From positions 30,957 to 94,956 of the forward strand of contig JAIRPN010000014.1 of assembly GCA_031256975.1 (NCBI GenBank): a stretch of 64,000 nt of DNA. Direction: 5' to 3'. This document shows positions 1 to 64,000 of the stretch, one piece after another (positions within the stretch are counted from its first letter, which is position 1; the number at the start of each line of letters is the position of its first letter). Source of the DNA: Verrucomicrobiales bacterium (GTDB lineage: Bacteria > Verrucomicrobiota > Verrucomicrobiia > Methylacidiphilales > JAAUTS01). Under the pieces are notes generated by a model. The model saw only the letters and a list, made by a program, of their open reading frames with translations. It had not been told where the DNA came from and ran no database searches. A program made the translations under genes and the position numbers.

Positions 1-152
1 AACAACGGGACGCCCAATTTTTGCTCCAGTTTCCTGATGTGGCGGGAAAGCGGGGGCTGTGAAAGATGGAGGCGGCGCGCGGCTTTGACGAAGCTGAGTT
101 CGTCCGCCACGGCGACGAAGTATTCCAGTTCATGGATGCCGGGACGATTCAT
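1..152 (-). CDS. LysR-family transcriptional regulator, N-terminal HTH fragment (gene continues beyond the 5' window edge)
   Basis: Manual reverse translation from ATG at 152: MNRPGIHELEYFVAVADELSFVKAARRLHLSQPPLSRHIRKLEQKLGVPL. This is the canonical LysR wHTH. It is divergent from the FUSC efflux operon, as aaeR is from aaeXAB. The ORF track omits it because it has no stop in the window. Confidence 0.7.
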   Translation of the reverse strand, partial: MNRPGIHELEYFVAVADELSFVKAARRLHLSQPPLSRHIRKLEQKLGVPL

Positions 153-248
153 ACTGTTTTGGTATCAGTTCTATTTATAATTAGCAATTCAGAAATAACG
201 GAGAACCGCTATCATGAATAGTTTCCCGCTGCGCCGGGAATTGATTTT

Positions 249-2369
249 ATGACTCAAGCCGGGAAACCCTCGCTGAAACAACGCCTTAGTCTGGGGCTGA
301 TTGGCAACCAGTTGCCCTCGGACTGGAGTTATATCCTGTCGCCGAGGCCCGGGGCGGTGGGTTATGCATTGCAGGTCAGCCTGGCGGGTATCTTGTCACT
401 GCTGGTGGCGTTCTATTTCCAGTTGGAAAGTCCGTACTGGGCGGCAGCAACGGCGATTTTGGTGGCGACGCCGACGCACGGGCAGACTTTGTCGAAGGGT
501 TTTTTCCGGTTGTTGGGCACGGTCATCGGCGGTGTGGTGGCGGTATTGTTGATGTCGGTGTTTGCCCAGGCGTCGGATTTGTTTATTTTGCTGTTTGCCT
601 TGTGGATCGGGCTGTGTACTTATGCCGGCACATTGATGCGGAATTTCCGCATGTACGCGGCGGCATTGTCCGGTTATACGGCGGCGATCATCGTGTTTAG
701 CGCCGCGCATCGCCCGGAAAATGTACTGGATATCGCGCTGGCCCGCGTGGCGGCAAACAGTTGCGGTATTGTGGTGACGGCGTTGGTGAGCCTGATGTTT
801 GCCCGTACTTCGGCAATGCAGATCTTGCGTGTCGCCATGACGCAGTCGCTCAACGGTGCGGCGGATTTATTCAGCCAGACGGCGTTAACAGGGAGCACGG
901 AGGAGTTGCGCAGGCGGGCGCACCGGTTGATACAGCAGGTGACGACGCTGGACTCCCTAGTGGAGTTTGCGGCGGCGGAGTCGTCACGAATCAAGCGACA
1001 CCGCGAAGAATTAAGGGTGGTGATCGCCAGTTTGATGAATTCGCTGACGGCAAACTGGGGTTTGGCGCGCAGCATGGCGGCGAAGGGGATGGAACGGATC
1101 GAGGCCGATGCTGAATTGCGGGAATTTCTGCAAGAGGCTTCGGCCCTGCTTAAACGAATGGGACACCATGCGCCGCATGAAGCGATGCTGGAATTGGGGC
1201 GGGAGATTGGTTTTTTCGGCAAAAAGTACCGCCGGTATTTGCAGGAAGTGATTCGCCATGGTGATGTGGATTCCTACCGGACACTGATTGTGCTTAAGAA
1301 CATGCGGCGGATAGTTGACCAGCTTTCCATCGCGCAAGAGACTTGGGGCGCGTATCTTTCCGGCGCCACTCCGGGGCGAAAAGGGAGGATGGCTTACGAT
1401 TTCAATACACGAAGAGCCTTCATTAATGGGTTTCGTTCGTTTACCGCGGTGTTGGCAGCGGGTGTTTTCTGGGTGGAGACGGCCTGGCCTGACGGATCCA
1501 GCATGTTCATGATGACCGCGATCACTTGTTCGCTGCTGTCTTCAAGTATCCAGCCGGTGCGATCCACCGTATCGTTCATCGTGGGGGGGCTGTTGCCGTT
1601 GGTTGTCGCGTTTTTTTGTTATCTGTTCTTGTTGCCGGATATCGACGGATTTCCGTTGCTGGCGGCAATTATGGGGTTGCTTACATTCGTATCCTATCTG
1701 CATTGCGATCCGACCAGACCGGACTTGACGATGGTGTTTTCGTCGACGGCGGTCAATTTTGTCATGTTTTTGCGGTTCACCAACCCGATGAGCTATGATC
1801 TTCAGGGGTTCATCAATAATTCCATCGGAATGATGTGCGGAATGTTCTGCGCTTATCTGGCCTTTACGCTGGTATTCCCGGTTTTGCCACGGGATGAGAT
1901 CGCGCGGACGATCGGGCGCTTCTTGGAGGAGATCCGAACGCTGGCGGGGATGACGCGGACGGCGGTGCAATCGATCTGGGAAAGCCGGATGTATGACCGC
2001 TTGCCGCACATCATGTCATTTTTGGCAATGGAACGGCAGGCGACGCGTTTGCTGCTGGGGGATTTTTTCTCGGTGATTCACATTGGTGTTGAGCTGATCG
2101 GGTTGAAAAACCTGGCCTATACGACCAAGGCCGGAGAGCAGCTCAAGACGGCGATTGCTGATGCCACGGCCCAACTTGTGGAATTTGGGATTAACAATGA
2201 ATTGATTGCCGGGAGATTGGAGGCATCGGCAAATCAATTATTCCGCGAGGGTGTTCACGATGATGCGGGGCGTGCGGATTATTATCATGCGGCAGCTTCC
2301 ATGTTTGAGATCGCTTATTTGATTAATGAACATCAACGCATCCTGACGGAGGCCCAGAAGGTGGCATGA
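249..2369 (+). CDS. FUSC-family (fusaric acid resistance / AaeB-like) inner-membrane efflux protein, paralogue 1
   Basis: 706 aa with two multi-TM blocks separated by a long cytoplasmic helical region. Carries the FUSC-type motif PYWAAATAILV...GQTLSKGFFRLLGTVIGG. ATG start; its stop overlaps the next start (ATGA). Confidence 0.85.
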   Translation: MTQAGKPSLKQRLSLGLIGNQLPSDWSYILSPRPGAVGYALQVSLAGILSLLVAFYFQLESPYWAAATAILVATPTHGQTLSKGFFRLLGTVIGGVVAVLLMSVFAQASDLFILLFALWIGLCTYAGTLMRNFRMYAAALSGYTAAIIVFSAAHRPENVLDIALARVAANSCGIVVTALVSLMFARTSAMQILRVAMTQSLNGAADLFSQTALTGSTEELRRRAHRLIQQVTTLDSLVEFAAAESSRIKRHREELRVVIASLMNSLTANWGLARSMAAKGMERIEADAELREFLQEASALLKRMGHHAPHEAMLELGREIGFFGKKYRRYLQEVIRHGDVDSYRTLIVLKNMRRIVDQLSIAQETWGAYLSGATPGRKGRMAYDFNTRRAFINGFRSFTAVLAAGVFWVETAWPDGSSMFMMTAITCSLLSSSIQPVRSTVSFIVGGLLPLVVAFFCYLFLLPDIDGFPLLAAIMGLLTFVSYLHCDPTRPDLTMVFSSTAVNFVMFLRFTNPMSYDLQGFINNSIGMMCGMFCAYLAFTLVFPVLPRDEIARTIGRFLEEIRTLAGMTRTAVQSIWESRMYDRLPHIMSFLAMERQATRLLLGDFFSVIHIGVELIGLKNLAYTTKAGEQLKTAIADATAQLVEFGINNELIAGRLEASANQLFREGVHDDAGRADYYHAAASMFEIAYLINEHQRILTEAQKVA

Positions 2370-4486
2370 AGAATGCAGCCATACCATTTTGGCCGACATT
2401 TGACGGACTGTGCAAACAGGCGGCCGGGATGTTGCGCTACACCCTGGCGCCCGGGCCGGAGCAGTTCAAATATGCCATCCAGGTCGGTTGCTCGGTGGTG
2501 CTTTCGACCCTGGCGGCGTTTTATTTCGATATCAGTGATCCGTATTGGGCGCCGACGGCGGCCATCGTGGTGGCAAACCGCGTCCATGGCCAGGTATTAT
2601 CCAAGAGTTTTTTCCGCCTGATCGGAACCTTATGCGGAATAGTCATGGGGATTTTTTTGATGGGCGTATTTTCACAGGCGTCGGATTTGTTCGTGGTATG
2701 TTTCGCGCTGTGGATGGCAATTTGTACGTATGCCGGCACCCTGCTGCGGAATTTCCGCACCTACTCAGCCGCGCTGGCGGGTTACACGGCGGCAATCATC
2801 GTATTCGGTTCAATGTCGGCACCGGATCATGTGCTGGAACTGGCTTTGGCGCGGGGCGCGGCGGTGGTGTGCGGCATTTCGGCAACGGCGGTGACCAGCG
2901 TGATTTTTTCGGGACAATCTGCCGGGGACGGCCTGAGCGGAACGATTGAGCGGAGTTTCGATGCTTTGTGCGCGCTAGTCTGCGACGCGGCACGCGGAGT
3001 GGTCGGGCCGGAATTTGAGATGCGTTGTCACCGGTTGGCGAGGAATATCTCGGCGATTCCCAGCGTGATCGAATTTGCGTCGGCGGAATCATCACGGGTG
3101 CGGACTAATCAGGAGAGCCTGCGGCAGGTGGTGGCGGAATTGATGCATTCACTGACAGCCATCTGGTCTTTTTCCCGCAACTCAAATGTTCAGGAAGGAG
3201 ACCGTTTGCCGCCGGATGAACATCTGCAGAGTTTGCGGGAAGAGGCCGCCGCTGTCGCCAAGCGTATCGAAGAATTTCAGGTTGGTGCCGGCGAGGAACT
3301 GGTGGAAGTAGGGCGGCAGTTGGGTTTTTTTGGCGTAAATTACCGCCGTTATGTCGAGCGATTGGCGGCACAGGCGGATGTCCATACGTTTGGCAAACTG
3401 GTGGCGATGAAGAATCTGGCGAAATCATTGGACCAATTGTCGATCGCCCTGGAAGGGTGGAACGCCTATTGCGCGGGAACGAGTCTTGCAGGGCGGGGAC
3501 GGATTGTTTATGACATCGATTATCGGAGCGCGGCGATCAATGCCCTGCGCACCCTGTGCGCGGTGTTGGCCGGCGGATTTTTGTGGATCGAATGCGCGTG
3601 GCCATCAGGGACGTCGGTATTGGAAATGCTGGCGATTGCCTGTTCGTTGTACGCCTCGACCATTCACCCGCGCAGCTCGGCGGTTTCCTACCTCATCGGG
3701 GCGAGCATAGGCTGCGTGATCGCCTTTTGTTGTTATGTATGGATTCTGCCGGCGTTGGACGGGTTTCCATTGCTGGCAGTGCTGGTTTGCGTGGTGATCG
3801 GATCGGTGGTGTTGCACATGGATCCGGCGCGGCCGAAATTTACATCCCGGGCGACCTCATGCGCGACGTTTTTCCTGATTGCGATGCATTTCGGCAACCC
3901 GATGTCTTATGATGTGTCCGGTTTCATCAACCGTTGCGCGGGAATGCTGTGCGGTATTGTGCTGGCGGTACTGGCTTACACGTTGATTTTTCCGGTTTCG
4001 CCGCAATACGAAATCCGCAAGTCACTGGATCGGCTGTTGCGGGAGATTAAGCAACTGGTCTCCGAGAAGGAGCTGGAGATGCGTTCGGTTTGGGAGAGCC
4101 GGATGTACGACCGGTTGGCGCGGGTGATGTCCTATATTGAAATCCAGCGTGATGCGACGAAGTTGCTGGTCGAGGATTTTTTCGCAATGATCCGCATCGG
4201 GGTGGAATTGATTTCGCTGAAAAACCTTTCGCATGCCGAGCATACCGAACCGGAGTTGCGCGCGGCCATTGACGATGCCGTCGCCTGTGTTGGCGGGATC
4301 GGCACGAACAACGAAGCCACGGCGAATCACCTGACGGGCGCCGCGGACAGCTTGTTCTCGCGGAATATTGAAGACAAGGAACGGCGCATGCGCAACTATC
4401 TGGCCGTGGCGTCTTTGAAGGAAATTGCTTACTTGATTCGCAAACACCGGCATATTTTAATAGAAAGAACCACTCCCTATGATTGA
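2366..4486 (+). CDS. FUSC-family efflux protein, paralogue 2 (tandem duplicate)
   Basis: Also exactly 706 aa and collinear with paralogue 1 (PYWAPTAAIVV...GQVLSKSFFRLIGTLCG; same C-terminal WESRMYDRL... block). Overlaps its neighbours by 4 bp (upstream) and 8 bp (downstream). Confidence 0.85.
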   Translation: MKNAAIPFWPTFDGLCKQAAGMLRYTLAPGPEQFKYAIQVGCSVVLSTLAAFYFDISDPYWAPTAAIVVANRVHGQVLSKSFFRLIGTLCGIVMGIFLMGVFSQASDLFVVCFALWMAICTYAGTLLRNFRTYSAALAGYTAAIIVFGSMSAPDHVLELALARGAAVVCGISATAVTSVIFSGQSAGDGLSGTIERSFDALCALVCDAARGVVGPEFEMRCHRLARNISAIPSVIEFASAESSRVRTNQESLRQVVAELMHSLTAIWSFSRNSNVQEGDRLPPDEHLQSLREEAAAVAKRIEEFQVGAGEELVEVGRQLGFFGVNYRRYVERLAAQADVHTFGKLVAMKNLAKSLDQLSIALEGWNAYCAGTSLAGRGRIVYDIDYRSAAINALRTLCAVLAGGFLWIECAWPSGTSVLEMLAIACSLYASTIHPRSSAVSYLIGASIGCVIAFCCYVWILPALDGFPLLAVLVCVVIGSVVLHMDPARPKFTSRATSCATFFLIAMHFGNPMSYDVSGFINRCAGMLCGIVLAVLAYTLIFPVSPQYEIRKSLDRLLREIKQLVSEKELEMRSVWESRMYDRLARVMSYIEIQRDATKLLVEDFFAMIRIGVELISLKNLSHAEHTEPELRAAIDDAVACVGGIGTNNEATANHLTGAADSLFSRNIEDKERRMRNYLAVASLKEIAYLIRKHRHILIERTTPYD

Positions 4487-5366
4487 CCTGAAAAAAATCG
4501 ACAAACGTTACTGGCGCACCGCCGGTGTGGCGTTGCTCACCATCCTGTTTATTTGGGTGCTATGGTATTACTACATGCGCTCGCCGTGGACGCGGGACGG
4601 GCGCATTCGCTCGGAAGTGGTAAAGATCGCGCCGGAAGTACCGGGTACCGTGGCGGACTTAAGGGTGAGGGACAACCAGTTTGTCCACAAAGGGGACATT
4701 CTGTTCTCGTTTGACCAGGAGCGGTTCAAGCTGGCGCTGGCACAGGCCGAGGCGTTGCTGGAACAGCGCCGCCAGGACATGATGATCAAGACCGAACAGG
4801 CCAAGCGCCGCCTTGCGGTCAGCGACGAAGCGTTGCCGCAGGATCAAAAACAAAGTTACAGCGGTGCGGCGGCGATGGCGGTGGCGGCATTCGAACAGGC
4901 CAGGGCGGACCGTGACGTGGCCCGCTTGAATCTGGAGCGTTCGGTGCTGGTGTCGCCGGTCAACGGTTATGTCACCAATTTGCAGTTACGCGTCGGTGAT
5001 TATCTCACCGTCGGCAATCACGCGTTGTCCATTGTGGACAGCGACGCGTTCTACGTGCTCGGCTATTTCGAGGAAACCAAGATGGATCACTTGCGCATGA
5101 ACGCGCCGGTGAAGATCAAGCTCATGGGTTACGGTTCGCCTATGTACGGTCACGTGGAAAGCATCAGCCGCGGCATCTCCGACCTGAACGCCGCCAAGGC
5201 GGAGGAGGGTTTGGCGAATGTGAACCCGATCTTTACCTGGGTTCGCCTGGCGCAGCGCATTCCGGTGCGCATCCATATCGATAAGAAACCGGATGACATT
5301 GAATTGGCGGCGGGAATGACCTGTACCATTTTTGTGAAACGCGGGCAGTGGCAGCCGGATAAATAA
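4479..5366 (+). CDS. HlyD/AaeA-type membrane fusion protein (efflux periplasmic adaptor)
   Basis: 295 aa with an N-terminal TM anchor. Contains an AaeA-like core (SPWTRDGRIRSEVVKIAPEVPGTV..., coiled-coil, barrel-sandwich GDY..VG). Confidence 0.85.
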   Translation: MIDLKKIDKRYWRTAGVALLTILFIWVLWYYYMRSPWTRDGRIRSEVVKIAPEVPGTVADLRVRDNQFVHKGDILFSFDQERFKLALAQAEALLEQRRQDMMIKTEQAKRRLAVSDEALPQDQKQSYSGAAAMAVAAFEQARADRDVARLNLERSVLVSPVNGYVTNLQLRVGDYLTVGNHALSIVDSDAFYVLGYFEETKMDHLRMNAPVKIKLMGYGSPMYGHVESISRGISDLNAAKAEEGLANVNPIFTWVRLAQRIPVRIHIDKKPDDIELAAGMTCTIFVKRGQWQPDK

Positions 5367-5368
5367 CC

Positions 5369-5566
5369 ATGCGAGAGCTCAATATATTCGGCATCTTTGT
5401 CACACCGATGGTGGCTTACCTGATCGTTGCCGCGGTGTTGTACTTCATTGTCCGGCGGTGGCTGCGCCGGTTCCGGCCGGAGCAGTATTTCTGGCACCCG
5501 AAGCTGGTGGAATTCTGTGTATTTCTGATTATTTTATCGTTAGTGGTTTTCGTTTCTTTGGTATGA
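5369..5566 (+). CDS. DUF1656 / AaeX-like small membrane protein
   Basis: 65 aa, two TM helices, VRRWL...YFWHPKL motif as in E. coli AaeX (WHPALF). Sits inside the efflux operon, and its stop overlaps the next ATG. Confidence 0.6.
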   Translation: MRELNIFGIFVTPMVAYLIVAAVLYFIVRRWLRRFRPEQYFWHPKLVEFCVFLIILSLVVFVSLV

Positions 5567-7002
5567 AATTTTCGTCATTAGCGCCGTTATCGGCTGTTTT
5601 GTTGCTAGCGTCCTGCGCGGTCGGGCCGGATTACAAGCGTCCCGAAGCGGGAGCCCCGGTCGCCTTTAAAGAGGGCGAAGGCATTTGGAAGCCTGCGCAG
5701 CCTTCGGATGGCATCCTGCGCGGGGAATGGTGGGCCTTGTTTGGTGACGAGACACTGGACGGATTGGAGCAAGACACGGCGGCGAACAGCCAGCAGGTTG
5801 CCGCTTCGCTGGCGCGGGTGGAGCAGGCGCGGGCGATCGCGGGAATTGTGAAATCGGATTTCTATCCGAAGATTTCCGCCAATCCCGAGGTCACGCGCAA
5901 CCGTTTCTCGCTGACCAGCCCCGCCTACAATCCGGGGGTGGGGCAGTATTTCACAGACATCCAATTGCCACTTGACCTGGAATACGAACTCGACCTGTGG
6001 GGCAAGATCCGCCGCAAGGCGGAAGCGGCCAGCGGCTCGGTGCGGGCGACGGAGGCGGAACATGCGGCGGTGCTGTTGCTGGTGCAAACCGAGGTGGCGC
6101 GCAATTATTTTCTCCTGCGTACGTTGGACGAGGAAATCGCCGTGGTCGGACAAATGGTGGAGTCGCGGGAGAAATCTCTGCGGTTGATGCTGGAGAAACG
6201 TGCCGCACAACTGGAGAGTGATTTTAATGTATCCCGCGCGCAGACCGAACTCTCGACCACCAAAGTGCGTTGCGCGGATTTGGTCGGCAAACGCGGCAGG
6301 CTGGAACACGCACTGGCGGTGTTGCTTGGCAAGGCTCCGGCGAATTTTTCACTGAAAGCAAATCCGCTCATGGCGAAACCGGATGGCAATGACGACATCA
6401 TTTTACCGGAAATTCCCGTGGGTACGCCCTCGGACTTGCTACAGCGCCGGCCCGACATCGCGGAGGCGGAGCGGCGGGTCATGGCGGCCAACGCCCAGAT
6501 TGGCGTGGCCACGGCGGCATTCTTCCCGTCGATCAAAATTTTCGGCCTTGCCGGTTTTGAGAGTGTGGACAGCAGCGTGTTATTTGACAGTGCGAGCAAA
6601 TGGTGGTCGATAGGGCCCAGCCTGCACCTGCCGATTTTCGAGGGCGGGCAGAATATTTCCAACCTGAATCGCAGCGAGGCGGCATATTTGGAAACCGTCG
6701 CCAATTACCGGCAAACCGCCTTGCAGGCGTTTTCCGAAGTCGAGGATACGTTGCTGGGGCTGAAGATACTGAAGGAGCAGTATGCCGATCTGAAAAAGGC
6801 CTCCGTTTCCGCCGATCATGCGCTGGGCTTGGCACATTCGCAATATCGCGAAGGCATCATCTCCTATCTCGACGTGATCACCACCGAGGATTCTGCGCTT
6901 AATATCCGCCAGCAACGGGTTCAGGTGCTGGGACAGCGCTATGCCGCGACGGTGCTGTTGATCAAGGCGCTGGGCGGAGGCTGGGATGATAAATCCGATT
7001 GA
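5563..7002 (+). CDS. NodT-family outer-membrane efflux lipoprotein
   Basis: Start re-set from 5458 to the ATG at 5563 (MKFSSLAPLSAVLLLASCAVGPDY gives a lipobox LASC). The ATGA overlap with the preceding stop supports this. TolC/OMF repeats fill the rest of the protein. Confidence 0.85.
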   Translation: MKFSSLAPLSAVLLLASCAVGPDYKRPEAGAPVAFKEGEGIWKPAQPSDGILRGEWWALFGDETLDGLEQDTAANSQQVAASLARVEQARAIAGIVKSDFYPKISANPEVTRNRFSLTSPAYNPGVGQYFTDIQLPLDLEYELDLWGKIRRKAEAASGSVRATEAEHAAVLLLVQTEVARNYFLLRTLDEEIAVVGQMVESREKSLRLMLEKRAAQLESDFNVSRAQTELSTTKVRCADLVGKRGRLEHALAVLLGKAPANFSLKANPLMAKPDGNDDIILPEIPVGTPSDLLQRRPDIAEAERRVMAANAQIGVATAAFFPSIKIFGLAGFESVDSSVLFDSASKWWSIGPSLHLPIFEGGQNISNLNRSEAAYLETVANYRQTALQAFSEVEDTLLGLKILKEQYADLKKASVSADHALGLAHSQYREGIISYLDVITTEDSALNIRQQRVQVLGQRYAATVLLIKALGGGWDDKSD

Positions 7003-7075
7003 CAGTCATCCTGAATGGAATATTTTCTCAAGCATGTCACTTGTTTCAATACGATCATTTTGCCCCGCGATAAGC

Positions 7076-7384
7076 ATGGGCATGATTTTTGCATTGATCG
7101 GGTGCCTGTTGTTAAACGCCGTTCATTGCCAAGGGATTGCCGGTCACGAGGACAGGCAATCATCGGTAGCAATGGAAAAAGACCGAAATATTCCTTTCCA
7201 GCAAAGCACGGAGGCGGACCAAACGGCGGCTTGCGATAATTTATGCCATAGCTGCTCTTTTTTACCGGTGCAGCCGGAAACCTTTTCTAACTACCTTAAA
7301 CTGGTTTTATCCAGAAGGGTGATTGACGAAAATTGCCCGGACGGCTTGGCCAAGGCCATCGACCATCCGCCTCAGTTAGCCTGA
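7076..7384 (+). CDS. Hypothetical small exported Cys/His-containing protein upstream of the czc-like operon
   Basis: Longest ORF is 6986..7384. An internal ATG at 7076 gives a signal-like N-terminus, MGMIFALIGCLLLNAVHCQG. No recognisable family, so the call is weak. Confidence 0.3.
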   Translation: MGMIFALIGCLLLNAVHCQGIAGHEDRQSSVAMEKDRNIPFQQSTEADQTAACDNLCHSCSFLPVQPETFSNYLKLVLSRRVIDENCPDGLAKAIDHPPQLA

Positions 7385-7523
7385 TTCTTCGTAACCGGCG
7401 TATTAACACCCCGGTTCTTGTTTCCTTATCAAATTTACCCCCGCATGGGGTGTGGGCAATTGTTGCCCGAACGGGTCTTTGGCTGCCCGAATGTTCAGCC
7501 ATGAAAAATTGAAAGAAAAATTC

Positions 7524-7952
7524 ATGAAAAAAATTATTTTTAGCCTCGCAGTTGTAATTTCATCATTAGCCGGTGTCGATGTGTTCGCGGCAAGCCAGTT
7601 GAAAACCGAAGCGGTAAACAACCGGGTATCCGGCATTGTGGTGAAACAGGAAAAGGAAAACGGCCAGACTGTCATTAGCGGGTCCGTTCTTCGTGGCAAG
7701 CCCGCATCGCTGACGCCGGGCGCACATATCCATGTTCAACTGGTGGATGCGCAGAATCGGCTGCTTGCTTGCAAGTCGCAGGGTCTGGCTCCCACGGCGC
7801 CCAGGCGTGATGTTTCGCTCGGTTATCGTTCTTCCTATGCGGTGACATTATCGTCCGCCGAGGCGGCCAGGGCGGACAAGGTGCGTGTGGAATACATTGC
7901 CAATTCACACGATGAATGCACCAGTGTCTGCAGCAAGAAAAACCGTTCATAA
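7524..7952 (+). CDS. Hypothetical secreted protein
   Basis: The ATG at 7524 gives a classic signal peptide, MKKIIFSLAVVISSLAGVDVFA. About 142 aa, no recognised domain. Confidence 0.45.
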   Translation: MKKIIFSLAVVISSLAGVDVFAASQLKTEAVNNRVSGIVVKQEKENGQTVISGSVLRGKPASLTPGAHIHVQLVDAQNRLLACKSQGLAPTAPRRDVSLGYRSSYAVTLSSAEAARADKVRVEYIANSHDECTSVCSKKNRS

Positions 7953-7975
7953 CAATCGATCAGACCAAAACTTCT

Positions 7976-9277
7976 ATGAGTCGTTATACGCTCTGGAAGA
8001 TTGTGTGCTTGGGGATCGCGCTGGTTAGCGCCTCGACGGCCCGTGTCGTCGGGGCGGGTGCGCCGTCCTTCACCGCCACAATTGACCAGCTGATCCGATT
8101 GGGGCTCAGGCAAAATGCCGAGCTTGGGATGTATGAAGCCGAGCTGGCTGCTGCCAAGGGCGAACGCATGCAATCCGGGCTGTGGAAAAATCCGGAGTTT
8201 TCCGCGGAATATGGTTCCCGCCGTGTCTCGGATAATGGGGGAAATTTGCAGGGCGACGGCTACACGCGCAGCTTTGCCGTGATGCAATCCTTTGAGTTTC
8301 CGGGCAAAGGATCCTTGCGCAAGGCAATTGCCGACAAAAACATCGAGTTGGCCGAGCTGGGTTTGCAACAATTTAGGCAGGCCCTGGGAAGGAAAATTCG
8401 CGGCCTCGCATTGAAGTATGTTGCGGCTACAGCCCATGCGGATGCGACCGCTGAGATAAGCGGGCGTTGTGCCGCACTGGTGAAGTTACTGCGTGAACGC
8501 CCGTTGGCCGGTGTGCCCCAATTGCTGGAATTACGGGTGATCGAGGGCAGTTTATCGGAACTGCAGCAATCGGCGAAAGAATTCACGCAAGTCCGGGAAG
8601 AAACGCGGTTGGAATTGAACGCCTTGTTAGGGCTGCCGGCGAGCCAGCCGCTAACCGTGAACGAGGAGTTGGCGCCGCCGCCTGCCGCCGGCATGAGCCT
8701 CGACGCGCTAATCATGAACGGACTTTCCGGCAATCTGCAACTCAAGATGCGCAAGGTGGAAGTGGAAAAAACGGCCAAGCAAGTGTCCGCCGCCAAGCTT
8801 GATATTGCGCCGGATTTCTCGGTTGGGCCCTTTTTCAGCCAGGACAAGGCGGGTGATCTGGAGGAGAATTTTGGCGCCGCAATTTCCGTGACCTTGCCGT
8901 TGTGGAATTGGAACCAAGGAAATATCGGAGTGGCCGAGGCGCGAAGGCAACAGGCAGATATCCTGTTGCACGACGCAAGGCGCAAGGTGGAGGCGGAGAT
9001 TGCGCGCTGTTATCGCGCTTATGAGTTAAACCGGAAACAATTTGCGCAGATGCCGCGACTTGCCGTTGGGGAATTGCGGGAGGCGGCAGATTTGGCTGAT
9101 CGCCAGTACCGCACGGGCGCCATTAGCGTGCAGTTGTTTCTGGATGTGCAACGCCAATTTCTGAGTGTCCAGCAGATCAGGAACAATGTTGTGCTGGAAA
9201 TGTGGAACAACCGGCTGGATCTGGAATTGCTGACAGGATGCCAATTCCCCGACGCCAACCCGGAGGCTGCAAAATGA
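7976..9277 (+). CDS. TolC-family outer-membrane protein (CzcC-like) of the heavy-metal RND system
   Basis: Start re-set to the ATG at 7976 (MSRYTLWKIVCLGIALVSAS). OMF repeat architecture. Its stop overlaps the next start (ATGA at 9274). Confidence 0.8.
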   Translation: MSRYTLWKIVCLGIALVSASTARVVGAGAPSFTATIDQLIRLGLRQNAELGMYEAELAAAKGERMQSGLWKNPEFSAEYGSRRVSDNGGNLQGDGYTRSFAVMQSFEFPGKGSLRKAIADKNIELAELGLQQFRQALGRKIRGLALKYVAATAHADATAEISGRCAALVKLLRERPLAGVPQLLELRVIEGSLSELQQSAKEFTQVREETRLELNALLGLPASQPLTVNEELAPPPAAGMSLDALIMNGLSGNLQLKMRKVEVEKTAKQVSAAKLDIAPDFSVGPFFSQDKAGDLEENFGAAISVTLPLWNWNQGNIGVAEARRQQADILLHDARRKVEAEIARCYRAYELNRKQFAQMPRLAVGELREAADLADRQYRTGAISVQLFLDVQRQFLSVQQIRNNVVLEMWNNRLDLELLTGCQFPDANPEAAK

Positions 9278-10083
9278 GACGGCTATTGATAGGGGGAATA
9301 GTGCTTCCGGTGCTGTTGTTCCCGGGGCTTGTTGCGTGTGATTCGAAACATGACGCTAATGACGGACATGATCATGCCGCAGAGATGACCAACGATCAGG
9401 CTAACGACGAGCATGGCGACGAATTTTCCGGTGCAAACTTCGAAGAGGGAAAAGGCATCCGCATGTCGGATGAGGCATGGAAATCCCTGGGTTTGCAGCA
9501 GCTCGCGGTTAGCGAACAGCCGGCGGCATTTAACATCACGATCAGCGCCCAGGTTTACCGTTCGGTGGCGGAGTCATCCGATGCTCAGGATGGGCAACAA
9601 AGCCGCGCTTTTGCCACGGCGTTGGTTTCACCCGAGCAAGCGGCGCGTATTCGCGTCGGACAGTCGGTACATTACAGCGCTAATGGTGATGAGGCGAATG
9701 AACGGCTTGGAACACTGTGGAAAATCGAAAGGACCCAGATGTCCTTGCTGGGCAAGGCCGAATTGTTGTTAGTACTGCCGGACGCCAATCACGAATTGGG
9801 AGTTGGTGATTTTATAAGCCTGAAGATTCCGGTGGAAAATTCCAATAAAAGCGTCATTAGCATTCCAAAGTCGGCGCTTCTGGAGACCTCCCAAGGTTAT
9901 TACGTTTTCACGGTTAGCGGAGAATTTTTACAGCGCCGCGAGGTCAAGGTTGGTTCGCAAAATGACGATTTCGTTGAAATTGTCGACGGACTGAAGTCTG
10001 GAGACAGCATCGTGGTCAAACCGGTGGACATTTTGTATCTCATCGAACTTAAAGCCACCAAAGGTGGCGGACACGGACACTAA
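9274..10083 (+). CDS. CzcB-like periplasmic adaptor, short form with His-rich termini
   Basis: The ATG at 9274 gives lipoprotein-like MRRLLIGGIVLPVLLFPGLVACDS. N-terminus has a His/Asp-rich stretch (HDANDGHDHAAEMTNDQANDEHGDE) and the C-terminus ends GGGHGH. The beta-barrel/membrane-proximal region is typical of MFPs (GDFISLKIPVE...IPKSALLETSQGYYVF). Confidence 0.75.
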   Translation: MRRLLIGGIVLPVLLFPGLVACDSKHDANDGHDHAAEMTNDQANDEHGDEFSGANFEEGKGIRMSDEAWKSLGLQQLAVSEQPAAFNITISAQVYRSVAESSDAQDGQQSRAFATALVSPEQAARIRVGQSVHYSANGDEANERLGTLWKIERTQMSLLGKAELLLVLPDANHELGVGDFISLKIPVENSNKSVISIPKSALLETSQGYYVFTVSGEFLQRREVKVGSQNDDFVEIVDGLKSGDSIVVKPVDILYLIELKATKGGGHGH

Positions 10084-10084
10084 T

Positions 10085-13000
10085 ATGATCAACAAGATTC
10101 TTGAATTTTCCATGCGTCAGCGGATTTTCATTCTGCTGGCCACGATGGCATTGTTGGGGAGTGGCATATGGTCGGCTTTTCGTTTGCCAATGGATGCCGT
10201 GCCCGACATCACCAACGTACAGGTGCAGATCAACGCCGAGGTCGGGGGTTTGGCCCCCGAGGAAATAGAAAAATTAGTGACCTATCCGATCGAAATGGAA
10301 ATGTCGGGAATCCAGGGGATGACCGATTTACGGTCCTTGTCGAAGACCGGCTTGTCCCAAGTCACTTTGATATTCGCCGATGGCACGGACATTTATCGGG
10401 CCCGGCAGCTGGTCAGTGAACGGCTTGCCAACCTGACCGACGAACTGCCCGGAGGGGTGTCGCCAAAATTGGCGCCGATCAGTACCGGTCTGGGGGAAAT
10501 TTTTTATTATGTGGTCGATTATAAAAAAGACTGCCAGGAACCGGAGAAATCACTGTCGCGACAGGAACAATTGATGGAACTGAAGATGGTGCAGGATTTC
10601 ATTATAAAACCCAAGCTGCGGGCCGTTGCAGGGATTGCCGAGATCAGCACTTCGGGAGGTTACGAAAAACAGATTGTCGTGTCACCGCAGCCGGAGAAAT
10701 TATCAAGTGCGGGGATTGGATTCGAGGACATTGCCGATGTCATCGCCAAAAATGTGACAAACGCCGGTGGAGGGATAATTCAGGTGGGCGGCGAGCAGGT
10801 CTCCATCCGCACGGACGGGCGTGTGCAGACTGCGGAGGAGATCGGCAATCTTCCCGTCAGGTTTCATGCCGGGTCCAAGCCGCTAACGGTGAAGGATGTG
10901 GCGGAAGTCAAGACTGGTGCCGGAATCAGGACCGGTTCCGCCACCTATCAGGGACGTGAGGTGGTGCTGGGCACGGTGCTGATGCTGACCGGTGAGAACA
11001 GCCGCATCGTCGCACAACGGGTGGCGGATAAACTTGAAGAGATCAAAAACAAGCTGCCGGAAGGGGTTGAGATTATCACGGTGTATGACCGGACCAACCT
11101 GGTGGACAAGACCATTGCGACGGTGAAAAAAAATTTGTTTGAAGGCGCTGTTTTTGTCGCGGTGGTATTGCTTTTGTTGCTCGGCAACTGGCGTGCGGCA
11201 CTGATTGTCTCGGCGGCAATCCCGCTGTCGTTCTTGTTCGCCATTAGCGGCATGGTGCAATCCAGGATTTCAGGGAATCTGATGAGCCTGGGGGCAATTG
11301 ACTTCGGGCTGATCATCGACGGTGCGGTGGTGATGGTGGAAAACATCGTGCGGAGGCTTGGCCTCCGCCAGCATGAACTTAAAAGGACTTTGACGGTAGA
11401 AGAGCGGCATGGTGTCGTTCTGAGTGCCGCCAAGGAAGTGGCAATGCCGACCTTCTTCGGCGTGCTGATTATCACCATTGTTTACATTCCCATCCTGTCG
11501 CTAACCGGCGTGGAGGGGAAAACTTTTTCTCCGATGGCCTGGACGGTGATTTTCGCCCTGATCGGGGCCCTGATCCTGACAATGACGCTAATGCCGGTAT
11601 TGTGTGCGCATGTTTTGACGGGAAAAATCGTGGAAAAGGACAATTGGGCGATCAGATCTCTGAAGGCTCTTTATTTGCCGTGCTTGGAGCTGGCTTTGCG
11701 TTTTCGCTGGTTGGTCATTGGTGCCGCGGTGGCGGTGTTCGTGTTTTCGCTGGCGTTGTTCAACCGCTTGGGAGCGGAGTTTATCCCCCAGCTTGACGAG
11801 GGATCATACGCGACCCATGTGATTCGCGCCAATAGCATAGGATTGGACGCATCCATTGCGATGCAGGAAAGAGTCGAGCGGGTATTATTGGGTCAATTTC
11901 CGGAGGTGGCTTACGTCTTTTCGCGTATCGGCACTTCCGAAGTGGCCACTGATCCTATGGGGGTCAATGTGGCGGATACCTATATTTTTTACCGCCCGAT
12001 GAAGGAGTGGGAAACGGCGACGACCAAGGATGAACTGGCGGATAAGATGAATCGCGAACTCAGCATCCAGATTCCCGGCCAGACTTATCTGTTTTCGCAG
12101 CCGATAGAAATGCGTTTCAATGAGATTTTGGAAGGTACGCGCGCGGATATCGCGGTGAAAATTTTCGGCGAGGATTATGGGGAAATTGAACGAATCGCGA
12201 CGGAGGTTCGCGAAGTGTTGGAAAAGGTTCCAGGTGCCGCGGATGTTGAGTTTGATGCCTTGGGCAAGGCACCCATGTTGGAGGTAAGGCCGAAACGCGA
12301 GGCCATGGCCAAGTTCAATGTCCAGGCTTTCGAGATCAATCAACTCATCGAGATTGCCCTGGGAGGGCGGGAGGTTGGCAAAGTCATCGATGGTAACCGA
12401 CGCTATCCAATCGTGGTGCGGATGCCCGAGGAAATCCGCCGCAAGATCAGGGAAATACAACTTTTACCGGTGCGGACTGCCAATGGTGGAGTCTTGTCTT
12501 TGGGGCAGTTGGCGGATATTGGCGTGAAAGAACGAGTTAATACGATTGCCAGGGAATTTGGCCAACGGCGCGCCGCCATCATGGTTAATCTGCGTGGCCG
12601 CGATGTGGAGAGCTATGTTCTTGAGGCGCAACAGAAAGTACAGAAAGAGATCAAATTACCGGAGGGATATGCAGTTGAATTTGGCGGCCAATTCAAAAAT
12701 TTGCAGGAAGCGAGGGCCCGCTTGGCGGTCATTGTTCCGATTGCCTTGCTGGTTATTTTCGTTTTGATCTTCATGGCATTTGGCAGTTTGCGACAGGCTT
12801 TGCTTGTGTACAGTGGCGTGCCCCTGGCGGTTACCGGAGGAATATTCTCCTTATGGCTGCGCGGGATGCCGTTCAGCATTAGCGCCGGAGTGGGCTTTAT
12901 TGCCTTGTCCGGCGTGGCGGTGCTGAATGGCATGATGCTGGTTGCCTATTTCAATCAATTGCGGGAACAGGGAAGGGATATTTCCACTGCCGTCAAAGAG

Positions 13001-13222
13001 GGCGCCTTGACCAGATTGCGTCCCGTGATTATGACCGCGCTGGTGGCCAGCATGGGATTTTTGCCCATGGCGTTGAGCTCCGGAGCGGGCGCGGAAGTTC
13101 AGCGACCGCTGGCCACGGTAGTGATAGGGGGTGTTGTCACCTCAACGTTTTTAACATTGATTGTTTTGCCGATACTCTATGAATGGGTGGAGCGGCGTTT
13201 TGGTCGAAGCGCCGCTAAATAG
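10085..13222 (+). CDS. CzcA/CusA-family heavy-metal efflux RND permease
   Basis: About 1045 aa from the ATG at 10085, one nt after the upstream TAA. 12-TM RND architecture with the HME-type motif GAIDFGLIIDGAVVMVEN. Confidence 0.9.
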   Translation: MINKILEFSMRQRIFILLATMALLGSGIWSAFRLPMDAVPDITNVQVQINAEVGGLAPEEIEKLVTYPIEMEMSGIQGMTDLRSLSKTGLSQVTLIFADGTDIYRARQLVSERLANLTDELPGGVSPKLAPISTGLGEIFYYVVDYKKDCQEPEKSLSRQEQLMELKMVQDFIIKPKLRAVAGIAEISTSGGYEKQIVVSPQPEKLSSAGIGFEDIADVIAKNVTNAGGGIIQVGGEQVSIRTDGRVQTAEEIGNLPVRFHAGSKPLTVKDVAEVKTGAGIRTGSATYQGREVVLGTVLMLTGENSRIVAQRVADKLEEIKNKLPEGVEIITVYDRTNLVDKTIATVKKNLFEGAVFVAVVLLLLLGNWRAALIVSAAIPLSFLFAISGMVQSRISGNLMSLGAIDFGLIIDGAVVMVENIVRRLGLRQHELKRTLTVEERHGVVLSAAKEVAMPTFFGVLIITIVYIPILSLTGVEGKTFSPMAWTVIFALIGALILTMTLMPVLCAHVLTGKIVEKDNWAIRSLKALYLPCLELALRFRWLVIGAAVAVFVFSLALFNRLGAEFIPQLDEGSYATHVIRANSIGLDASIAMQERVERVLLGQFPEVAYVFSRIGTSEVATDPMGVNVADTYIFYRPMKEWETATTKDELADKMNRELSIQIPGQTYLFSQPIEMRFNEILEGTRADIAVKIFGEDYGEIERIATEVREVLEKVPGAADVEFDALGKAPMLEVRPKREAMAKFNVQAFEINQLIEIALGGREVGKVIDGNRRYPIVVRMPEEIRRKIREIQLLPVRTANGGVLSLGQLADIGVKERVNTIAREFGQRRAAIMVNLRGRDVESYVLEAQQKVQKEIKLPEGYAVEFGGQFKNLQEARARLAVIVPIALLVIFVLIFMAFGSLRQALLVYSGVPLAVTGGIFSLWLRGMPFSISAGVGFIALSGVAVLNGMMLVAYFNQLREQGRDISTAVKEGALTRLRPVIMTALVASMGFLPMALSSGAGAEVQRPLATVVIGGVVTSTFLTLIVLPILYEWVERRFGRSAAK

Positions 13223-13248
13223 GAGTACGTTCCTTTTGCCGACTATCT

Positions 13249-14178
<930 letters not shown>

Positions 14179-14227
14179 GTTGGTTGGATATGGTTCGCGT
14201 TTGATTATGGCGAAGATTCGTGGGGGG

Positions 14228-15496
14228 TCAATAGGCAGATGCGGTCTTGTAGGGATTGTCAGGGTTGGGTTCGTTCAACCGGAACAAGATCGCGGTTAGC
14301 GTCCAGGTCAGGGCATTGGTCGCCAACAGGACGGCAAACGGGAACAGCCATTGTTGTTGGGACATCAATACCGCGCCGCCGGCGGCAATCACCGCCAACC
14401 AGGCAATCTCTAACAACACGCTAACGGTAAGATTCTTGCATAACGCGAGCTGGCTGGCGGTTAGCGAGGTCAACAACAAGGCGGCAATAAGCCAGAGGGT
14501 TGGCGCCGGGCGCAGGAAATTGGCGGCGAACAGGTCTTTCAGAGCCTGGTATTGCACGCGTACCGGAGAAGCGCTGCCCTTGGCGGTGTTGACGGGCTGA
14601 TAAGTGTTGGGAGCCTCGGCCCCGACCAGCAGGATTTTGCCGCTAATGGCGGTCAGGTCGATGAGCGGCGGGAAATTGTTGCGGATTTGTTCGGAGGAAA
14701 CCACCAATTGATAAAATTCGTTGGCTTGGCTTTTCAGAGTGTCGACTTGGTAATGCAGGGACAGGCAGCCTTCGCTGTCGATCGGGATGCGGGCCAGTTC
14801 GCGGTTGGTGCTGTCGCGGAGAATGATGGCGGTGCCGGTGGATTCCGATTTGTCCCAGTCTGCCGACAAATATTGCGCGTAAGTTTGCAGGACAAAGCTG
14901 GGAACCAGTTTCCGGTGATGGCCGAGGATCAGCGGGATTTTTTGCGATTGCTGGTTGACTGTTAGCGGGATGGCGGGAATGCCCAGTTTGGCGCTGCTGA
15001 GGATGTCGGGCGGAGGAAAATCAAGGGAGTTGACCGCCAGCAAATGGGCGGGAGCCTTGCCCGGCAGCACATCGAGAGGGGTTTGGTTTGGCGACTTCGC
15101 GGTTAGCGCCTGAGCGGGCAGGACCACGCGGTTCAGGTGGCGGATTTGTTTGCCGAATTGCAAATCATAGATCTTGTAATCGGCCTCGCTGGATTGCTGC
15201 GGGATATCAATGGCGACCACCGCGGGTTTGAATGGCGCGATGGCATTGAGGAACACGGCATAGTCGAGTCCGGTCCAAGGCCAGATTTGCTGGCCGACAT
15301 CCTGGATGGTGACCAGCATCACCGGTGGCGTGGCCGGAGTCTTGCCCGGCAACATGCGGGAGAGCATATCGCTGGCGCGCTGGTCGTAGCCTGCGGTCAA
15401 CCCGAACGAGTAACAGATGAATGCAGCGCCGCTCATGGCGATGGCGAGGCCGATGGCAAAGATTCTTAGAGTTCGGGTGGAGACGATAGTGTTCAA
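14228..15496 (-). CDS. CHASE2-domain membrane protein with no recognisable output domain
   Basis: 422 aa. Layout is an N-terminal TM, a roughly 300-aa extracytoplasmic region resembling CHASE2, then three C-terminal TM helices, after which the protein ends. The apparent start is TTG. Confidence 0.55.
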
Positions 15497-15676
15497 GGCT
15501 TAGTTACTGTTGAGAATAAGTATTTAGCAGCTTTTAGAAATTGTGGTAATATCTTTCATCTAGTAATTTTACTTTTTTTGAAATTGGCATTAAATTAGCT
15601 TTGTTAAAATATGTGATGGAAAGTAACTTTTGCTTGCCATTACCAGGGTGAAACACGATTATTTCGGACTCATTTT

Positions 15677-16504
15677 ATGTTTTTAGCATCCGTCAGTCCC
15701 ACAGCAGAGGTTGTAGGTCCCTATTCGTGGGTTACGAATTCGATGGTTAGCTCCGTGATCGTCGTCGTGGCGATTATATTATTCGTTCGCTTGGCAACAC
15801 GCCGCGCTTCGTTGGTGCCCTCCGGTGCGCAAAATTTTCTCGAATGGGTGGTTGAATCGCTGTTTAATCTGGTCGAATCGGTGGTGGGTAAAGGACTGGT
15901 GCGGAAAACCATGCCGCTGCTCGCCTCGTACTTCATTTTTATTCTGGTGGCCAACTGGACCGGTTTGTTGCCGGGTGTCGGCACGGTTGGTTTTTTGCAT
16001 GAGGAGGGTGGCAAGACGGAATTCGTGCCGCTGTTGCGCGGAGCCAATGCCGACCTGAACATGACCTTGGCGTTGGCCTCCTCGTTCATGCTGGTCTGGC
16101 TGGTCTGGACCTTGCGTGAGGTTGGTCTGGTTGGTTTCCTCAAACACACCTTTGGCCCGAAAAGCCTGATGGAAACGCTGGGTTCCAGCGGCATTGCCAA
16201 GGCCGCGATCATCGGCATGAACGTGTTCCTGTGCGTGATTTTCTTTGGCGTTGGCATCGTCGAGTTGATTTCCATTGCCTCGCGATTGCTGTCGCTGCCG
16301 ATCCGACTTTACGGCAATATTTACGCGGGTGAAAACCTGATTGAGTCCCTGATGAACATGTTTGGCCCGTGGTGGGGGATTTTTGTTTGTATCCCAGCCT
16401 ACGTGATGGAACTGATGGTCGGTTTCATCCAAGCCTTCGTGTTCCTGTTGTTGTGCTCGGTGTATACCCAGCTGTCCGCCACGAACGAGGAGGAAGGGCA
16501 TTAG
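15677..16504 (+). CDS. atpB: F0F1 ATP synthase subunit a
   Basis: 275 aa polytopic protein with the conserved LSLPIRLYGNIYAGE motif. First gene of the atp operon, after a roughly 180-bp AT-rich spacer. Confidence 0.9.
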   Translation: MFLASVSPTAEVVGPYSWVTNSMVSSVIVVVAIILFVRLATRRASLVPSGAQNFLEWVVESLFNLVESVVGKGLVRKTMPLLASYFIFILVANWTGLLPGVGTVGFLHEEGGKTEFVPLLRGANADLNMTLALASSFMLVWLVWTLREVGLVGFLKHTFGPKSLMETLGSSGIAKAAIIGMNVFLCVIFFGVGIVELISIASRLLSLPIRLYGNIYAGENLIESLMNMFGPWWGIFVCIPAYVMELMVGFIQAFVFLLLCSVYTQLSATNEEEGH

Positions 16505-16569
16505 AATTTTGCCGGCGGGACCATCCGTGAGAGTGGGCGTCGGCAAGCAAATAAAACGAAAGAAAAACT

Positions 16570-16797
16570 ATGATGATCGCAGAAGTCAGTGAAACTATCC
16601 AGGGTCTCGGCAGCATTAGCGTCGGCGGCGCGGCACTCGGTGCGGCGCTTGGCGTGGGTGTGATCGGTGCGAAGGCGGTGGAAGCCGTCGGCCGCAATCC
16701 CGGCACCTTCCCGAAAGTGCTGACCATGGCCTTGCTGAGCATGGCCTTGGCCGAAGCTATCGTGTTCTACGCCTTGTTCATCAAGGGCGCGGCCTAA
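16570..16797 (+). CDS. atpE: F0F1 ATP synthase subunit c
   Basis: 75-aa hairpin proteolipid with a GxGxGxG helix, an RNP loop and a carboxylate-bearing second helix (LAEAI). Confidence 0.9.
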   Translation: MMIAEVSETIQGLGSISVGGAALGAALGVGVIGAKAVEAVGRNPGTFPKVLTMALLSMALAEAIVFYALFIKGAA

Positions 16798-16840
16798 TTA
16801 TCTAAACCCCGCGGGGGAGGGTTAAATCCCCCGACATTTT

Positions 16841-17407
16841 ATGGTTGAATCCCTATTCACTACAGTGGCACAGAACGCGTTCCTCGCGGAGGGCGCGGCG
16901 GATGGTTTTGTCAAGGTGATCAATGATCTCGGCATCGAATGGCCGGCGCTGATCGCGCAGCTGGTCATTTTCATCATCCTGTTCCTGGCCTTGAAAAAAT
17001 ACGCCTACCAGCCGATCCTGAAGGTGCTGGACGAGCGCAAGCAGCGCATCGAGGAAAGCATGGCGAATGTCGAGAAGATCAAGAGTGACCTCGCCGAGAC
17101 GGAAAAAACCCGCCAGGAAATCATTGCCAAGGCCAACACGACGGCCAATGAATTGATTGCCAAGGCCAAGGCGGATGCCGAGGCGTTAAACGCCAAGAAA
17201 ATCCAGGAGACCGTCCATCAGGTCGAGTCGATGCTGCGCAAGGCCGAGGAGGCCGCGGCGCAGGAGCGCGAGAAACTGGCCAATGAATTGCGCCAGGAAA
17301 TGGGCAAGCTGGTGGTGTTGACCACCTCGAAGGTGATTGGCCGCACGCTGACGCCGGAAGACCAGGCGCGCCTGCAAAAGGAAGCGCTGGACGCATTGAA
17401 AAATTAA
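16841..17407 (+). CDS. atpF: F0F1 ATP synthase subunit b
   Basis: 188 aa. Single N-terminal TM followed by a long charged coiled coil (E/K/A rich), in the expected operon position. Confidence 0.85.
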   Translation: MVESLFTTVAQNAFLAEGAADGFVKVINDLGIEWPALIAQLVIFIILFLALKKYAYQPILKVLDERKQRIEESMANVEKIKSDLAETEKTRQEIIAKANTTANELIAKAKADAEALNAKKIQETVHQVESMLRKAEEAAAQEREKLANELRQEMGKLVVLTTSKVIGRTLTPEDQARLQKEALDALKN

Positions 17408-17417
17408 TCCGAACGTC

Positions 17418-17807
17418 ATGAGAATCACCCGCGAAGCCCGCACCATCGCCAAGCGCCTGTTCCTGCTGTGCCGCAAGGACGGCAGGCTCGACGAGTCCGC
17501 ATTGCGCCTGGTGGTCAATGAGATTGCGGCGAAAAAGCCGCGCAACTACGCGGCGATTTTGTCGCGCCTGGCCCGCTTGGTGGAGATTGATTTGAACGAG
17601 CGGACCGCCGTGGTGGGAACCGCCGCCGCGCTGGCGGACAACGGCAAACAAATTCTGGCGGCGTTGAATGCCGAGTTTCCCAACCTTGCGGCAAGCAGGG
17701 TGGAAGTGAAGCCGGAATTGATCGGCGGATTGAAGGTGCGCGTCGGCAGCCGGGTCTGGGACACCAGCATTAGCGGACGCTTGGCGGAATTGCAGAAAAG
17801 TTTTTAA
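17418..17807 (+). CDS. atpH: F0F1 ATP synthase subunit delta (short form, 129 aa)
   Basis: Operon position plus the conserved OSCP C-terminus, PELIGGLKVRVGSRVWDTSISGRLAELQ. Confidence 0.75.
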   Translation: MRITREARTIAKRLFLLCRKDGRLDESALRLVVNEIAAKKPRNYAAILSRLARLVEIDLNERTAVVGTAAALADNGKQILAALNAEFPNLAASRVEVKPELIGGLKVRVGSRVWDTSISGRLAELQKSF

Positions 17808-17828
17808 CCGAAGGACAAGTATTAGCGT

Positions 17829-19364
17829 ATGAGCACACTATTGGAAGATATCGAATCGCAGATCAAGGGTTTCAAGGGAAGCGACAAGCAGACTAACGTC
17901 GGCCGCGTTCGTGAAATCATGGACGGCGTGGTGAAGATTGAAGGCCTCACCGACGTGGCCTACCAGGAAACCGTCACCTTCGCCAACGGCGCGGTCGGTC
18001 TGGTGTTGAACCTCGAGGATACCGAAGTCGGCGCGATCGTGCTGGGTGATTTCCTTGGCATTAAGGAAGGCGACGAAGTGCGCGCCAGCGGCCACCAGAT
18101 CCGTGTTCCGGTGGGCAAGGCCTTGCTCGGCCGCGTGGTCGATGCGCTTGGCAATCCGATTGACGACAAGGGACCGATCAAGAGCGAGGAATTCAACCCG
18201 GTGGAAAAAATCGCCCCCGGCATCATCAAACGCCGTCCCGTGAACCAGCCCTTGCAGACCGGTATTCTGCCGATCGACACGATGATCCCGATTGGCCGCG
18301 GCCAGCGTGAATTGATCATCGGCGACCGTGCCACCGGCAAAACCACCGTGGCGATCGACACCATCATCAACCAGGCCAAGATCAATCGCCAGGGTGAGAA
18401 GAGCGGTGACAAGAATTTCCGCCCGTTGTATTCGATTTACGTGGCGATCGGCCAGAAGCGCGCCAACCTCGCGCGCGTGATCAACACGCTGACCGAGAAC
18501 GACGCGATGGCTTACACCGTGATCGTGGCCGCGACCGCTTCGGATTCGGCCACCAGCCAATACATCGCTCCGTTTGCCGGCGCCGCGATTGGCGAGTGGT
18601 TCATGCAGCACAACATGGACGCGCTGATTGTGTTTGACGATTTGTCCAAGCATGCCGCCGCTTATCGTCAGATTTCGCTGGTGCTGAAGCGCCCGTCCGG
18701 CCGTGAAGCATATCCGGGTGATGTGTTCTATCTGCATTCCCGTTTGCTGGAACGTTCCGCGCGTCTTAGCGAGGAAGCGGGCGGTGGTTCGCTGACCGCG
18801 CTGCCGATCATTGAAACCCAGGCCGGCGACGTTTCCGCTTACATTCCGACCAACGTCATTTCCATCACCGATGGTCAGATATTTTTGGAAGCCGACTTGT
18901 TCTATCAAGGCGTGCGTCCCGCGATCAACGTCGGCATTAGCGTTTCGCGTGTCGGTTCCGCCGCGCAGATCAAGGCGATCAAGCAGGTTGCCGGCAAGGT
19001 GAAACTCGAACTGGCGCAGTTCCGGGAACTGGCCGCATTCTCGCAGTTTGCCTCCGATCTCGATGCCGCCACCAAGGCCAAGCTCGACCGTGGCGCACGT
19101 ATCGTGGAAGTGTTCAAGCAACCGCAATACCAGCCCGTGCCGATTGAAATGCAGATCGTGATCATGTGGGCCACCCAGAACGGTTATTTTGACGACGTGG
19201 CGGTGGACAAGGTCTTGGACACCAAGGCCAAACTGGTGGACTACATGAACACCCGCGAGGAAGCTTTGCTGAAGGAAATCATCGAGAAGAAGGCATTGGA
19301 CGACGCCTTGCAAGACAAGGTCAAGAACGTCGTCACCGCGTTCAAACAATCGATCAACCACTAA
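17829..19364 (+). CDS. atpA: F0F1 ATP synthase subunit alpha
   Basis: 511 aa with Walker A GDRATGKT and high overall conservation. Confidence 0.95.
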
Positions 19365-19379
19365 CGCTAACCACGAGCC

Positions 19380-20303
19380 ATGCCCAGCACACGCGACATC
19401 CGGCGGCGTATCAAGTCCGTCAAAAGCACGTCTTTGATCACCAAAGCCATGCAAATGGTGGCGGCCTCGAAGATGTCGAAGGCGCAGGAACAGGCCATGC
19501 AGGGTCGCCCGTTCGCCCTGCAGCTGGAAAAAATGCTGAAGGACATCGGCGCGAATGCCCTGGAAGTGGAGCATCCGTTGTGGAAGAACAAGGGCCTCAA
19601 TGACCGTCCCTGTGTGTTATTGATCTCCACCGACAAGGGGCTGTGTGGCGGCCTGAACGCGAATCTGTTCCGTGAAGTCAACGCGCTGCCGAAGGAAACC
19701 GCGTTTGTCACCATCGGGCGCCGTGGCAAGCAGTTCCTTGCGCGCAGCAAGCGCAACCTGTTGGCCGATTTTGAACTGGGTGAAAAAGTGATGTTTACCG
19801 AGGTGAAGAAAGTTTCCGAGTACCTGACCGATTTGTTCCTGAAGGGCGAAATCACCTCGCTAAACGTGGTGTATTCGCAATTCGTCAACACCCTGGTGCA
19901 GAAGCCCAGCAGCGAACCCCTGCTGCCGCTGGCCGACTTGAGCATCACCGATGCGGGTTTGCTAGGGGTCGCCAATAGTAAGAACAAGGAAGCCGCCGAG
20001 GAAGCCCCGGCTCCTGCCGGCGACGTGGCCATCAGCAATATTGATGCCGGATTCATCTACGAACCGAGCGAGGAAGCCGTGGAAAGCAAGCTGTTTCCCA
20101 CCTACGTCAACTTCCAGGTCTATCACATGCTGCTCGAGGCCCGCGCCTCCGAGCACAGCGCGCGCATGGTGGCGATGAAGAACGCCACCGATAATGCCAA
20201 GCAGCTGATCAAGGATCTGACCCTGGAATACAACAAGGTGCGCCAGAGCAGCATCACCAACGAAATTTTGGAAATTGCCGCCGCCCAGATGGCGAGCAAC
20301 TAG
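19380..20303 (+). CDS. atpG: F0F1 ATP synthase subunit gamma
   Basis: 307 aa. N-terminal IRRRIKSVKSTSLITKAMQMVAASK and C-terminal ITNEILEI motifs. Confidence 0.9.
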   Translation: MPSTRDIRRRIKSVKSTSLITKAMQMVAASKMSKAQEQAMQGRPFALQLEKMLKDIGANALEVEHPLWKNKGLNDRPCVLLISTDKGLCGGLNANLFREVNALPKETAFVTIGRRGKQFLARSKRNLLADFELGEKVMFTEVKKVSEYLTDLFLKGEITSLNVVYSQFVNTLVQKPSSEPLLPLADLSITDAGLLGVANSKNKEAAEEAPAPAGDVAISNIDAGFIYEPSEEAVESKLFPTYVNFQVYHMLLEARASEHSARMVAMKNATDNAKQLIKDLTLEYNKVRQSSITNEILEIAAAQMASN

Positions 20304-21740
<1,437 letters not shown>

Positions 21741-21767
21741 GCCGTCAACCGTAGGACAACGCCAACC

Positions 21768-22175
21768 ATGAAACTGCAATTGGAAATCGTGACTCCCGAG
21801 AAGAAAGCTTTTTCGGGAGAAGTGGACAGCGTGGTGGTTCCCACCGTGGAGGGTGACCTGGGTATTTTGCCCGGTCACACGCCGGTGATGACCCTGCTGC
21901 AACCGGGACATTTGCAGGTGATCAACGGCGAGAAAAAGGATTATCTGGCCATCGGCAGCGGTTTTGCCGAGATCGCCGCCCACAAGGTGGTGGTGTTGAC
22001 CGATGCCGCGCTTAGCGAGGACCAGATCGACGAGGTTTCGGTCGAGGCTGCCATTGAACGGGCGCAAAAAGCCCTGCAGGAAAAAGTGTCTCCCGAGGAA
22101 GAGGCGGCGCTGAAGGCGGGCATCCAGAAGTCACTGGCCCAGCTGCATCTCAAACGGCGCAAGCATCAGCCTTAA
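21768..22175 (+). CDS. atpC: F0F1 ATP synthase subunit epsilon
   Basis: 135 aa, last gene of the operon. N-terminal beta-sandwich followed by a C-terminal helical hairpin. Confidence 0.85.
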   Translation: MKLQLEIVTPEKKAFSGEVDSVVVPTVEGDLGILPGHTPVMTLLQPGHLQVINGEKKDYLAIGSGFAEIAAHKVVVLTDAALSEDQIDEVSVEAAIERAQKALQEKVSPEEEAALKAGIQKSLAQLHLKRRKHQP

Positions 22176-22207
22176 CCAGTCACGGCAGAATGAAGAAATT
22201 TACGCGT

Positions 22208-22238
22208 CAGGGCGGTTGAAAAAACGCCCTGTTTTTTT
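22208..22238 (+). terminator. Rho-independent terminator of the atp operon
   Basis: Stem CAGGGCG (22208-22214) pairs with CGCCCTG (22225-22231), with a 10-nt loop, followed by T7 (22232-22238). Lies between convergent atpC and rimO. Confidence 0.8.
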
Positions 22239-22250
22239 GAAGGCTGGTGA

Positions 22251-23624
22251 TTAGCGTGCCGCCGAGGCGACCAGATCGTAGCCGCGCCAGTCGCTAATGG
22301 TGACGTTGGCAAAGCTGCCGACCGGGATTTGTTTGTCGACGAACACGGTGCTGTCAATGCCGGGAGCGTCCCACTCCGTGCGGGCGACGCCGGGTTCCTC
22401 CACCAGCACGCGCATGCTCTTGCCAACCTGGGAGCTGTTGGTTTCGTCGTAGAGTTTCTGCAGTTTCGTCATCGCCTTGTTCCAGCGGGAATGGCGGGTG
22501 GCGTGGTGCAGGTGGCCGTCCATGTTGTGGGCGCGGGTGCCTTCTTCCTTGGAATATTCGAAGATGCCGGCGCGTTCGAAGCGGGCTTCCCCGAGAAAGT
22601 CCATCAATTCGTTGAAATCCGCCTCGGTTTCGCCGGGGAAACCGACGATGAAGGTGGTGCGGATGGCGAGGCCCGGAATTCCGGCGCGCATTTTCTTGAT
22701 CAGGTTGCGGATATAGGAGCCGTCGGTTTCACGTTTCATGCGGGAGAGCATGTTGTCGCTGATGTGTTGCAGCGGGACGTCGATATAGCGGGCAACGTGC
22801 TTGCTGTTGGCGATGGCCTCGATCAGTTCGTCGCTCCAATGCGCAGGGTGGGTGTAGAGCAGGCGGATCCAGAAATCGCCCTCGATGGTGTCGAGTTCAC
22901 GGATCAGCGAGGCAAGTGATTCGCCGCGCGAGCTGTCGACGCCGGAGCGCGGGTTCGGGCGCTGGCCTTCCCATCGGTCCATGCCGAAGTAAGTGGTGTC
23001 CTGCGAGATCAGGTTGATTTCCTTCACGCCGCTAACGACGAGGTCGCGCACTTCGCGCACGACGGATTCCTGGGTGCGACTGCGATGCTGGCCGCGGATT
23101 TTCGGGATGATGCAAAACGAGCAGGGGTGATTGCAACCCTCGGCGATTTTCACGTAGGCGTAATGTTTGGGGGTCAGGCGGAAACGCGGGGTGTTGTAAT
23201 CGGGAATGTATTCCGGCTTGGCGGTTACCAGGTTGCGCTCTTCACCGGCCGGTTGTTCCTTGGCGTATAAGCCGCTGATAATCGGGGCGACCTGGGTGAT
23301 CTGGTCGAGGCCGATGAAGGCGTCGACTTCGGGCATCAGGTTGGGCAATTCCTGGCGGAAACGCTGGGAGAGACAGCCAGCGACGATGATTTTCTGTTTC
23401 TTGCGGTTGGCGTCGCCTTCGCGTTCGTCGACCGCACCGTGGATGGCGGTGATCGATTCCTTCTTCGCCTGGTCGATGAAGGAGCAGGTGTTGATGATGA
23501 GAACATCCGCCAATGACGAGTCGGGCGTCATGGTCATGCCGGCTTGTTGCAAATGGCCGACCATCACTTCCGAGTCAATCAGGTTCTTTGCACAGCCCAA
23601 GGAGATAAGCCCCACTTTAATCAT
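22251..23624 (-). CDS. rimO: Ribosomal protein S12 methylthiotransferase RimO (radical SAM MTTase with TRAM domain)
   Basis: Start re-set to the ATG at 23624 (MIKVGLISLGCAKNLIDSEVM, the typical RimO N-terminus). Radical-SAM CxxxCxxC motif (CNHPCSFC) and a C-terminal TRAM domain. Confidence 0.85.
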   Translation of the reverse strand: MIKVGLISLGCAKNLIDSEVMVGHLQQAGMTMTPDSSLADVLIINTCSFIDQAKKESITAIHGAVDEREGDANRKKQKIIVAGCLSQRFRQELPNLMPEVDAFIGLDQITQVAPIISGLYAKEQPAGEERNLVTAKPEYIPDYNTPRFRLTPKHYAYVKIAEGCNHPCSFCIIPKIRGQHRSRTQESVVREVRDLVVSGVKEINLISQDTTYFGMDRWEGQRPNPRSGVDSSRGESLASLIRELDTIEGDFWIRLLYTHPAHWSDELIEAIANSKHVARYIDVPLQHISDNMLSRMKRETDGSYIRNLIKKMRAGIPGLAIRTTFIVGFPGETEADFNELMDFLGEARFERAGIFEYSKEEGTRAHNMDGHLHHATRHSRWNKAMTKLQKLYDETNSSQVGKSMRVLVEEPGVARTEWDAPGIDSTVFVDKQIPVGSFANVTISDWRGYDLVASAAR

Positions 23625-23717
23625 CGGGAAAGTATACGCACTTTTTCCCGGCAGACACGCCAAAAACAACAAAATTTCGCTGTTAGCGTCCACGCCGGGC
23701 GCTAATGTCGGGACTTT

Positions 23718-24392
23718 ATGAATTTCCAGCAGTCGTTGAAAATAGCAGGCAGGGCGGCACGGGCCAATCTGCGGCCGGGGATGTTATTGTGGAGCTTGCT
23801 GCTGCTGTTTCTGCTGGTGTACCTGGGGAGTGCCGGATTTCGCGGTCTGTTGCAGCAAGTGGCGGATTTCAAGTCCCGGGTGGGTTATCCGTTTTCATTC
23901 ATGGTTTACGCCCTGTTTGGGGCCTTGTTGCCGGAATTATTGCGAATCGTGTTTTTTCAACGCTGCCGCTGCACGGTGGAAAATCTGCGGAATTTCCTGT
24001 TTGGTTTTTTGATCTGGGGCTTGTGCGGGATACTCGGCGATTTTTTCTACCGCTGCCAGACCTTGTGGTTTGGCCCCGGCAATGATTGGCGGACGCTCAT
24101 GACGAAGGTGGCCGTGGATCAACTGGTGTATAGTCCGCTGGTCAACTCGACGGCATTCTCGATATTTACCTGGCGCGCGGCAAAGTTTGGCTGTTCGGTT
24201 TGGCGGGAGATTTTATCCGTGAAATTTTTCCTGCAGAAAATTTTTCCGTTGCTTGTTGCCTGCTGGTGCATTTGGATTCCCGGTGTGACGCTGGTTTATT
24301 TCATGCCCGTGCCGCTGCAACTGCCGGTGGCGTCGCTGATTCTGTGCTTCTATGTGCTGGTGTTTACTTTCCTGCACAAACAAGAGGCATAG
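23718..24392 (+). CDS. Polytopic membrane protein, Mpv17/PMP22-like
   Basis: 224 aa with 4-6 TM helices. Contains KVAVDQLVYSPL and W..WIPGVTLVYFMPVPLQLPV, which resemble the Mpv17/PMP22 signature (DQ..F.P; W..WP....NF..VP). Assigned from memory of the family. Confidence 0.45.
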   Translation: MNFQQSLKIAGRAARANLRPGMLLWSLLLLFLLVYLGSAGFRGLLQQVADFKSRVGYPFSFMVYALFGALLPELLRIVFFQRCRCTVENLRNFLFGFLIWGLCGILGDFFYRCQTLWFGPGNDWRTLMTKVAVDQLVYSPLVNSTAFSIFTWRAAKFGCSVWREILSVKFFLQKIFPLLVACWCIWIPGVTLVYFMPVPLQLPVASLILCFYVLVFTFLHKQEA

Positions 24393-24401
24393 GGGCGGGT
24401 T

Positions 24402-25205
24402 TTATTTTTCCAATTCAACCGGATTGGTCAACGCGCCGATCTTTTCAATTTCCACGGTGACGCTGTCGCCGGGTTGCATCCAGACGAAGGGGTCGCGGCC
24501 CATGCCGACACCTTCCGGAGTGCCGGTGAAAATCACCGTTCCAGGCAATAGGGTGGTGGCTTTGCTGAGGAAAGAAATGATCTCGGCGCAGCTAAAGATC
24601 ATGTCGCTGGTGTTGGAATTTTGCAAAACCCGGCCATTGAGGATGGTTTTCACCGTTAGCGTGTTGGGGTCGGGAATTTCATCCTTGGTGACAAGGCAGG
24701 GGCCGAGCGGGGCGAAGGTGTCGAAGGTTTTGGCGAGACACCATTGGCCGCCGCCGCCGAATTTTTGCCAGTCGCGGGCGGAGACATCGTTGCCGCAGGT
24801 ATAACCAAACACATAATCCAGCGCGTCGCTAACAGCGACATTTTTGCAGGTTTTGCCGATGACGATGACCAGTTCCACTTCGTAGTCGACCTTGGTGCTT
24901 TTCAGGGCGGTGGGAATCAGGACCGGATCGTTGGGATGCTGCACGGAGGAAGGGTTCTTGAAAAACAGGATCGGATACTGGGGGATTTCACACTTGGTTT
25001 CGTGGGCGTGCTTTTTGTAATTGAGCCCGATGCAGAGAATCGCACGCGGGTCGAGCGGGGCGAGAAGTTTTTTGACGCCGGCCTTGCGACCGCTAACCGT
25101 GAAGCTGCCGAGGATATCGCCGTCGAGTTCAAGGGCGGAACCATCCGGTTGCAACGAGGCGAATTTGATTTGGTCGTTAGCGTCGGCATAGCGGATGATT
25201 TTCAT
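24402..25205 (-). CDS. Fumarylacetoacetate hydrolase (FAH) family protein
   Basis: 267 aa. Conserved FAH blocks: YEVELVIVIGK, GYTCGNDVSARDWQ, GTVIFTGTPEGVG. Confidence 0.85.
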   Translation of the reverse strand: MKIIRYADANDQIKFASLQPDGSALELDGDILGSFTVSGRKAGVKKLLAPLDPRAILCIGLNYKKHAHETKCEIPQYPILFFKNPSSVQHPNDPVLIPTALKSTKVDYEVELVIVIGKTCKNVAVSDALDYVFGYTCGNDVSARDWQKFGGGGQWCLAKTFDTFAPLGPCLVTKDEIPDPNTLTVKTILNGRVLQNSNTSDMIFSCAEIISFLSKATTLLPGTVIFTGTPEGVGMGRDPFVWMQPGDSVTVEIEKIGALTNPVELEK

Positions 25206-25290
25206 GCGGAAATATTAACCACGGAAATCGCGGAACACACGGAAGTTTTTTTGGATTTGGATTTTGGCTTTGAACGCCTAGCGTTCTGGG

Positions 25291-26094
25291 ATGGCAAAGA
25301 AATCATTTCCCGTGGCGCTAACGGTCGCGGGTTCGGACAATAGCGGCGGGGCGGGGATTCAGGCGGACTTGAAGACCTTTACCTCGCTCGGCGCGTTTGG
25401 CGCGACGGCGATTACCTGTGTGGTGTCGGAAAATCCGGCGCGGGTGGCCTCGGTGTTTCCGGTGCCGCCAAAGGAGGTGACCGGACAAATCCGCCTGGTG
25501 TTCGAGGCGTTCCCGGTCGGGGCGATGAAGACCGGGATGTTGTATTCCAGGGAAATCATCCGCGCGGTGGCAAAGGAATACGCGTCGCTAACGGCGAAAA
25601 AACTCCCGGCGCTGGTGGTTGACCCGGTGATGGTGGCGACCAGCGGCGGCATGTTGTTGAAAAAGGACGCGGTCGGTGCGCTGATGAATGAGCTGTTGCC
25701 GTTAGCGTCGCTGGTAACGCCGAATTTGAACGAGGCCGAGGTACTGCTGGGGCGCAAAATCCGCACGCTGGACGAAGCCGAGGCGGCGGCGGTGGATTGT
25801 TACCAGATTTGGGGCGTGCCGTTTTTAATCAAGGGAGGCCATTTGAATACGCCGACGGCGATTGATTTATTATATGATGGGAAACAGGTTTATTGTTTGG
25901 AATCGCCGCGCAACAAGAAATTGAAACCGCACGGCGCAGGCTGCACGTATTCGGCGGCGATCACCGCACTGTTAGCGTCGAGGAAGTCGCTGGTCGAATC
26001 GGTTTGCGGCGGCAAGCAATTCATTGCCAATGCCATCCAACAGCCGCTAACCATCGGCAAATACCAGTTGTTGAACCAACTGCCAACCCTCTGA
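25291..26094 (+). CDS. thiD: Hydroxymethylpyrimidine/phosphomethylpyrimidine kinase
   Basis: 267 aa. Contains ALTVAGSDNSGGAGIQADLKTF, VDPVMVATSGG and a GAGCTYSAAI anion-hole motif. Confidence 0.85.
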   Translation: MAKKSFPVALTVAGSDNSGGAGIQADLKTFTSLGAFGATAITCVVSENPARVASVFPVPPKEVTGQIRLVFEAFPVGAMKTGMLYSREIIRAVAKEYASLTAKKLPALVVDPVMVATSGGMLLKKDAVGALMNELLPLASLVTPNLNEAEVLLGRKIRTLDEAEAAAVDCYQIWGVPFLIKGGHLNTPTAIDLLYDGKQVYCLESPRNKKLKPHGAGCTYSAAITALLASRKSLVESVCGGKQFIANAIQQPLTIGKYQLLNQLPTL

Positions 26095-26103
26095 GTGACC
26101 GGT

Positions 26104-26880
26104 ATGCAGGAACGAGTCTTGGGAATCATGGGGGCCATGCCGGAGGAAGTTCACGGCGTGGCGGGACTGTTGGACGAACCCGAGATTTTCTCAATCGGCA
26201 TGCGGGATTACTACGTTGGCCGCTTGAACGGCATCAAAACGGTGGTGGTGTTTTCCCGCTGGGGCAAAGTGGCGGCAGCAGCCACGGTGACCACGTTGAT
26301 TTTACGTTTTCAGGTGACGGATCTGGTGTTCACCGGCGTGGCCGGTGCCTTGCATCCGGAGTTGAATATCGGCGACATCGTGATTGCCAGGCGCTTGATC
26401 CAGCATGACCTGGATGCCCGGCCGTTGATGCGCGAGTTCGAGATTCCGCTGCTGGGGGTCACCAGTCTGGAAATTCAGCCGGAACCGCTGAAATTGGCGG
26501 AACAGGCAGTGCGGGAATTGCTGGAAAAACAGCATCTTGCGGCTGCCGTTTCGACCGGGGACCTGCGGCAATTCAACATTACGCAACCGAAACTGCTGGT
26601 TGGCGATATCGCCAGCGGAGACAAATTTTTCGCCAATAGCGATGACAAGCACGCATTGCTGGCCAGATTGCCGTCGGTGTTGTGCGTGGAAATGGAAGGC
26701 GCGGCGGTGGCACAGGTTTGCCATGAATACGGGGTTTCCTGCACGGTGATCCGCACCATTTCCGACGCGGCGAATGAGCAGTCGGCCGTTGATTTCCCGG
26801 CGTTCATCGGCAAGATAGCCAACAAATATTCGATCGAGATTGTGAAGAATTTGGTGCGGGAAATCTCCGGATCGAAGTAG
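26104..26880 (+). CDS. mtnN: 5'-methylthioadenosine/S-adenosylhomocysteine nucleosidase
   Basis: The ATG at 26104 gives MQERVLGIMGAMPEE; the track start at 26095 is a GTG. Contains CVEMEGAAVAQVC and VIRTISD motifs. Confidence 0.8.
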   Translation: MQERVLGIMGAMPEEVHGVAGLLDEPEIFSIGMRDYYVGRLNGIKTVVVFSRWGKVAAAATVTTLILRFQVTDLVFTGVAGALHPELNIGDIVIARRLIQHDLDARPLMREFEIPLLGVTSLEIQPEPLKLAEQAVRELLEKQHLAAAVSTGDLRQFNITQPKLLVGDIASGDKFFANSDDKHALLARLPSVLCVEMEGAAVAQVCHEYGVSCTVIRTISDAANEQSAVDFPAFIGKIANKYSIEIVKNLVREISGSK

Positions 26881-26892
26881 AAACCCAAGGAT

Positions 26893-27786
26893 ATGCTGAT
26901 ACTGTCACCCGACAACTGGCCCGATTACGAACTGATCGACTGTGGCAATTTTGAAAAGCTGGAGCGCTTTGGCCAGTATGTATTGCGTCGTCCGGAACCG
27001 AAAGCGGTGTGGGCGAGGTCACTGTCGGAGGAAGAATGGCGGCGCATGGCGCATAGCACGTTTATTGCCGGTGCGGGATTCGGCAAATCGGGCAAGGAAG
27101 ACAGCGGAACTTGGAACAATAAAAAGAGCATGGCCGAGCGCTGGCAGGTGGAATTCCAGTACCAGACCATGCGTTTGAAATTGCGGCTGGCGTTAACCTC
27201 GTTCAAGCATGTCGGCGTGTTTCCTGAGCAGGCGCCGAACTGGCGATTTATTTATGACTCGGTGAAGTCGCTAACCACGAAGTCGCCCAAAGTATTGAAT
27301 CTTTTTTCCTACACCGGTGGCGCGTCGTTAGCGGCCCGTGCAGCGGGAGCGGAGGTGACGCATTTGGATTCGGTGAAACAAGTGGTGACTTGGGCGCGTG
27401 AGAACATGGAATCGTCGGGTTTGGATAACATCCGCTGGATCATTGACGATGCGTTGAAATTTGTGCAGCGCGAAGTCAAACGGGGCAATGTGTACCAGGG
27501 TATTTTGCTGGACCCTCCCGCCTATGGTCATGGTATTGACGGCAATCGGTGGAAACTCGACGAGAATATTCTGGAGATGATCCAGTCCTGCAAAAAAATC
27601 CTCGCGCCACAGGACGGCTTTTTGTTGTTGAATTTGTATTCCAACGGCTTTTCCGCGCTGGTGGCCGACACGCTAACGGCGAGCGTGTTTGGTAAGGTCA
27701 AACACAGTGAATGCGGCGAGTTGGTGTTGCAGGATCGTTTCGGCAAGCGGTTGCCGCTCAGCGTATTTTCACGCATCAAACTTTAA
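26893..27786 (+). CDS. Class I SAM-dependent (RlmI/YwbD-like) methyltransferase
   Basis: 297 aa. SAM-binding LNLFSYTGGASL...THLDS and catalytic-region ILLDPPAYG motifs. Confidence 0.75.
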   Translation: MLILSPDNWPDYELIDCGNFEKLERFGQYVLRRPEPKAVWARSLSEEEWRRMAHSTFIAGAGFGKSGKEDSGTWNNKKSMAERWQVEFQYQTMRLKLRLALTSFKHVGVFPEQAPNWRFIYDSVKSLTTKSPKVLNLFSYTGGASLAARAAGAEVTHLDSVKQVVTWARENMESSGLDNIRWIIDDALKFVQREVKRGNVYQGILLDPPAYGHGIDGNRWKLDENILEMIQSCKKILAPQDGFLLLNLYSNGFSALVADTLTASVFGKVKHSECGELVLQDRFGKRLPLSVFSRIKL

Positions 27787-29543
27787 TCCTTCTGCGCTTC
27801 CAGGGCTTTCATCTCGGCACGCAGGAAATCGTGCAAGGTAAGCAGGCCGACCACCTGTCCATTGGCATTGACCAGGATCAAGACTCCCTCGGCGGTGGTG
27901 ATGAGCTGGTCGCGGGCTTGGGTGATGGGGGCTTCGGGTGTCAGGGTAAGGGCGGGGTGCAGCCTTGGTTGGTCGTTAGCGTCGATGATCAGGCAGGCGT
28001 TATGGCGGCTGAGCAGGCCGGTGCATTTGTTGTCGTCGATGACGGGGAAATAATTGTAGGGATGCAACGCTAACAGCGAGGTCAGTTTTTCTTTGGTCAA
28101 TTCTTGGGCGCTAATGGTGACGGGGTTGAAGTTGGCGATGCTGCCGACTTCGAGTCGCTGCCAGGCGTCGAGGGTGCGGGGCGGGATGATTTTTTCCAGG
28201 TTATGGCCGTCACGCAGCAGGGCCTCGGTGTAGAAGTTATTTTTCGCCATTAGCCTGCTGATGGCCTGGCTGACCACGGTGCCGATCATCAAGGCGGGGA
28301 CGAATTTGAATTCGTGGGTCATTTCGAACACGATCAGGATCGAGGTGATCGGCGCGCGGACGACGGCGCCGAGGCAGGCGCTCATGCCGAGTACGGCGAG
28401 GACGATGTGTTCGTCCTTGGACATGGGCATTAGCGGGTCGAGCAGGCCGGTGATGCCGACGGCGACGGCGGCGCCGATAAATAAGGTCGGCGCGAAGATG
28501 CCGCCGCAACCGCCCCAGGAATAGGCGCTAATGGTGGCGAAGAATTTGGCGACGAACAGGGCGAGGGCGACGTACCAGAGCATGTTGTCGTTCAGCATGT
28601 CGGTAAGGGCGTGGTAACCGAGGCCGAAGACGCCGATGCTGCCGCACCACCAGTAGACGCCAACGCCGAGAATCCAGGTGGCGAGGACGCCGATCGCCGG
28701 GCGGAGCCAGACGGGGAACCTGGATTTGGCCTTGATATGGCTGCGCCAGTTGAGGGTCAGGCGCTGGAACAACATTCCGGCCAGCGCCGCGGCTGCCGCG
28801 ATGAGCGGCACCAGCAGGTAGATTTTGTAGGAGACAGTGGAAAGTTGGGCGATTTCGAAGGAGGGGTTGGCGCCGAGGAAAATATGGGTGATGAAGGTCG
28901 CCAGGACAGCTGCTATCAGGGTGTAGACCAGGTAGCGGGAATTGTTCAGGTCCTCGATGATTTCCTCCAGTACGAAGGTGATCGAGGACAACGGGGTATT
29001 GAACGCCGCCGCCAGTCCCGCTGCCGCGCCTGCCGCAGTCGCCGCGCGGCGTCCCTGCTTGGCGACGCCCATGAAGCCGGCGATGTTGGAGCAGAGCGCG
29101 CCGCCGATATGGACGGTTGGTCCTTCGCGGCCCATGCTGGCGCCCCCGCCGATGGTCAGGATGCCGCCGAAGAATTTGACGAACACCGCGCGCAGCGGCA
29201 CATAACCGAAATCCTTCCAGAAGGCGAGCTTGAGTTGCGGGATACCGGAGCCCGCGGCGTCGGGGCTGATTTTGGTCATCAAGATGCCCGCTAACAGCGA
29301 AGTGCCGCTAATGACCAGAAAACTGACCCAGGCGAAGGTGACGATGTCGGTGCCTTTCAGTTTTTCCCAGACCCCGGCATTGATCAGGTTGATGGATTTT
29401 TGAAAGGCAACCGCGGCGAATCCGGCAACCAGGCCGTAGATGATGGTCCGGATGATGTTGCGGACCGGAGGGGGAATCTTGTTCCAAGAGAGATAAGAGG
29501 AGCAACGTTGCAGCAAATCGGCTGGTGGCTTAAGGAAATTCAT
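27783..29543 (-). CDS. ClC-family voltage-gated chloride channel / H+-Cl- antiporter with C-terminal CBS pair
   Basis: Selectivity-filter motifs GSGIP, GREGP and GIFAP. The C-terminal roughly 150 aa is CBS-like. The first ATG is at 29543; the track start at 29546 is a GTG one codon upstream. Confidence 0.85.
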   Translation of the reverse strand: MNFLKPPADLLQRCSSYLSWNKIPPPVRNIIRTIIYGLVAGFAAVAFQKSINLINAGVWEKLKGTDIVTFAWVSFLVISGTSLLAGILMTKISPDAAGSGIPQLKLAFWKDFGYVPLRAVFVKFFGGILTIGGGASMGREGPTVHIGGALCSNIAGFMGVAKQGRRAATAAGAAAGLAAAFNTPLSSITFVLEEIIEDLNNSRYLVYTLIAAVLATFITHIFLGANPSFEIAQLSTVSYKIYLLVPLIAAAAALAGMLFQRLTLNWRSHIKAKSRFPVWLRPAIGVLATWILGVGVYWWCGSIGVFGLGYHALTDMLNDNMLWYVALALFVAKFFATISAYSWGGCGGIFAPTLFIGAAVAVGITGLLDPLMPMSKDEHIVLAVLGMSACLGAVVRAPITSILIVFEMTHEFKFVPALMIGTVVSQAISRLMAKNNFYTEALLRDGHNLEKIIPPRTLDAWQRLEVGSIANFNPVTISAQELTKEKLTSLLALHPYNYFPVIDDNKCTGLLSRHNACLIIDANDQPRLHPALTLTPEAPITQARDQLITTAEGVLILVNANGQVVGLLTLHDFLRAEMKALEAQKD

Positions 29544-29622
29544 CACGGGCCGAAAACTTTCGGCATGGGATATTTTTTATAAAGTTTTGCGAGCATAGTG
29601 CAATAAAAACCCTGAACGGCCG

Positions 29623-30516
29623 TTATGTGCCGGGGTCTCTTCTGGCAAGGTCGAGTTCATGCAAAAAGGCCCGCAATTCCGGACTTTCACGATCGCGCCG
29701 CCAGACTGCGCCCCATTTCATGACCGGCGTTGTTTCCTTGAAAGGCACGAAGGTAACCCCGCTGGACGGAATCCAGGTCATGGTGGAATCGAAGATGGTA
29801 ATTCCCTCTCCGGCGGCGACTAGTGCCAATACGCCAAGGATTTCGGAGCAGTATTGTTTGATTTGCGGCTCAAAGTTGCCGATTTGACGGCAGAACTTCA
29901 ATTGGTCATCAGTCATTTTTGCCGCCGTATCCTTGGACATCAGGAAGGGTTCATTGCGCAATTCGCGGATGCTGATTTTCCTGAGTTTGGCGAGCGGATG
30001 GTTCTCCGGTAGTGCGGCAATCAGGTTGGTGCTGTGCCATAATTTGGAATTCAGCATGTCATTGGGTTCGAAATAACTGCCGATAGTGAGGTCGGTCAGG
30101 TCATTGCGAAGCAGTTCCCCGGGGTCGGACATGTTCAAATGCTGGCATTCCAAATGGACGTCGGCGAAGCCCTTGCGGAATTTGTACAGGGCCTTGGGCA
30201 GGATCCCCTTGGTGATCAGGATGAGAAAGGAAATTCGCAACACGGTCTTTTTGCCCTGGCCGTAAACACGGGTACTATTGGCGACTTGCCTGGCATGGTT
30301 GAGCAGGCTGGTGGCGGAATGATGCAGGTGCCGCCCGGCCTCGGTCAGGGAAACCCTGCGGCTGGTGCGTTGAAACAATTGCACGCCGAATTCCTGTTCC
30401 AGTTTTTTGATTGCCGCGGTTAACGGCGGTTGGGACAAATTGAGTCGTTTGGCTGCGGCGGAGAAGTTTAATTCCTCTGCCACGGCGATAAAATAATGGA
30501 GTTCGCGCAGTTCCAT
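29623..30516 (-). CDS. LysR-family transcriptional regulator
   Basis: 297 aa. N-terminal MELRELHYFIAVAEELNFSAAAKRLNLSQPPLTAAIKKLE HTH plus a LysR substrate-binding domain. Confidence 0.85.
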   Translation of the reverse strand: MELRELHYFIAVAEELNFSAAAKRLNLSQPPLTAAIKKLEQEFGVQLFQRTSRRVSLTEAGRHLHHSATSLLNHARQVANSTRVYGQGKKTVLRISFLILITKGILPKALYKFRKGFADVHLECQHLNMSDPGELLRNDLTDLTIGSYFEPNDMLNSKLWHSTNLIAALPENHPLAKLRKISIRELRNEPFLMSKDTAAKMTDDQLKFCRQIGNFEPQIKQYCSEILGVLALVAAGEGITIFDSTMTWIPSSGVTFVPFKETTPVMKWGAVWRRDRESPELRAFLHELDLARRDPGT

Positions 30517-30599
30517 GGAGTTTTATCTATAGAATATTCGGATTAATATAAAGGAAAATAATATTTATCAAAACAATCGAGCTGCTGTTTAATCGCACG

Positions 30600-31586
30600 A
30601 TGAAATTCAGGGGATTGTGTTTATTTGGCGTGTTATTTGTGTGGTTCGCATGGCTGATGACGGAATGTTTTGCGCAGGAAAATTATCCGGCGGCAGTGGA
30701 AAATATACCGAGGCAGATGACTTTGCGTCCGATGACGGATGATGGCGGCCAAGCCTCACAGAAATCCCCGTGGTCGTATGCCAGTCAAAATGTGCTGCTG
30801 GATTATTCCTATGTCGGCGGGTCGCGGGTCAAGAACGGTGACAAAGATTTGGGCAATGGTCTGGACGAACAGGTGTTCAAGTTTGATTACCAGTTTGGCA
30901 TTCCGCTGAGCAAGGAACTGTTTTTGCAGCTTTCGGCGGGTTACCATCGCTTTGATTTTGGTTTCACCACGGGTTCGTTGACGCCGCAAAATTTGCAGTC
31001 GGTAAATATGGGCCTCGGGCTTGGTTATAATGTCGATGAAAAATGGTCGGTGCTGGCCAGTTTCTCCCCGCAAATCCAGCAGGTGAATGACTGGGAAGAT
31101 TCGCCGTACGTGAATTTTATCGGCGCCCTCGTGGCGACTTACAAGTGGAACCGGGATTTGACCGTGGTGTTTGGCTTGACGATCGTGCCGGACAACACCA
31201 TAGACGTCCCGGTGCTGCCGCTGGCCGGGGTACGCTGGGCTTTTGCGGACAAATGGACTCTGCAGGTTGGCGTGCCGCAGACTTCGATTAAGTATGCGTT
31301 GACCGACAAGCTGAATTTATGGAGTCAGGCGTCGGTTGATGGAGGCACGTTCCGTACCGGTGACGATTACGGCGACGCAGCAGGAAGGCCGGACTTGAAT
31401 CGTCGCAAGGTGAGTTACACCGAGGTGCGGGTTGGCGTTGGTGCGGATTACGAATTGTACCAAGGCATTGTTTTGACAGGTGAAGTCGGCTCGGCGGTGT
31501 ACCGCGAATTTGAATTTAAGGACAAGGATAAGCTGAAAACTGACCCGGCATTGCTGGCGGAGCTTGGGTTAAAATTCAAATTCTGA
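30600..31586 (+). CDS. Hypothetical outer-membrane beta-barrel protein
   Basis: 328 aa with a signal peptide (…TECFAQE), alternating amphipathic strands and a C-terminal ...LGLKFKF beta-signal. Divergent from the LysR gene. Confidence 0.5.
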   Translation: MKFRGLCLFGVLFVWFAWLMTECFAQENYPAAVENIPRQMTLRPMTDDGGQASQKSPWSYASQNVLLDYSYVGGSRVKNGDKDLGNGLDEQVFKFDYQFGIPLSKELFLQLSAGYHRFDFGFTTGSLTPQNLQSVNMGLGLGYNVDEKWSVLASFSPQIQQVNDWEDSPYVNFIGALVATYKWNRDLTVVFGLTIVPDNTIDVPVLPLAGVRWAFADKWTLQVGVPQTSIKYALTDKLNLWSQASVDGGTFRTGDDYGDAAGRPDLNRRKVSYTEVRVGVGADYELYQGIVLTGEVGSAVYREFEFKDKDKLKTDPALLAELGLKFKF

Positions 31587-31721
31587 GGTGTCCTGTCAGG
31601 AATTGTTGCCTGTTATAGTTCACTGATTGCAGCGCTGTGGTTTAAGAAAATCTAAGAGTAATTATATTTTATGGAATAAATTGACTGGAAACTAAAAATA
31701 CTTTATAAGTTTCCTGAGTAT

Positions 31722-32306
31722 ATGAAAGAGGAGGTACTGGACAAAATCGTGGAAACGGCGGGCGACTTGTTTCGCCGGCAAGGTTATGCTTCCGTGCGCA
31801 TGGAGGACATTGCGCGGGAGCTGGGCATGTCCAAGAAGACGCTTTACCAGCATGTGGATTCAAAGGAGGCGCTGTTGCAGGTTATTTGCGACAGGATGCA
31901 CAGGGAATTTGAACAGCATTCGACGGAAGTGCTGAAAAGTACCAAGCTGTCGCTGGAGGAAAAAATTTTCCTGCATACTGAATTTTGCAGTGCGAAATTG
32001 AACCGGTTGCACCCGGCTTTTTTTCACGATGTCAAACGCCATGCGCCAAAGATTGACCAATGGCTGATGGAACTGCGTTACGAGGGGGTGACCGATACGA
32101 TTTCCACCTTGCTGGAACAGGGCAGAAAAGAAGGATTGGTGCGCAAGGATGTTTCCATGAAGTTGATGATTGAGTCGTTTCGCGTGGTGGTGCTGCAGGT
32201 ATTGCAACCGGAGTCGCTGGAGAGTGTCGATTTGACGGCATCGCAGGCCAACCGCCAGATCATGGAATTGTTTTTTAACGGGATTTTGATCCGACGGAAA
32301 AATTGA
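31722..32306 (+). CDS. TetR/AcrR-family transcriptional regulator
   Basis: 194 aa. N-terminal HTH FRRQGYASVRMEDIARELGMSKKTLYQHV. Located upstream of the TolC-MFP-RND operon. Confidence 0.8.
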   Translation: MKEEVLDKIVETAGDLFRRQGYASVRMEDIARELGMSKKTLYQHVDSKEALLQVICDRMHREFEQHSTEVLKSTKLSLEEKIFLHTEFCSAKLNRLHPAFFHDVKRHAPKIDQWLMELRYEGVTDTISTLLEQGRKEGLVRKDVSMKLMIESFRVVVLQVLQPESLESVDLTASQANRQIMELFFNGILIRRKN

Positions 32307-32473
32307 GGATAACAGGACCGGAGTGTCAAAGAGCTGAATTATTAAGCGGATCGAAGGACTTTTTACATATTTTTATTTTATAATTGCGGGAGTGCGGGGA
32401 GGCCTCTACTTTTTAAGACTCGTTCTATATACGCAAATTTAGTTAATGATATTAAGAGTTTGTCGGATAAGCT

Positions 32474-33970
32474 ATGCAAATTAAGAACTACATGCTGATT
32501 TTTGCGACGGTTGGCGCCGTGTCATGGGCGTATGCCGCGGAACCGGCATCCGGTCCGGTCCGGGTTGAGGAAGGGGTGGATCCCTCTTCCACGTCGACCA
32601 AATTGTTCACCAGCCAGGAAGCCGGGCTGCCGTCATCTGCCCGTGAGGTTAATGTGACCGCCCCGTTTGACGACGCCAATCACGCCTGGACCTTGCCGGA
32701 ACTGGTGGACGAGGCGTTGAAACGCAACCCGCAGACCACGCAAGCCTGGCAACAGGCCAATTCGCTGGCCGCGCAACTTGGCGTGCAAAAGGCGCAGAAT
32801 TACCCGACCATTAGCGTGGGCGCCGAAGGCGGGGCTTCGCATACCACGCAACCCACCGCGGACAGCAGAAACACGAGCAACCAGTTGTTCATCGGTCCGA
32901 CTGTGCAGATGCAGTACCTGTTGCTGGACTTTGGTTCACGCAAGGCCGGGCAGGAGCAGGCGCGTTTCAACCTGATCAGCCAGAATTTCAATTTCAACAA
33001 GACCCTGCAGAACGTGACGCTAAACGTCATGAACAGTTATTACAATCTGGACGGCGCCAATGTCCGGCTGGAAAACGCGGAAACCGCCTTGCAGTTGGCG
33101 GATGCGGTTTACCAGCAAACAGTTATCAAGGTGCGTGCCGGCCTGGCGACCTCGACTGATTTGGCGCAAGCCCAGCAGAGTGTCGAGCAATACCGCTATA
33201 ATCTGGAAGGCGCCCGTGGCAATGTCAGTACCGCGCAGGTGACGCTGGCGACCAATCTGGGGATTCCGGGCAATGCGCCGCTGAAAATCGCGGCGCCGAC
33301 TAGTCTGCCGTCGCTGGAAGTGTTGTCGGTGCAGGTTGACAAACTGATCGACATGGCATTCCGGCAGCGCCCGGATTTGGCGGCAAAGTATAATTCCTGG
33401 CGTTCCCAACTGGCCTCGGTGGACTTGGCCGAGGCGAATCGCTGGCCGGCGTTGAACATGAACGTCGGGTTGCAGCGTGATTATTATCTCACCGACCAAT
33501 CGGCGCCGAATGGTGTCGACCATCAGGACAATGCCTCGGCGGTGTTGTCGTTCAGTTTCGACCTGTTCGACGGCGGCAGCAAGTCCTACCAAATCAAGAG
33601 CGCCAAGGCGCTGGCCGAGGCGGCCAAGGCCGATTTGCTGAACAGCCAGTTGGGCGTGATTTCGGATGTGGTAACCAATTACGTGGCGTTCAAGACCGCC
33701 GCCAAGCAGGTGGATGCGGCGCAGGCTTTGCTCGTTGCTTCGCAAAACAGCTTTGATTCGACCAATATCAGCTATCGCAACGGCCTGAAAAACATGATCG
33801 ATGTGCTGACCGCGCAAAACAGCCTGACCTTGGCGCGCGCGACACTGGCTTCGGCACGGACGGATTTGTTCAATGCGTCGGCAAACCTGTCGAATGCCAC
33901 GGGCTCGCTGCTGGCGGACGGCTCCAGTATCGCAATATCCAATCCTCCCCCGGCGGAGGCGAAACCATGA
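32474..33970 (+). CDS. TolC-family outer-membrane efflux protein
   Basis: 498 aa with a signal peptide and duplicated OMF repeat. Its stop overlaps the next ATG (ATGA). Confidence 0.8.
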   Translation: MQIKNYMLIFATVGAVSWAYAAEPASGPVRVEEGVDPSSTSTKLFTSQEAGLPSSAREVNVTAPFDDANHAWTLPELVDEALKRNPQTTQAWQQANSLAAQLGVQKAQNYPTISVGAEGGASHTTQPTADSRNTSNQLFIGPTVQMQYLLLDFGSRKAGQEQARFNLISQNFNFNKTLQNVTLNVMNSYYNLDGANVRLENAETALQLADAVYQQTVIKVRAGLATSTDLAQAQQSVEQYRYNLEGARGNVSTAQVTLATNLGIPGNAPLKIAAPTSLPSLEVLSVQVDKLIDMAFRQRPDLAAKYNSWRSQLASVDLAEANRWPALNMNVGLQRDYYLTDQSAPNGVDHQDNASAVLSFSFDLFDGGSKSYQIKSAKALAEAAKADLLNSQLGVISDVVTNYVAFKTAAKQVDAAQALLVASQNSFDSTNISYRNGLKNMIDVLTAQNSLTLARATLASARTDLFNASANLSNATGSLLADGSSIAISNPPPAEAKP

Positions 33971-35142
33971 TCACGAAAGACTTTATGCAAACCCAGAAAC
34001 CACATTTTGTATCCTGCGCGATTTTATTGGGGACCGTTTTGATGGTCGGTGCGTGCAGCAAAAAACAGGAGGCGCCGATGCAGCGCCCGCCGGTGCTGGT
34101 TAGCGTCGCCAAGGCAGTGGGGCAGAACGTGCCGCTGTATATCGAGGAAATCGGCACCTGCCAGGCCTTGCAAAGCGTGTTGATCACTCCCCAGGTGTCG
34201 GGCCCGGTGACGGAGATTCATTTCAAGGACGGCCAGGAAGTCAAGACCGGCGACCCGTTGTTTACCATTGACCCGCGCCCGTACGAAGCGGCGGTGCAGA
34301 AGGCCGAGGCGCAATTGCTTTCGGACAAGGCCACGCTTGCCTACAACCAGGAGCAACTGAAGCGCAACGAAAGCTTGGTGGAGGGTAATTACATTTCCGC
34401 GCAGGACTTGGAAAACCTGAAGACCACCGTGGAGGTCAACAAAGCCACCGTGAAAGCCGACGAAGCGGCACTGGAAACCGCCAAGATCAACCTCGGCTAC
34501 TGCAAGATCAGTGCTCCGATTGACGGCAAGACCGGGGCGCACCAGGTGGACATCGGCAACGTGGTGACCGCTTACAGCAACGCGACGATGGTGTCGATCC
34601 AGCGCATGGACCCGATGTATGTGGATTTCATCGTGGCGGAAATCGACCTGCCCCGGGTGCGCGAATATTTCAAGAACGGCACGCTAAAGGTGAAGGTGTT
34701 TTTCCCGGACGACGAGAACAAGAGCCGCTATGGCGATTTGTACTTCCTCGATAACAATGTGCGGGCGGGCACCGGCACGGTGATGTTACGTGCCGTTATG
34801 CCGAACGAGGACCGCCTGTTCTGGCCGGGACAATTCGTCAAGGTCAAGCTGGTGCTGCAGGAACTGCCCGATGCCGTGTTGATCCCGGCAAACGCGGTGC
34901 AGATCGGGCACAGCGGACCGTATGTGTTTGTGGTCAAGGACGACCAGACTGTGGACCTGCGTCTGGTGACCGAAGGCCAGCGACAGGGCGAACTGCTGGT
35001 GATCGAAAAGGGTGTCAACGCAGGGGAAACGGTGGTGCTGGACGGCCAGATGATGCTGGCGCCGGGCGCGAAGGTCCGTTTTGCCAGCGATCACCCGGCG
35101 GGCGCGCAAGCCCCGGCCCAGCCCGCTGGAGACAAACATTAA
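33967..35142 (+). CDS. RND efflux periplasmic adaptor (AcrA/MdtA family)
   Basis: 391 aa with lipobox-like LMVGACS, a coiled-coil hairpin and barrel-sandwich/beta-barrel motifs (ISAPIDGKTG, PANAVQ). Confidence 0.85.
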   Translation: MITKDFMQTQKPHFVSCAILLGTVLMVGACSKKQEAPMQRPPVLVSVAKAVGQNVPLYIEEIGTCQALQSVLITPQVSGPVTEIHFKDGQEVKTGDPLFTIDPRPYEAAVQKAEAQLLSDKATLAYNQEQLKRNESLVEGNYISAQDLENLKTTVEVNKATVKADEAALETAKINLGYCKISAPIDGKTGAHQVDIGNVVTAYSNATMVSIQRMDPMYVDFIVAEIDLPRVREYFKNGTLKVKVFFPDDENKSRYGDLYFLDNNVRAGTGTVMLRAVMPNEDRLFWPGQFVKVKLVLQELPDAVLIPANAVQIGHSGPYVFVVKDDQTVDLRLVTEGQRQGELLVIEKGVNAGETVVLDGQMMLAPGAKVRFASDHPAGAQAPAQPAGDKH

Positions 35143-35157
35143 ACCAAGATTGTCGGC

Positions 35158-38100
35158 ATGAGCAGCATATCAGAACCTTTTATCCGGCGACCGGTGTTTA
35201 CCATGATGGTGACGGTTAGCGTCATCGTCTTTGGCATTATCTGCTACCAGCGGATGCCGGTGAATGACCTGCCGGAAATCCCGTCGCCGGTCATCAATGT
35301 CAACGTTAGTTATCCGGGCGCCAGCCCGGTGACGATGGCAAATAATGTTGCCACGCCATTGGAAAAACAGTTTTTGCAGATTCCCGGCATCAAGCAGATC
35401 ACCTCGTCAAGCACGCAGGGGTCGACCACGATGAACTTGGAATTCCAATTGACCAAGAGCATCGATGCCGCCGCGACCGACGTGCAGACCGCGATCACTC
35501 AGGCCACCGGCAATTTGCCGGTCGACTTGCCGTCGCCGCCGACCTTCAAGAAAACCAACCCCAACGACCAGCCGATTATTTATATCGCGCTGAGCAGCCA
35601 GACCCTGACCAATGGCCAGCTGTACGAACTGGCTTCCACCAATATCGGCCAGCGCATCAGCATCCTGGACGGTGTGTCGCAGGTTCAGGTATTCGCGTCA
35701 GCCCCGGCCGTGCGCGTGAAGGTGGATCCTGCCGTGGTTAGCGCCCGTGGCCTGTCGATGCAGGATGTGGCCAACGCGATCAAGAACGCCACGCAATACC
35801 AGGGCGCGGGACAGTTTGACGGCAAGTCCCGCACCTACCTGTTGTCGCCGCAGGGCCAGTTAGTGGATGCCGAGGATTACGCCAACCTGATCATCGGTTA
35901 CGCGGACGGGCATGCGATTTATCTGCGCGACGTGGCGGAGATCAAGTCGTCCACCAACAATGAGCGTATTTCCGCCAAGTTCTATTATTCCGGCAACCTG
36001 CCCAACAGTGAAACAGTGGTGCTGGCGATTTCCAAACAATCCGACGCCAACGCCGTGGCGGTCGCCAAGGAAGTGCGCAATATTCTGCCGCAGATGAAAA
36101 TGTTGCTGCCGGGTTCGGCGACCATGTTCATCATCCACGACCGCTCGGAGACGATCATCGAATCCCTGCACGAGGTGATGGAAACCCTGTTCATCGCGTT
36201 CGTGCTGGTGGTGGTGGTGATCTACGTGTTCCTGGGCCGGGCCGGGGATACCATTGTGCCGACCGTGGCGCTGCCCATCTCGCTGTTGATGACCTTTATC
36301 GCCATGAATTTGCTCGGTTACAGCATCGACAACCTTTCGCTGTTGGCGCTAGTGCTGGCGATCGGATTCCTGGTCGACGACGCGATTGTGTTCCTTGAGA
36401 ATACCGTGCGGCGAATGGAGGGGGGCGAAAGCGTGATGACCGCGACTTTCAACAGCGCCAAGGAAATCAGCTTCACGATTTTGTCGATGACCCTGTCCCT
36501 GGCGGCGGTGTTCATTCCGCTGGTGTTCATGCCGGGACAGGTGGGATTGATTTTCCGCGAGTTCGGCATGACCATCATCATTACCGTGATCTGTTCCGGC
36601 CTGGTGTCGCTAACGCTGACGCCGTTGATGTGTTCCCGTGTGCTTGGCGCGCGTGGCGGGCATGAGGAAAAGAAAACCTTCATGCAGCGTTTCATGGACA
36701 AATATTTCGGCGGACTGACCCGCATGTACGGCAATTCGCTGGATTTCTTTTTGCATCACACCTGGATTTCCATCCTGGTGTGGATTGTCTGCGCGGTCGG
36801 TTCGGTCTATATCTTCATGCATTTGCCAAGGACCTTTTTGCCGTCGGGTGACAGCGGCTTTATCCGTGGCGTGTTTGTGGCTTCGCAGGACGCCTCGCCG
36901 GAAAAGATGCAGTCATACCAAAAGAAAGTATTGGATATCCTCGGCAAGAATCCGAACATCAACGTCGGGGTTACCGTTACCGGTGTTACCGGGTTCCTGC
37001 CGTCCAACCTGGGCGGCACCTTCCTGTTCCTTAAGGATCGCGGAGAGCGCATCCCGATCAACGGCAGTCACAAGGAGCCGACCATCAATGACGTGATCAA
37101 TCAGTTGAGCGGCGAATTGATGCAGGTTCCCGGCATCCTGCCGCTGTTGCAGGCCGAGCCCGTGCTCAAGATCAGCGCAGGCGCCACCGCCAATACGCAG
37201 GGTAAATACGCCTTTGCCATGTCCGGTCTTGATCCTGAACAGTTGTATACCACGGCAGGCACAATGATCGCCAAGATGATGGCCATTCCCGGCATGGCAT
37301 CGGTATCGTCGGACATGAATTTGAATTTCCCGCAACTGCAGATCGACATCATGCGCGACCGTGCCATGACCTACGGCGTCAGTGTGGAAGACATTGAAAC
37401 CGTGTTGCGCAACGCATATTCGCAGAATTATTTGTACCTGATCAAAACCGAGCGCGACCAATACCAGTTGATCATGGAAGTGGACGACAAGTATCGTGCA
37501 AAACCCGAGGATTTGGGCCTGCTTTATGTAAAATCCACCAGCGGCGCGCTGGTTCCCTTGAACGCGGTGGCGCAGTGGAAGCAACTGCTTGGCCCGCAGC
37601 AGGTGAACCACATTGACCAGTTTACTTCCGTCACCATTTTCTTCAACCTGAAGGACAATGTCGCGATCGGCACCGTGGCCGATGAGATCAACCAGATCGC
37701 ACGTGACACCATCCCGCAGGGAATTATTTACGGCCTCAAGGGTGACGCGGATATTTTTGCGCAATTGTTCGAGGTGTTTCCCTATCTGTTGGTTTTCTCA
37801 GTGTTCATCATGTACGTGATCCTGGGCATTTTGTACGAAAGCTACTTGCATCCGTTGACGGTGCTGAGCACCCTGGTGCCGGCCACGGTCGGCGGCCTGG
37901 CGACCCTGTGGGTTTTTGGACAGGATTTTTCGCTTTATTCGATGATCGGCATCTTCATGTTGATCGGCATCGTGAAAAAGAACGGCATCCTGATTGTCGA
38001 CTTTGCCCTGCAGCAAATGGACACAGGCAAGAAACCACGCGAGGCGGTGGAGGAAGCCTGCCTGGAACGTTTCCGCCCGATTATCATGACCACCCTTGCG

Positions 38101-38370
38101 GCGGTGATGGGGGCCATTCCGTTGGCAATCGGCTGGGGCGCGGGCGGTGGTACCCGTGTCGGTTTGGGGCTGGCAATTATCGGCGGTTTGCTAGTGTCGC
38201 AGGTTTTGACCTTATACGTGACCCCGGTTTCATTCCTGCTGTTCGAGGCGATCCAGAAACATGTCCTGGACAAGACCTCGTTCTTCAAGTCATCGCGCAT
38301 TCCGGCCACCATGGTGCATATCCAGAAGACCGAGGAACCGACCGAGGCCGCCAGTACCAGCGGCGAATAA
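35158..38370 (+). CDS. Hydrophobe/amphiphile efflux (HAE1, AcrB/MdtB/C-like) RND permease
   Basis: 1070 aa with 12 TM helices and two large periplasmic loops. N-terminal FIRRPVFTMMV and LALVLAIGFLVDDAIVFLEN motifs. Confidence 0.9.
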   Translation: MSSISEPFIRRPVFTMMVTVSVIVFGIICYQRMPVNDLPEIPSPVINVNVSYPGASPVTMANNVATPLEKQFLQIPGIKQITSSSTQGSTTMNLEFQLTKSIDAAATDVQTAITQATGNLPVDLPSPPTFKKTNPNDQPIIYIALSSQTLTNGQLYELASTNIGQRISILDGVSQVQVFASAPAVRVKVDPAVVSARGLSMQDVANAIKNATQYQGAGQFDGKSRTYLLSPQGQLVDAEDYANLIIGYADGHAIYLRDVAEIKSSTNNERISAKFYYSGNLPNSETVVLAISKQSDANAVAVAKEVRNILPQMKMLLPGSATMFIIHDRSETIIESLHEVMETLFIAFVLVVVVIYVFLGRAGDTIVPTVALPISLLMTFIAMNLLGYSIDNLSLLALVLAIGFLVDDAIVFLENTVRRMEGGESVMTATFNSAKEISFTILSMTLSLAAVFIPLVFMPGQVGLIFREFGMTIIITVICSGLVSLTLTPLMCSRVLGARGGHEEKKTFMQRFMDKYFGGLTRMYGNSLDFFLHHTWISILVWIVCAVGSVYIFMHLPRTFLPSGDSGFIRGVFVASQDASPEKMQSYQKKVLDILGKNPNINVGVTVTGVTGFLPSNLGGTFLFLKDRGERIPINGSHKEPTINDVINQLSGELMQVPGILPLLQAEPVLKISAGATANTQGKYAFAMSGLDPEQLYTTAGTMIAKMMAIPGMASVSSDMNLNFPQLQIDIMRDRAMTYGVSVEDIETVLRNAYSQNYLYLIKTERDQYQLIMEVDDKYRAKPEDLGLLYVKSTSGALVPLNAVAQWKQLLGPQQVNHIDQFTSVTIFFNLKDNVAIGTVADEINQIARDTIPQGIIYGLKGDADIFAQLFEVFPYLLVFSVFIMYVILGILYESYLHPLTVLSTLVPATVGGLATLWVFGQDFSLYSMIGIFMLIGIVKKNGILIVDFALQQMDTGKKPREAVEEACLERFRPIIMTTLAAVMGAIPLAIGWGAGGGTRVGLGLAIIGGLLVSQVLTLYVTPVSFLLFEAIQKHVLDKTSFFKSSRIPATMVHIQKTEEPTEAASTSGE

Positions 38371-38445
38371 GCCGTTACATTTTTTTTACAATCCCATCAG
38401 ATTGTCCTGACACTTTGTGCCGCGAAATGGTTCACCATTGGCGGC

Positions 38446-39765
38446 ATGAAAACCCTGTTGAGTTTGATTACCTTGCTGGCGTTCGCCGTTAGCGGCCGGG
38501 CGGAAACTGAAACGCTGACGATCAAAGCCGTTCCAGAGCGCGACTATGTGTTGCGGGCGGATGGCCGGGAGATTGTGGTTAGCGTTGATCTGGATGGAGC
38601 GGCGTTGAAAAACCGGAAATCCGGGGCGCCCCTGAATATCGCGGTCGTGCTCGACAAATCCGGGTCGATGGAGGGGGCAAAGTTGGAACAGGCCAAGCAG
38701 GCGGCCTGTGTACTGCTGGACCGGTTGACGTCACAGGATTACTTCTCGCTGGTGATTTTCGACAGTTCGGTGTCGGTGCTGGTTCCGGCGCAGCGGGTGG
38801 AAAACAAGGAGTTGATCCGCGATAAAATCATGTCAATCCGCGCGGGTTCTTCAACCGCCTTGTATGCGGGGGTGAAGGAAGGGGCGAAACAAATCCGCGA
38901 ATATGTCAGTTCGAACCGGATCAACCGGGTGATCTTGTTGTCGGACGGCATGGCCAATGTCGGTCCGGATTCACCGCAAGCCCTGGCCAAACTGGGACGG
39001 CAGCTGGCGAAGGAGAAAATCCGTGTGACCACCATCGGTCTCGGTGATGATTACAACGAGGATTTGATGATGGCACTGGCGGAAGCGGGCGAGGCGAATT
39101 ATTACTATGTCCGCGACACGGAAAAATTGCCCGGCATTTTCGCCAAGGAGCTGGGCTATTTGCAAAACGTCATCGCGCGGGATATCCGCATTATTATCCA
39201 ATTGCCCGCCAATGTGGAAGCGGTGGAAATCATCGGCCGTCCCGAGGTGAGGTTTGAGAAGAATTGCGCGACGTTGAGCCTGGGGGAATTCTACGCCGAG
39301 CAGCGCAAGAATTTCCTGGTTCGTTGCAAGATCGTCAAGGCCTCCAAGAATGATCAAATGGATGTCGCGAATGTGCAGGTCAATTACCGCGACGAGCAAT
39401 CGGCGTCGGAAAAACAGAGTTCGTCATTGGCGTCGGTCAAATTCACCAAGGACCAGGCCAAGGCCGACGGGAGCCTTAACACCGAGGTGAGCAAGCAGGT
39501 TGCTTGGTTCAACAATGTACAAGCACGCCAGCAGGCATTTGATTTGGCCGAACAGGGCAAGGCCAAGGAAGCGGCCCAGGTATTGCGCCAGCAGGCGGTT
39601 GCCAACGCCGCGTTGCCCGCCGCCGTGCAAAGTGAAAAGCTGATGAAGGACAATGCTTCCCTCAATGCCACGGCCAACACGCTGGAGGAAAAACAGAGTC
39701 TTGATAGTTCCAGCCGCAAGGCGTTCCAGTTCGATAACTACAATCTAAAAGAACAGAAACAGTAA
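38446..39765 (+). CDS. Secreted von Willebrand factor type A (VWA) domain protein
   Basis: 439 aa with a signal peptide. MIDAS motif VVLDKSGSM...T, with a downstream VILLSDGMAN and a long C-terminal extension. Confidence 0.75.
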   Translation: MKTLLSLITLLAFAVSGRAETETLTIKAVPERDYVLRADGREIVVSVDLDGAALKNRKSGAPLNIAVVLDKSGSMEGAKLEQAKQAACVLLDRLTSQDYFSLVIFDSSVSVLVPAQRVENKELIRDKIMSIRAGSSTALYAGVKEGAKQIREYVSSNRINRVILLSDGMANVGPDSPQALAKLGRQLAKEKIRVTTIGLGDDYNEDLMMALAEAGEANYYYVRDTEKLPGIFAKELGYLQNVIARDIRIIIQLPANVEAVEIIGRPEVRFEKNCATLSLGEFYAEQRKNFLVRCKIVKASKNDQMDVANVQVNYRDEQSASEKQSSSLASVKFTKDQAKADGSLNTEVSKQVAWFNNVQARQQAFDLAEQGKAKEAAQVLRQQAVANAALPAAVQSEKLMKDNASLNATANTLEEKQSLDSSSRKAFQFDNYNLKEQKQ

Positions 39766-39773
39766 TTGATGTT

Positions 39774-39850
39774 ACAGGAAGGACGTGGAGTTCATGGAGA
39801 ATCCGGTATTTATTCTCAACCAACCTCCATGTTCTCCATGAACTTCCTGT
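39774..39850. repeat. Imperfect 77-nt inverted repeat between the VWA gene and the kinase gene
   Basis: ACAGGAAG (39774-81) pairs with CTTCCTGT (39843-50), and TTCATGGAGAA (39791-801) pairs with TTCTCCATGAA (39832-42). There is a 9-nt bulge and a 30-nt loop, and no U-tract. Confidence 0.5.
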
Positions 39851-39914
39851 AAAAACATTGGTGTCCCTTCGTGCAAAGTTCGCGTTCTTCGTGTAAAACC
39901 GGACTTGGAATCTC

Positions 39915-41726
39915 ATGAAAAAGACCGCGATCATCTTCGTGCTGGCGATTTTTCTGCCGACGGTGGTGCTGGGAGTGCTGGCCTTGCAGGCGGCGCGCCA
40001 GCAGCGGGCCTTGTTGCAGAATCAGCAGGCGCAGCTCTGGCAGCAGAATGTCGACAATCTCGCCACGCAAATCGATCTGGCCGTCCGCATCGAGCAGGAG
40101 AATTTTGTCAAGGCGGTGAACACGCTAACGACCATTCCCGGTTTTTCCGTGGGCAAGATGGATGATTGGTCGTGGTACGGGAAGGGCGAATTGTTCGTCA
40201 TTGGCGCCGACGGGGAGTTTTTATCGCCGGCGGCGAAGGAAAAAACAAAATTCAGTGATGCGGACGCATTTTTGACCGGTCGTGTGGCGGCGGAGGTTTA
40301 TCAGGCGGAGCCAGCGGCCTTGAAGGATGTGCAGCAGAATTTGCAGGTACGCAACGCGGCGAGCCAGAACGCGATGGTGACAGCGGAGGCTGCGCCACAG
40401 GCGGCCATGGCTCCGGTGGAGAACATGAAAATGGCGGATGCCGCGAAACTGGACGCCAATGACGAAGTCCGCCAATCCTCGATGAAGGCCCTGCGCAAGG
40501 TTGCTCCCCAGGTGGAAACGAAAATGAAGTCGGATTTGTCATTAGCGCCGCAGTTTTCCAAGGTGGAACGGTCGCGTTTCGACGAGTTGGTGAAAGGGAA
40601 AAGCAATGGCATCATTTCGCGTTACGTTGACGACCGGCTGGAAGTGCTGTTCTGGACGCGACAGGAAAAGTTTCCGGGAGTGATTTTTGGCGTGCGTTTG
40701 ACGGCGGAGGATTTGCGTGGGGCGATCAACCAGCCTTTGCGTGATTTCGCGGTTAGCGACCCGAATTTGCTGGTGACGGTATTGGACGACCGGGCGAAAC
40801 CGTTTACGGAGACACGGCGCAAGATGAATTGGTCGCGGCCCTTCGTGGCGGCGGAAATCGGCGATGTACTGCCGCATTGGGAAGTGGCGGCGTATTTGCT
40901 GGATGCGGAGAATCTGACCCGATCGGCACGGCTGACGTCGTGGACGCTAATGGCGATCATCGGGCTGTCGCTGATGACCATCGCGTTTGGTGGCTGGCTG
41001 GTGGCCAGGGACACGCGACGGCAGTTGGAGTTGGTGCGGAAGAAGACGGATTTTGTCTCCAATGTGTCGCATGAATTAAAGACACCGCTAACGTCGATCC
41101 GGATGTTTGCGGAATTGTTGCAGCAGGGACGGGTGCAGGAGCCGGAAAAGGTATCGCGTTATTTGCGAATCATCACGGCGGAGGCGGAGCGATTGACGAG
41201 GTTGATTAACAACGTGCTGGATTTTTCGCGGTCGGAGCGAAAGAAGAAGGTTTATCATATGGCGGAATTGGATTTGCACGCGGTGATTCGTGCCGTGTGG
41301 GAAAATTTGGAACTGCATTTGCGGGAGCAGGGTTTCGCGGCTGCCTGGCATGAACAGGACGGGGTGTATCCGGTGCATGGGGATGCGGATGCGCTGGCGC
41401 AGGTGCTGGTGAATTTATTGTCGAATGCGGAGAAATATTCGCCGGAGCGGAAGGAGATCGAATTGCACACCTATACCGCCAATGGCGAGATCATGATTAG
41501 CGTGCTGGATCGCGGCATGGGGGTGCCTGCCGGGGATGAGCGGAAGATTTTCGAGCAGTTTTACCGCGCGCATGATTCGCTGGCGAACGGGATCGGCGGG
41601 TCCGGGCTGGGGTTGACGCTGGCGGTGCAGATTGCGGAGGCGCATGGTGGCAGGATTACATATGAGCGGCGCAGGGATGGCGGGTCGAATTTCACGCTGC
41701 GATTGCCGCTAATGACGAAAGGTTGA
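39915..41726 (+). CDS. Sensor histidine kinase (two TM helices, large periplasmic domain, HisKA + HATPase_c)
   Basis: 603 aa with H-box FVSNVSHELKTPLTSI, N-box LLSNAEKYS, and G-boxes DRGMGVP and GSGLGL. Confidence 0.85.
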   Translation: MKKTAIIFVLAIFLPTVVLGVLALQAARQQRALLQNQQAQLWQQNVDNLATQIDLAVRIEQENFVKAVNTLTTIPGFSVGKMDDWSWYGKGELFVIGADGEFLSPAAKEKTKFSDADAFLTGRVAAEVYQAEPAALKDVQQNLQVRNAASQNAMVTAEAAPQAAMAPVENMKMADAAKLDANDEVRQSSMKALRKVAPQVETKMKSDLSLAPQFSKVERSRFDELVKGKSNGIISRYVDDRLEVLFWTRQEKFPGVIFGVRLTAEDLRGAINQPLRDFAVSDPNLLVTVLDDRAKPFTETRRKMNWSRPFVAAEIGDVLPHWEVAAYLLDAENLTRSARLTSWTLMAIIGLSLMTIAFGGWLVARDTRRQLELVRKKTDFVSNVSHELKTPLTSIRMFAELLQQGRVQEPEKVSRYLRIITAEAERLTRLINNVLDFSRSERKKKVYHMAELDLHAVIRAVWENLELHLREQGFAAAWHEQDGVYPVHGDADALAQVLVNLLSNAEKYSPERKEIELHTYTANGEIMISVLDRGMGVPAGDERKIFEQFYRAHDSLANGIGGSGLGLTLAVQIAEAHGGRITYERRRDGGSNFTLRLPLMTKG

Positions 41727-41729
41727 GCG

Positions 41730-42428
41730 ATGAAGAAGCATATTTTGGTGGTGGAGGATGATTCGCATATCCGCATGGGTATCGTGGAAACCCTGTTGTC
41801 GGAAAACTTCGCGGTTAGCGAGGTGGGTGACGGACGGCAGGTGGCGGCGTTGGTGCGTGAACGGAAACCGGATTTGATTTTGCTGGATATCATGTTGCCG
41901 GGAAAAAGCGGTTATGATGTGTGCCGTGAGTTGCGGCAGAACAAGGTGCTGACGCCGGTCATTATGCTGACGGCCAAGGGGCAGGAAATCGACAAGGTGG
42001 TGGGCCTGGAGTTGGGTGCGGATGATTATGTGACCAAGCCGTTCGGGGTGCGTGAATTGGTGGCGCGGATCCAGGCGGTGTTGCGCCGGACGCAGGGCGC
42101 TAATGACGAAACCGGATTGGCGATTCCGAAGTCGATTGAATTCGGCAAGGTGAGGATCGACACGGCATCGTTGCGCGGGTGTCGCGGGAAAGAGGCGATG
42201 GAATTGTCACCGCGTGAGTTGAAAGTGCTGGCATTGTTATTTCAGGAACGGGGCAAGGTGGTGTCGCGGGATGCCTTGTTGAACAAAGTCTGGGGGATGG
42301 AATATTACGGAACCACGCGGACGCTGGACCAGGTGATTGTCAAATTACGCCAGAAGATCGAGGACAGACCGGAAGAGCCGAAACACTTGCAAACAGTGTA
42401 CGGAATGGGATATCGGCTGGATGTATGA
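41730..42428 (+). CDS. OmpR/PhoB-family response regulator
   Basis: 232 aa. Receiver domain (DD...D LILLDIMLPG...K) plus a winged-helix Trans_reg_C (LDQVIVKLRQKIE...VYGMGYRL). Confidence 0.9.
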   Translation: MKKHILVVEDDSHIRMGIVETLLSENFAVSEVGDGRQVAALVRERKPDLILLDIMLPGKSGYDVCRELRQNKVLTPVIMLTAKGQEIDKVVGLELGADDYVTKPFGVRELVARIQAVLRRTQGANDETGLAIPKSIEFGKVRIDTASLRGCRGKEAMELSPRELKVLALLFQERGKVVSRDALLNKVWGMEYYGTTRTLDQVIVKLRQKIEDRPEEPKHLQTVYGMGYRLDV

Positions 42429-42433
42429 ATTTG

Positions 42434-42465
42434 GCCGCTAATGGCGATTTCTCACCATTAGCGGC
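42434..42465. repeat. Perfect 11-bp inverted repeat (GCCGCTAATGG / CCATTAGCGGC) between convergent stop codons
   Basis: Left arm 42434-42444, loop CGATTTCTCA, right arm 42455-42465. Sits between the response-regulator stop (42428) and the ilvB stop (42474). Both arms are copies of the window-wide CGCTAAY motif. No flanking U-tract. Confidence 0.7.
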
Positions 42466-42473
42466 TCAATGGA

Positions 42474-44285
<1,812 letters not shown>

Positions 44286-44318
44286 TTTGGTTTTCAGTTT
44301 AACCGGAAGATCGGGGCA

Positions 44319-44351
44319 ATAAAAAACCCACGACCTGCTCAGCCGTGGGTT
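44319..44351 (-). terminator. Intrinsic terminator / attenuator hairpin in the ilvB leader
   Basis: The minus strand reads AACCCACG-GCTGAGCAGGT-CGTGGGTT followed by TTTTAT. The 8-bp stem is 44351-44344 / 44332-44325, giving a run of six T in total. It lies 34 nt upstream of the ilvB ATG. Confidence 0.7.
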
Positions 44352-44371
44352 GGAGATTGGTTGCTTTTTTA

Positions 44372-44452
44372 TCAGGCACAAAGCTCCACCGCGGCCGAGT
44401 CGCTAACGACGACTACCGATATGGTGACAAGCTGTACGAGTACCTGATTCAT
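44372..44452 (-). CDS. Putative ilv leader peptide (26 aa, Val/Leu/Ile-rich)
   Basis: Manual translation of the minus strand from the ATG at 44452 gives [26 protein letters not shown]. It has 8 Val, 3 Leu and 1 Ile, including a VVVV run, and ends 21 nt before the terminator stem. Confidence 0.55.
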
Positions 44453-44462
44453 TTAAAGCCTG

Positions 44463-44491
44463 ACTATATTACGATGGGAAAACCGTGTCAA
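44463..44491 (-). promoter_or_regulatory. Sigma70-like promoter for the ilvB leader
   Basis: The minus strand reads TTGACA (44491-44486), a 17-nt spacer, then TATAGT (44468-44463). It lies just downstream of the malic-enzyme stop. Confidence 0.5.
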
Positions 44492-44534
44492 ATCCTAAAG
44501 ATCACCGTTAGCGCTTCCGCTTGGCGAACTGGAA

Positions 44535-46196
44535 TCACAGGTAATCCTGATAGACCGGTTCAAACACCTGCGACTTGATGTCGGCGACCAGGTCCTTCGG
44601 GCGTTCACGCCGGGCCAAGCCCTTGTCATAGGCCTCCTCGGCGACTGCCGCCGCGATCTGGATCGAGATCGAACGGATCGAGTTGAGGTGTGGATAAATC
44701 CGGCCGTGGGCAAGATCGTCTTCGTTGACCTGTGCCGCCAAGGTTCTCGCCGCGGCAAGGAACATCGAGTCGGTCACGGTCGCGGACTGGCTGGCCAGTG
44801 CGCCAAGGCCGACACCGGGGAAGATGTAGACGTTGTTGCCTTGTCCGGGAACGAAGGTCTTGCCATTGTACTCCACCGGAGCGAAGGGGCTGCCGCTGGC
44901 GAAAACGGCCTTGCCCTTGGTGGCGAGATAGGCCTCCTCGGCGGTGCATTCGGCCTTGGAGGTGGGATTTGACAAGGCGAAGATAATCGGGCGTTCATTG
45001 TATGCCGCCATCTTTTCCAGGATATCCTTGGTGAAGGTCGGGCCGACACCCGCGACGCCGATGATCGCGGTGGGCTTGATTTGTTCCACCGCCTCGGCGA
45101 AGGTCTTGACGTATTTGCCGTCCTGCGCGAAGGCTTGCTTGTGCGCCGATAATTTGTCGCCGCGATTCTTGACTAGGAGTCCCTTGGAATCGACAAACCA
45201 GCAACGTTTGCGGGCGTCGGTCTCGGAAACTCCTTCTTCCCGGAGTGCGCTGACGAAATATTCACCAATGCCGGTGCCCGCTTCTCCCGCGCCGAAGAAC
45301 AACAGGGTCTGTTCCTTCAGGGGTTTGCCGGTTAGCCGTGTTGCCGAGATCAATCCGGCCAATGCCACCGCCGCGGTGCCCTGGATATCATCATTGAAGC
45401 AGCAGGCTTTGTTCTGGTATTTGTGCAGCAGGGAGAAAGCATTGTTGTTGCCGAAGTCTTCGAATTGCACCAGGGCTTTCGGAAACACTTCCTTCATCGC
45501 CTGCATGAATTCCTCGATGAATTCTTCATAAGCGGCACCGCGCACGCGTTTCTGTTGCAGGCCGATGTACAGCGGATCGCTGAGCAATTTCTCATTGTCG
45601 GTGCCGACATCGAGGCAGATCGGCAGGCAGTAATAGGGATGAATGCCGGCGCAGGCGGTGTACAAGGCCAGCTTGCCGATCGGGATGCCCATGCCGAGCG
45701 CGCCAAGGTCGCCAAGACCCAGGATGCGTTCGCCGTCGGTGACCACGATGATGCGGGCATCCTTGTTGGTCCAGTTGCGCAATACCTCGGCGATGCGGCC
45801 CTTGTCACGGATGTTGATCCACAAACCGCGCGGCTGGCGGAAAATGCTGCCGTATTCCAGGCAGGCTTCTCCCACGGTTGGGGTGTAGATGATTGGCATC
45901 ATCTCCTCGATATGATTGAGGAGCAGGCGGTAAAACAGGGTTTCGTTGCGGTTTTGCAGCGTGGTCAGGAAAATATATTTTTCCAGCGCGGAGTTTTTCC
46001 GGCGGAACTGGATCAGCGAGCGTTCCGCCTGTTCCTGCATGTTGAAAATGCGGGGCGGCAGCAGGCCGCGCAGGCGCAGGATGTCGCGTTCCCGTTCGGA
46101 GAAGGCGGTGAGCTTGTTCAACAAAGGGCTGTTGAGCAGTGACGCACCAGTGGGAAGATCCCGGCGCCCAAAAGGCAAGAGAGGGTCGTGATTCAT
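44535..46196 (-). CDS. NAD(P)-dependent malic enzyme (oxaloacetate-decarboxylating)
   Basis: 553 aa with a full-length malic enzyme architecture: N-terminal LLNKLTAFSERERD, IYTPTVGEAC, and dinucleotide fold FFGAGEAGTGIG. Confidence 0.9.
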   Translation of the reverse strand: MNHDPLLPFGRRDLPTGASLLNSPLLNKLTAFSERERDILRLRGLLPPRIFNMQEQAERSLIQFRRKNSALEKYIFLTTLQNRNETLFYRLLLNHIEEMMPIIYTPTVGEACLEYGSIFRQPRGLWINIRDKGRIAEVLRNWTNKDARIIVVTDGERILGLGDLGALGMGIPIGKLALYTACAGIHPYYCLPICLDVGTDNEKLLSDPLYIGLQQKRVRGAAYEEFIEEFMQAMKEVFPKALVQFEDFGNNNAFSLLHKYQNKACCFNDDIQGTAAVALAGLISATRLTGKPLKEQTLLFFGAGEAGTGIGEYFVSALREEGVSETDARKRCWFVDSKGLLVKNRGDKLSAHKQAFAQDGKYVKTFAEAVEQIKPTAIIGVAGVGPTFTKDILEKMAAYNERPIIFALSNPTSKAECTAEEAYLATKGKAVFASGSPFAPVEYNGKTFVPGQGNNVYIFPGVGLGALASQSATVTDSMFLAAARTLAAQVNEDDLAHGRIYPHLNSIRSISIQIAAAVAEEAYDKGLARRERPKDLVADIKSQVFEPVYQDYL

Positions 46197-46346
46197 GATA
46201 GTATAGAATCGTTTATTTTGGACTAATAATCAATCTTGCATTCAGGAAAACATTTAATAATAAGATTATCTTATCTATAAGGTTAGCGTGAAGGATGGTT
46301 TTATTTGCGTGCGTTTTGAAAATTACAAATTAAACATGATTCTCTT

Positions 46347-47216
46347 ATGCAGACACCACTTCGGATCGAGATCCCGCCTTTTCCTTATGGCAAAAGAATT
46401 GCCGTGACTCTGAGCTTTGATGACGGGCATACCTTTGACCGCCGGACAGTGGAGGCATTTAACCGCTGGGGTTTGAAAGCTACTTTCAACCTCAATTCCG
46501 GCACCCTGGGACGCAGCGGAATCAAGCCGGCCGACGGAGAATGGAAGCCGATTGATGCCAGCGAGGTGGCGGATTTGTATCGTGGGCATGAGGTTGCCAT
46601 CCATACCGTTTCCCACCCGTGGCTGCAAAAATTGGATGCCTCGCAGATTGCCACTGAGGTGCTTGAGGATCGCAAGGCGCTGGAAGATTTGGTTGGTTAC
46701 CCGGTGCGGGGAATGGCCTATCCCTTCGGGGGTTACAACCAGCAAGTCATTGATATTTTGCGCGGTTTGGGGGTGGTCTATTGCCGGACCGTAGAAAGCG
46801 CCGAATGGTGTTTCCCGCCAAAGGAGCCCCTGGCGTGGGCGGCGACAGCGCATCAATATGCCGAGAACCCAACCGTGCCGGAGCGTTTCGAGAAAATCTA
46901 CGCCAATGCCCGTTATAACGGTGTGTTTTTTATCTGGGGCCACAGCTTTGAATTTCACCAGCGCAACGACTGGGAGGGACTGGAGCGCATATTCAAGCCC
47001 TTATCCGGCAAGCCGGATGTCTGGTATTGCACGAATATCGAATTGTTCGACTACGAGGCAGCCCGGCGCCGGCTGGTTATCGCCGCCAACCGTAAAAGTG
47101 TCTGCAATCCAAGTGCCCTGCCCGTGGATATCAGTGTGGATGGCAAACTGATGGCCATTCCCGGTGGACAACTGGTTTCCTTGGCTGAAGAAGGAAGTGC
47201 CCCGGCTAGGACTTGA
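46347..47216 (+). CDS. Polysaccharide deacetylase (NodB-homology, CE4-like) family protein
   Basis: 289 aa with VTLSFDDGH...TFNL and HTVSHPWL motifs (the Asp-Asp and His-His metal/catalytic triads of CE4). Confidence 0.75.
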   Translation: MQTPLRIEIPPFPYGKRIAVTLSFDDGHTFDRRTVEAFNRWGLKATFNLNSGTLGRSGIKPADGEWKPIDASEVADLYRGHEVAIHTVSHPWLQKLDASQIATEVLEDRKALEDLVGYPVRGMAYPFGGYNQQVIDILRGLGVVYCRTVESAEWCFPPKEPLAWAATAHQYAENPTVPERFEKIYANARYNGVFFIWGHSFEFHQRNDWEGLERIFKPLSGKPDVWYCTNIELFDYEAARRRLVIAANRKSVCNPSALPVDISVDGKLMAIPGGQLVSLAEEGSAPART

Positions 47217-47269
47217 ACCTAGAACCAATTGATTAAGAGTCAACTGCTCTGCCATTGAGCTACCGAGGC
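47198..47269 (-). tRNA. tRNA-Lys (anticodon CTT)
   Basis: The minus strand reads GCCTCGGTAGCTCAATGGCAGAGCAGTTGACTCTTAATCAATTGGTTCTAGGTTCAAGTCCTAGCCGGGGCA. It has a 7-bp acceptor stem (one G-U), D and T arms (GGTTCAAGTCC) and anticodon loop CT-CTT-AA. No CCA is encoded. Confidence 0.9.
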
Positions 47270-47390
47270 GAAAGAGTCGAAGATATTACCTGAAATTATC
47301 CTTGAATTGCAAGAGGCAATTTGAATGAAAAATTCAAATCAGCTGAAGGTTTGAGATCCCCGTATTATCGAGCCAGATCAAGGCTTGCAG

Positions 47391-48635
47391 TTAAGCGGAG
47401 ATCGATTGTAGTTCCGGTGTTATCGTCCCATTGGAGATATTATTCGGTTTGAGATTGTCGACGCTGATGCGCAGGTTGAAATCGAGCAGGGTTTTTTCGA
47501 AGGCGCTGTCAATTTTTCCCCGGCCGCCGCAAGTGGCGCGAACGATCAATTCGAGCGGTGCGGGATGGGTGGCCTGCGCGACTTCACCCTTGGCCAGGGC
47601 GAGTGAACTCTTGAGCATCCAGTGGCCGATGTGATCAAAGGGCTGCTGGACCGTGCTAAGCGGGGGATCGCTGTAGTGGCTGGCGTCGGCATTATTATAA
47701 CCGAGGATGACATAATCCTTGGGTGCGCTGAGGCCGATTTTATGCATGGCGGTCATCAGGCGCAAGGCATGTTCGTCGTCATAGCTGATGATGGCGAGAT
47801 CTCCCCGGTATTCTTTCCAGCGGTCAGCCAGTTGATCGATGGAATTGGCGTTGGGGCTGACCAAGCCGCAGAGTGTCGGCAGGTTTTCCCGCGACATGTG
47901 GCAGGAATAGGCGCCGAGTTTTTGTTGGAAGACCGTGTCGCCGGGATTGTCCGGGCCCAGGAATGCGATGCGCTGATGACCCAGTTTGGCGAAGTAACGG
48001 CATAATCCCTCGGTGCCGGATAATAGCGTAGAACCAAACAAATGGGCGGCTTCGAAGCAATTCTTCTCCAGTCCCGGGATTAGCATGGGCAGGCTGACCG
48101 GCAAGGGGCAACGATGGATAAACGCGCGTACTTGATCGGTCATCTCAAAGGGGAACCAGGGCAGGGTCAGGGCTGTACAACCCTCTTTCACCAGCATTTC
48201 TGCCTGGCGCAGACTGCTGTCCGAAAAATCGCGCACCCAGCAGGAACGCAGGTCGATTTTTTGCTCCATGGCGACATGCGCGATGGCTTGCAGCACGGCG
48301 AACGCATAAGCGTTGCTCTTTTGATAGACCAATACGCCGACACGGTTTTCACTGGGAGGCAAATCGCCGTTGCTGTTGATCGGGCGGATTTTTTCGGTAA
48401 CGAAAGTGCCGCTGCCCGTCCTGCGCACAATCAACCCGTCATCGACCAGGGGCTTTAAAGCCTTGCGGATGGTCAGGAAGTTGCATTGGTAATCAATTGC
48501 CAAATCACGTTCCGCAGGCAGTTTGGCTCCCGGCGGAAGGGTTTTCACCAGCTGGCGCAACTCTTCCTCGACCTGTTTATACTTAAGTCGCTTGATCTTC
48601 AAAATATCTTGTTCTTTCTTTTGCAACTCTAGCAC
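47391..48635 (-). CDS. Transcriptional regulator: GntR-type wHTH fused to a LacI/PBP1-type sugar-binding domain
   Basis: 414 aa. N-terminal KLPAERDLAIDYQCNFLTIRKALKPLVDDGLIVRRTGSGTFV, followed by a periplasmic-binding-protein-like core (VGVLVYQ...). The apparent start is GTG. Confidence 0.75.
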   Translation of the reverse strand: MLELQKKEQDILKIKRLKYKQVEEELRQLVKTLPPGAKLPAERDLAIDYQCNFLTIRKALKPLVDDGLIVRRTGSGTFVTEKIRPINSNGDLPPSENRVGVLVYQKSNAYAFAVLQAIAHVAMEQKIDLRSCWVRDFSDSSLRQAEMLVKEGCTALTLPWFPFEMTDQVRAFIHRCPLPVSLPMLIPGLEKNCFEAAHLFGSTLLSGTEGLCRYFAKLGHQRIAFLGPDNPGDTVFQQKLGAYSCHMSRENLPTLCGLVSPNANSIDQLADRWKEYRGDLAIISYDDEHALRLMTAMHKIGLSAPKDYVILGYNNADASHYSDPPLSTVQQPFDHIGHWMLKSSLALAKGEVAQATHPAPLELIVRATCGGRGKIDSAFEKTLLDFNLRISVDNLKPNNISNGTITPELQSISA

Positions 48636-49026
48636 TGTCCATAGCCAAAGTAAAGCATATAGCGATTTTTTATAAATTAGCGGGTTTAAACACTTTATGA
48701 AACAGTTTTTAGTAGAGGATGCAAAACAGGTTCTTATATAAGTCAGTTAATAATTAAAATTATAATCTATCTTATAACTAAGAAAATTATATGTGGAATA
48801 AGTATTAAAAACGAGAATTTAAATGCTATATAATAATACCCAAAAACAGGAATTAATTGCTATATCAATAGAGAGTATATTTTAACTAAAATAACCAATT
48901 GTGACCTTTGTATAAGAGTAAATTGGGGTTTGGGGAATGACGGATTAACTATAGCCATTGTCAATAAAGTGCTTGACTAGCTTTTTGTGTACGGTAAAAA
49001 AGTAGTAATTAAACCAAGAGGAACCG

Positions 49027-50922
49027 ATGAGAACTGGCAAACTAAAAAAACTATTGGGTAGGTGGGCGTTGATCAGTTGTGGCGGTGCTATGCTTTCAAC
49101 AGCACAGGCACAGATATACTGGAATGGTGGCAATGGTAGCTGGACAGACACAACTAAGTGGTCCACAGGCAGCGTGCCTTCCTCGACTACGGATGTTGTT
49201 TTCGATTCTGCGAATGGTGTCCAGACAATCACCTTGGGTAATACTGCGGAAGTCAAATCGTTGCTTTTTAATAATACGGCTTTAACGACATTAAGCACGG
49301 GGACTCTAAAATTGTACAACGGACTGATCATTGATGCCGCGTCCGGTGGTGTTACTTGGTCTTCGGGAAATGTTGTCATTATGAACTCGCAGACTTGGAC
49401 CAACAATGCTGCGGCCGGTAAATTGGTTTTGCCGACCACGGTGACGGCAGGGGACAGTGATGTTACGCTGACTATTAACAGCGCGTTTGCGAGCAATACC
49501 AGTGTGTTTGCCAATCTTTTCAAGGATTCGGCTAACGGAAAATTGTCCTTGGTATTTAATAACGCCAATTTCGACTGGAAGGGTGTTCAAAGTTACAGTG
49601 GCAATACAACCTTTGAGTCAGGATATGTCAAATTATCGGTGAGTAATGCGACGGGTATTTTTGGCTCGGGCACTGTGTTTCTGGGGGGTGGTAGTGGTGT
49701 GACTTTGGCTGCGGCCGCGAGTGGCACAAATGTGTTGATTAATGATATTGTAGTCAAGGCGGGTTCGACTGTTGTTTCGGCCATTATTTCGAATGATAAA
49801 TATTTGGTGCTTAACGGTAATATTTCACTGAGTTCAACGTTGAGCTTGAGTGCCGGATCATCTTCAACCGTCAACTCTCTTCTCGCTAACGGCGTTATTT
49901 CCGGGGTGGGCGGTTTATTGATCAATGCTTCAAAAGCTGGCAGCGATGTCACCTTCGCCGGTGCCAACAGTTATAACGGTGACACAAGCCTTACGACCAA
50001 TGCCACTCTGAAAATTACCAATGACCAGGCATTGGGTCTATCGGGCAACAAGGTGCATATGGGAAATAGCTCTGTCTTGGAATACACTGGAAATTCCAAT
50101 GGCACCACTAATCAAGTAATAGGATTGAACGGAGGTGCCAAGCAGACTGCCACGTTGCGTGCCTCCGGCGCCGGTGCATGGAATGTGACCCAGGCGATAG
50201 ACATGAACGATGGCGGTTCTCAGGATAGAACCTTGGTCCTTGCCGGTACGAGTACGGCATTGAACACTGTTTCGGGAGCAATTACCAATGCGACAGGCAA
50301 ATTGACCTCGGTAACCAAAAGCGATGCCGGTACTTGGGTGCTCAGCGGTATCAACACTTACAGCGGTTCCACGACGGTTTCCGCCGGTACTTTGTTGATC
50401 AATGGCAACTCATCCGGTGTGACCAATAATGTCGGAGTCAGTTCCGGCGCACGCTTGGGTGGCACCGGTACCATTGGCGGTGCGACAACCTTGTCCGGAG
50501 CTGCGGTTTTAGTGCCGGGTGGCGATAATGTAATTGGCACTTTTACTTTCAGTAATGGGTTATCCCTGAGCGATGGTTCCATTTTGAATTTTGATCTGGG
50601 CGGTGCTTTGGGTGACAAAATTGTCATTAGTGGCGGTTCTTTCCTGAGTGGCGGTATCAGCACCATTGATTTGAATGTACTATCAGGATTGACGGCGGGG
50701 ACTTACACGTTGTTGGACTGGAGCAGTGTGACGGGGAGCACGATCAATCTAAGTAATTTCGTGCTGGATACCGGCAGCAGTACGATAGGCACGTTGAGTT
50801 TAAGCGGCAATAGCCTGGTTCTTAATGTAACCGTGATTCCTGAGCCCTCAACCTGGGTATTGATGACGGTTGGCGTTGTGGTGCTGGCCTGGACTGTGCG
50901 GCGGCGTGCCGCGAAAGTTTGA
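49027..50922 (+). CDS. Autotransporter-associated beta-strand repeat protein with C-terminal PEP-CTERM sorting signal
   Basis: 631 aa with a signal peptide, then IYWNGGNGSWTDTTKWS. Has many roughly 30-aa repeats (G.GTL.L.G.NTYSG.TTV.AGTLL.NG). C-terminus is VIPEPSTWVLMTVGVVVLAWTVRRRAAKV. Confidence 0.8.
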   Translation: MRTGKLKKLLGRWALISCGGAMLSTAQAQIYWNGGNGSWTDTTKWSTGSVPSSTTDVVFDSANGVQTITLGNTAEVKSLLFNNTALTTLSTGTLKLYNGLIIDAASGGVTWSSGNVVIMNSQTWTNNAAAGKLVLPTTVTAGDSDVTLTINSAFASNTSVFANLFKDSANGKLSLVFNNANFDWKGVQSYSGNTTFESGYVKLSVSNATGIFGSGTVFLGGGSGVTLAAAASGTNVLINDIVVKAGSTVVSAIISNDKYLVLNGNISLSSTLSLSAGSSSTVNSLLANGVISGVGGLLINASKAGSDVTFAGANSYNGDTSLTTNATLKITNDQALGLSGNKVHMGNSSVLEYTGNSNGTTNQVIGLNGGAKQTATLRASGAGAWNVTQAIDMNDGGSQDRTLVLAGTSTALNTVSGAITNATGKLTSVTKSDAGTWVLSGINTYSGSTTVSAGTLLINGNSSGVTNNVGVSSGARLGGTGTIGGATTLSGAAVLVPGGDNVIGTFTFSNGLSLSDGSILNFDLGGALGDKIVISGGSFLSGGISTIDLNVLSGLTAGTYTLLDWSSVTGSTINLSNFVLDTGSSTIGTLSLSGNSLVLNVTVIPEPSTWVLMTVGVVVLAWTVRRRAAKV

Positions 50923-50943
50923 TTCGCGAGCTTTGGTTCAAAA

Positions 50944-50969
50944 AGCGCCGCTAACTACGGCGCTTTTTT
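50944..50969 (+). terminator. Rho-independent terminator after the PEP-CTERM gene
   Basis: AGCGCCG (50944-50) pairs with CGGCGCT (50958-64) around loop CTAACTA, followed by a T-run to 50969. The stem/loop junction spells CGCTAAC, the window-wide motif. Confidence 0.7.
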
Positions 50970-50986
50970 ATTGATCGGTAGTCAGG

Positions 50987-52783
50987 ATGATTCGGGTTAT
51001 GAAAAACACAAACAAGTTATCCTTCTTATTGTTGTTCCTTGCGCTGCTTGTGACCTGCTGGAAAATCCACGCACAGGGAAGTTCGGATGTCGCGCCGGGA
51101 GGAGCCGGAGCGGCGGCGGTTAATCCGGCGGATTATGGCGGGGGAAATGTGTCGCCACCAGCAGGGCAGCCAAAGGCGGCTTCGCCATTGGCGACGGGGC
51201 CAACCGGTGAATCGATACTCAGCAATGGCGATTTTGCCAAGGCAACGAAGAATCCGCAATGGCCGGATGAATGGCCGGACGCCAACGGTGAGCCGGTGAC
51301 AAGGGAATCCGAGGACGGGAAATATTTTTTGCGTTTCGCGGCCCAGTCGGAAAACCAGTTGGTGCAATTGACGCGCGCGGTGCCGCTGCCGCAGGGAGTG
51401 AAGGGGCTGGAGTTTTATGCGAGGTTTCGCACGGCGAATGTGAAATTCGGCAAGGGTTTTACCAATGATGCCCGGTTGGTGTTTCGTTTTGATGACGCTA
51501 ACGGCCAGAAATTGCCCTCGCCCGGCGATGTGATTTTTGATTCCCATGCCAAGGACTGGACCGATGTCAGCCGAAAATTCCTGGTGCCGGAAGGAGCGGT
51601 GTCATTGAAGATTATTCCGGGTTTGAACCGGCCCAAATCCGGCGTGCTGGATTTGCAGGAGATCAAATTGTGTGTGATGCCCGCTACGGAAGCGGATGCG
51701 ATGATTGCCGAAGCTGATGCCAAGGTGAGGGCTCATGAGTTGGCGGTGAAGAGAAATGAGGAAATGACGGGACAAATCGCCGGTGATTTGCAATTGCCAC
51801 CGCTAACAGCGGAGTTGAAAGTGTCGGGCAATAAACTGGTGAAAGCGGCTAATGGCGAGACCGTCATTTTGCAAGGTGTGAATGTATGCAGCCTGGAATG
51901 GTCCGCCAAGGGCGAGCAAGTGCTGCTTTCGATCAAGGTGGCGATTGAAGAATGGAAAGCCAACGCGATCCGCCTGCCGGTGTACGACGGTTTTTGGTTT
52001 GGGCGCGGCAAGGGTAATGTGACCGCTAATGACGCGGAAGCTTACCGCAAGATTGTGGATGACGCGGTCAAATTGGCGGCGGCAAAGGGCGCTTATATTA
52101 TCCTCGACCTGCATCTGTTTCATATTCCGGAACAAAACGCGGTGGAGTTTTGGCAGGATGCCGCGGCGCGATACAAAAATAATCCGGCGGTGCTGTTCGA
52201 CATGTTCAACGAGCCGACCGGAATCAGCTGGGAGCAATGGCGCAACGGCGGCGACATTAGCGTCAAGCAGAAGGACAAAAAATTGCCGCCGCTAATCGTG
52301 AAATCGCCGGGCATGCAAGGGATTCTCGACGCGATCCGCACGACGGGTGCGAAGAACGTGGTGGTGGCGGGCGGCGTTGGCTACGCGTATGATCTCGGCG
52401 GATTATTAGAGGTTGGCGTACTCGATGACAAGGGAGGCAACGGCGTGGTGTATGCGACGCATTTTTACAACTGGCACGGCGGCTGGGAGTCGCATTTCCT
52501 GAAGGTGGCGGAGAAGTATCCGGTGCTGGTCGGAGAATTCGGCGCCGATGTGAAAAAGATGTCCTTTATTCCGGCCAACAAGCAGGAGGATCCGTACACG
52601 TGGAGTCCTGACGCACTGGCGATGATCCAGCAATACCAGCTCAGCTGGACGGCGTTTTGCCTGCACCCCAAATCAACGCCTCGCCTGATCAACAGCTGGG
52701 ATTACGACCCAACTCCGTTTTGGGGGCAATTCGTCAAGGACGCGCTGGCGGGCAAGAAATTCGAATTACAAAAACTGCGCTAA
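50987..52783 (+). CDS. Glycoside hydrolase family 5 (cellulase-type) with N-terminal carbohydrate-binding-like domain
   Basis: Signal peptide present (alternative ATG at 50999: MKNTNKLSFLLLFLALLVTCWKIHAQ). GH5 blocks IILDLHLFH, FDMFNEP (acid/base), THFYNWHG and VLVGEFG (nucleophile). Confidence 0.8.
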   Translation: MIRVMKNTNKLSFLLLFLALLVTCWKIHAQGSSDVAPGGAGAAAVNPADYGGGNVSPPAGQPKAASPLATGPTGESILSNGDFAKATKNPQWPDEWPDANGEPVTRESEDGKYFLRFAAQSENQLVQLTRAVPLPQGVKGLEFYARFRTANVKFGKGFTNDARLVFRFDDANGQKLPSPGDVIFDSHAKDWTDVSRKFLVPEGAVSLKIIPGLNRPKSGVLDLQEIKLCVMPATEADAMIAEADAKVRAHELAVKRNEEMTGQIAGDLQLPPLTAELKVSGNKLVKAANGETVILQGVNVCSLEWSAKGEQVLLSIKVAIEEWKANAIRLPVYDGFWFGRGKGNVTANDAEAYRKIVDDAVKLAAAKGAYIILDLHLFHIPEQNAVEFWQDAAARYKNNPAVLFDMFNEPTGISWEQWRNGGDISVKQKDKKLPPLIVKSPGMQGILDAIRTTGAKNVVVAGGVGYAYDLGGLLEVGVLDDKGGNGVVYATHFYNWHGGWESHFLKVAEKYPVLVGEFGADVKKMSFIPANKQEDPYTWSPDALAMIQQYQLSWTAFCLHPKSTPRLINSWDYDPTPFWGQFVKDALAGKKFELQKLR

Positions 52784-52847
52784 ATTCTTGAAGAGGCGGG
52801 GATGAGCCTGCGCGGCAAATGCATTCAGGCCGAAGAATCGGCATTGC

Positions 52848-53879
52848 CTATTGACGGTAATAGAGTTCCAAGCTGGATTTGATGCTGTAATAAGAAGGTT
52901 TGGGGCGGTTTTGGCAATCCACCAAACCCCAGGCGGTTTCGGCGGGGCAGTCCGGCTGCCCGCATTGCCAGCAGGTTGGCTGGTCGTTCCAGCGGTAATA
53001 GACGGCGCCAATGACGAAAGGTTTTTGTGCGAAGATGCGGTAACTCTCGGAGATAAAATCCGCCTGTGTCCCGGGATTATGCGCGCCGCGCCAGGAGTGC
53101 TTCCATTTTTTTACTTGGCAGGGGTAGTTGTTTTTCGTTACTTCCTCGCAAGTCATCAGGTCTCCGGCGGATGAGTAACCGAATTCCTGGATGAGTATGG
53201 GTTTTCGGGTCAACGCGTGAAATGCGTCCAGATAATCATTCCAACTTTCGGGGCCGCCCTCACGCCAAGTGCCGGGGTAACTGTCAAAACCGGCGTAATC
53301 AACCGGCAGGTCCGGATCCTCGTAGATACTTTTTGCCAAAAAAACGCCCTCGTGCCGGTCAGTATTGCCATCCACTTCGCCGGGGCGGGATGGAAACAAG
53401 GTGAGATTGATCCCGACTTTGGACCGGTGGTTAGCGTCCTTGAGGCCGCGGATTCCGGCTTTCAGGAATTCCGCCGACTGTTCCAGTGTGAGAGAGTCAC
53501 GAAAAATCCAGATATCCAACTCGTTGGCAACCTGCCAATAGTCGATCAGGTCGCCATAAGTTTGGCCCAGAAACATGCAGATTTTCCGGTAATTATCCAA
53601 ATACCGTGCCGAACCGGCAGGCCCGGCGATAGCGGGCATATCCTTGGGGCCGGGCGTGATGCCGATGAAACGAAACCCGGCTTCGCGTAATTTGGCCATG
53701 GTTTCACGATGATGGAAAAAATCGGCCGGCTGCCCGCGATTGGTGAGGAAATATTCCGCGGAAAAACCCGGGGTCCCGGTACGCAGTCCGTTTAAACCGG
53801 CGGCGCGCAGCCGTTGTCTGTCAACTTCCGTCAGCTTTTCAAAGGCAACCGCGACGCCGGCGAAAAAATTCTGTGCCAT
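52848..53879 (-). CDS. Putative clan GH-A (TIM-barrel) glycoside hydrolase-like protein
   Basis: 343 aa. WQVANELD (candidate acid/base) and PILIQEFGYSS (candidate nucleophile) have GH-A-like spacing. No signal peptide. Starts 7 nt after the stop of the upstream FAD gene. Confidence 0.45.
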   Translation of the reverse strand: MAQNFFAGVAVAFEKLTEVDRQRLRAAGLNGLRTGTPGFSAEYFLTNRGQPADFFHHRETMAKLREAGFRFIGITPGPKDMPAIAGPAGSARYLDNYRKICMFLGQTYGDLIDYWQVANELDIWIFRDSLTLEQSAEFLKAGIRGLKDANHRSKVGINLTLFPSRPGEVDGNTDRHEGVFLAKSIYEDPDLPVDYAGFDSYPGTWREGGPESWNDYLDAFHALTRKPILIQEFGYSSAGDLMTCEEVTKNNYPCQVKKWKHSWRGAHNPGTQADFISESYRIFAQKPFVIGAVYYRWNDQPTCWQCGQPDCPAETAWGLVDCQNRPKPSYYSIKSSLELYYRQ

Positions 53880-53886
53880 GCCGTTG

Positions 53887-55560
53887 TTAGCGTTCTTCCG
53901 TTGCGGGCTTGGACAATTCGACGACCTGCTGGTCCTGCTTCAATCGTTGCTTGAGTTTTTGATAATCCAGATCCTGCACGCTAACGGCGGTGTCAATCGA
54001 CAGGGCGGCGGCCGTGGCGGCGCTTTGGCCGAGCGCCATGAATACCGGTTCCATGCGGATGGAACCATAGGCGATATGGGTGGAGGACAGGCAGACAGGG
54101 ACCAGCAAATTCCGGCATTCGGAAGCTTTGGGGGTGATGGCGCGATAGTCGATTTGATAAGGCTTGCCGACGGGTTTTTGCACGTCGCCTTCGTTGCGGA
54201 CATGACCGTTGGCGTCGACATAGCGTTGCGTGTTGTGTGAATCCATGGCATAGGCTCCCATGGCGATGGATTGTGGGGTAACCGCCTTGCGCAAGACCGG
54301 CTCGCTAATGACGAAGTCGGTAATCATGCGGCGGGCCTCGCGAATATACAATTCAGCGGGCCAGTGTCCGGTATCGGCGAATTCGTCCTTGGGCAAGCCC
54401 CAAGCTTTATAGGCATTGCGGATTTTTTCGGGAACGCGGGGACTATTTTGCAGGGTCCAGATCAAACCCAATTGCCAGTTCTTGTGCGTTTCGGCGATTT
54501 CCTCGCGTTTGGCATAATCGGCTTCCGGGTAATCGTAATTCATGCCGATGTAATCGGTGGAAATTCCGGAATCATTGTTGGAATCGGTCTTTTCATTGGG
54601 CAGGGCACTCAGCTTGAAAAAACGGCTGTCCTGTCCGGTTTCGATGGCGCGGAACAAAAGTTCATAATCCGCTTCTTTGTAGTCGGCAGGCTTATCAACG
54701 GCAATGCGATTTTCCGGCTTGTTGGTCAGGCACATGCGGTAGCAATAGGCTTGGATTTTGTGATCCGCGCTGCCATCCGGGCCGCCGCTGTTAGCGTTGA
54801 CGCCGGGCAACAAGCCACTGTTGGGTTGGCCTTTGACGACATAAGGATCAATGCCTTGGGGTAGTTGATTTTTCACGGATTTTTCCGCCTGGATGCCATT
54901 CAGGGTTTCACCATATTGCGAATTCGCTTCACGCCCGACGGTGTAACTGACCCGGGCGGCGGCCATCAAGTCGCCCTCGTAAGTTGCATCGATGAAAACC
55001 TTGGCGCTAATGGCGCGGCCATCCTCGAGGCGGATTTGCGTGATAGTGGCGTTCTCGTTGGTGACGCCATTCTTGCGGTCAAGCCGTCCGGTTATGACCG
55101 GAACTTTATTTTCGGTGACCAACTGGTCAAAGATGTTTTCCGCGACATGGGGTTCGAATACAGTGGCAATCTGGAACCGGTCATCCAGGCCGGGGCCATG
55201 CTGTCCCTTGTTGCCGAATTGTTCGCGACTCTGGAATTTCCAGGCGGAATCCTGCCGGTAATACAACCAAATCCGGTGGAAATAATCGCGGGTCAGGCCG
55301 CCAAGGATGCGGTTGTCGCCCATGTCGGTGAAGCCGAGTCCGTTGCTGGTGAGCCCGCCCAGATGTTTCATCGGCGAGACGAGAATGACACTCTTGCTCA
55401 TTTTGGCAACTTGCACGGCGCTAATGACGCCGGCGGAGTTGCCGCCGTAAATACAAATATCCACGTTCATGATTTTTTCTTCATTGGCGTTCAGAAGCCT
55501 GGCGGATAAAAGCAGTCCGCAAATGGTCGCTATCCATGGGATTTTATGCAGATGGTTCAT
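53887..55560 (-). CDS. Secreted FAD-dependent oxidoreductase (FAD_oxidored family common in PVC CAZyme loci)
   Basis: 557 aa with a signal peptide and the dinucleotide motif DICIYGGNSAGVISAVQVAK. Its start overlaps the upstream stop by 4 bp. Confidence 0.7.
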   Translation of the reverse strand: MNHLHKIPWIATICGLLLSARLLNANEEKIMNVDICIYGGNSAGVISAVQVAKMSKSVILVSPMKHLGGLTSNGLGFTDMGDNRILGGLTRDYFHRIWLYYRQDSAWKFQSREQFGNKGQHGPGLDDRFQIATVFEPHVAENIFDQLVTENKVPVITGRLDRKNGVTNENATITQIRLEDGRAISAKVFIDATYEGDLMAAARVSYTVGREANSQYGETLNGIQAEKSVKNQLPQGIDPYVVKGQPNSGLLPGVNANSGGPDGSADHKIQAYCYRMCLTNKPENRIAVDKPADYKEADYELLFRAIETGQDSRFFKLSALPNEKTDSNNDSGISTDYIGMNYDYPEADYAKREEIAETHKNWQLGLIWTLQNSPRVPEKIRNAYKAWGLPKDEFADTGHWPAELYIREARRMITDFVISEPVLRKAVTPQSIAMGAYAMDSHNTQRYVDANGHVRNEGDVQKPVGKPYQIDYRAITPKASECRNLLVPVCLSSTHIAYGSIRMEPVFMALGQSAATAAALSIDTAVSVQDLDYQKLKQRLKQDQQVVELSKPATEER

Positions 55561-56339
55561 GGGGTTTTGGCAGTGGTGTTTATTTTATCAATGGCGGCTT
55601 GAAATTCCTTGGGAATGACCTGCATGGAAGAAGGAGGCTGGAGATAGGTATAAGCGCGGGTTTCGCCGTCGAATGTTAACTCGACGGGATAACGGTTGGA
55701 AACTTGGATGTAAGCGGTGGCGTTCACCTTGTTTTCTTCTCCGCTAACCATGGCGGGGTCGAAGTGTTCGGGCAAGGTGATTTGTTCGAGATACAAGCGT
55801 TGGCTGAAGACGAGACAATCAGTACCCTGGTGTTTTTGAATGCCGACAAAATTGGATTTATTGATCCAGGTGAAGCCGGGAAAATTATTTTGCGTCAGGG
55901 TGTTGTCAATGCGGACGTTTAACTGGCTGATGCCGGGAATACGTTCAACACAGGCTTGTTCATTGGCCCATTGGTCAAGACGGTCGCCTTTGTCAAAGAT
56001 GCGTTCTTCATGCCGGATAGTACCGGTAATGGTGACGGTTGTTTGTACCGGGCGGGTCATATTGATCACCTTGAGATTTTTTTGGCGGTTGAGCATTTTG
56101 GCAAAAAGCGGATCTTTTGCCGCGAGTTCCGCATTTTTTTTGTCGATAGCGGCTTGCTGCTGTTGTTCCTGTGTGGCGGATTTGGCCGTGTAACGATAGT
56201 CGACCTGCCATTTGATGTTGGCGGGAAGCTGGTTGACGATCAGCGGGCCCTTCTCCAGGGCGGACAAATCCGGTTCGTTTTGCGCGCGGGAGGCGCTAAT
56301 GGCGAACAAGCAGCATGAAAATAGGATGATGGATTTCAT
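55557..56339 (-). CDS. Hypothetical secreted protein
   Basis: 260 aa with signal peptide MKSIILFSCCLFAISASRAQ. ATGA overlaps at both ends, to the giant cassette protein upstream and the FAD gene downstream. Confidence 0.5.
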   Translation of the reverse strand: MKSIILFSCCLFAISASRAQNEPDLSALEKGPLIVNQLPANIKWQVDYRYTAKSATQEQQQQAAIDKKNAELAAKDPLFAKMLNRQKNLKVINMTRPVQTTVTITGTIRHEERIFDKGDRLDQWANEQACVERIPGISQLNVRIDNTLTQNNFPGFTWINKSNFVGIQKHQGTDCLVFSQRLYLEQITLPEHFDPAMVSGEENKVNATAYIQVSNRYPVELTFDGETRAYTYLQPPSSMQVIPKEFQAAIDKINTTAKTP

Positions 56340-59300
56340 TCGTTGACGATTTCTAGTTGGCTATCAATTACTTTGCCCGTGTAACGGTCAATGGCCACGT
56401 GCAGCCAATAATGTTTTTCCCCTTCCACTGTAAATTTGCCCAGGTTGGTTTCTTCGGGAGCAAATCGTCCGCTTTGGGCGACCAGGTCGATCAGCAGGTT
56501 CCAAGTGCGGGCGGTCCCGCAATCTGCCAAGGCCCGGATGACGGATTCGCGCTGTCTGGTGATTAACGCCATTTCGGGTGTGTCTTGCCGGATGTTCTGG
56601 ATGGTGCCGGTGGTGGCGATGAAGCCCGCGAAATTGTTGTCGTAGTAGGCGGCGGGATTGTTAACGTCCGGCGTGGGAGGTGTGGAGCCGCTATTGATCC
56701 AGGAACCCACCAGGTCGGCGCGATTGGTGATGGTTCTTGTGTTGGTTGTGTAATCGACGTAGCTGTTGCCGATGGTTGCGGCGGCGGTACTGGAGATCAG
56801 CAGGGATGAGTTGGTTTCGTCGCGTTGCACGCCAGAGATGAGGGCGGCGATGACAGGAGATTGTCTGGTGTTGAGATCAAGTCTGCCGGCGACAAGAGCA
56901 TCACTGTTAGTGTTGTCGTTGATGCAAAAAACATCAAGGAGCGCAGAGTCGCCGCTTTCGGGAAAGGAGAAATTAATGTTTCCCCAGGGTGTGTCACGGA
57001 AGGCATAGCCGAGTTCGGCGACGGAGCGAAAGGGTCGGTTTAGAATCAACGGACGGCTGGCATTGTTGCCGGCGACCATGGGCAGGCCGATGGATTGGGT
57101 GTCACTGCCGCCATTGACAGGATCGGAGGCGTAGCCACCCATGGTGCGACGTACGATGCCATCAGGGTCCCGGTTAAAATGACGTTGCTCGGCGACGGAA
57201 TCCTGCGGATGTTTGCGTACGGTATTTTCCGCCCAATAACCGTGTTGAAACCCATAGTAGGCGTTATTGTCCACATAGGTGGTTTTATTGCCGACGATGC
57301 CGACATCGGTCCTGGTGTTCATATGCGTGGCAAAGGATCTGCCGGTATCCGGACGGGCACTGGCCCAGATTACCGGGTAATCGCTATTGTCGTAAGGGCT
57401 CAACATGTAATGCAGACATTCTCCCATATGGATGCCCCATCTGGAGGTGCGAGGGTCGGTTCGCATGCCACCGTACCAGTTGTTGGCATTTTTGAAAGGT
57501 TGCAACAGGCTGTCGGCGTTTTCCACGACAAAGTTGTTGCCGGTGTAAGGCATGTAGGGAGCCTCGTCATAGGTGACCCACGTGCCATTTTGCTGGTACT
57601 GCAAGTAAAGGCGTAATTCGCTATTGTTGCCGCTTTCCGTGGGGGCGAACTGCATAAGCCGGTTGGTGGGGTCGGAGGATTGCGGGTTGGACCATGGGAA
57701 CATTGCCATTAGCAGGCCGGTGATGTTTTTTCCGGACCCCTGGTAAGTGTAAGTATAGCCCGCCAGATTACTGCCAGCGGGTAAGCCGGGTTGCGCAAGC
57801 ATGGTGGGTTCGCGGAAATTGGTGCCGCTGACGCTAAAGGTGAGTTGTAATTCCGTCGGTGGATTCCCGGATTCTGATTTTTTGTAATAGTCCCCATCAC
57901 TTTCATAAGTCGGAGAGTTGAAGACAAAGTAAGTGGCGATGTCCGATTGAGTGGGGGCGATGTCGGTGGTGCTACCTTTATTAACCCCGTATTTGAGAGA
58001 TCCCATTTTGAACGGAATCGAAGAGGGGGCTTTTCCACCGGAAGTGATGTAGGGGTCCTTGGTGACGTAGATGCGGAAATTTTGCGGGGAATTGGTGACT
58101 GAGTTGGAGCTGGCCGGATCGTGGGGATTCCAGATTTCGGGGAACAGCAATAAAACGGCGGTGTTTGCACCGACATGGGCGTACCAGTTACGGGCGCGGT
58201 AGAGATAGGGCAGATCCTCGACGCCGCGAACTTCAATGGCACTGCCGTTGGGGTCGATCAGGCCGGTTTGAATGCGGGTCGGGAAATTGTCCGAATCGTA
58301 CTGGTCGATGATATTGGCGCCAATTTGCATGATTTGCAAATCAGTCACAGTGTCGCGCGCGTGCTGCATCCAGGAAACGGCACCGGTGGTTTGCCATCCA
58401 CCCCATTGGTCGTCGCACAGCGATTTGCCGATGCTGCCGGCATTAATGGCGGCTTTGAGCAGCTCGAAGAAATTGGGTTCACGGCTGCTAATTTCGGACA
58501 ATTTCATGATGCCGCCGTTTGTGGCTGTATCCCGATAAGTCCATAGGCCATTGCCGCTGGACTCGAGTCCGAAATATTTGCGGATGGAAGCGGTGTCGGA
58601 ACCGGCCAGCAGGCCGATGCGGGACAGGGGAAACCGTCTTTTGAGCAAAGGTTCACCTACTTGCGCGACAGTACCATCGGCTCGTGTGAAAGAAGCTGTT
58701 ACCCGCACGGAAAGCAAGGAGGGGTTTATGGCATCATCCAATCCCTTTGCGTCATTGCCGGTGCCGAAGCCGCTATTGGTACTGGCGTTATTTTGGATTT
58801 TTGGTCGATTGGGATTGGGGACGTAGGAAGGTTGGTCGGTATCACGGGTGAAGGTGGCGAGATATTGTAGGGGTTTGAGTTGGTAAGTGCCGCTGGTAAA
58901 GAATTTGATCAGCTGCTGGCGGCTGGTGAAAGGCTGGTCGGTGATGCTGTTGTAGGTCAGGGTGCCGGTTTGCAGAAAACCGGTGGTGTTGCTTTGAATG
59001 AAATCGTAATAGCGTTTGCCGTTGTCGGGAAATTTATAACCGCTGGTAAAATCGCCTGATGCTTGCGCAGAGGCGTAGTTGCGCCAACCGATCAGGTCGT
59101 CGATTTCACCATCGATCATGCCGATCGAGTGAAGGTCGGCGAAGGCTTCGTTGCCTTTGTTGGCGTAGCCCCAGACCGCGTTGGTGCCGGAGATGGCTTG
59201 TTTGGCATGCATGGAGGTTGGATAGCCGGCGACGTTGGCGTCGAGGAGTCCTCCTTCGTTGAAAATGGCGTAGGCGTAGCGACCAATGATCGGGCTGCGG

Positions 59301-59902
59301 GTGCTGGGATTGGCAATCGGGCCTGTGCCAGTGACATAGATCCAGTCGGGAGCGGTGAAACCGCAATTGGGATCGGGATTGGTGCCGACCTGGGTGGCAC
59401 TGTATGAAGAATCGCGCGGGATCAGGTAGTGCTTGTTCCAGCGGGAAGGGCTGACGTATTGTCCATTAAGTGCTGAAGTGGTGGAGCTGATACTGGAAGC
59501 GAGGTGCAGGGCTGCACTGTCACTGCCTGAGCTGATGCGAATAAGATTGGGAATCGGATCGGTGCCGCTGGATAATGGTGGATTGCCGAAGCGCCTCGGT
59601 ACGGCGTTGCTGCCGCTAATGGGGAAATAGGTGGTGAAGGTGCCGGAGGTTGAGGGCGATGTTGAACCATTGACAATTTCCTGTTGCAAGTCGCCAATCA
59701 CGACCTGCAAGGCGCTTTGGCCAAGTGTCGCCGACTTGAAATCATTGAAGCTGCTGTTGGCGAGGTTTTGATAGCTGCGGGTTTGCGAGAAGAAGGCCAA
59801 AACCAATACCGTGAGCAGGACGACAAATGCCAGCACGATGATCAAGGCTGCACCACGTTGTGGGTGACCGGCTAACGATGCTGTTGGAAAGTGTTTCCGC
59901 AT
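56336..59902 (-). CDS. Giant GspK-like minor pseudopilin-type protein (resembles 'Verru_Chthon cassette protein A')
   Basis: Start re-set to the ATG at 59902, 5 nt after the upstream stop, giving about 1188 aa. N-terminus is MRKHFPTASLAGHPQRGAALIIVLAFVVLLTVLVLAFF. This is the GspK-type hydrophobic segment (QRG-[AV]ALI.VL), lacking Glu+5. The rest of the protein has no recognised domain. Confidence 0.65.
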   Translation of the reverse strand: MRKHFPTASLAGHPQRGAALIIVLAFVVLLTVLVLAFFSQTRSYQNLANSSFNDFKSATLGQSALQVVIGDLQQEIVNGSTSPSTSGTFTTYFPISGSNAVPRRFGNPPLSSGTDPIPNLIRISSGSDSAALHLASSISSTTSALNGQYVSPSRWNKHYLIPRDSSYSATQVGTNPDPNCGFTAPDWIYVTGTGPIANPSTRSPIIGRYAYAIFNEGGLLDANVAGYPTSMHAKQAISGTNAVWGYANKGNEAFADLHSIGMIDGEIDDLIGWRNYASAQASGDFTSGYKFPDNGKRYYDFIQSNTTGFLQTGTLTYNSITDQPFTSRQQLIKFFTSGTYQLKPLQYLATFTRDTDQPSYVPNPNRPKIQNNASTNSGFGTGNDAKGLDDAINPSLLSVRVTASFTRADGTVAQVGEPLLKRRFPLSRIGLLAGSDTASIRKYFGLESSGNGLWTYRDTATNGGIMKLSEISSREPNFFELLKAAINAGSIGKSLCDDQWGGWQTTGAVSWMQHARDTVTDLQIMQIGANIIDQYDSDNFPTRIQTGLIDPNGSAIEVRGVEDLPYLYRARNWYAHVGANTAVLLLFPEIWNPHDPASSNSVTNSPQNFRIYVTKDPYITSGGKAPSSIPFKMGSLKYGVNKGSTTDIAPTQSDIATYFVFNSPTYESDGDYYKKSESGNPPTELQLTFSVSGTNFREPTMLAQPGLPAGSNLAGYTYTYQGSGKNITGLLMAMFPWSNPQSSDPTNRLMQFAPTESGNNSELRLYLQYQQNGTWVTYDEAPYMPYTGNNFVVENADSLLQPFKNANNWYGGMRTDPRTSRWGIHMGECLHYMLSPYDNSDYPVIWASARPDTGRSFATHMNTRTDVGIVGNKTTYVDNNAYYGFQHGYWAENTVRKHPQDSVAEQRHFNRDPDGIVRRTMGGYASDPVNGGSDTQSIGLPMVAGNNASRPLILNRPFRSVAELGYAFRDTPWGNINFSFPESGDSALLDVFCINDNTNSDALVAGRLDLNTRQSPVIAALISGVQRDETNSSLLISSTAAATIGNSYVDYTTNTRTITNRADLVGSWINSGSTPPTPDVNNPAAYYDNNFAGFIATTGTIQNIRQDTPEMALITRQRESVIRALADCGTARTWNLLIDLVAQSGRFAPEETNLGKFTVEGEKHYWLHVAIDRYTGKVIDSQLEIVNE

Positions 59903-59907
59903 AGGAT

Positions 59908-60813
59908 TTAGTTGGCGAAGGTTGAGAGGTAAAACAGGCGGCTGTAAATATACACGCCGCCTTTTTTCGGCGCGGGCAGGGAACTGGAATTGACCGTACT
60001 CTGCCAATTTTGTTCGAGTTGGCCCATGGTGGCGTTGGGTTGGAAGTCGCGCATTTGCGAGGCAAGGTTGACGGCTTCGTCAGTGGTCATGATGGTTGCG
60101 GATTTGCGGTCGAGCACGGCGATGGTCACGCCGATGGCGGTCACGTCTTTGAGGCCGTTGATGGTACCGGTGTCATCACCGTTGCTGTCGAACTGTGGAA
60201 TCCAGGGGGTGGCACTAAGGGTGCCGTTGCGCAGCAAATAGTCGTATTCAAAGCGGATGATATTGGGGGTGATGACTTCGTAATCGGAGTCTGTGGCTGT
60301 TGAACTGATTGCGGTTGGCCAGGCGGAACTGATGGTTAGAGGCAGGAAAATTGCCGGGGTTTGGCTGTTGGCGTTGCTCCAGGGAAGCGCCTTGCTCATG
60401 CGTTCAACGTAGGGACGCTGGTTGGTGCTGCCGGAATTGAGCCGGTAAGCGACAAGGGAGATCGAGTTTGAAGTGTTACCGCCGGAAGATGAATAACCCG
60501 GTACTTCGCAGTAGAAAGCCAGCTGATCGTTTTTGTTGGAGTCAGTGGAGGAGTAACCGTCGTTGCCCTTGAGATAATAGTCAACGTCGACACGTTTGAC
60601 GATACGGGAGAAATCAGCGGCCATGCGGGCGAATAGCAGGCGGGCGGTGTTGTCGGCGTCGAGGTGGGAGTTGCTCAGGTTGGTGACGCGGGTGGTGCTG
60701 TTGAATAACTGCGCGACCAAGGCGACGAGGATCAAGAGCACGGTCACCGCCACCAGAATTTCGGTGAGGGTGAAGCCTCTTGCGGTCGCTAATGATGATC
60801 TTGGTGCGGGCAT
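59908..60813 (-). CDS. Prepilin-type N-terminal cleavage/methylation domain protein (GspJ-like; cassette protein C-like)
   Basis: 301 aa. ARG|FTLTEILVAVTVLLILVALVAQLF, with Glu at +5. Confidence 0.75.
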   Translation of the reverse strand: MPAPRSSLATARGFTLTEILVAVTVLLILVALVAQLFNSTTRVTNLSNSHLDADNTARLLFARMAADFSRIVKRVDVDYYLKGNDGYSSTDSNKNDQLAFYCEVPGYSSSGGNTSNSISLVAYRLNSGSTNQRPYVERMSKALPWSNANSQTPAIFLPLTISSAWPTAISSTATDSDYEVITPNIIRFEYDYLLRNGTLSATPWIPQFDSNGDDTGTINGLKDVTAIGVTIAVLDRKSATIMTTDEAVNLASQMRDFQPNATMGQLEQNWQSTVNSSSLPAPKKGGVYIYSRLFYLSTFAN

Positions 60814-60828
60814 TGCGAGAGATGACGG

Positions 60829-61275
60829 TTAGTGCCGGTTGAGGGCGACAAAAGTTTCGACCGTCCCGCTGGGGGGCTGGGTTGGATTTTCCACGACCGG
60901 CCAAGTCACCTTCAGGCTGCAGTAGATCGACTGGCTGCCGCTGTATTGGCGAATGGCGATGGTACTCAGTTGATACAAGGCGCCGTTTTTTTGGGTGGTG
61001 CCGGTGTTGTCGAAATACAGAGTGGTGCTGCCAGACAGGTTGATCCGGTATTGGGAAGATTGGGAAACGGTGCCGGAAGTGGCGTATAGGTCTGCGGCGA
61101 CCGAACTGAGAATCGAAGTGGCCGCGGTTTGCTGGATGGAATTGCGGTTATTCGCCAAGCCGACCGGCAACAAGCCAAGCACCGCCACCAGACAAAAGGC
61201 CACCACGCCAAGGGCCAAAGTTACTTCCACCAGGGAAAACGCCCGTTGCCGCCGGTGTTGGGTTAAGCGGTTCAT
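60829..61275 (-). CDS. Prepilin-type N-terminal cleavage/methylation domain protein (GspI-like; cassette protein B-like)
   Basis: 148 aa. RQRA|FSLVEVTLALGVVAFCLVAVLGLL, with Glu at +5. ATGA overlap with the upstream gene. Confidence 0.7.
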   Translation of the reverse strand: MNRLTQHRRQRAFSLVEVTLALGVVAFCLVAVLGLLPVGLANNRNSIQQTAATSILSSVAADLYATSGTVSQSSQYRINLSGSTTLYFDNTGTTQKNGALYQLSTIAIRQYSGSQSIYCSLKVTWPVVENPTQPPSGTVETFVALNRH

Positions 61276-61991
61276 CGGCGATAGATTTCTACGTTTCCTC
61301 CTGCTCCGGTAAATTGGATGGCCGCGACATTTTTATTGTTGCTGTCGACCCGGCTGCCTTGGGTCGGGCACAAGCCGATTTCGCCGATGCGCGGCAAATC
61401 GGTCTCACCATTGATGCTGGCTTCGCCGTTGGGGCTGAAGCGGACGGTTTGGTTGAAAGTATATTGCAACATGTTGAGTGGATGCGGGGTTTGCGCGCTG
61501 GATTCGCTGTTGACACGGAATTTTGAACTCTCATCGCCAGTGTAAGGATCGTCCGGGCGACCGTCAAGGGAGGCGGGATTATTGCCGCCAGCCGGAGCGG
61601 CAAGATCGGCCAGGTGAACGTTGTCCAGGCGGAGTAATTTTTCAATTGCCACAATACGGTTGGAGGGAAGCGACGCGGTGGTTGACGAGTCGTCGAAAAT
61701 TTGTGTCCCGTCGATGGATGCGGCCATCGCAATCAACACACGCCCGCTGCCCGGCGTATTGGCGGAAGCGGTTGGCGAGGCGCTTTCCTCGTGGAAGCCG
61801 ACCCACACATAGGTGTTATGGGTCATCGCATAGGTGCGGGCACGTTGCAGGGCCGAGGCGATTTCATAGGCCGAATTGGTGATATTGCCTGCGGTTTGGA
61901 GACCGGACAGGGCAGGTACGATCAGGGCGGTCAATGCGGACATGACCGCGACGACCACCAGCAACTCTATCAAAGTAAACGCTTTTTTCAT
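61272..61991 (-). CDS. Prepilin-type N-terminal cleavage/methylation domain protein (GspH/FimT-like; cassette protein D-like)
   Basis: 239 aa. MKKA|FTLIELLVVVAVMSALTALIVPAL, followed by a GspH-like ...EIASALQRARTYAM helix. First gene of the cassette. Confidence 0.8.
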   Translation of the reverse strand: MKKAFTLIELLVVVAVMSALTALIVPALSGLQTAGNITNSAYEIASALQRARTYAMTHNTYVWVGFHEESASPTASANTPGSGRVLIAMAASIDGTQIFDDSSTTASLPSNRIVAIEKLLRLDNVHLADLAAPAGGNNPASLDGRPDDPYTGDESSKFRVNSESSAQTPHPLNMLQYTFNQTVRFSPNGEASINGETDLPRIGEIGLCPTQGSRVDSNNKNVAAIQFTGAGGNVEIYRR

Positions 61992-62292
61992 TGGATGCTC
62001 CTGCGCTTGCTAATTAATACAGCTTTTACATAGCGCTTTATATATATTTTGGCAAACAAAAACTTTTGCTTTGGTGGTAAAGTAAGTTTTGCATACTTTT
62101 GGCTTTTGGGATTCACCTAACCGCCATTTCTCTGAATGAAGCCGGTATAAAATGCAGCTGAAAAATTGTTCCAAAGGGTTAACCCTCCAGTGACTGGTTG
62201 CTTATCGAGGGGAGTAACTTGTACAGCTTTTAACCTGTCAATGGCTAAATTTTAGACTTGCAATTACTATAGCAAGAATATAGCTATCGAAG

Positions 62293-64000
62293 ATGCGCGC
62301 CCGCAATTTGTTGTCTGACGACTTATCCCTGCAGCAGCTTGAAGAGATTCTTTCGCGTCATCCCAAGCGTCCATTGTTGCCATCGTTGGGAGAGAATGAG
62401 TGGCGCCGTGCCGCTAATGACCGGAATGTACAATCCCTGATTGCCCCGTTGCGCGAGATGGCATTGGCGGAGTGTGATGTGCCAATGCCGGTGCTGACAG
62501 ACGAGCTTTACGCGCATTTCAAGCAAACCGGCATCCGTCTGAATTTTGAGCGGGAATATTTCGAGCGTCGCCGCCGTTTGGGGCGGGCGGCAATTTCATT
62601 GTTGCTTTGTGATAAACAGGACCCGCGTTATGACGCGCTGTTAGCGTCCGTGACGGCCAAATTGACGGATATTTTCGAGGAAGTGTCGTGGGCCCTGCCG
62701 GCACATGTGCATTGGCACGATGCCGATGTAAGCGGCAAGGAGCCGATGCAGATTGATTTGTTTTGCGCGGAAACGGCGAATTTGATGGCGGAGTGCCTGG
62801 ACTTGTTTGGCGGGGTGTTGCCATTGGCGCTGCGGCAGCGGATTCGCGACCGTCTGCACAAGATGGTGTTTGAGAATTATCTGGCGACGCCGTTTCATTG
62901 GAAAACAGTGACGCACAACTGGAATGCGGTCTGTCATCAAGGCGTAGTCGGTGCCGCATTGTCGCAAGTGGAGGACGCTTCGCTGTTAGCGTCAATGCTG
63001 CTCGAGGCGCGGAAAAATCTGCCGTATTTTCTACAGGGATTCACTGCGGACGGTGGCTGCACCGAGGGCGTGGGTTATTGGAGTTACGGTTTCGGGTGGT
63101 TCACACGGTTGAACGAGCAACTGGAGACGCGTACCGGCGGGGAATTGTCATTGTTCGCTAATAATGAACTGGTGAAAAAAATCGCCCGTTTTGGCCCGCG
63201 CATGGCCTTGTCGGGCAACAAGCTGGTGAATTTCTCCGACAATGGCGCGGAAGGCGGTATCAGTCCATCGTTGTTAGCGTACTTTGCCAAGGTATTGGAG
63301 GAGCCGCGTTATGCGGATCTGGCGGCGGAGAATTATCGTACCTTGCTAGCGCAGGGCATGGACAAAGGCGCGGAGCGTTGTGATGTATTTTTGCTGGGGC
63401 GTCTGGTGTTGTGTTTGCCGGCGGATCTGGACCGGACGCTAACGGCGAAGTCGGAGGAAGATTGTTATCTGGACAAGCTGGGCGTGCTGGTGGCGCGGGG
63501 AACGGACGCCAACGGCCATCGCTGGGATTTCGCGGCGAAGGCCGGGAACAACGACGAGCATCATAATCATAACGACTGTGGCAACTTCCTGCTGAATATT
63601 GACGGTCGCCGGGTGGTGATGGAGATTGGTGCGCCGGAGTATGTGCACGATTATTTCGGACCGAAGCGTTACGAATTTCTTGCGGCGCGCAGCCTGGGGC
63701 ACTCGCTGCCGGTGATCAATGGTTGCGAACAGTCGGCTGGCGCGGAATTCACTTCGCGGGTGACGCGTTGTGAATTCACGGATGACGGCGCCTGTTTCGG
63801 AGTGGATGCGACGGCGGCATATCCGCCAGCGGCGAAGTGCGAGCTGTTCAAGCGGAGTTATCGGTTGTTCAAGCGCGAGGGCAGGCTGGAAATCCGCGAT
63901 GAATTTGTTTTGCAGGAAGCGGGGCAATTGGAAGCTGCGCTGGTTTTGTCGCAGCCGGCCCGGTTGCAAGACCCGCATTGCGCGGTGGTGGATTTGGACG
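62293..64000 (+). CDS. Heparinase II/III-family (polysaccharide lyase-like) protein, 3'-truncated by the window edge
   Basis: Manual translation from the ATG at 62293 stays open to 64000 (569 codons): MRARNLLSDDLSLQQLEEILSRHP... Contains ...HNWNAVCHQGVVGAA..., GCTEGVGYWSYGF and EHHNHNDCGNFLL, which are typical heparinase II/III blocks. The ORF track omits it because it has no stop in the window. Confidence 0.75.
   Translation, partial: MRARNLLSDDLSLQQLEEILSRHPKRPLLPSLGENEWRRAANDRNVQSLIAPLREMALAECDVPMPVLTDELYAHFKQTGIRLNFEREYFERRRRLGRAAISLLLCDKQDPRYDALLASVTAKLTDIFEEVSWALPAHVHWHDADVSGKEPMQIDLFCAETANLMAECLDLFGGVLPLALRQRIRDRLHKMVFENYLATPFHWKTVTHNWNAVCHQGVVGAALSQVEDASLLASMLLEARKNLPYFLQGFTADGGCTEGVGYWSYGFGWFTRLNEQLETRTGGELSLFANNELVKKIARFGPRMALSGNKLVNFSDNGAEGGISPSLLAYFAKVLEEPRYADLAAENYRTLLAQGMDKGAERCDVFLLGRLVLCLPADLDRTLTAKSEEDCYLDKLGVLVARGTDANGHRWDFAAKAGNNDEHHNHNDCGNFLLNIDGRRVVMEIGAPEYVHDYFGPKRYEFLAARSLGHSLPVINGCEQSAGAEFTSRVTRCEFTDDGACFGVDATAAYPPAAKCELFKRSYRLFKREGRLEIRDEFVLQEAGQLEAALVLSQPARLQDPHCAVVDLD

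Follow-up and report, generated by a model that had tools for sequence, protein, structure and literature searches.

A lineage-specific 12-nt DNA word with a one-letter dialect in an uncultured Verrucomicrobiota bacterium and its close relatives

What process fills the genes of an uncultured Verrucomicrobiota bacterium with one short DNA word, in every stop-free frame and in both orientations? The question was addressed in a contiguous stretch of 64 kb (the window) and in related genomes. The core hexamer CGCTAA/TTAGCG was counted exactly on both strands, giving 60 CGCTAA (+) and 51 TTAGCG (-), or 111 copies between positions 691 and 63448, against expectations of 30.3 (base composition) and 26.0 (order-3 Markov model). 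No other 6-mer in the window ranked above CGCTAA (z = 16.7). A sequence-only reading of the same DNA had put the copies at about 110 (51 TTAGCG, 60 CGCTAA) and the composition expectation at 25 – 30; recomputation gave the exact total above and 26 – 30. Three longer strings were also recovered as often as claimed: CGCTGTTAGCG/CGCTAACAGCG eight times (4 + 4, at the positions claimed), CGCTAATGAC/GTCATTAGCG 11 times (8 + 3) and TTCGCGGTTAGCG three times. The range had been started too late, at 7671, and two more copies lie upstream, at 697 and 5578.

The claimed word, RTTAGCG/CGCTAAY, was over-represented, and the flanking Y after CGCTAA (R before TTAGCG) was present in 101 of the 111 copies, but the true motif is longer and asymmetric: a 12-mer, CGCTAAYNRYGA, with the hexamer as its core. 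Exact CGCTAAYNRYGA occurred 42 times in the window, and 114 times when up to one mismatch was allowed, compared with 6.29 ± 2.68 in dinucleotide shuffles. The tail YNRYGA stood 3' of 38% of CGCTAA copies in the window and of only 4% of CGCTGA copies. Single-mismatch variants of CGCTAAYNRYGA were themselves over-represented; CGCCAA followed by YNRYGA was found 14 times, against ~1 by our own estimate from base frequencies (e.g., CGCCAATGACGA at 23508 – 23519, +, a variant by one transition where the relative L095 has CGCTAATGACGA). The commonest one-off variants are transitions (positions 4 A/G, 3 T/C, 6 and 9 C/T), as is the dialect difference described below. The motif's positions are graded like those of a position weight matrix, four internal ones being degenerate, and sequence beyond the 12 nt is unrelated between copies. 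Copies averaged one per ~560 bp in the window; in relatives the core reached densities of up to 1 per 130 bp.

Protein motifs, codon-pair preference or context-dependent mutation could yield such an excess as a by-product, with nothing dedicated to recognising the word. Maximal-order Markov models lend this some support, giving an observed/expected ratio (O/E) near 1 for words of at least 7 bases (e.g., CGCTAAC, 56 versus 51.4), the outcome that the sequence-only reading had named as damaging to its motif. These values do not refute the excess, because the model is conditioned on motif-containing sub-words, and at the 5-6-mer level the excess persisted (CGCTA, 141 versus 75 expected; CGCTAA, 111 versus 84 even at order 4). 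Both orientations also often encode beta-strand-like peptides (L-T-V, V-T-V-S). Against such an origin, 94 core copies lay in coding sequence and 17 were intergenic, the word being over-represented between genes too, and every one of the four stop-free frames was used, in either gene orientation; different frames and both orientations had been claimed. The commonest frame, RTT-AGC-G (Val/Ile-Ser, 43 sites), was absent from the earlier account. That account had also held that the word forces rare Leu codons, which is so for CTA (27 of 70 CTA codons lie inside the motif) and hardly for TTA (8 of 112). When synonymous codons were shuffled within each gene of the window, a control that had been proposed with the motif, 94 copies were observed versus 25.9 (z ~10 per orientation); the corresponding figures were 57 versus 15 in L083, 33 versus 5 in L095 and 40 versus 15 in L097, and z ranged from ~10 to 22 over window and relatives. 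Copy number was uneven among genes (chi-square 83, 39 df) and unrelated to GC3.

Orientation bears on a second possibility, a polar chromosome signal of the Chi (RecBCD/AddAB) or KOPS (FtsK) type. Chi and KOPS octamers are likewise short, over-represented and asymmetric chromosomal words, but they are far sparser (the present word is 5 – 30 times denser than Chi) and strongly skewed to the leading strand, being co-oriented with replication. The + strand of the window was G-skewed in every 4-kb bin, and the motif showed no replication-strand bias on it (60:51 for the core, 26:16 for the 12-mer). The earlier argument against a polar signal therefore stands, and this balance within the window contradicts the Chi/KOPS reading, which we regard as highly improbable.

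The word is specific to one lineage. In 80 other Verrucomicrobiota species CGCTAA was rarer than expected (median O/E 0.33), and relatives with AtpD at least 91% identical carried either the same word (L082, L095) or, at the same positions, a dialect one letter away from CGCTAAYNRYGA, namely CGCTGACGGTGA (L083, L097). L082, 97% identical to the window in nucleotides, and L095 (AtpD 94%; 40 copies in 9.6 kb) use the TAA form. L083 has 62 CGCTGA in 8.2 kb and zero CGCTAA, L097 has 54 CGCTGA in 13.5 kb, and the TGA form was also found in L091 and weakly in L089; the dialects thus track the core phylogeny. Neither CGCTAA nor CGCTGA was over-represented in the next relative (AtpD 87%). CGCTAAYNRYGA is a lineage-specific, genome-saturating DNA word in this uncultured bacterium. 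To our knowledge, the only earlier examples of such behavior are the uptake sequences of Neisseria and of Haemophilus relatives (DUS, USS) and cyanobacterial HIP1, the analogues already named as closest by the sequence-only reading; phylogeny-congruent dialects at homologous positions strengthen that comparison. No description of the word was found in paper searches, in keeping with the earlier statement that none was known. The depletion in 80 related species, the outgroup and sister lineages that encode the same peptides without the word, and a one-base switch at many sites between sister lineages, which is not codon usage, join the shuffles, frames and intergenic copies in making a by-product origin very improbable.

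Positional homology was assessed in aligned segments. Of 15 window sites, nine fell where L083 (76% nucleotide identity) has CGCTGA, and persistence at homologous positions was 6 of 11 at 79%. All four copies in the FAA-hydrolase gene (24650 – 25182; 24656 -, 24827 +, 25091 +, 25177 -) have CGCTGA-dialect counterparts at identical positions in L083. The five copies claimed in thiD (25316 – 26050) were reproduced at 25316 (+), 25586 (+), 25702 (-), 25972 (-) and 26045 (+), and three of them (25316, 25586, 26045) align with CGCTGA in L083. In the MiaB-like gene, CGCTAATGGTGA (22292 – 22303, +) is the same word in L095 and CGCTGATGGTGA in L083. The window retains a TGA-dialect copy in atpD, CGCTGACCGTGA (20416 – 20427, +); the site reads CGCTAACCGTGA in L095 and CGCTGACGGTG in L083 and L097, and the outgroup lacks the motif there. 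CGCTGA is still present in the window at five L095 sites. Within the clade the preferred word has switched between CGCTGACGGTGA and CGCTAAYNRYGA, in one direction or the other, with pre-existing sites converted in place. It also turns over quickly between close relatives, as L095 has 29 sites of its own and shares 6 with the window. Between the window and L082, core positions differed by 2.9% and background by 2.8%, and therefore no purifying maintenance is visible at that time scale.

How sites arise was clearest in AtpD, whose peptide RSPSAVGY is invariant in six taxa. Part of it is encoded in L083 and L097 by TCA CCG TCA GCG, the exact reverse complement of CGCTGACGGTGA, and in other taxa by TCG/TCC CCG AGC GCG, a serine family switch from AGC to TCA. 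A second serine switch in atpD, TCC/TCA to AGC, gives GTT/GTC AGC G in L095, L083 and L097. Motifs in conserved AtpD were thus built by purely synonymous changes, including AGC/TCN serine switches in both directions, and site building involved multi-nucleotide changes (3 – 4 substitutions within 12 nt). Amino acids were overridden in L095 (PALT to PSLA). At the DNA level the word is enforced even where it runs counter to codon preference, and sometimes where it runs counter to the conservation of amino acids. That the constraint acts on DNA and not on protein, as claimed earlier, is strongly supported by the frames, orientations, intergenic excess, shuffles and synonymous creation of sites in AtpD.

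The same alignments speak against descent from a dispersed repeat or a miniature mobile element, for which the recurrence of 10-13-mers, and nothing further, could be cited. Conserved genes contain most of the copies, in frame, and these align to motif-free orthologues without insertions. REP/MITE-type repeats, which are intergenic, share extended similarity or structure and arise by insertion, were ruled out by these in-frame substitutions and by the unrelated flanks, and we give this origin almost no credence. Alignments and shuffles together contradict the two origins, dispersed repeat and protein motifs, that the sequence-only reading had set against its own proposal.

Whatever keeps the word abundant reads the sequence of DNA, double- or single-stranded, and not that of protein or RNA; there is good support for a drive that acts on DNA and whose specificity can switch. 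Selected sites for an abundant chromosomal DNA-binding protein (nucleoid-associated, condensin-loading or self-marking/defence-related), with DNA-reading residues that changed between the two sub-clades, would account for the matrix-like grading and for homologous-position persistence above neutral decay. The TGA form looks like two GSTGAC units in head-to-tail order (tandem half-site GCTGAC-GGTGAC), a layout typical of a dimeric binder. However, the several-fold differences in density from one close relative to another (copies per kb: 1.7, window; 4.1, L095; 7.6, L083) and the rapid turnover (29 versus 6) fit a drive better than a positional function. Copies are randomly oriented and not regularly spaced in the window, with long motif-free stretches, and a benefit that overrides AtpD residues at thousands of sites is hard to picture. 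We consider such sites unlikely.

HIP1 in cyanobacteria is hyper-abundant in all frames and both orientations and has lineage-specific variants. A comparable intracellular repair or gene-conversion drive, as proposed for HIP1 and for Dcm/Vsr, would rest on a methyltransferase, nicking or mismatch-processing enzyme that biases repair of near-matches towards the word, and a changed enzyme specificity would create a dialect. The present word is like HIP1 (GCGATCGC) in its extreme over-representation in all frames, in arising by point substitution and not insertion, and in its lineage-specific variants. The transitions among variants and dialects favor repair of this kind, as does the density spread, which suits a drive and not a fixed requirement. 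HIP1 is a perfect palindromic octamer, whereas the present word is asymmetric, with a different reverse complement. Published work also connects HIP1 with methyltransferase sites; among the genes of the 64 kb there was no DNA methyltransferase, Vsr or restriction gene, only an rRNA-methyltransferase-like gene (26893 – 27786). The predicted T-for-C donor words TGCTAA, CGTTAA and CACTAA were depleted (O/E 0.36, 0.40 and 0.44), but no more so than unrelated xxCTAA words. The multi-nucleotide building of sites is not readily made by a single-base patch-repair bias, and the influence of Vsr on E. coli word frequencies is small. This too we judge improbable. A broader form, for which we would allow a slightly better though still modest chance, is that the word is the footprint of an undescribed intracellular, sequence-programmed DNA drive and not an uptake signal: a repair, gene-conversion or editing system of ~12-nt asymmetric specificity would rewrite near-matches genome-wide, its specificity could switch by one base, and related versions might act elsewhere in Verrucomicrobiota (e.g., GCCTAACGA). 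The string GCCTAACGA was seen in the distant Verrucomicrobiota MAG of locus L081.

Of the mechanisms considered, the likeliest, at somewhat less than an even chance, is one like that of DNA uptake sequences. The word would be the preferred ligand of a surface DNA receptor that belongs to a transformation machine, and own-species fragments carrying the word would be taken up and recombined more often. A match-improving mutation could then spread by molecular drive until balanced by its protein-level cost, and a change of receptor specificity would re-tune all sites, creating a dialect. DUS are bound by the minor pilin ComP and enhance DNA uptake and transformation. We know of no report of natural transformation in Verrucomicrobiota. 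The search for a cognate minor pilin suggested earlier yielded, in the 64-kb window, only pilin-like genes (56336 – 61991), which form the common Verru_Chthon pseudopilin-like cassette A-D. No ComP-type receptor was found in the window, and no competence gene (comEC, comEA, dprA, pilQ), which counts against uptake.

The word resembles the DUS of Neisseriaceae (PMC3630211) in being an asymmetric 12-nt word at ~1 per 0.4 – 1 kb, placed in both orientations, free of replication-strand bias, in genes (permissive frames) and between them, with enriched one-mismatch variants and clade-specific dialects 1 – 2 bases apart that follow phylogeny. Unlike DUS, CGCTAAYNRYGA/CGCTGACGGTGA has no similarity to ATGCCGTCTGAA and no invariant CTG core (CTG is only incidental in the TGA dialect), its host belongs to a different phylum, and its density in some relatives is higher, the densest DUS standing at 1 per 405 bp (Frye et al., 2013; PMC3630211). 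The degenerate internal positions and the tandem half-site look of the TGA form also differ from DUS and USS; they were counted against uptake and would suit a dimeric DNA-binding protein. Background divergence of core positions from L082 and gene-to-gene copy heterogeneity were counted likewise. With the USS of Pasteurellaceae the word shares a short core with weaker flanking positions, a mostly coding location with frame preferences set by tolerated peptides, and two sub-clade variants (Hin and Apl types in USS), but its logo shows neither USS core (AAGTGCGGT or ACAAGCGGT) and the AT-rich flanking segments are absent. NTS/SRM are also repeated DNA signals, linked to modulation of transformation, but they are ~30-bp intergenic hairpins flanking the ssnA gene and recognised by Ssn nucleases (PMC11893778), whereas the word here is a 12-mer, mostly inside genes, with no obligatory structure; no GIY-YIG gene was seen in the 64-kb window.

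Intergenic hairpins and terminators had been claimed for the word and held in part. Inverted pairs of DUS are frequent at transcription terminators, and here an inverted pair forms a terminator-like hairpin in one clear case, the full 12-mers CGCTAATGGCGA ... TCACCATTAGCG at 42436 – 42463 (fold -23.6 kcal/mol, z -5.6), between a convergent response-regulator gene (41730 – 42428, +) and TPP-enzyme gene (42474 – 44381, -). Pairs within 60 nt were not in excess in the window (10 versus 11 by chance), and this lack of general pairing was counted against uptake. Two cases were weaker. The pair TTAGCG (23683)/CGCTAA (23700) at 23677 – 23711 (fold -17.5 kcal/mol, z -2.75) is conserved in L095; it lies partly in the 5' end of the MiaB-like gene as called (22251 – 23693, -) and reaches into the gap before the divergent gene at 23718. 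After the PEP-CTERM gene, a terminator-like hairpin (50940 – 50968, +; fold -15.8 kcal/mol, z -4.2) carries the motif in stem and loop (AAAAAGCGCCGCTAACTACGGCGCTTTTT). The CLC-channel gene holds seven motif copies, among them two direct ones 17 nt apart, CGCTAACAGCGA and CGCTAATGACCA (29289 – 29317, +).

The hexamer CGCTAA/TTAGCG was the top over-represented 6-mer of the window (G+C 55.0%), with 111 copies observed vs 30.3 expected from base composition and 26.0 expected under an order-3 Markov model (z 16.7). The counts of the sequence-only reading, which had flagged this excess, were reproduced (TTAGCG, 51; CGCTAA, 60), and the longer exact words that it had listed were all found where it had placed them. 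Extensions of CGCTAA headed all lists from 7 to 10 nt; CATTAGCG was observed 37 times vs 1.9 expected and ACGCTAAC 26 times vs 1.1. Ratios near 1 under a maximal-order Markov model, which that reading had named as grounds for dismissing the word, were obtained for words of at least 7 nt (CGCTAAC, 56 vs 51.4), but this is not a valid refutation because the model conditions on sub-words already holding the signal. Motif logos were anchored on the core only, and the logo of all 111 aligned copies read g-n-CGCTAA-Y-S-R-Y-G-A, with 0.3 – 0.7 bit per position over the six positions 3' of the core (12-mer, CGCTAAYGGCGA). PWM refinement without a fixed core was rejected after drifting to generic coding patterns (25 false matches per shuffle). 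Exact CGCTAAYNRYGA copies in the window numbered 42, and the 12-mer with up to 1 mismatch was counted 114 times vs 6.29 ± 2.68 in dinucleotide shuffles. The tail followed 38% of CGCTAA copies vs 4% of CGCTGA copies in the window, where tail-bearing one-transition variants were also in excess (CGCCAA, 14; GGCTAA, 4/11).

The word acts at the level of the DNA. Gene calls were verified against Pfam and NCBIfam and comprised efflux systems, thiD, a CLC channel, a two-component pair, a PEP-CTERM protein, the atp operon (15677-22175) and a Verru_Chthon cassette. Read on the coding strand, the core fell in frame xTT AGC Gxx (Val/Ile-Ser) at 43 sites, xCG CTA Axx (Leu) at 27, xxC GCT AAY (Ala-Asn) at 13, TTA GCG (Leu-Ala) at 8, CGC TAA (at stops) at 3 and the stop frame xxT TAG CGx at 0; 17 copies lay outside called genes. 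Within-gene synonymous-codon shuffles of the window gave 25.9 cores vs 94 observed and 1.3 12-mers vs 33 observed, and 27/70 CTA codons and 8/112 TTA codons lay within the word. A codon or protein by-product is contradicted by these shuffles and by occurrence in multiple frames, and mobile repeats were contradicted by our tests. Orientation was balanced relative to genes (43:51) and to strand (60:51), the latter on a uniformly G-rich strand, which contradicts a polar chromosome signal of the Chi/KOPS type. On the + strand, G very strongly and evenly exceeded C (19893 vs 15312; skew +0.05 to +0.21 in every 4-kb bin), independently of gene orientation. Copy number was over-dispersed among genes of the window (chi-square 83, 39 df), and motif density showed no correlation there with GC3, taken as a proxy for foreign genes. 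Several kb at a time were almost motif-free at 1-7500 (FUSC efflux genes), 29600-32400 (LysR/DUF6268/TetR) and 44500-48600 (malic enzyme/deacetylase/GntR).

A search with AtpG against GTDB species representatives matched Verrucomicrobiota only (best, 59% identity), so the source organism is a poorly sampled member of this phylum. CGCTAA was depleted in the 80 Verrucomicrobiota loci matched (median O/E 0.33 vs 3.7 in the window). Relatives were represented by fetched contigs (L-numbers) with ThiD and AtpD homologues. The same word was present in L082 (97.2% nt to the window; 19 in 8.8 kb) and in L095/L096 (AtpD 94%; 40 in 9.6 kb). L083/L084 (AtpD 91%, ThiD 80%) carried 0 CGCTAA and 62 CGCTGA in 8.2 kb, with consensus CGCTGACGGTGA; CGCTGA was likewise found 54 times in 13.5 kb of L097 (AtpD 91%) and 8 times in 2.0 kb of L091 (ThiD 77%), and L089 (ThiD 76%) had a weaker form of this TGA word. 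Neither word was in excess in L085/L098, which belong to one MAG (AtpD 87%, ThiD 68%), and L086-88 (ThiD 66%) had no over-represented word (CGCTAA, 1). L083 and L097 come from NCBI/JGI MAGs (3300042609 and 3300042612, respectively), L095 comes from ENA assembly ERZ28634469, and the motif-free sister is GCA_028713655.1. The excess in relatives was upheld by synonymous shuffles (observed vs shuffled, 57 vs 15 in L083, 33 vs 5 in L095 and 40 vs 15 in L097). Position 4 separates the dialects, with A in the TAA form and G in the TGA form; the TAA form also has Y at positions 6 and 9, where the TGA form has mostly C (position 6) and T (position 9). Of the six frames, two acquire a stop from TAA and one from TGA, and this extra stop frame may be part of the reason why the TAA form is less dense. 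A metagenome scan with the histidine kinase at 39915-41726 returned just three distant matches (25 – 28% identity).

In two motif-free relatives (L085, 10001-13123; L090, 430-2981), thiD is immediately followed by comEC (DUF4131 + Competence), and in L085 it also adjoins cinA and recA. Its neighbors differ in the motif-bearing clade, being an FAA hydrolase and an rRNA-methyltransferase-like gene, with a purine-nucleoside-phosphorylase-family gene as well in the TAA lineage. In L095 (3076-4522), atpA was called in two pieces (79 aa + 389 aa), perhaps because of a frameshift or faulty assembly.

Sites of the two dialects were positionally homologous and had been switched in place. In four orthologous segments shared with L083 (~76% nt identity), 9/15 window CGCTAA sites aligned exactly with CGCTGA. 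Comparison with L095 (~79%) gave 6 common, 5 window-only and 29 L095-only sites, the window retaining CGCTGA at five L095 sites; comparison with L082 gave 19 common, 4 window-only and 0 L082-only sites, the four alternatives in L082 being CGCTCA, CGCCAA (twice) and CGCTGA. The TGA dialect is probably ancestral, since it occurs in more lineages and relics are kept in the window, as at 20416-20427 (CGCTGACCGTGA). Motif construction was read from a six-taxon atpD alignment. The AtpD peptide RSPSAVGY is invariant in all six taxa and is encoded in L083 and L097 by TCA CCG TCA GCG, a perfect reverse complement of the TGA 12-mer, and in all other taxa by TCG/TCC CCG AGC GCG, so that the L083 and L097 site combines a serine family switch with a third-position change. 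At SEVSALLG the serine switch ran in the reverse direction (TCC/TCA to AGC in L095, L083 and L097), and in L095 an amino-acid change from PALT to PSLA yields CATTAGCGG. As read in this alignment, motifs were assembled by changes at several nucleotides, mostly synonymous, which shows that the pressure is exerted on the word as a whole; a mutational bias at single bases does not account for such changes.

The pattern shows that the word is driven or selected at the DNA level, that its sites turn over rapidly and that the target can switch. Of the processes known, a bias in the uptake and recombination of self DNA is tentatively the best fit to the whole of it, somewhat short of an even chance: as with the DUS of Neisseriaceae and the USS of Pasteurellaceae, self DNA would be taken up and recombined preferentially when the word is present. 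This reading is favored because the word resembles DUS/USS in density (the densest DUS occurs once per 405 bp; PMC3630211), balanced orientation, frame tolerance, enrichment of near-matches in the window, dialects congruent with phylogeny and, in a single clear case, an inverted pair that folds into a strong hairpin (-23.6 kcal/mol, z -5.6) where two genes converge. Against it count that no competence genes and only one good inverted pair were found in the 64 kb, and that the word has a degenerate, tandem-half-site look. This look is also compatible with a dimeric DNA-binding protein, and a selected site for such a protein is an unlikely but real alternative. The word is not a member of the DUS, USS or HIP1 families, because their sequence-defining features are absent, yet it behaves like them. 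A HIP1-like or Vsr-like repair drive is likewise an unlikely but real alternative; depletion of Vsr-type donor words was looked for and not seen. Scans of viral contigs for inverted pairs of either dialect gave matches at chance level, and no phage of the clade was found in them. In 9.5 kb of one viral contig (L099; IMGVR_UViG_3300045391_005416), the HIP1 core CGATCGC occurred 17 times, so a HIP1-type word can be dense in viral-classified DNA.

All fetched loci were scanned without bias for dispersed over-represented 7-mers. One further case was obtained, in an uncultured Verrucomicrobiae MAG (L081; CAVTRW010000015.1; AtpG 49% identical), with the word G[C/A]CTAACGA (GCCTAACGA) dispersed over the whole 20.9-kb locus. 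CTAACG occurred there 23 times in both orientations and four frames (20 observed vs 4.8 in synonymous shuffles). Because this core is common to the L081 word and the window's CGCTAACG, the phenomenon may be sporadically widespread in Verrucomicrobiota. Candidate words in L005 and L040 were rejected as gene-oriented codon-pair words and that in L102 as a tandem repeat. Extra words in L089 (7222-7339) and L097 (1-100) were 8-bp tandem repeats ending contigs, (AGACTCGC)n and (CCAAGCCG)n, respectively, which may be microsatellites breaking assemblies.

In full-text searches, no paper was found that deals with either word as a genomic motif or with uptake sequences in Verrucomicrobia; Ssn/NTS repeats, unlike the present word, are 30-bp intergenic hairpins. 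We rate the word as belonging among the hyper-abundant, lineage-specific iterated words. To our knowledge, self-recognizing uptake sequences are documented for two proteobacterial families only, and we know of no settled explanation for the origin of HIP1. The present word would add a third such case, independent of the others and from a distant uncultured phylum, distinguished by a dialect switch caught between relatives ~76 – 85% identical in DNA, by site-by-site positional homology of the dialects and by unambiguous synonymous motif construction including serine codon-family switches. If the word is an uptake sequence, natural transformation with self-preference is predicted in Verrucomicrobiota and the exact test oligonucleotides are supplied; otherwise, a sequence drive of a new kind, acting genome-wide, is indicated. 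The two words are lineage barcodes of use in binning and, within these MAGs, in recognizing DNA of horizontal origin; co-variation with them offers a route to the cognate receptor or enzyme.

Other features of the window were recorded. In the second RND efflux operon, the adaptor (MFP) gene (9202-10083; 4 motif copies within its 0.9 kb) matched TIGR01730 below cut-off and over the C-terminal half only, and its start is uncertain. The sole RNA gene found by Rfam and tRNA scans of the window was tRNA-Lys(CTT) (47197-47269, - strand). It overlaps the 3' end of the ORF called at 46347-47216 by 20 nt, so the end of this ORF, or its status as a gene, may be mis-called. Four genes at 56336-61991 (- strand), which contain few motif copies, matched the Verru_Chthon cassette proteins A, C, B and D (the A match, 1223 aa). 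Protein B alone scored above the NCBIfam cut-off, A, C and D matching via their N-termini; the products are predicted to be prepilin-type pseudopilins, and D weakly resembles ComGD/GspH.

Follow-up and report, generated by a model that had tools for sequence, protein, structure and literature searches.

The gene ilvB, which encodes the large subunit of a biosynthetic acetolactate synthase (TIGR00118, E = 2e-219, with the profile starting at residue 21), is situated at 44285-42474 on the minus strand of the window, that is, of the whole stretch of 64,000 nucleotides analysed here. The gene is monocistronic: no ilvN or other ilv gene lies downstream, and at its 3' end it faces a convergent gene for a PhoB-like response regulator. 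The upstream neighbour, on the same strand, is a malic-enzyme gene (44535-46196, NF010052), whose stop is at 44535. Three candidate starts exist for ilvB, namely TTG 44381 (adopted in the ORF track), ATG 44285 and ATG 44225, at the last of which a database protein of 583 aa with 99% identity (P0002) has been annotated to begin. TTG 44381 lies in the 3' end of the leader ORF described below and reads through a terminator, and was rejected as an artefact of the ORF track; the doubt that the initial annotation had cast on this extension was thus borne out, and the conserved Lys-rich N-terminus points to ATG 44285. From this ATG, the protein gains a 20-residue Lys/Thr-rich N-terminal extension. 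A Met-initiated extension rich in Lys, Thr and Ser is common to the relatives across the phylum, though its sequence varies, and in L162 the second Met of the window ilvB (ATG 44225) is replaced by Leu. Because of these two features, ATG 44285 is the likely start. Gene callers either lengthen ilvB through the terminator (TTG 44381) or shorten it (ATG 44225), and the leader ORF is never called.

Upstream of ilvB, a leader ORF of 26 codons plus TGA was recognized at 44452-44372 of the minus strand (ATG at 44452, TGA at 44374-44372), both from the sequence and from homologous ORFs in relatives. Ahead of it, a consensus scan placed a promoter with the -35 box TTGACA at 44491-44486 (minus strand) and, after a 17-nt spacer, the -10 box TATAGT at 44468-44463 (minus strand), 10 nt before the leader ATG; this promoter is the sole 11/12 match to the sigma-70 consensus in the scan of 42000-47000. 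With the transcription start placed about 7 nt past the -10 box, as predicted from the position of the box, the leader transcript is likely to be leaderless or to have a 5' UTR of about 0-3 nt. The leader ORF is followed by an intrinsic terminator hairpin, AACCCACGGCU/GAGCA/GGUCGUGGGUU (44351-44325, minus strand), which has 11 pairs and then the tail TTTTATT; the T-run (TTTTTTATT) occupies 44326-44318 on the same strand, its first two T being also the last two bases of the stem. The hairpin has an energy of -17.5 kcal/mol, ends about 35 nt ahead of the ilvB ATG, and is by far the strongest terminator listed in a terminator scan of 42000-47000. Past the hairpin, the hexamer TAAACT (44301-44296, minus strand) lies 10 nt ahead of the ilvB ATG, just as the leader -10 box does with respect to its own ATG, and has no good -35 box; it could be a weak internal promoter for basal, leaderless expression of ilvB.

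Relatives were collected by ilvB-based scans of genome and metagenome collections, giving 160 loci. A scan for a mini-ORF rich in branched-chain amino acids (BCAA) and then a terminator yielded four loci whose terminator is almost the same as that of the window (L006, which belongs to Verrucomicrobia subdivision 3, L010, L082 and L090), and three more loci with the cassette (L168, L169 and L170) came from contigs looked up after searching proteins with the L082 ilvB. The leader peptides at these seven loci are MLKNVTLTVILVVAVVGSDAVGVS (L006), MLKRRELVLAVRLLVPGPAGGSSCA (L010), MLMNALAVLVGSVAVVAADGHAAGTCRA (L090), MRENIRQIALVLVVVVGDAVGACRE (L082), MSKNARQVVLGVVVVGDAVGACRP (L168), MSEIIRQVGLLVVVVVGGAVGACRV (L169) and MLEIRQVALVVVVVVGDAVGACRR (L170). 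The initial annotation had described the TTGACA-17 nt-TATAGT promoter (44491-44463), an ATG close to the predicted transcription start, a 26-codon ORF with 12 Val, Leu or Ile residues including four consecutive Val, and a terminator hidden in the ORF-track extension of ilvB. All of these were confirmed in the window, and the two promoter boxes, the near-leaderless spacing, homologous ORFs, and a nearly identical terminator are also found at the seven other loci. At the eight cassette loci together, TTGAC is invariant (the full -35 box being TTGAC followed by A, C or G), and a TAnnnT -10 box lies 7-10 nt ahead of every leader ATG, with a promoter spacer of 16-18 nt. Because the -10 box is so near the ATG, there is no room for a Shine-Dalgarno sequence. 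The terminator is almost invariant across the eight loci, with G-C/G-U changes only and no double-sided changes.

Several features of the leader ORF suggest that it is translated. The relatives' ORFs are homologous and 24-28 codons long, and the stop codon falls in the same alignment column (cols 85-87) in 8/8 sequences. The eight-sequence alignment (A3) keeps in register the ATG, the Val run (cols 43-57), an invariant GCCG (cols 64-67), the stop and the terminator. Gaps within the leader ORF are of 3, 6, 9 or 12 nt, whereas those after the stop are of 1, 2 or 5 nt, the pattern expected of a translated frame. The N-terminal half of the peptide diverges among loci, but the Val run is kept. The elements of the leader are also unlikely to be a product of chance. 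In the window, Val, Leu or Ile account for 12 of the 26 residues, VVVV among them; across its six frames, the window has 783 ORFs of 10-50 codons that begin with ATG, and VVVV occurs in only two of them. Moreover, a mini-ORF with at least five Val, Leu or Ile within a seven-residue stretch precedes just one of the 12 strict terminators in the window, namely that of the ilvB leader.

For the 147-nt leader, the folding energy is -51.1 kcal/mol (z = -3.46), which none of 200 shuffles equalled. Folding and the alignment together delimited two strands of a putative antiterminator: region 2, its 5' strand (UCGGCCG-C-GG-UGGAG, 44398-44384, minus strand), which holds the invariant GCCG (44394-44391), and region 3 (CUCCA-AC-CC-A-CGGCUGA, 44355-44339, minus strand), which is common to the antiterminator and the terminator. 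In the window, folding pairs these two strands at -22.3 kcal/mol. The conserved core of this helix is GCCG..GG (44394-44389) with CC.CGGC (44348-44342) of the terminator 5' arm; the GCCG:CGGC pairs are present in 8/8 loci, and the two G:C pairs that follow occur in 8/8 and 7/8, respectively. An upper helix, formed by cols 75-82 with 96-103 of A3, encloses the stop codon. The initial annotation had proposed an antiterminator made of GGUGGAG and CUCCAACC; this pairing is indeed the inner part of the folded helix, but it lies outside the conserved core GCCG..GG:CC.CGGC, which had been missed. The CUCCA partner strand sits in a 5-nt insertion unique to the window genome, and the relatives have a better upper helix instead. 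Mutually exclusive terminator and antiterminator folds, for which the annotation had suggested looking, were found by folding as alternative pairings of the shared region 3.

In the untranslated leader, the MFE and centroid structures contain a long hairpin (44448-44371, minus strand) that would act as an anti-antiterminator, and RNAalifold gives an equivalent. In it, CGGU pairs with GCCG, AGUCGU with GCGACU, and AUCAGGUAC with GUGCCUGAU, and an outer stem of 9 bp joins codons 2-5 to the stop-codon region. When RNAalifold was run on the eight sequences without a supplied structure, it predicted a region 1:2 hairpin sequestering GCCG, the upper helix, and the terminator. Helix 1:2 was judged by per-sequence folds and RNAalifold; since its pairing register differs between sequences, column-wise pair counts were not used. 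No conserved structure beyond the three competing helices was recognized in the cassette alignment.

For the other two helices, pairing was counted column by column. Terminator pairing is satisfied in 97.7% of cells across the eight loci, as against 30-55% with the partner strand shifted by 1-3 columns, and antiterminator pairing in 88.3%, as against 28-47%. The terminator and the antiterminator core are invariant, and so neither carries covariation. Two compensatory pairs occur in the antiterminator upper helix, 79-99 (CG to UA or the reverse) and 81-97 (AU to CG or UG and the reverse), and the covariation score of the antiterminator was reached by none of 500 shuffles. These covariation and pairing statistics come from eight sequences, four of which are close relatives, and are accordingly weak.

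The effect of a ribosome was simulated by masking a stretch of 28 nt around every A-site position in turn. Folding the full leader to equilibrium with this mask alone was rejected: the terminator wins almost everywhere, the 5' tail being free to pair across the ribosome. Two other versions were used, one with the RNA up to the end of region 3, as it stands before the 3' arm of the terminator (region 4) has been made, and the other with the full leader and everything 5' of the ribosome masked too. In the former, applied to five sequences, the antiterminator forms as long as the A site has not passed codon 14-16 or thereabouts (the limit varies by sequence), and region 2 releases the terminator 5' arm once the ribosome goes further or reaches the stop. 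In the latter, the probabilities of antiterminator and terminator in the window were 0.54 and 0.43 with the A site at Ile11, 0.89 and 0.10 at Ser12, 0.86 and 0.13 at Val13, and 0.41 and 0.55 at Val14, and from Val15 onward the antiterminator fell to 0.00 with the terminator at 0.92 or more. The masked folding thus marks Ile11-Ser12-Val13-Val14-Val15-Val16 (ATA TCG GTA GTC GTC GTT, 44422-44405, minus strand) as the putative control codons, and the same stretch is region 1, the 5' strand of the anti-antiterminator. For the seven relatives, whose terminators are stronger (-20.6 to -23.2 kcal/mol), the full-leader version put the terminator ahead at nearly every ribosome position, with a probability of at least 0.59, and the core antiterminator pairs at no more than 0.14. 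Since the terminator wins at equilibrium in these relatives, the switch there would have to be kinetic; in classical attenuators, too, the choice between terminator and antiterminator is a kinetic one. L082 is a weak point of the simple model, because its antiterminator is favoured even without a ribosome when the RNA is folded to region 3, with region 4 absent.

Codon usage was compared with frequencies taken over the 29 long ORFs of the window. Upstream of region 2, BCAA codons of the commonest type are avoided, namely GTG (46% of Val), CTG and TTG (40% and 30% of Leu, respectively) and ATC (63% of Ile); the rare BCAA codons of the leader are GTA, used three times (7% of the window Val codons), and ATA, used once (5.5%), plus CTT and CTC. 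As RNA pairing constrains the same codons, this usage is taken as supportive evidence only. In two biofilter metagenomes (runs X2 and X3), a near-identical strain has T>C at 44422, by which ATA becomes GTA (Ile11Val), as its sole leader difference; together with C>T at 44259, in the N-terminal extension of ilvB, this makes up all of the differences over the 361 nt compared.

In short, the computational analysis found a BCAA-rich ORF, a terminator before ilvB, an antiterminator using the terminator 5' arm, and a 1:2 helix over the control codons. From this sequence and comparative evidence, the locus very probably harbors a real and conserved ribosome-mediated (leader-peptide) transcription attenuator of ilvB, for which we infer the start site, leader translation, premature termination and amino-acid response. 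Such an attenuator would couple ilvB transcription to charged tRNA-Val and, to a lesser extent, to tRNA-Ile and tRNA-Leu. The transcript would start at the leader AUG or no more than about 3 nt from it, and a 70S ribosome would load on the leaderless mRNA. When BCAA are sufficient, the ribosome would reach the stop and cover region 2 (GCCG..GGUGGAG), the terminator would fold, and RNA polymerase would stop at about 44320. When BCAA are limiting, the ribosome would stall at Ile11-Val14 and cover region 1, leaving region 2 free to pair with the terminator 5' arm once this has been made; the terminator would then be blocked, and polymerase would read into ilvB. If no ribosome loads, region 1 would pair with region 2, the long hairpin would also occlude the 5' end, and the terminator would form. 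Since no ilvN follows ilvB in the window, and the genes of L168-L170 are likewise monocistronic with neither ilvN nor ilvC after them, the attenuator would control the large subunit alone.

The best of the rival explanations, itself improbable, accepts the switch but has it set by a metabolite-binding RNA, a T-box-like sensor of uncharged tRNA or an RNA-binding protein, the ORF being incidental. In its favour, the RNA helices are conserved, and translation of the ORF is a prediction. However, a search of the 4227 families of Rfam 15 gave no relevant match in the window at E <= 10 and none in 11 related loci at E <= 1, and the three competing helices are all of the conserved structure. In addition, the spacing of promoter and ATG is fixed, indels preserve the frame up to a stop column shared by all eight sequences, and the Val run persists beside a diverging N-terminal half.

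It is even less likely that the hairpin is a plain terminator of the malic-enzyme gene (44535-46196), with a mini-ORF that arose by chance and an ilvB promoter downstream of the terminator. The hairpin is the first terminator past the malic-enzyme stop (44535) and probably ends that transcript too, and the weak -10-like TAAACT is available 10 nt ahead of the ilvB ATG. However, TAAACT lacks a -35 box and is absent from the promoter scan list, and an 11/12 promoter firing straight into a terminator is sensible only if termination is conditional. Furthermore, the promoter-ORF-terminator cassette precedes ilvB at seven loci where the genes on its 5' side are different, encoding a PATR-repeat protein, a divergent glycosyltransferase, a small unknown gene product and others, which ties the cassette to ilvB rather than to its upstream neighbour. 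Least credible of all is that the mini-ORF encodes a small hydrophobic peptide with its own function, such as a membrane peptide, followed by its ordinary terminator. In favour of this are the hydrophobic character of the peptide and a conserved C-terminal half, VVVVG[D/S]...A.G.C, but these conserved residues are encoded by exactly the region 1 and 2 nucleotides (GUCGUCGU, GGCGAC and GCCGNNGG), so that the constraint is explicable at the RNA level, the cassette is always directly upstream of ilvB, and a peptide of 24-28 residues with charged or small residues at its end is not a typical transmembrane peptide.

The leader-peptide attenuator proposed here resembles, as known from textbooks, the ivbL-ilvBN and ilvL-ilvGMEDA leaders of E. 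coli in having a short leader ORF in which Val, Leu and Ile codons form runs, in its three competing helices (1:2, 2:3 and 3:4) with the stop codon in or beside region 2, and in its intrinsic terminator just ahead of the acetolactate synthase gene. The likeness to the enterobacterial ilvBN and ilvGMEDA leaders drawn in the initial annotation is thus supported by the leader ORF, the terminator and the competing helices. This situation is different from that of E. coli in that the sequences are dissimilar, the window leader ORF has no room for a Shine-Dalgarno sequence, and ilvB alone is regulated. Another parallel is the leader of Corynebacterium glutamicum ilvBNC, IlvL (MTIIRLVVVTARRLP; the 'ilvB-II motif'), with which the window has in common Val-run control codons, a three-hairpin model and, if the start predicted in the window is right, a leaderless leader (PMC11857589; PMC10272879). 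In C. glutamicum, the leader AUG is 1 nt away from the transcription start, and the 5' end is occluded by the first hairpin (PMC11857589); Val-to-Ala changes in the leader abolish the valine response, as summarized in PMC11857589 with reference to Morbach 2000. The two differ in that C. glutamicum belongs to another phylum, its peptide and RNA are unrelated, and its leader, which extends over about 290 nt where that of the window has about 170 nt, governs an operon of three genes.

The ilvB-OMG and Leptospira ilvB RNA motifs of the Breaker laboratory, which have been re-read as BCAA-rich uORFs (PMC10272879, section 14), are similar in being conserved elements upstream of ilvB with an in-frame start and stop and many BCAA codons; these are proposed attenuators. 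The cassette, which matched no Rfam 15 family, may be a sequence family separate from these motifs. In the literature searched, we could not find any description of leader-peptide attenuation in Verrucomicrobia or Planctomycetes, in agreement with the remark of the initial annotation that it is not known to have been characterised in PVC-type bacteria, or any study of leaderless translation in Verrucomicrobia. Although the mechanism itself is well known, its occurrence in Verrucomicrobiota is one for which no published example was found; if the attenuator is real, classical leader-peptide attenuation, including the leaderless form known from Corynebacterium, extends to this phylum. The conserved distance of 7-10 nt from the -10 box to the ATG could also be used to test leaderless translation and transcription-translation coupling in the phylum. 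A search for RNA runs containing the window sequence found none, and metatranscriptome contigs aligned on L082 represent the conserved ilvB coding sequence of other organisms only, and none of them lies over the leader.

The distribution of the cassette does not follow that of the closest ilvB genes. In a tree of 59 PVC-type ilvB proteins, the seven other cassette loci form one clade (100/99), together with L085, for which there is no upstream DNA, whereas the window ilvB nests in another clade (100/99) with L001 and L161-L167, all of which are without the cassette. At these eight loci, where ilvB is 68-79% identical to that of the window, neither a BCAA leader nor an attenuator-type terminator was found upstream of ilvB. 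L001 has two weak hairpins there, with no Val/Leu/Ile-rich ORF ahead of either, and in L161-L167 ilvB is divergent from rplM-rpsI, with a spacer of 130-180 nt. Conservation of mini-ORFs before ilvB in related genomes, which the initial annotation had suggested searching for, was therefore seen in the homologous cassette at seven other loci but not in the eight closest ilvB relatives sampled. It follows that the cassette is not essential for ilvB control in this lineage. On the rplM side of the L161-L167 spacers, a GTCAACG motif is present in six of the seven loci, and L167 has GTCAAT.

Recombination inside ilvB was considered as a source of the shared cassette and rejected, since the protein is nearer to its own clade in every 50-residue window; this means that only the regulatory cassette is shared. 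Judged from these sequences, the patchy distribution would reflect either about five independent losses or transfer of the cassette alone. It may be tentatively suggested, as a rather doubtful reading, that the cassettes of promoter, leader ORF and terminator, each about 180 nt long, make up a leaderless, valine-sensing family specific to Verrucomicrobiota and have been gained or lost as a unit independently of ilvB, and that the window genome received the cassette alone from a subdivision-3-like lineage, because its ilvB nests among relatives that all lack it. That clades with ilvB genes not most closely related to each other share a cassette is relevant to how small regulatory modules move. 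One of the cassette loci, L010 (CAZJEH010000134.1), is on a contig labelled as a Gemmatimonas sp. MAG, and its ilvB with the cassette falls inside the Verrucomicrobia subdivision-3-like clade (100/100 with L006 and L085). This contig is probably mis-binned; otherwise, gene and cassette have been transferred.

BCAA leader ORFs unrelated to this family were also recognized before ilvB in other phyla, for example in Actinobacteria (...ILVVLGRRAG), a Bryobacterales MAG, Latescibacterota (MTHQITTSHIAITTAVVGRVVVLVPM) and Arcobacter. The leader of the Bryobacterales MAG (L063) and those of similar soil-metagenome contigs form a family ending in ...IIILVIVSGPA. Four of the unrelated leaders (L013, L125, L128 and L133) gave no Rfam family match. 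The presence of unrelated BCAA leaders in several phyla indicates that the general design is widespread, and in most of the loci concerned (L063, L117, L125, L126, L128, L129, L153, L013, L056 and L133), the exceptions being L056 and L063, the leader is followed by a T-run.

Follow-up and report, generated by a model that had tools for sequence, protein, structure and literature searches.

The locus described here raises the question of which machine, if any, is served by a set of minor pseudopilin-like proteins whose genes lie in DNA encoding none of the core machinery. The whole stretch analysed (the window) measures 64 kb, and seven minus-strand genes are tightly packed between positions 52848 and 61991. 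D (61272–61991, 239 aa), B (60829–61275, 148 aa) and C (59908–60813, 301 aa) resemble the minor pseudopilins GspH/FimU, GspI/PilV and GspJ/PilW, respectively. Gene A (56336–59902) encodes a giant GspK/PilX-type protein of 1188 aa counted from the ATG; the TTG start of the longest ORF would give 1223 aa. It is followed by E (55557–56339), encoding a secreted protein of 260 aa with the signal peptide MKSIILFSCCLFAISASRAQ, by a gene for a secreted FAD oxidoreductase (53887–55560, 557 aa) and by a GH-like gene without a signal peptide (52848–53879, 343 aa), the last of the co-directional run. The junctions D/B, A/E and E/FAD oxidoreductase are 4-nt overlaps, and gaps of 15, 5 and 7 nt separate B/C, C/A and FAD oxidoreductase/GH-like gene. 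Gene sizes are identical in an independent set of calls for this contig.

Scanning the whole 64 kb in six frames located prepilin motifs at N-termini only in the adjacent D, B and C, and no GspG-like gene elsewhere. Pfam searches of 37 window ORFs, including most of those of at least 200 aa, revealed neither an ATPase nor a platform protein nor a secretin of the T2SS/T4P type. No gsp genes occur in the 8 kb past the window end either; the genes there are one that resembles heparinase genes, two of GH5 and two without assignment. The first-pass annotation had described the seven packed genes, with overlaps of 4 nt and gaps of 5–15 nt, and the absence of a major pseudopilin, ATPase, platform protein and secretin from the window, and both observations hold. 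A full gsp operon just outside the window, which it had named as evidence against its reading, was not found in those 8 kb.

The cassette carrier is a Verrucomicrobium of soil or freshwater, and the cassette sits inside a sugar-degradation gene cluster. A divergent promoter region (61992–62292) separates D from a heparinase II/III-like gene without a signal peptide (62293–64000, plus strand, PF07940; 636 aa in full, running off the window). Convergent with the operon is a gene for a secreted GH5 (cellulase-family) enzyme (50987–52783, plus strand; PF00150, 108 bits), so that the proposed placement between GH5 and heparinase genes is confirmed. Beyond it lie a PATR-repeat protein with a PEP-CTERM anchor (49027–50922, plus strand, 631 aa) and a GntR-HTH plus periplasmic-binding-protein-type sugar-responsive regulator (47391–48635, minus strand), which is a candidate regulator of the locus.

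The prepilin sites (arrow) are KKA↓FTLIELLVV in D, QRA↓FSLVEV in B and ARG↓FTLTEI in C, as first read from the sequence. Glu+5 is invariant in the family alignments of all three proteins (38 homologs for B). In NCBIfam, D scores highest with TIGR02596 (43.5 bits, cutoff 70, residues 5–77 only), and GspH and ComGD are weaker; Pfam gives N_methyl, and GspH at an E value of 0.005. B exceeds the cutoff of TIGR02598 (60.3 against 51.4 bits). C reaches 27 bits with TIGR02599 (cutoff 256.5) and 19 bits with GspJ (TIGR01711), and it resembles PDB pilins in the N-terminal helix only. In gene order, the best matches of the four proteins are thus Verru_Chthon D, B, C and A, and the next best are GspH, I, J and K types, in agreement with the H-I-J-K order noted earlier. 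At curated cutoffs, no GspH/I/J/K HMM recognizes the globular parts of D, B, C or A, and these parts have no match among solved structures; hence, the equivalence to GspH-I-J-K is based on gene order, on the pattern of sizes and on features of the N-termini.

The N-terminus of A, QRG↓AALIIVLAFVVLL (site QRG↓AALII), carries Ile at +5. Glu+5 is absent from all 74 aligned homologs, which have I, V or L instead, as expected from the earlier description of a GspK-type protein without this residue. More than 1221 homologs of A were found. The protein has conserved N-terminal (1–570) and C-terminal (900–1188) regions and a hypervariable, β-rich middle (approximately 570–900), in which the column entropy is 2.3–3.2 bits compared with 0.9–2.1 bits elsewhere. 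The AF2 model is confident (pLDDT 84.7, pTM 0.89) and shows an N-terminal helix of about 60 residues (18–78). Neither Foldseek with this model nor HMM searches identified a relative in the PDB, and the family has no Pfam relatives. The TIGR02600 and GspK models align to the N-terminal 60 or so residues only. From its sequence, A is predicted to be a giant GspK/PilX-type capping subunit, anchored via a pilin-like N-terminal helix without Glu+5.

A known system close in layout is the Verru_Chthon cassette (TIGR02596, TIGR02598, TIGR02599 and TIGR02600), for which we found no mention in open-access full text. It has the same order D-B-C-A, with three prepilin-type proteins and then a protein of approximately 1200–1300 aa, and it is multi-copy in Verrucomicrobiota. 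Its models are the top NCBIfam matches for all four proteins here. The identification with this cassette, made in the first-pass annotation, holds for B; however, D, C and A fall far under the cutoffs and align over their N-terminal 60–73 residues only, and 0 of 21 A homologs approach the TIGR02600 cutoff. The proteins described here thus form a separate, uncurated sister lineage. The Verru_Chthon models cover neither gene E nor the sugar-locus context.

Of 75 related loci, at least 50 have E immediately 3′ of A, 29 of them with a 4-nt overlap; the count is a minimum, as NCBI calls at least one E that our ORF caller overlooked. The order D-B-C-A-E is kept in most of approximately 80 loci, and a Terrimicrobium E homolog occupies the same position. 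The conserved unit is therefore five genes, D-B-C-A-E, not four, and the 260-aa secreted protein first noted as coupled to A is its fifth member. The E family comprises 1178 representative clusters, with no sequence match in Pfam or the PDB and no NCBIfam family. A low-confidence model of E matches LprG, RseB and LolA, which tentatively suggests a LolA/LprG-like β fold.

The other two genes are less constant. The FAD oxidoreductase (PF12831, 348 bits in Pfam; no sequence relative in the PDB) directly follows E elsewhere only in the closest ortholog locus. Among 82 locus sets, 5 have a member of its family within 10 kb and 3 have one of the GH-like family, counts that include the window itself and its own contig. 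Within the operon, the oxidoreductase is a lineage-specific passenger; the linkage claimed for it is seen here as a 4-nt overlap with E and is otherwise, like that of the GH-like gene, confined to the nearest orthologs. The 343-aa protein has NEL and QEFG motifs and gives sub-threshold matches only (GH53, E 0.09; GH5 mannanase 4qp0, E 0.09); it is possibly a clan GH-A glycosidase, so the GH-A label proposed for it fits weakly.

Among GTDB species representatives, 432 stretches encode relatives of A. In the 79 loci read, the hosts are almost exclusively Verrucomicrobiota, and one complete 5.6-Mb genome (CP170506.1) has at least 12 A-encoding stretches. Neighbor sets are kept between orthologs and differ between paralogs. 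The neighbors include glycoside hydrolases, sugar MFS/SSF transporters and LacI/GntR-PBP regulators. GH, CE, PL, CBM or sulfatase Pfam domains were found in at least 30 of 150 nearest neighbors. In CP170506.1, CAZyme domains per gene amount to at most 5.6% (PMC11596606). The frequency among neighbors is approximately 3–4 times this baseline (p ~1e-9, rough binomial test), an estimate whose baseline is rough and comes from a single genome, and for which each census covered only the top 25 Pfam families. The linkage to carbohydrate-related genes that had been proposed therefore recurs in other genomes, whereas that to the oxidoreductase does not extend beyond the closest ortholog. PATR/PEP-CTERM-like proteins adjoin the cassette in orthologous loci and are present in 34 of 82 locus sets, and GH5 recurs next to orthologous cassettes. 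Some operon partners are cytoplasmic enzymes that lack signal peptides (the 343-aa protein here, a GH38 in Terrimicrobium), so the neighbors are not simply cargo.

One cassette paralog in CP170506.1 directly follows genes for a secretin, GspE, GspF, an unknown protein and GspG. This is the only full machine adjoining any cassette; its secretin is of the GspD N0 type, and its GspG pseudopilin belongs to PF08334. Given this arrangement, the earlier view that the cassette serves something other than classical secretion is not supported. The paralog is flanked by transposase genes, and its position next to gspD-E-F-G could thus be secondary. In nine metagenome loci, related E-F-unknown-G operons stop at gspG with no minor pseudopilin genes after it (at least 3.7 kb downstream in each; at least two pairs are apparently duplicates). 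The tips of these machines must therefore come from elsewhere.

We consider it somewhat better than an even chance (approximately 0.55) that the locus is a satellite, locus-specific pseudopilus-tip module serving a type IV filament machine that is shared and would most likely be a T2SS. D, B, C and A would be processed by a prepilin peptidase encoded elsewhere and would assemble in the inner membrane as a tip complex. This complex would prime the assembly of fibers by a type IV filament machine whose genes lie elsewhere, the GspD/E/F/G T2SS being the likeliest candidate. E would be a dedicated periplasmic partner that may chaperone or escort A. The module may be made together with its neighbors (the GH5, the secreted FAD oxidoreductase and the PATR/PEP-CTERM protein); paralogous modules lie in different sugar-catabolic loci, each with a LacI/GntR-type regulator, from which we infer this co-production. 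The variable middle of A might then confer a locus-specific property on the shared machine, either docking and export of cognate secreted enzymes or cognate glycan binding at the cell surface. As this bacterial group has many cassette sets, one machine may be tailored to different polysaccharides.

The T2SS tip GspH-GspI-GspJ-GspK (Xcp U-V-W-X) has the same order as the cassette, with Glu+5 in H, I and J and not in K, and the N-terminus of A is of the K type, QRG↓(A/V)AL(I/V)(I/V)VL. However, A is 3–4 times the size of GspK, and as it has no PDB relative by sequence profile, a GspK-type α-domain is undetectable by that route. The cassette also differs in being multiplied and dispersed from the core operon, with the extra periplasmic partner E. 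A comparable dispersal is described for Verruconatronum alginivorum (Opitutales), in which PulG-like pseudopilin genes are massively paralogous (67 copies) and orphan copies lie apart from the T2SS operon, within CAZyme clusters; one lies in an alginate-degradation gene cluster, and the genes over-expressed on alginate include a pseudopilin (PMC13274419). Those are single genes of the major-pseudopilin (PulG) type, whereas the present set has four minor-type genes with a giant K-type protein and E. For the placement of a large module at a fiber tip, Thermus ComZ is described as a pilin-type subunit with a large inserted module that acts as a specific receptor there (PMC6561018); ComZ is the DNA receptor of a competence pilus, and it shares no sequence or fold similarity with A.

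The order, size pattern and N-terminal features of the cassette are also those of T4aP minor pilins. The proteins could accordingly be FimU-PilV-PilW-PilX equivalents, with A combining the roles of PilX and PilY1 as a large tip adhesin of retractile pili; these would let the cell adhere to insoluble polysaccharide or twitch across it and would not serve secretion. T4aP gene sets likewise combine four priming minor pilins with a very large protein associated with the tip. A, at approximately 130 kDa, is similar in size to PilY1-class adhesins, and several alternative minor-pilin/tip sets occur in some bacteria, Myxococcus among them. Several A homologs carry the JGI name "Tfp pilus assembly protein PilX", and the paper on the SH-KS-3 genome describes genes for type 4 pili. 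At one locus (L073), the cassette is divergent from genes for a PilB/GspE-like ATPase, an MshEN-TPR protein and a Ras-like GTPase, and the ATPase and GTPase hint at a pilus rather than a T2SS. We nevertheless regard this explanation as unlikely. PilY1 is a separate non-pilin protein, whereas A is itself a pilin-like K/X subunit, and A has no PilY1/PilC β-propeller by Foldseek or by Pfam even at E values up to 5. No PilM/N/O/P/Q or PilT genes lie beside the cassettes examined, and the sole full machine adjoining a cassette is of the Gsp type.

A still more doubtful explanation, close to the surface device for polysaccharide capture or processing first envisaged, is a stand-alone or surface-exposed pseudopilus tip, possibly feeding uptake and functionally analogous to SusC/D-type glycan capture, which the phylum lacks. 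The repeated location within sugar-catabolic loci with transporters and regulators and the hypervariable module of A fit this idea, and the scans of the window brought up no SusC/D-type genes. The weak, non-significant Foldseek neighbors of A are β-sandwich adhesins and lectins (SdrE, PsaA, GH2 sandwich domains). Pfam and PDB searches detected no carbohydrate-binding module in A, however, and glycan binding is hypothetical. To our knowledge, minor pseudopilins are neither assembled nor processed without an ATPase, a platform protein and a peptidase, and a truly stand-alone device is thus unlikely. The first-pass interpretation as a whole is partly supported, and the observation behind it is confirmed.

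That most satellite cassettes are redundant duplicates without a locus-specific role, spread by segmental duplication and mobile elements, with a CAZyme association that merely reflects CAZyme-dense genomes, would agree with the recent intragenomic duplications at three loci (L032, L034 and L037; A identity 54–57%, 2–4 neighbor families shared), the transposase genes adjoining some copies and the heterogeneous neighbor families, but it is improbable given the intact frames, tight overlaps and strong residue conservation of paralogs only 30–50% identical, the CAZyme enrichment, and the retention of cassette, GH5, PATR and GntR-PBP regulator in orthologous loci whose A proteins are only 46–54% identical between organisms.

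The satellite-module reading would place the cassette under local control, and a regulator lies immediately 5′ of the cassette at several loci, including two orthologous ones (L083 and L085) in which the GntR-PBP-type regulator is divergently adjacent to D. Within the D/heparinase intergenic region of the window, an imperfect palindrome, CTTGCAATTACTATAGCAAG, is located at 62257–62276, and its core, TATAGTAATTGCA (minus strand), is kept in orthologous loci.

The seven genes at 52848-61991 include a minor-pseudopilin tip set related to the Verru_Chthon cassette, which is known only from HMMs. All seven lie on the minus strand and encode products of 239, 148, 301, 1188, 260, 557 and 343 aa, with junctions, in order, of -4, +15, +5, -4, -4 and +7 nt. 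Our own ORFs and independent gene calls on the same contig in the public assembly gave the same seven products, which bears out the run of a prepilin trio and a K-like protein described in the first-pass annotation. The first three proteins (D, B and C) carry prepilin peptidase sites (KKA↓FTLIE, QRA↓FSLVE and ARG↓FTLTE), and the N-terminus of the giant protein A reads QRG↓AALIIVLAFVVLL, with Ile at +5. Glu+5 is thus present in the H, I and J equivalents and absent from the K equivalent, which is the hallmark of the minor pseudopilins in type II secretion systems (T2SS). A six-frame scan of the 64 kb found N-terminal prepilin motifs in D, B and C only and no GspG-like gene. Pfam scans of 37 window ORFs, including most of those of at least 200 aa, showed no secretin, traffic ATPase or platform protein; their content is efflux systems, ATP synthase, two-component systems and metabolic enzymes. 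The absence of a major pseudopilin and of the other core components from the window, also claimed at first pass, is therefore confirmed. The 8 kb past the window end hold one heparinase-like and two GH5 genes along with two genes without an assignment, and across the window and these 8 kb the locus is not in an operon with gspD, gspE, gspF or gspG.

The best NCBIfam matches of the four proteins are, in order, Verru_Chthon cassette proteins D, B, C and A, one for each protein. The next-ranked matches are GspH/ComGD (D), PilV/XpsI (B), GspJ/ComGF (C) and GspK (A). The first-pass assignment to a Verru_Chthon cassette was hence in the right neighbourhood by top match and gene order, but only B passes a curated cutoff (TIGR02598, 60.3 against 51.4 bits, residues 12-96). 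D scores 43.5 against 70 bits with TIGR02596 (residues 5-77 of 239), C 27.2 against 256.5 bits with TIGR02599 (residues 13-72) and A 31.4 against 332.3 bits with TIGR02600 (60 N-terminal residues), so that these three alignments are confined to the N-terminal 60-73 residues. Thirteen of 21 A homologs match TIGR02600, at E 1.9e-8 or weaker and far under the cutoff, and none does so better than the A of the window. The curated cutoffs for GspH (TIGR01708, 30.3 against 80), GspJ (TIGR01711, 19.3 against 64.85) and GspK (NF037980, 16.3 against 130) were also missed. Pfam gave the N-methyl motif only, plus a sub-threshold GspH match (17.7 against 21 bits), and HMM profiles of the four proteins matched the PDB in the N-terminal helix or not at all. 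The TIGRFAM descriptions define the Verru_Chthon cassette by the order D-B-C-A and by several copies per Verrucomicrobial genome. This order is kept in most of about 80 loci that we compared, and there are at least 12 copies in CP170506.1, the complete genome of Chthoniobacteraceae SH-KS-3. Judged by these scores, the locus is a sister lineage of the Verru_Chthon cassette and not a member by the curated definitions.

Full-length homologs of protein A (1060-1430 aa, 33-54% identity) number more than 1221, and none has a Pfam domain; those with a named source come from Chthoniobacterales, Terrimicrobium and Methylacidiphilales. Gly precedes the cleavage site in 64 of 76 aligned homologs. At +5, the 74 homologs that can be aligned all have I, V or L and never Glu, which is the hallmark of GspK/PilX. 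The AlphaFold2 model from the 76-sequence alignment is confident (pLDDT 84.7, pTM 0.89). It consists of an N-terminal helix of 60 residues (18-78), a mixed stretch that extends to about residue 560, a beta-rich part of lowest confidence (543-830) and a C-terminal alpha/beta part that ends in three long strands. Foldseek with the confident model found no PDB neighbour at E ≤1e-3, and the profile search brought up no PDB sequence relative either. Two conserved parts, residues 1-570 and 900-1188 (column entropy 0.9-2.1 bits), flank the hypervariable residues 570-900 (2.3-3.2 bits, with gaps up to 45%).

E, a 260-aa protein with a signal peptide whose gene overlaps that of A by 4 nt, is a conserved fifth member of the cassette, and the order is D-B-C-A-E. 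Terrimicrobium sacchariphilum encodes a 240-aa homolog at the same position (27% identity, E 1e-22). We called the cassette genes with our own ORF calls and iterated HMMs in 79 loci from species-representative genomes, together with the window, the window's own contig and the Terrimicrobium locus. The order is kept across loci, with lengths of 217-335 (D), 134-211 (B), 271-448 (C), 1070-1670 (A) and 206-284 aa (E). Of the 75 loci in which there is room for E, 50 have it directly downstream of A (29 of them with a 4-nt overlap), a count that is an underestimate, since NCBI calls an E in locus L011 that the ORF caller missed. Word-indexed searches, with the single sequence and then with a 52-sequence profile, returned three proteins only; the family emerged from an exhaustive profile search of representatives, which gave 1178 clusters at 50% identity, nearly all of 220-280 aa, with no Pfam or PDB sequence match. 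The best Foldseek match of the E model is LprG (3mha; E 3.7e-4, probability 1.0, TM 0.35-0.42), followed by RseB, LmcA, VioE and LolA, all of the LolA-like fold. We tentatively predict this fold, an unclosed antiparallel beta-barrel with a hydrophobic cavity, for E; the call is tentative because the model is poor (pLDDT 57, from a four-sequence alignment). Local amplifications were seen: in L066 (160-4795), A is directly followed by a second D-B-C set, which makes the cassettes tandem there, and in L014 (13805-15414) and L043 (14185 onward), two E-family genes lie downstream of A.

In CP170506.1, one paralog without E directly follows genes for a secretin (GspD N0 domain), GspE, GspF, a 363-aa protein and a PF08334 GspG. 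We tested the generality of this arrangement on 14 metagenome loci around close relatives of this GspG. The gspE-gspF-unknown-gspG block is conserved there, and none of the nine loci with 3.7-10 kb downstream (about seven distinct loci, as at least two pairs are apparently duplicates) has D, B, C or A after gspG; unrelated genes on the opposite strand start at this point. The idea that D-B-C-A as a rule occupies the H-K positions in the core operon was thus not upheld: it holds in CP170506.1 only, the nine related loci end at gspG, and the core-adjacent position is the exception and not the rule. This cassette has transposase genes on its flanks; transposase or integrase genes flank it (L088, 13224-21885) and also another copy. 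The core operons of the lineage carry no minor pseudopilins. Because assembly of the pseudopilus is primed by minor pseudopilins in the T2SS, genes at other sites must supply the tips, most obviously the dispersed cassettes. The protein of 363-385 aa between gspF and gspG (4746-5837 in L088 of CP170506.1, and in L090-L103) has no Pfam match and is kept in 14/14 of the metagenome loci. A possible role is that of the assembly-platform or inner-membrane component (a GspC/L/M analogue) missing from a reduced T2SS.

On the best-supported reading, the cassette is a satellite module that provides the tip of a shared type IV filament machine, most likely that of the T2SS. We infer complex formation, the choice of machine, co-regulation and specificity. 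The cassette would be expressed together with the surrounding sugar-catabolic genes, and the variable middle of A would confer a locus-specific function, either docking and export of cargo or binding of glycans at the surface, with E as a periplasmic partner of A. The strongest competing explanation is that the cassette is a set of pilus-tip adhesins. One paralog without E (L073, 2183-7424) is divergent from a group of genes for a PilB/GspE-like ATPase, an MshEN-TPR protein, a 644-aa unknown and a small Ras/Arf-like GTPase, an arrangement that resembles a polarity-controlled pilus module, and use in a type IV pilus is therefore conceivable. A, however, shows no C-terminal beta-propeller of the PilY1 type, by Pfam at E up to 5 or by structure.

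The cassette recurs systematically in sugar-utilization loci. Relatives of A were found in 432 stretches of species-representative genomes, with at least 12 in the single 5.6-Mb genome of SH-KS-3; the 79 loci that we read are almost all from Verrucomicrobiota. Listed in the Pfam census for the 62 downstream genes on the same strand are MFS sugar transporters, GH38, CBM4_9, GH35, lacto-N-biose phosphorylase, rhamnose isomerase, heparinase, sulfatase and PBP-type regulators. The 88 upstream neighbours include LacI and GntR-PBP regulators, GDSL esterases, GFO/IDH/MocA oxidoreductases, GH30, GH130, GH1, GH42, rhamnosidase, fucosidase, sulfatases and heparinases. At least 30 of the 150 neighbours are of CAZyme type. 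The 4664 genes of SH-KS-3 contain 260 GH, CE and PL domains (PMC11596606), and a rough binomial test against this baseline gives p ~1e-9 for the enrichment. Three orthologous loci were compared with the window. L082, whose A is 54% identical to that of the window, has a window-like layout, in which D-B-C-A-E and the FAD oxidoreductase come after PATR, GH5 and heparinase-like genes. L083 and L085 (A 46-47% identical) have D-B-C-A-E beside a divergent GntR-PBP regulator gene and no FAD oxidoreductase; GH5 and PATR genes are also present in L083. The five-gene core and its sugar-locus setting are therefore conserved, and the linkage to CAZyme genes proposed at first pass does extend to other genomes.

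The proposed coupling to the FAD oxidoreductase (PF12831, secreted, 53887-55560) fails as a general feature. It occurs once among the 62 downstream genes, as the window's own gene, and we rejected a conserved linkage except in the nearest ortholog (L082). Both genes, that of the FAD oxidoreductase and the 343-aa one, count as recent passengers of the operon. The former has no sequence relative among solved structures, and members of PF12831 are often annotated as xanthan-lyase-like in PVC genomes. For the 343-aa protein, described earlier as GH-A-like, the matches to clan GH-A are sub-threshold hints.

The first-pass interpretation, a glycan-capture device in place of classical secretion, is the second alternative. 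Its underlying observation stands and the interpretation is supported in part. Neither a SusC-like TonB-dependent transporter nor a SusD-like lipoprotein was found among the scanned window ORFs and the listed neighbour families. A far bolder form, which we consider a long shot, would make the dozens of D-B-C-A-E paralogs exchangeable, glycan-specific tips on a pseudopilus that retracts: induction of each tip would depend on a sugar-responsive regulator of its own, the giant K-type protein would use its hypervariable module to bind the cognate polysaccharide, and the tip would pull this polysaccharide to or through the outer membrane. If true, this would be the Verrucomicrobial (PVC) counterpart of SusC/D 'selfish' glycan capture, and the cassette would also be a genomic marker for polysaccharide utilization loci in the phylum. 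The last alternative, that the cassettes are functionally redundant duplicates, has to be set beside neighbour sets that are kept between orthologs and different between paralogs (on average 0.03-0.06 shared families where the A proteins are less than 40% identical, 1.3 at 50-70% and 2.5 beyond 70%). Three loci of CP170506.1 (L032, L034 and L037) have A proteins 54-57% identical and two to four neighbour families in common, which indicates segmental duplication.

We found no mention of the Verru_Chthon cassette in the open-access literature, and nothing relevant on Verrucomicrobia, prepilins and cassettes. The closest precedent is an Opitutales isolate with orphan PulG-like pseudopilin genes, one of them in an alginate-degradation gene cluster; the genes that this isolate over-expresses on alginate include one for a pseudopilin (PMC13274419). 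With respect to the literature searched, the conserved fifth gene, the giant K-type protein, whose fold has no known relatives, and the systematic embedding in sugar-utilization loci are undescribed. Verrucomicrobiota are major degraders of polysaccharides in soil, freshwater, ocean and gut. To our knowledge, they lack the SusC/D logic that makes the loci of Bacteroidota readable. A five-gene module that tracks sugar-catabolic loci, many times over in one genome, would be a practical marker for them and a testable handle on how these bacteria couple secretion or capture to individual polysaccharides. That interchangeable tips reprogram one type IV filament machine is a testable hypothesis, and A and E are two large, structurally uncharacterised families (about 1200 clusters at 50% identity for E). 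Experiments are feasible because the cultured T. sacchariphilum has a syntenic locus.

Several further features of the sequence were noted. PATR (autotransporter-associated repeat) proteins are encoded within 10 kb of a cassette in 34 of 82 locus sets, which may reflect no more than their abundance in these genomes; the one in the window (49027-50922) has a PEP-CTERM sorting signal. Efflux genes are dense at 249-13222 and 32474-38370, with two tandem 706-aa FUSC-family paralogs accompanied by a membrane-fusion protein and outer-membrane factors, and with two separate AcrB-type RND systems. All 2-kb bins of the 64 kb have a positive GC skew, irrespective of gene strand, and the GC content of 0.53-0.59 dips to 0.45 near the regulator/PATR intergenic region (48001-50000). 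A candidate operator or promoter element was seen at 62257-62276 and 48636-49026, and in L082 (5697-5877), L083 (7385-7680) and L085 (1355-1795). The hexamer TATAGC/GCTATA occurs nine times in the window, six of them in two AT-rich intergenic regions, one upstream of the cassette and the other separating the GntR-PBP regulator gene from the PATR gene. A 12-mer shared by these two regions was dropped, as it has one mismatch and about 0.5 occurrences are expected by chance. Like the TATAGC enrichment, a conserved TATAGTAATTGCA block is a side observation only. Upstream of D, the block TATAGTAATT(G/A)CA does not vary among four orthologous loci with A proteins that share only 46-54% identity.
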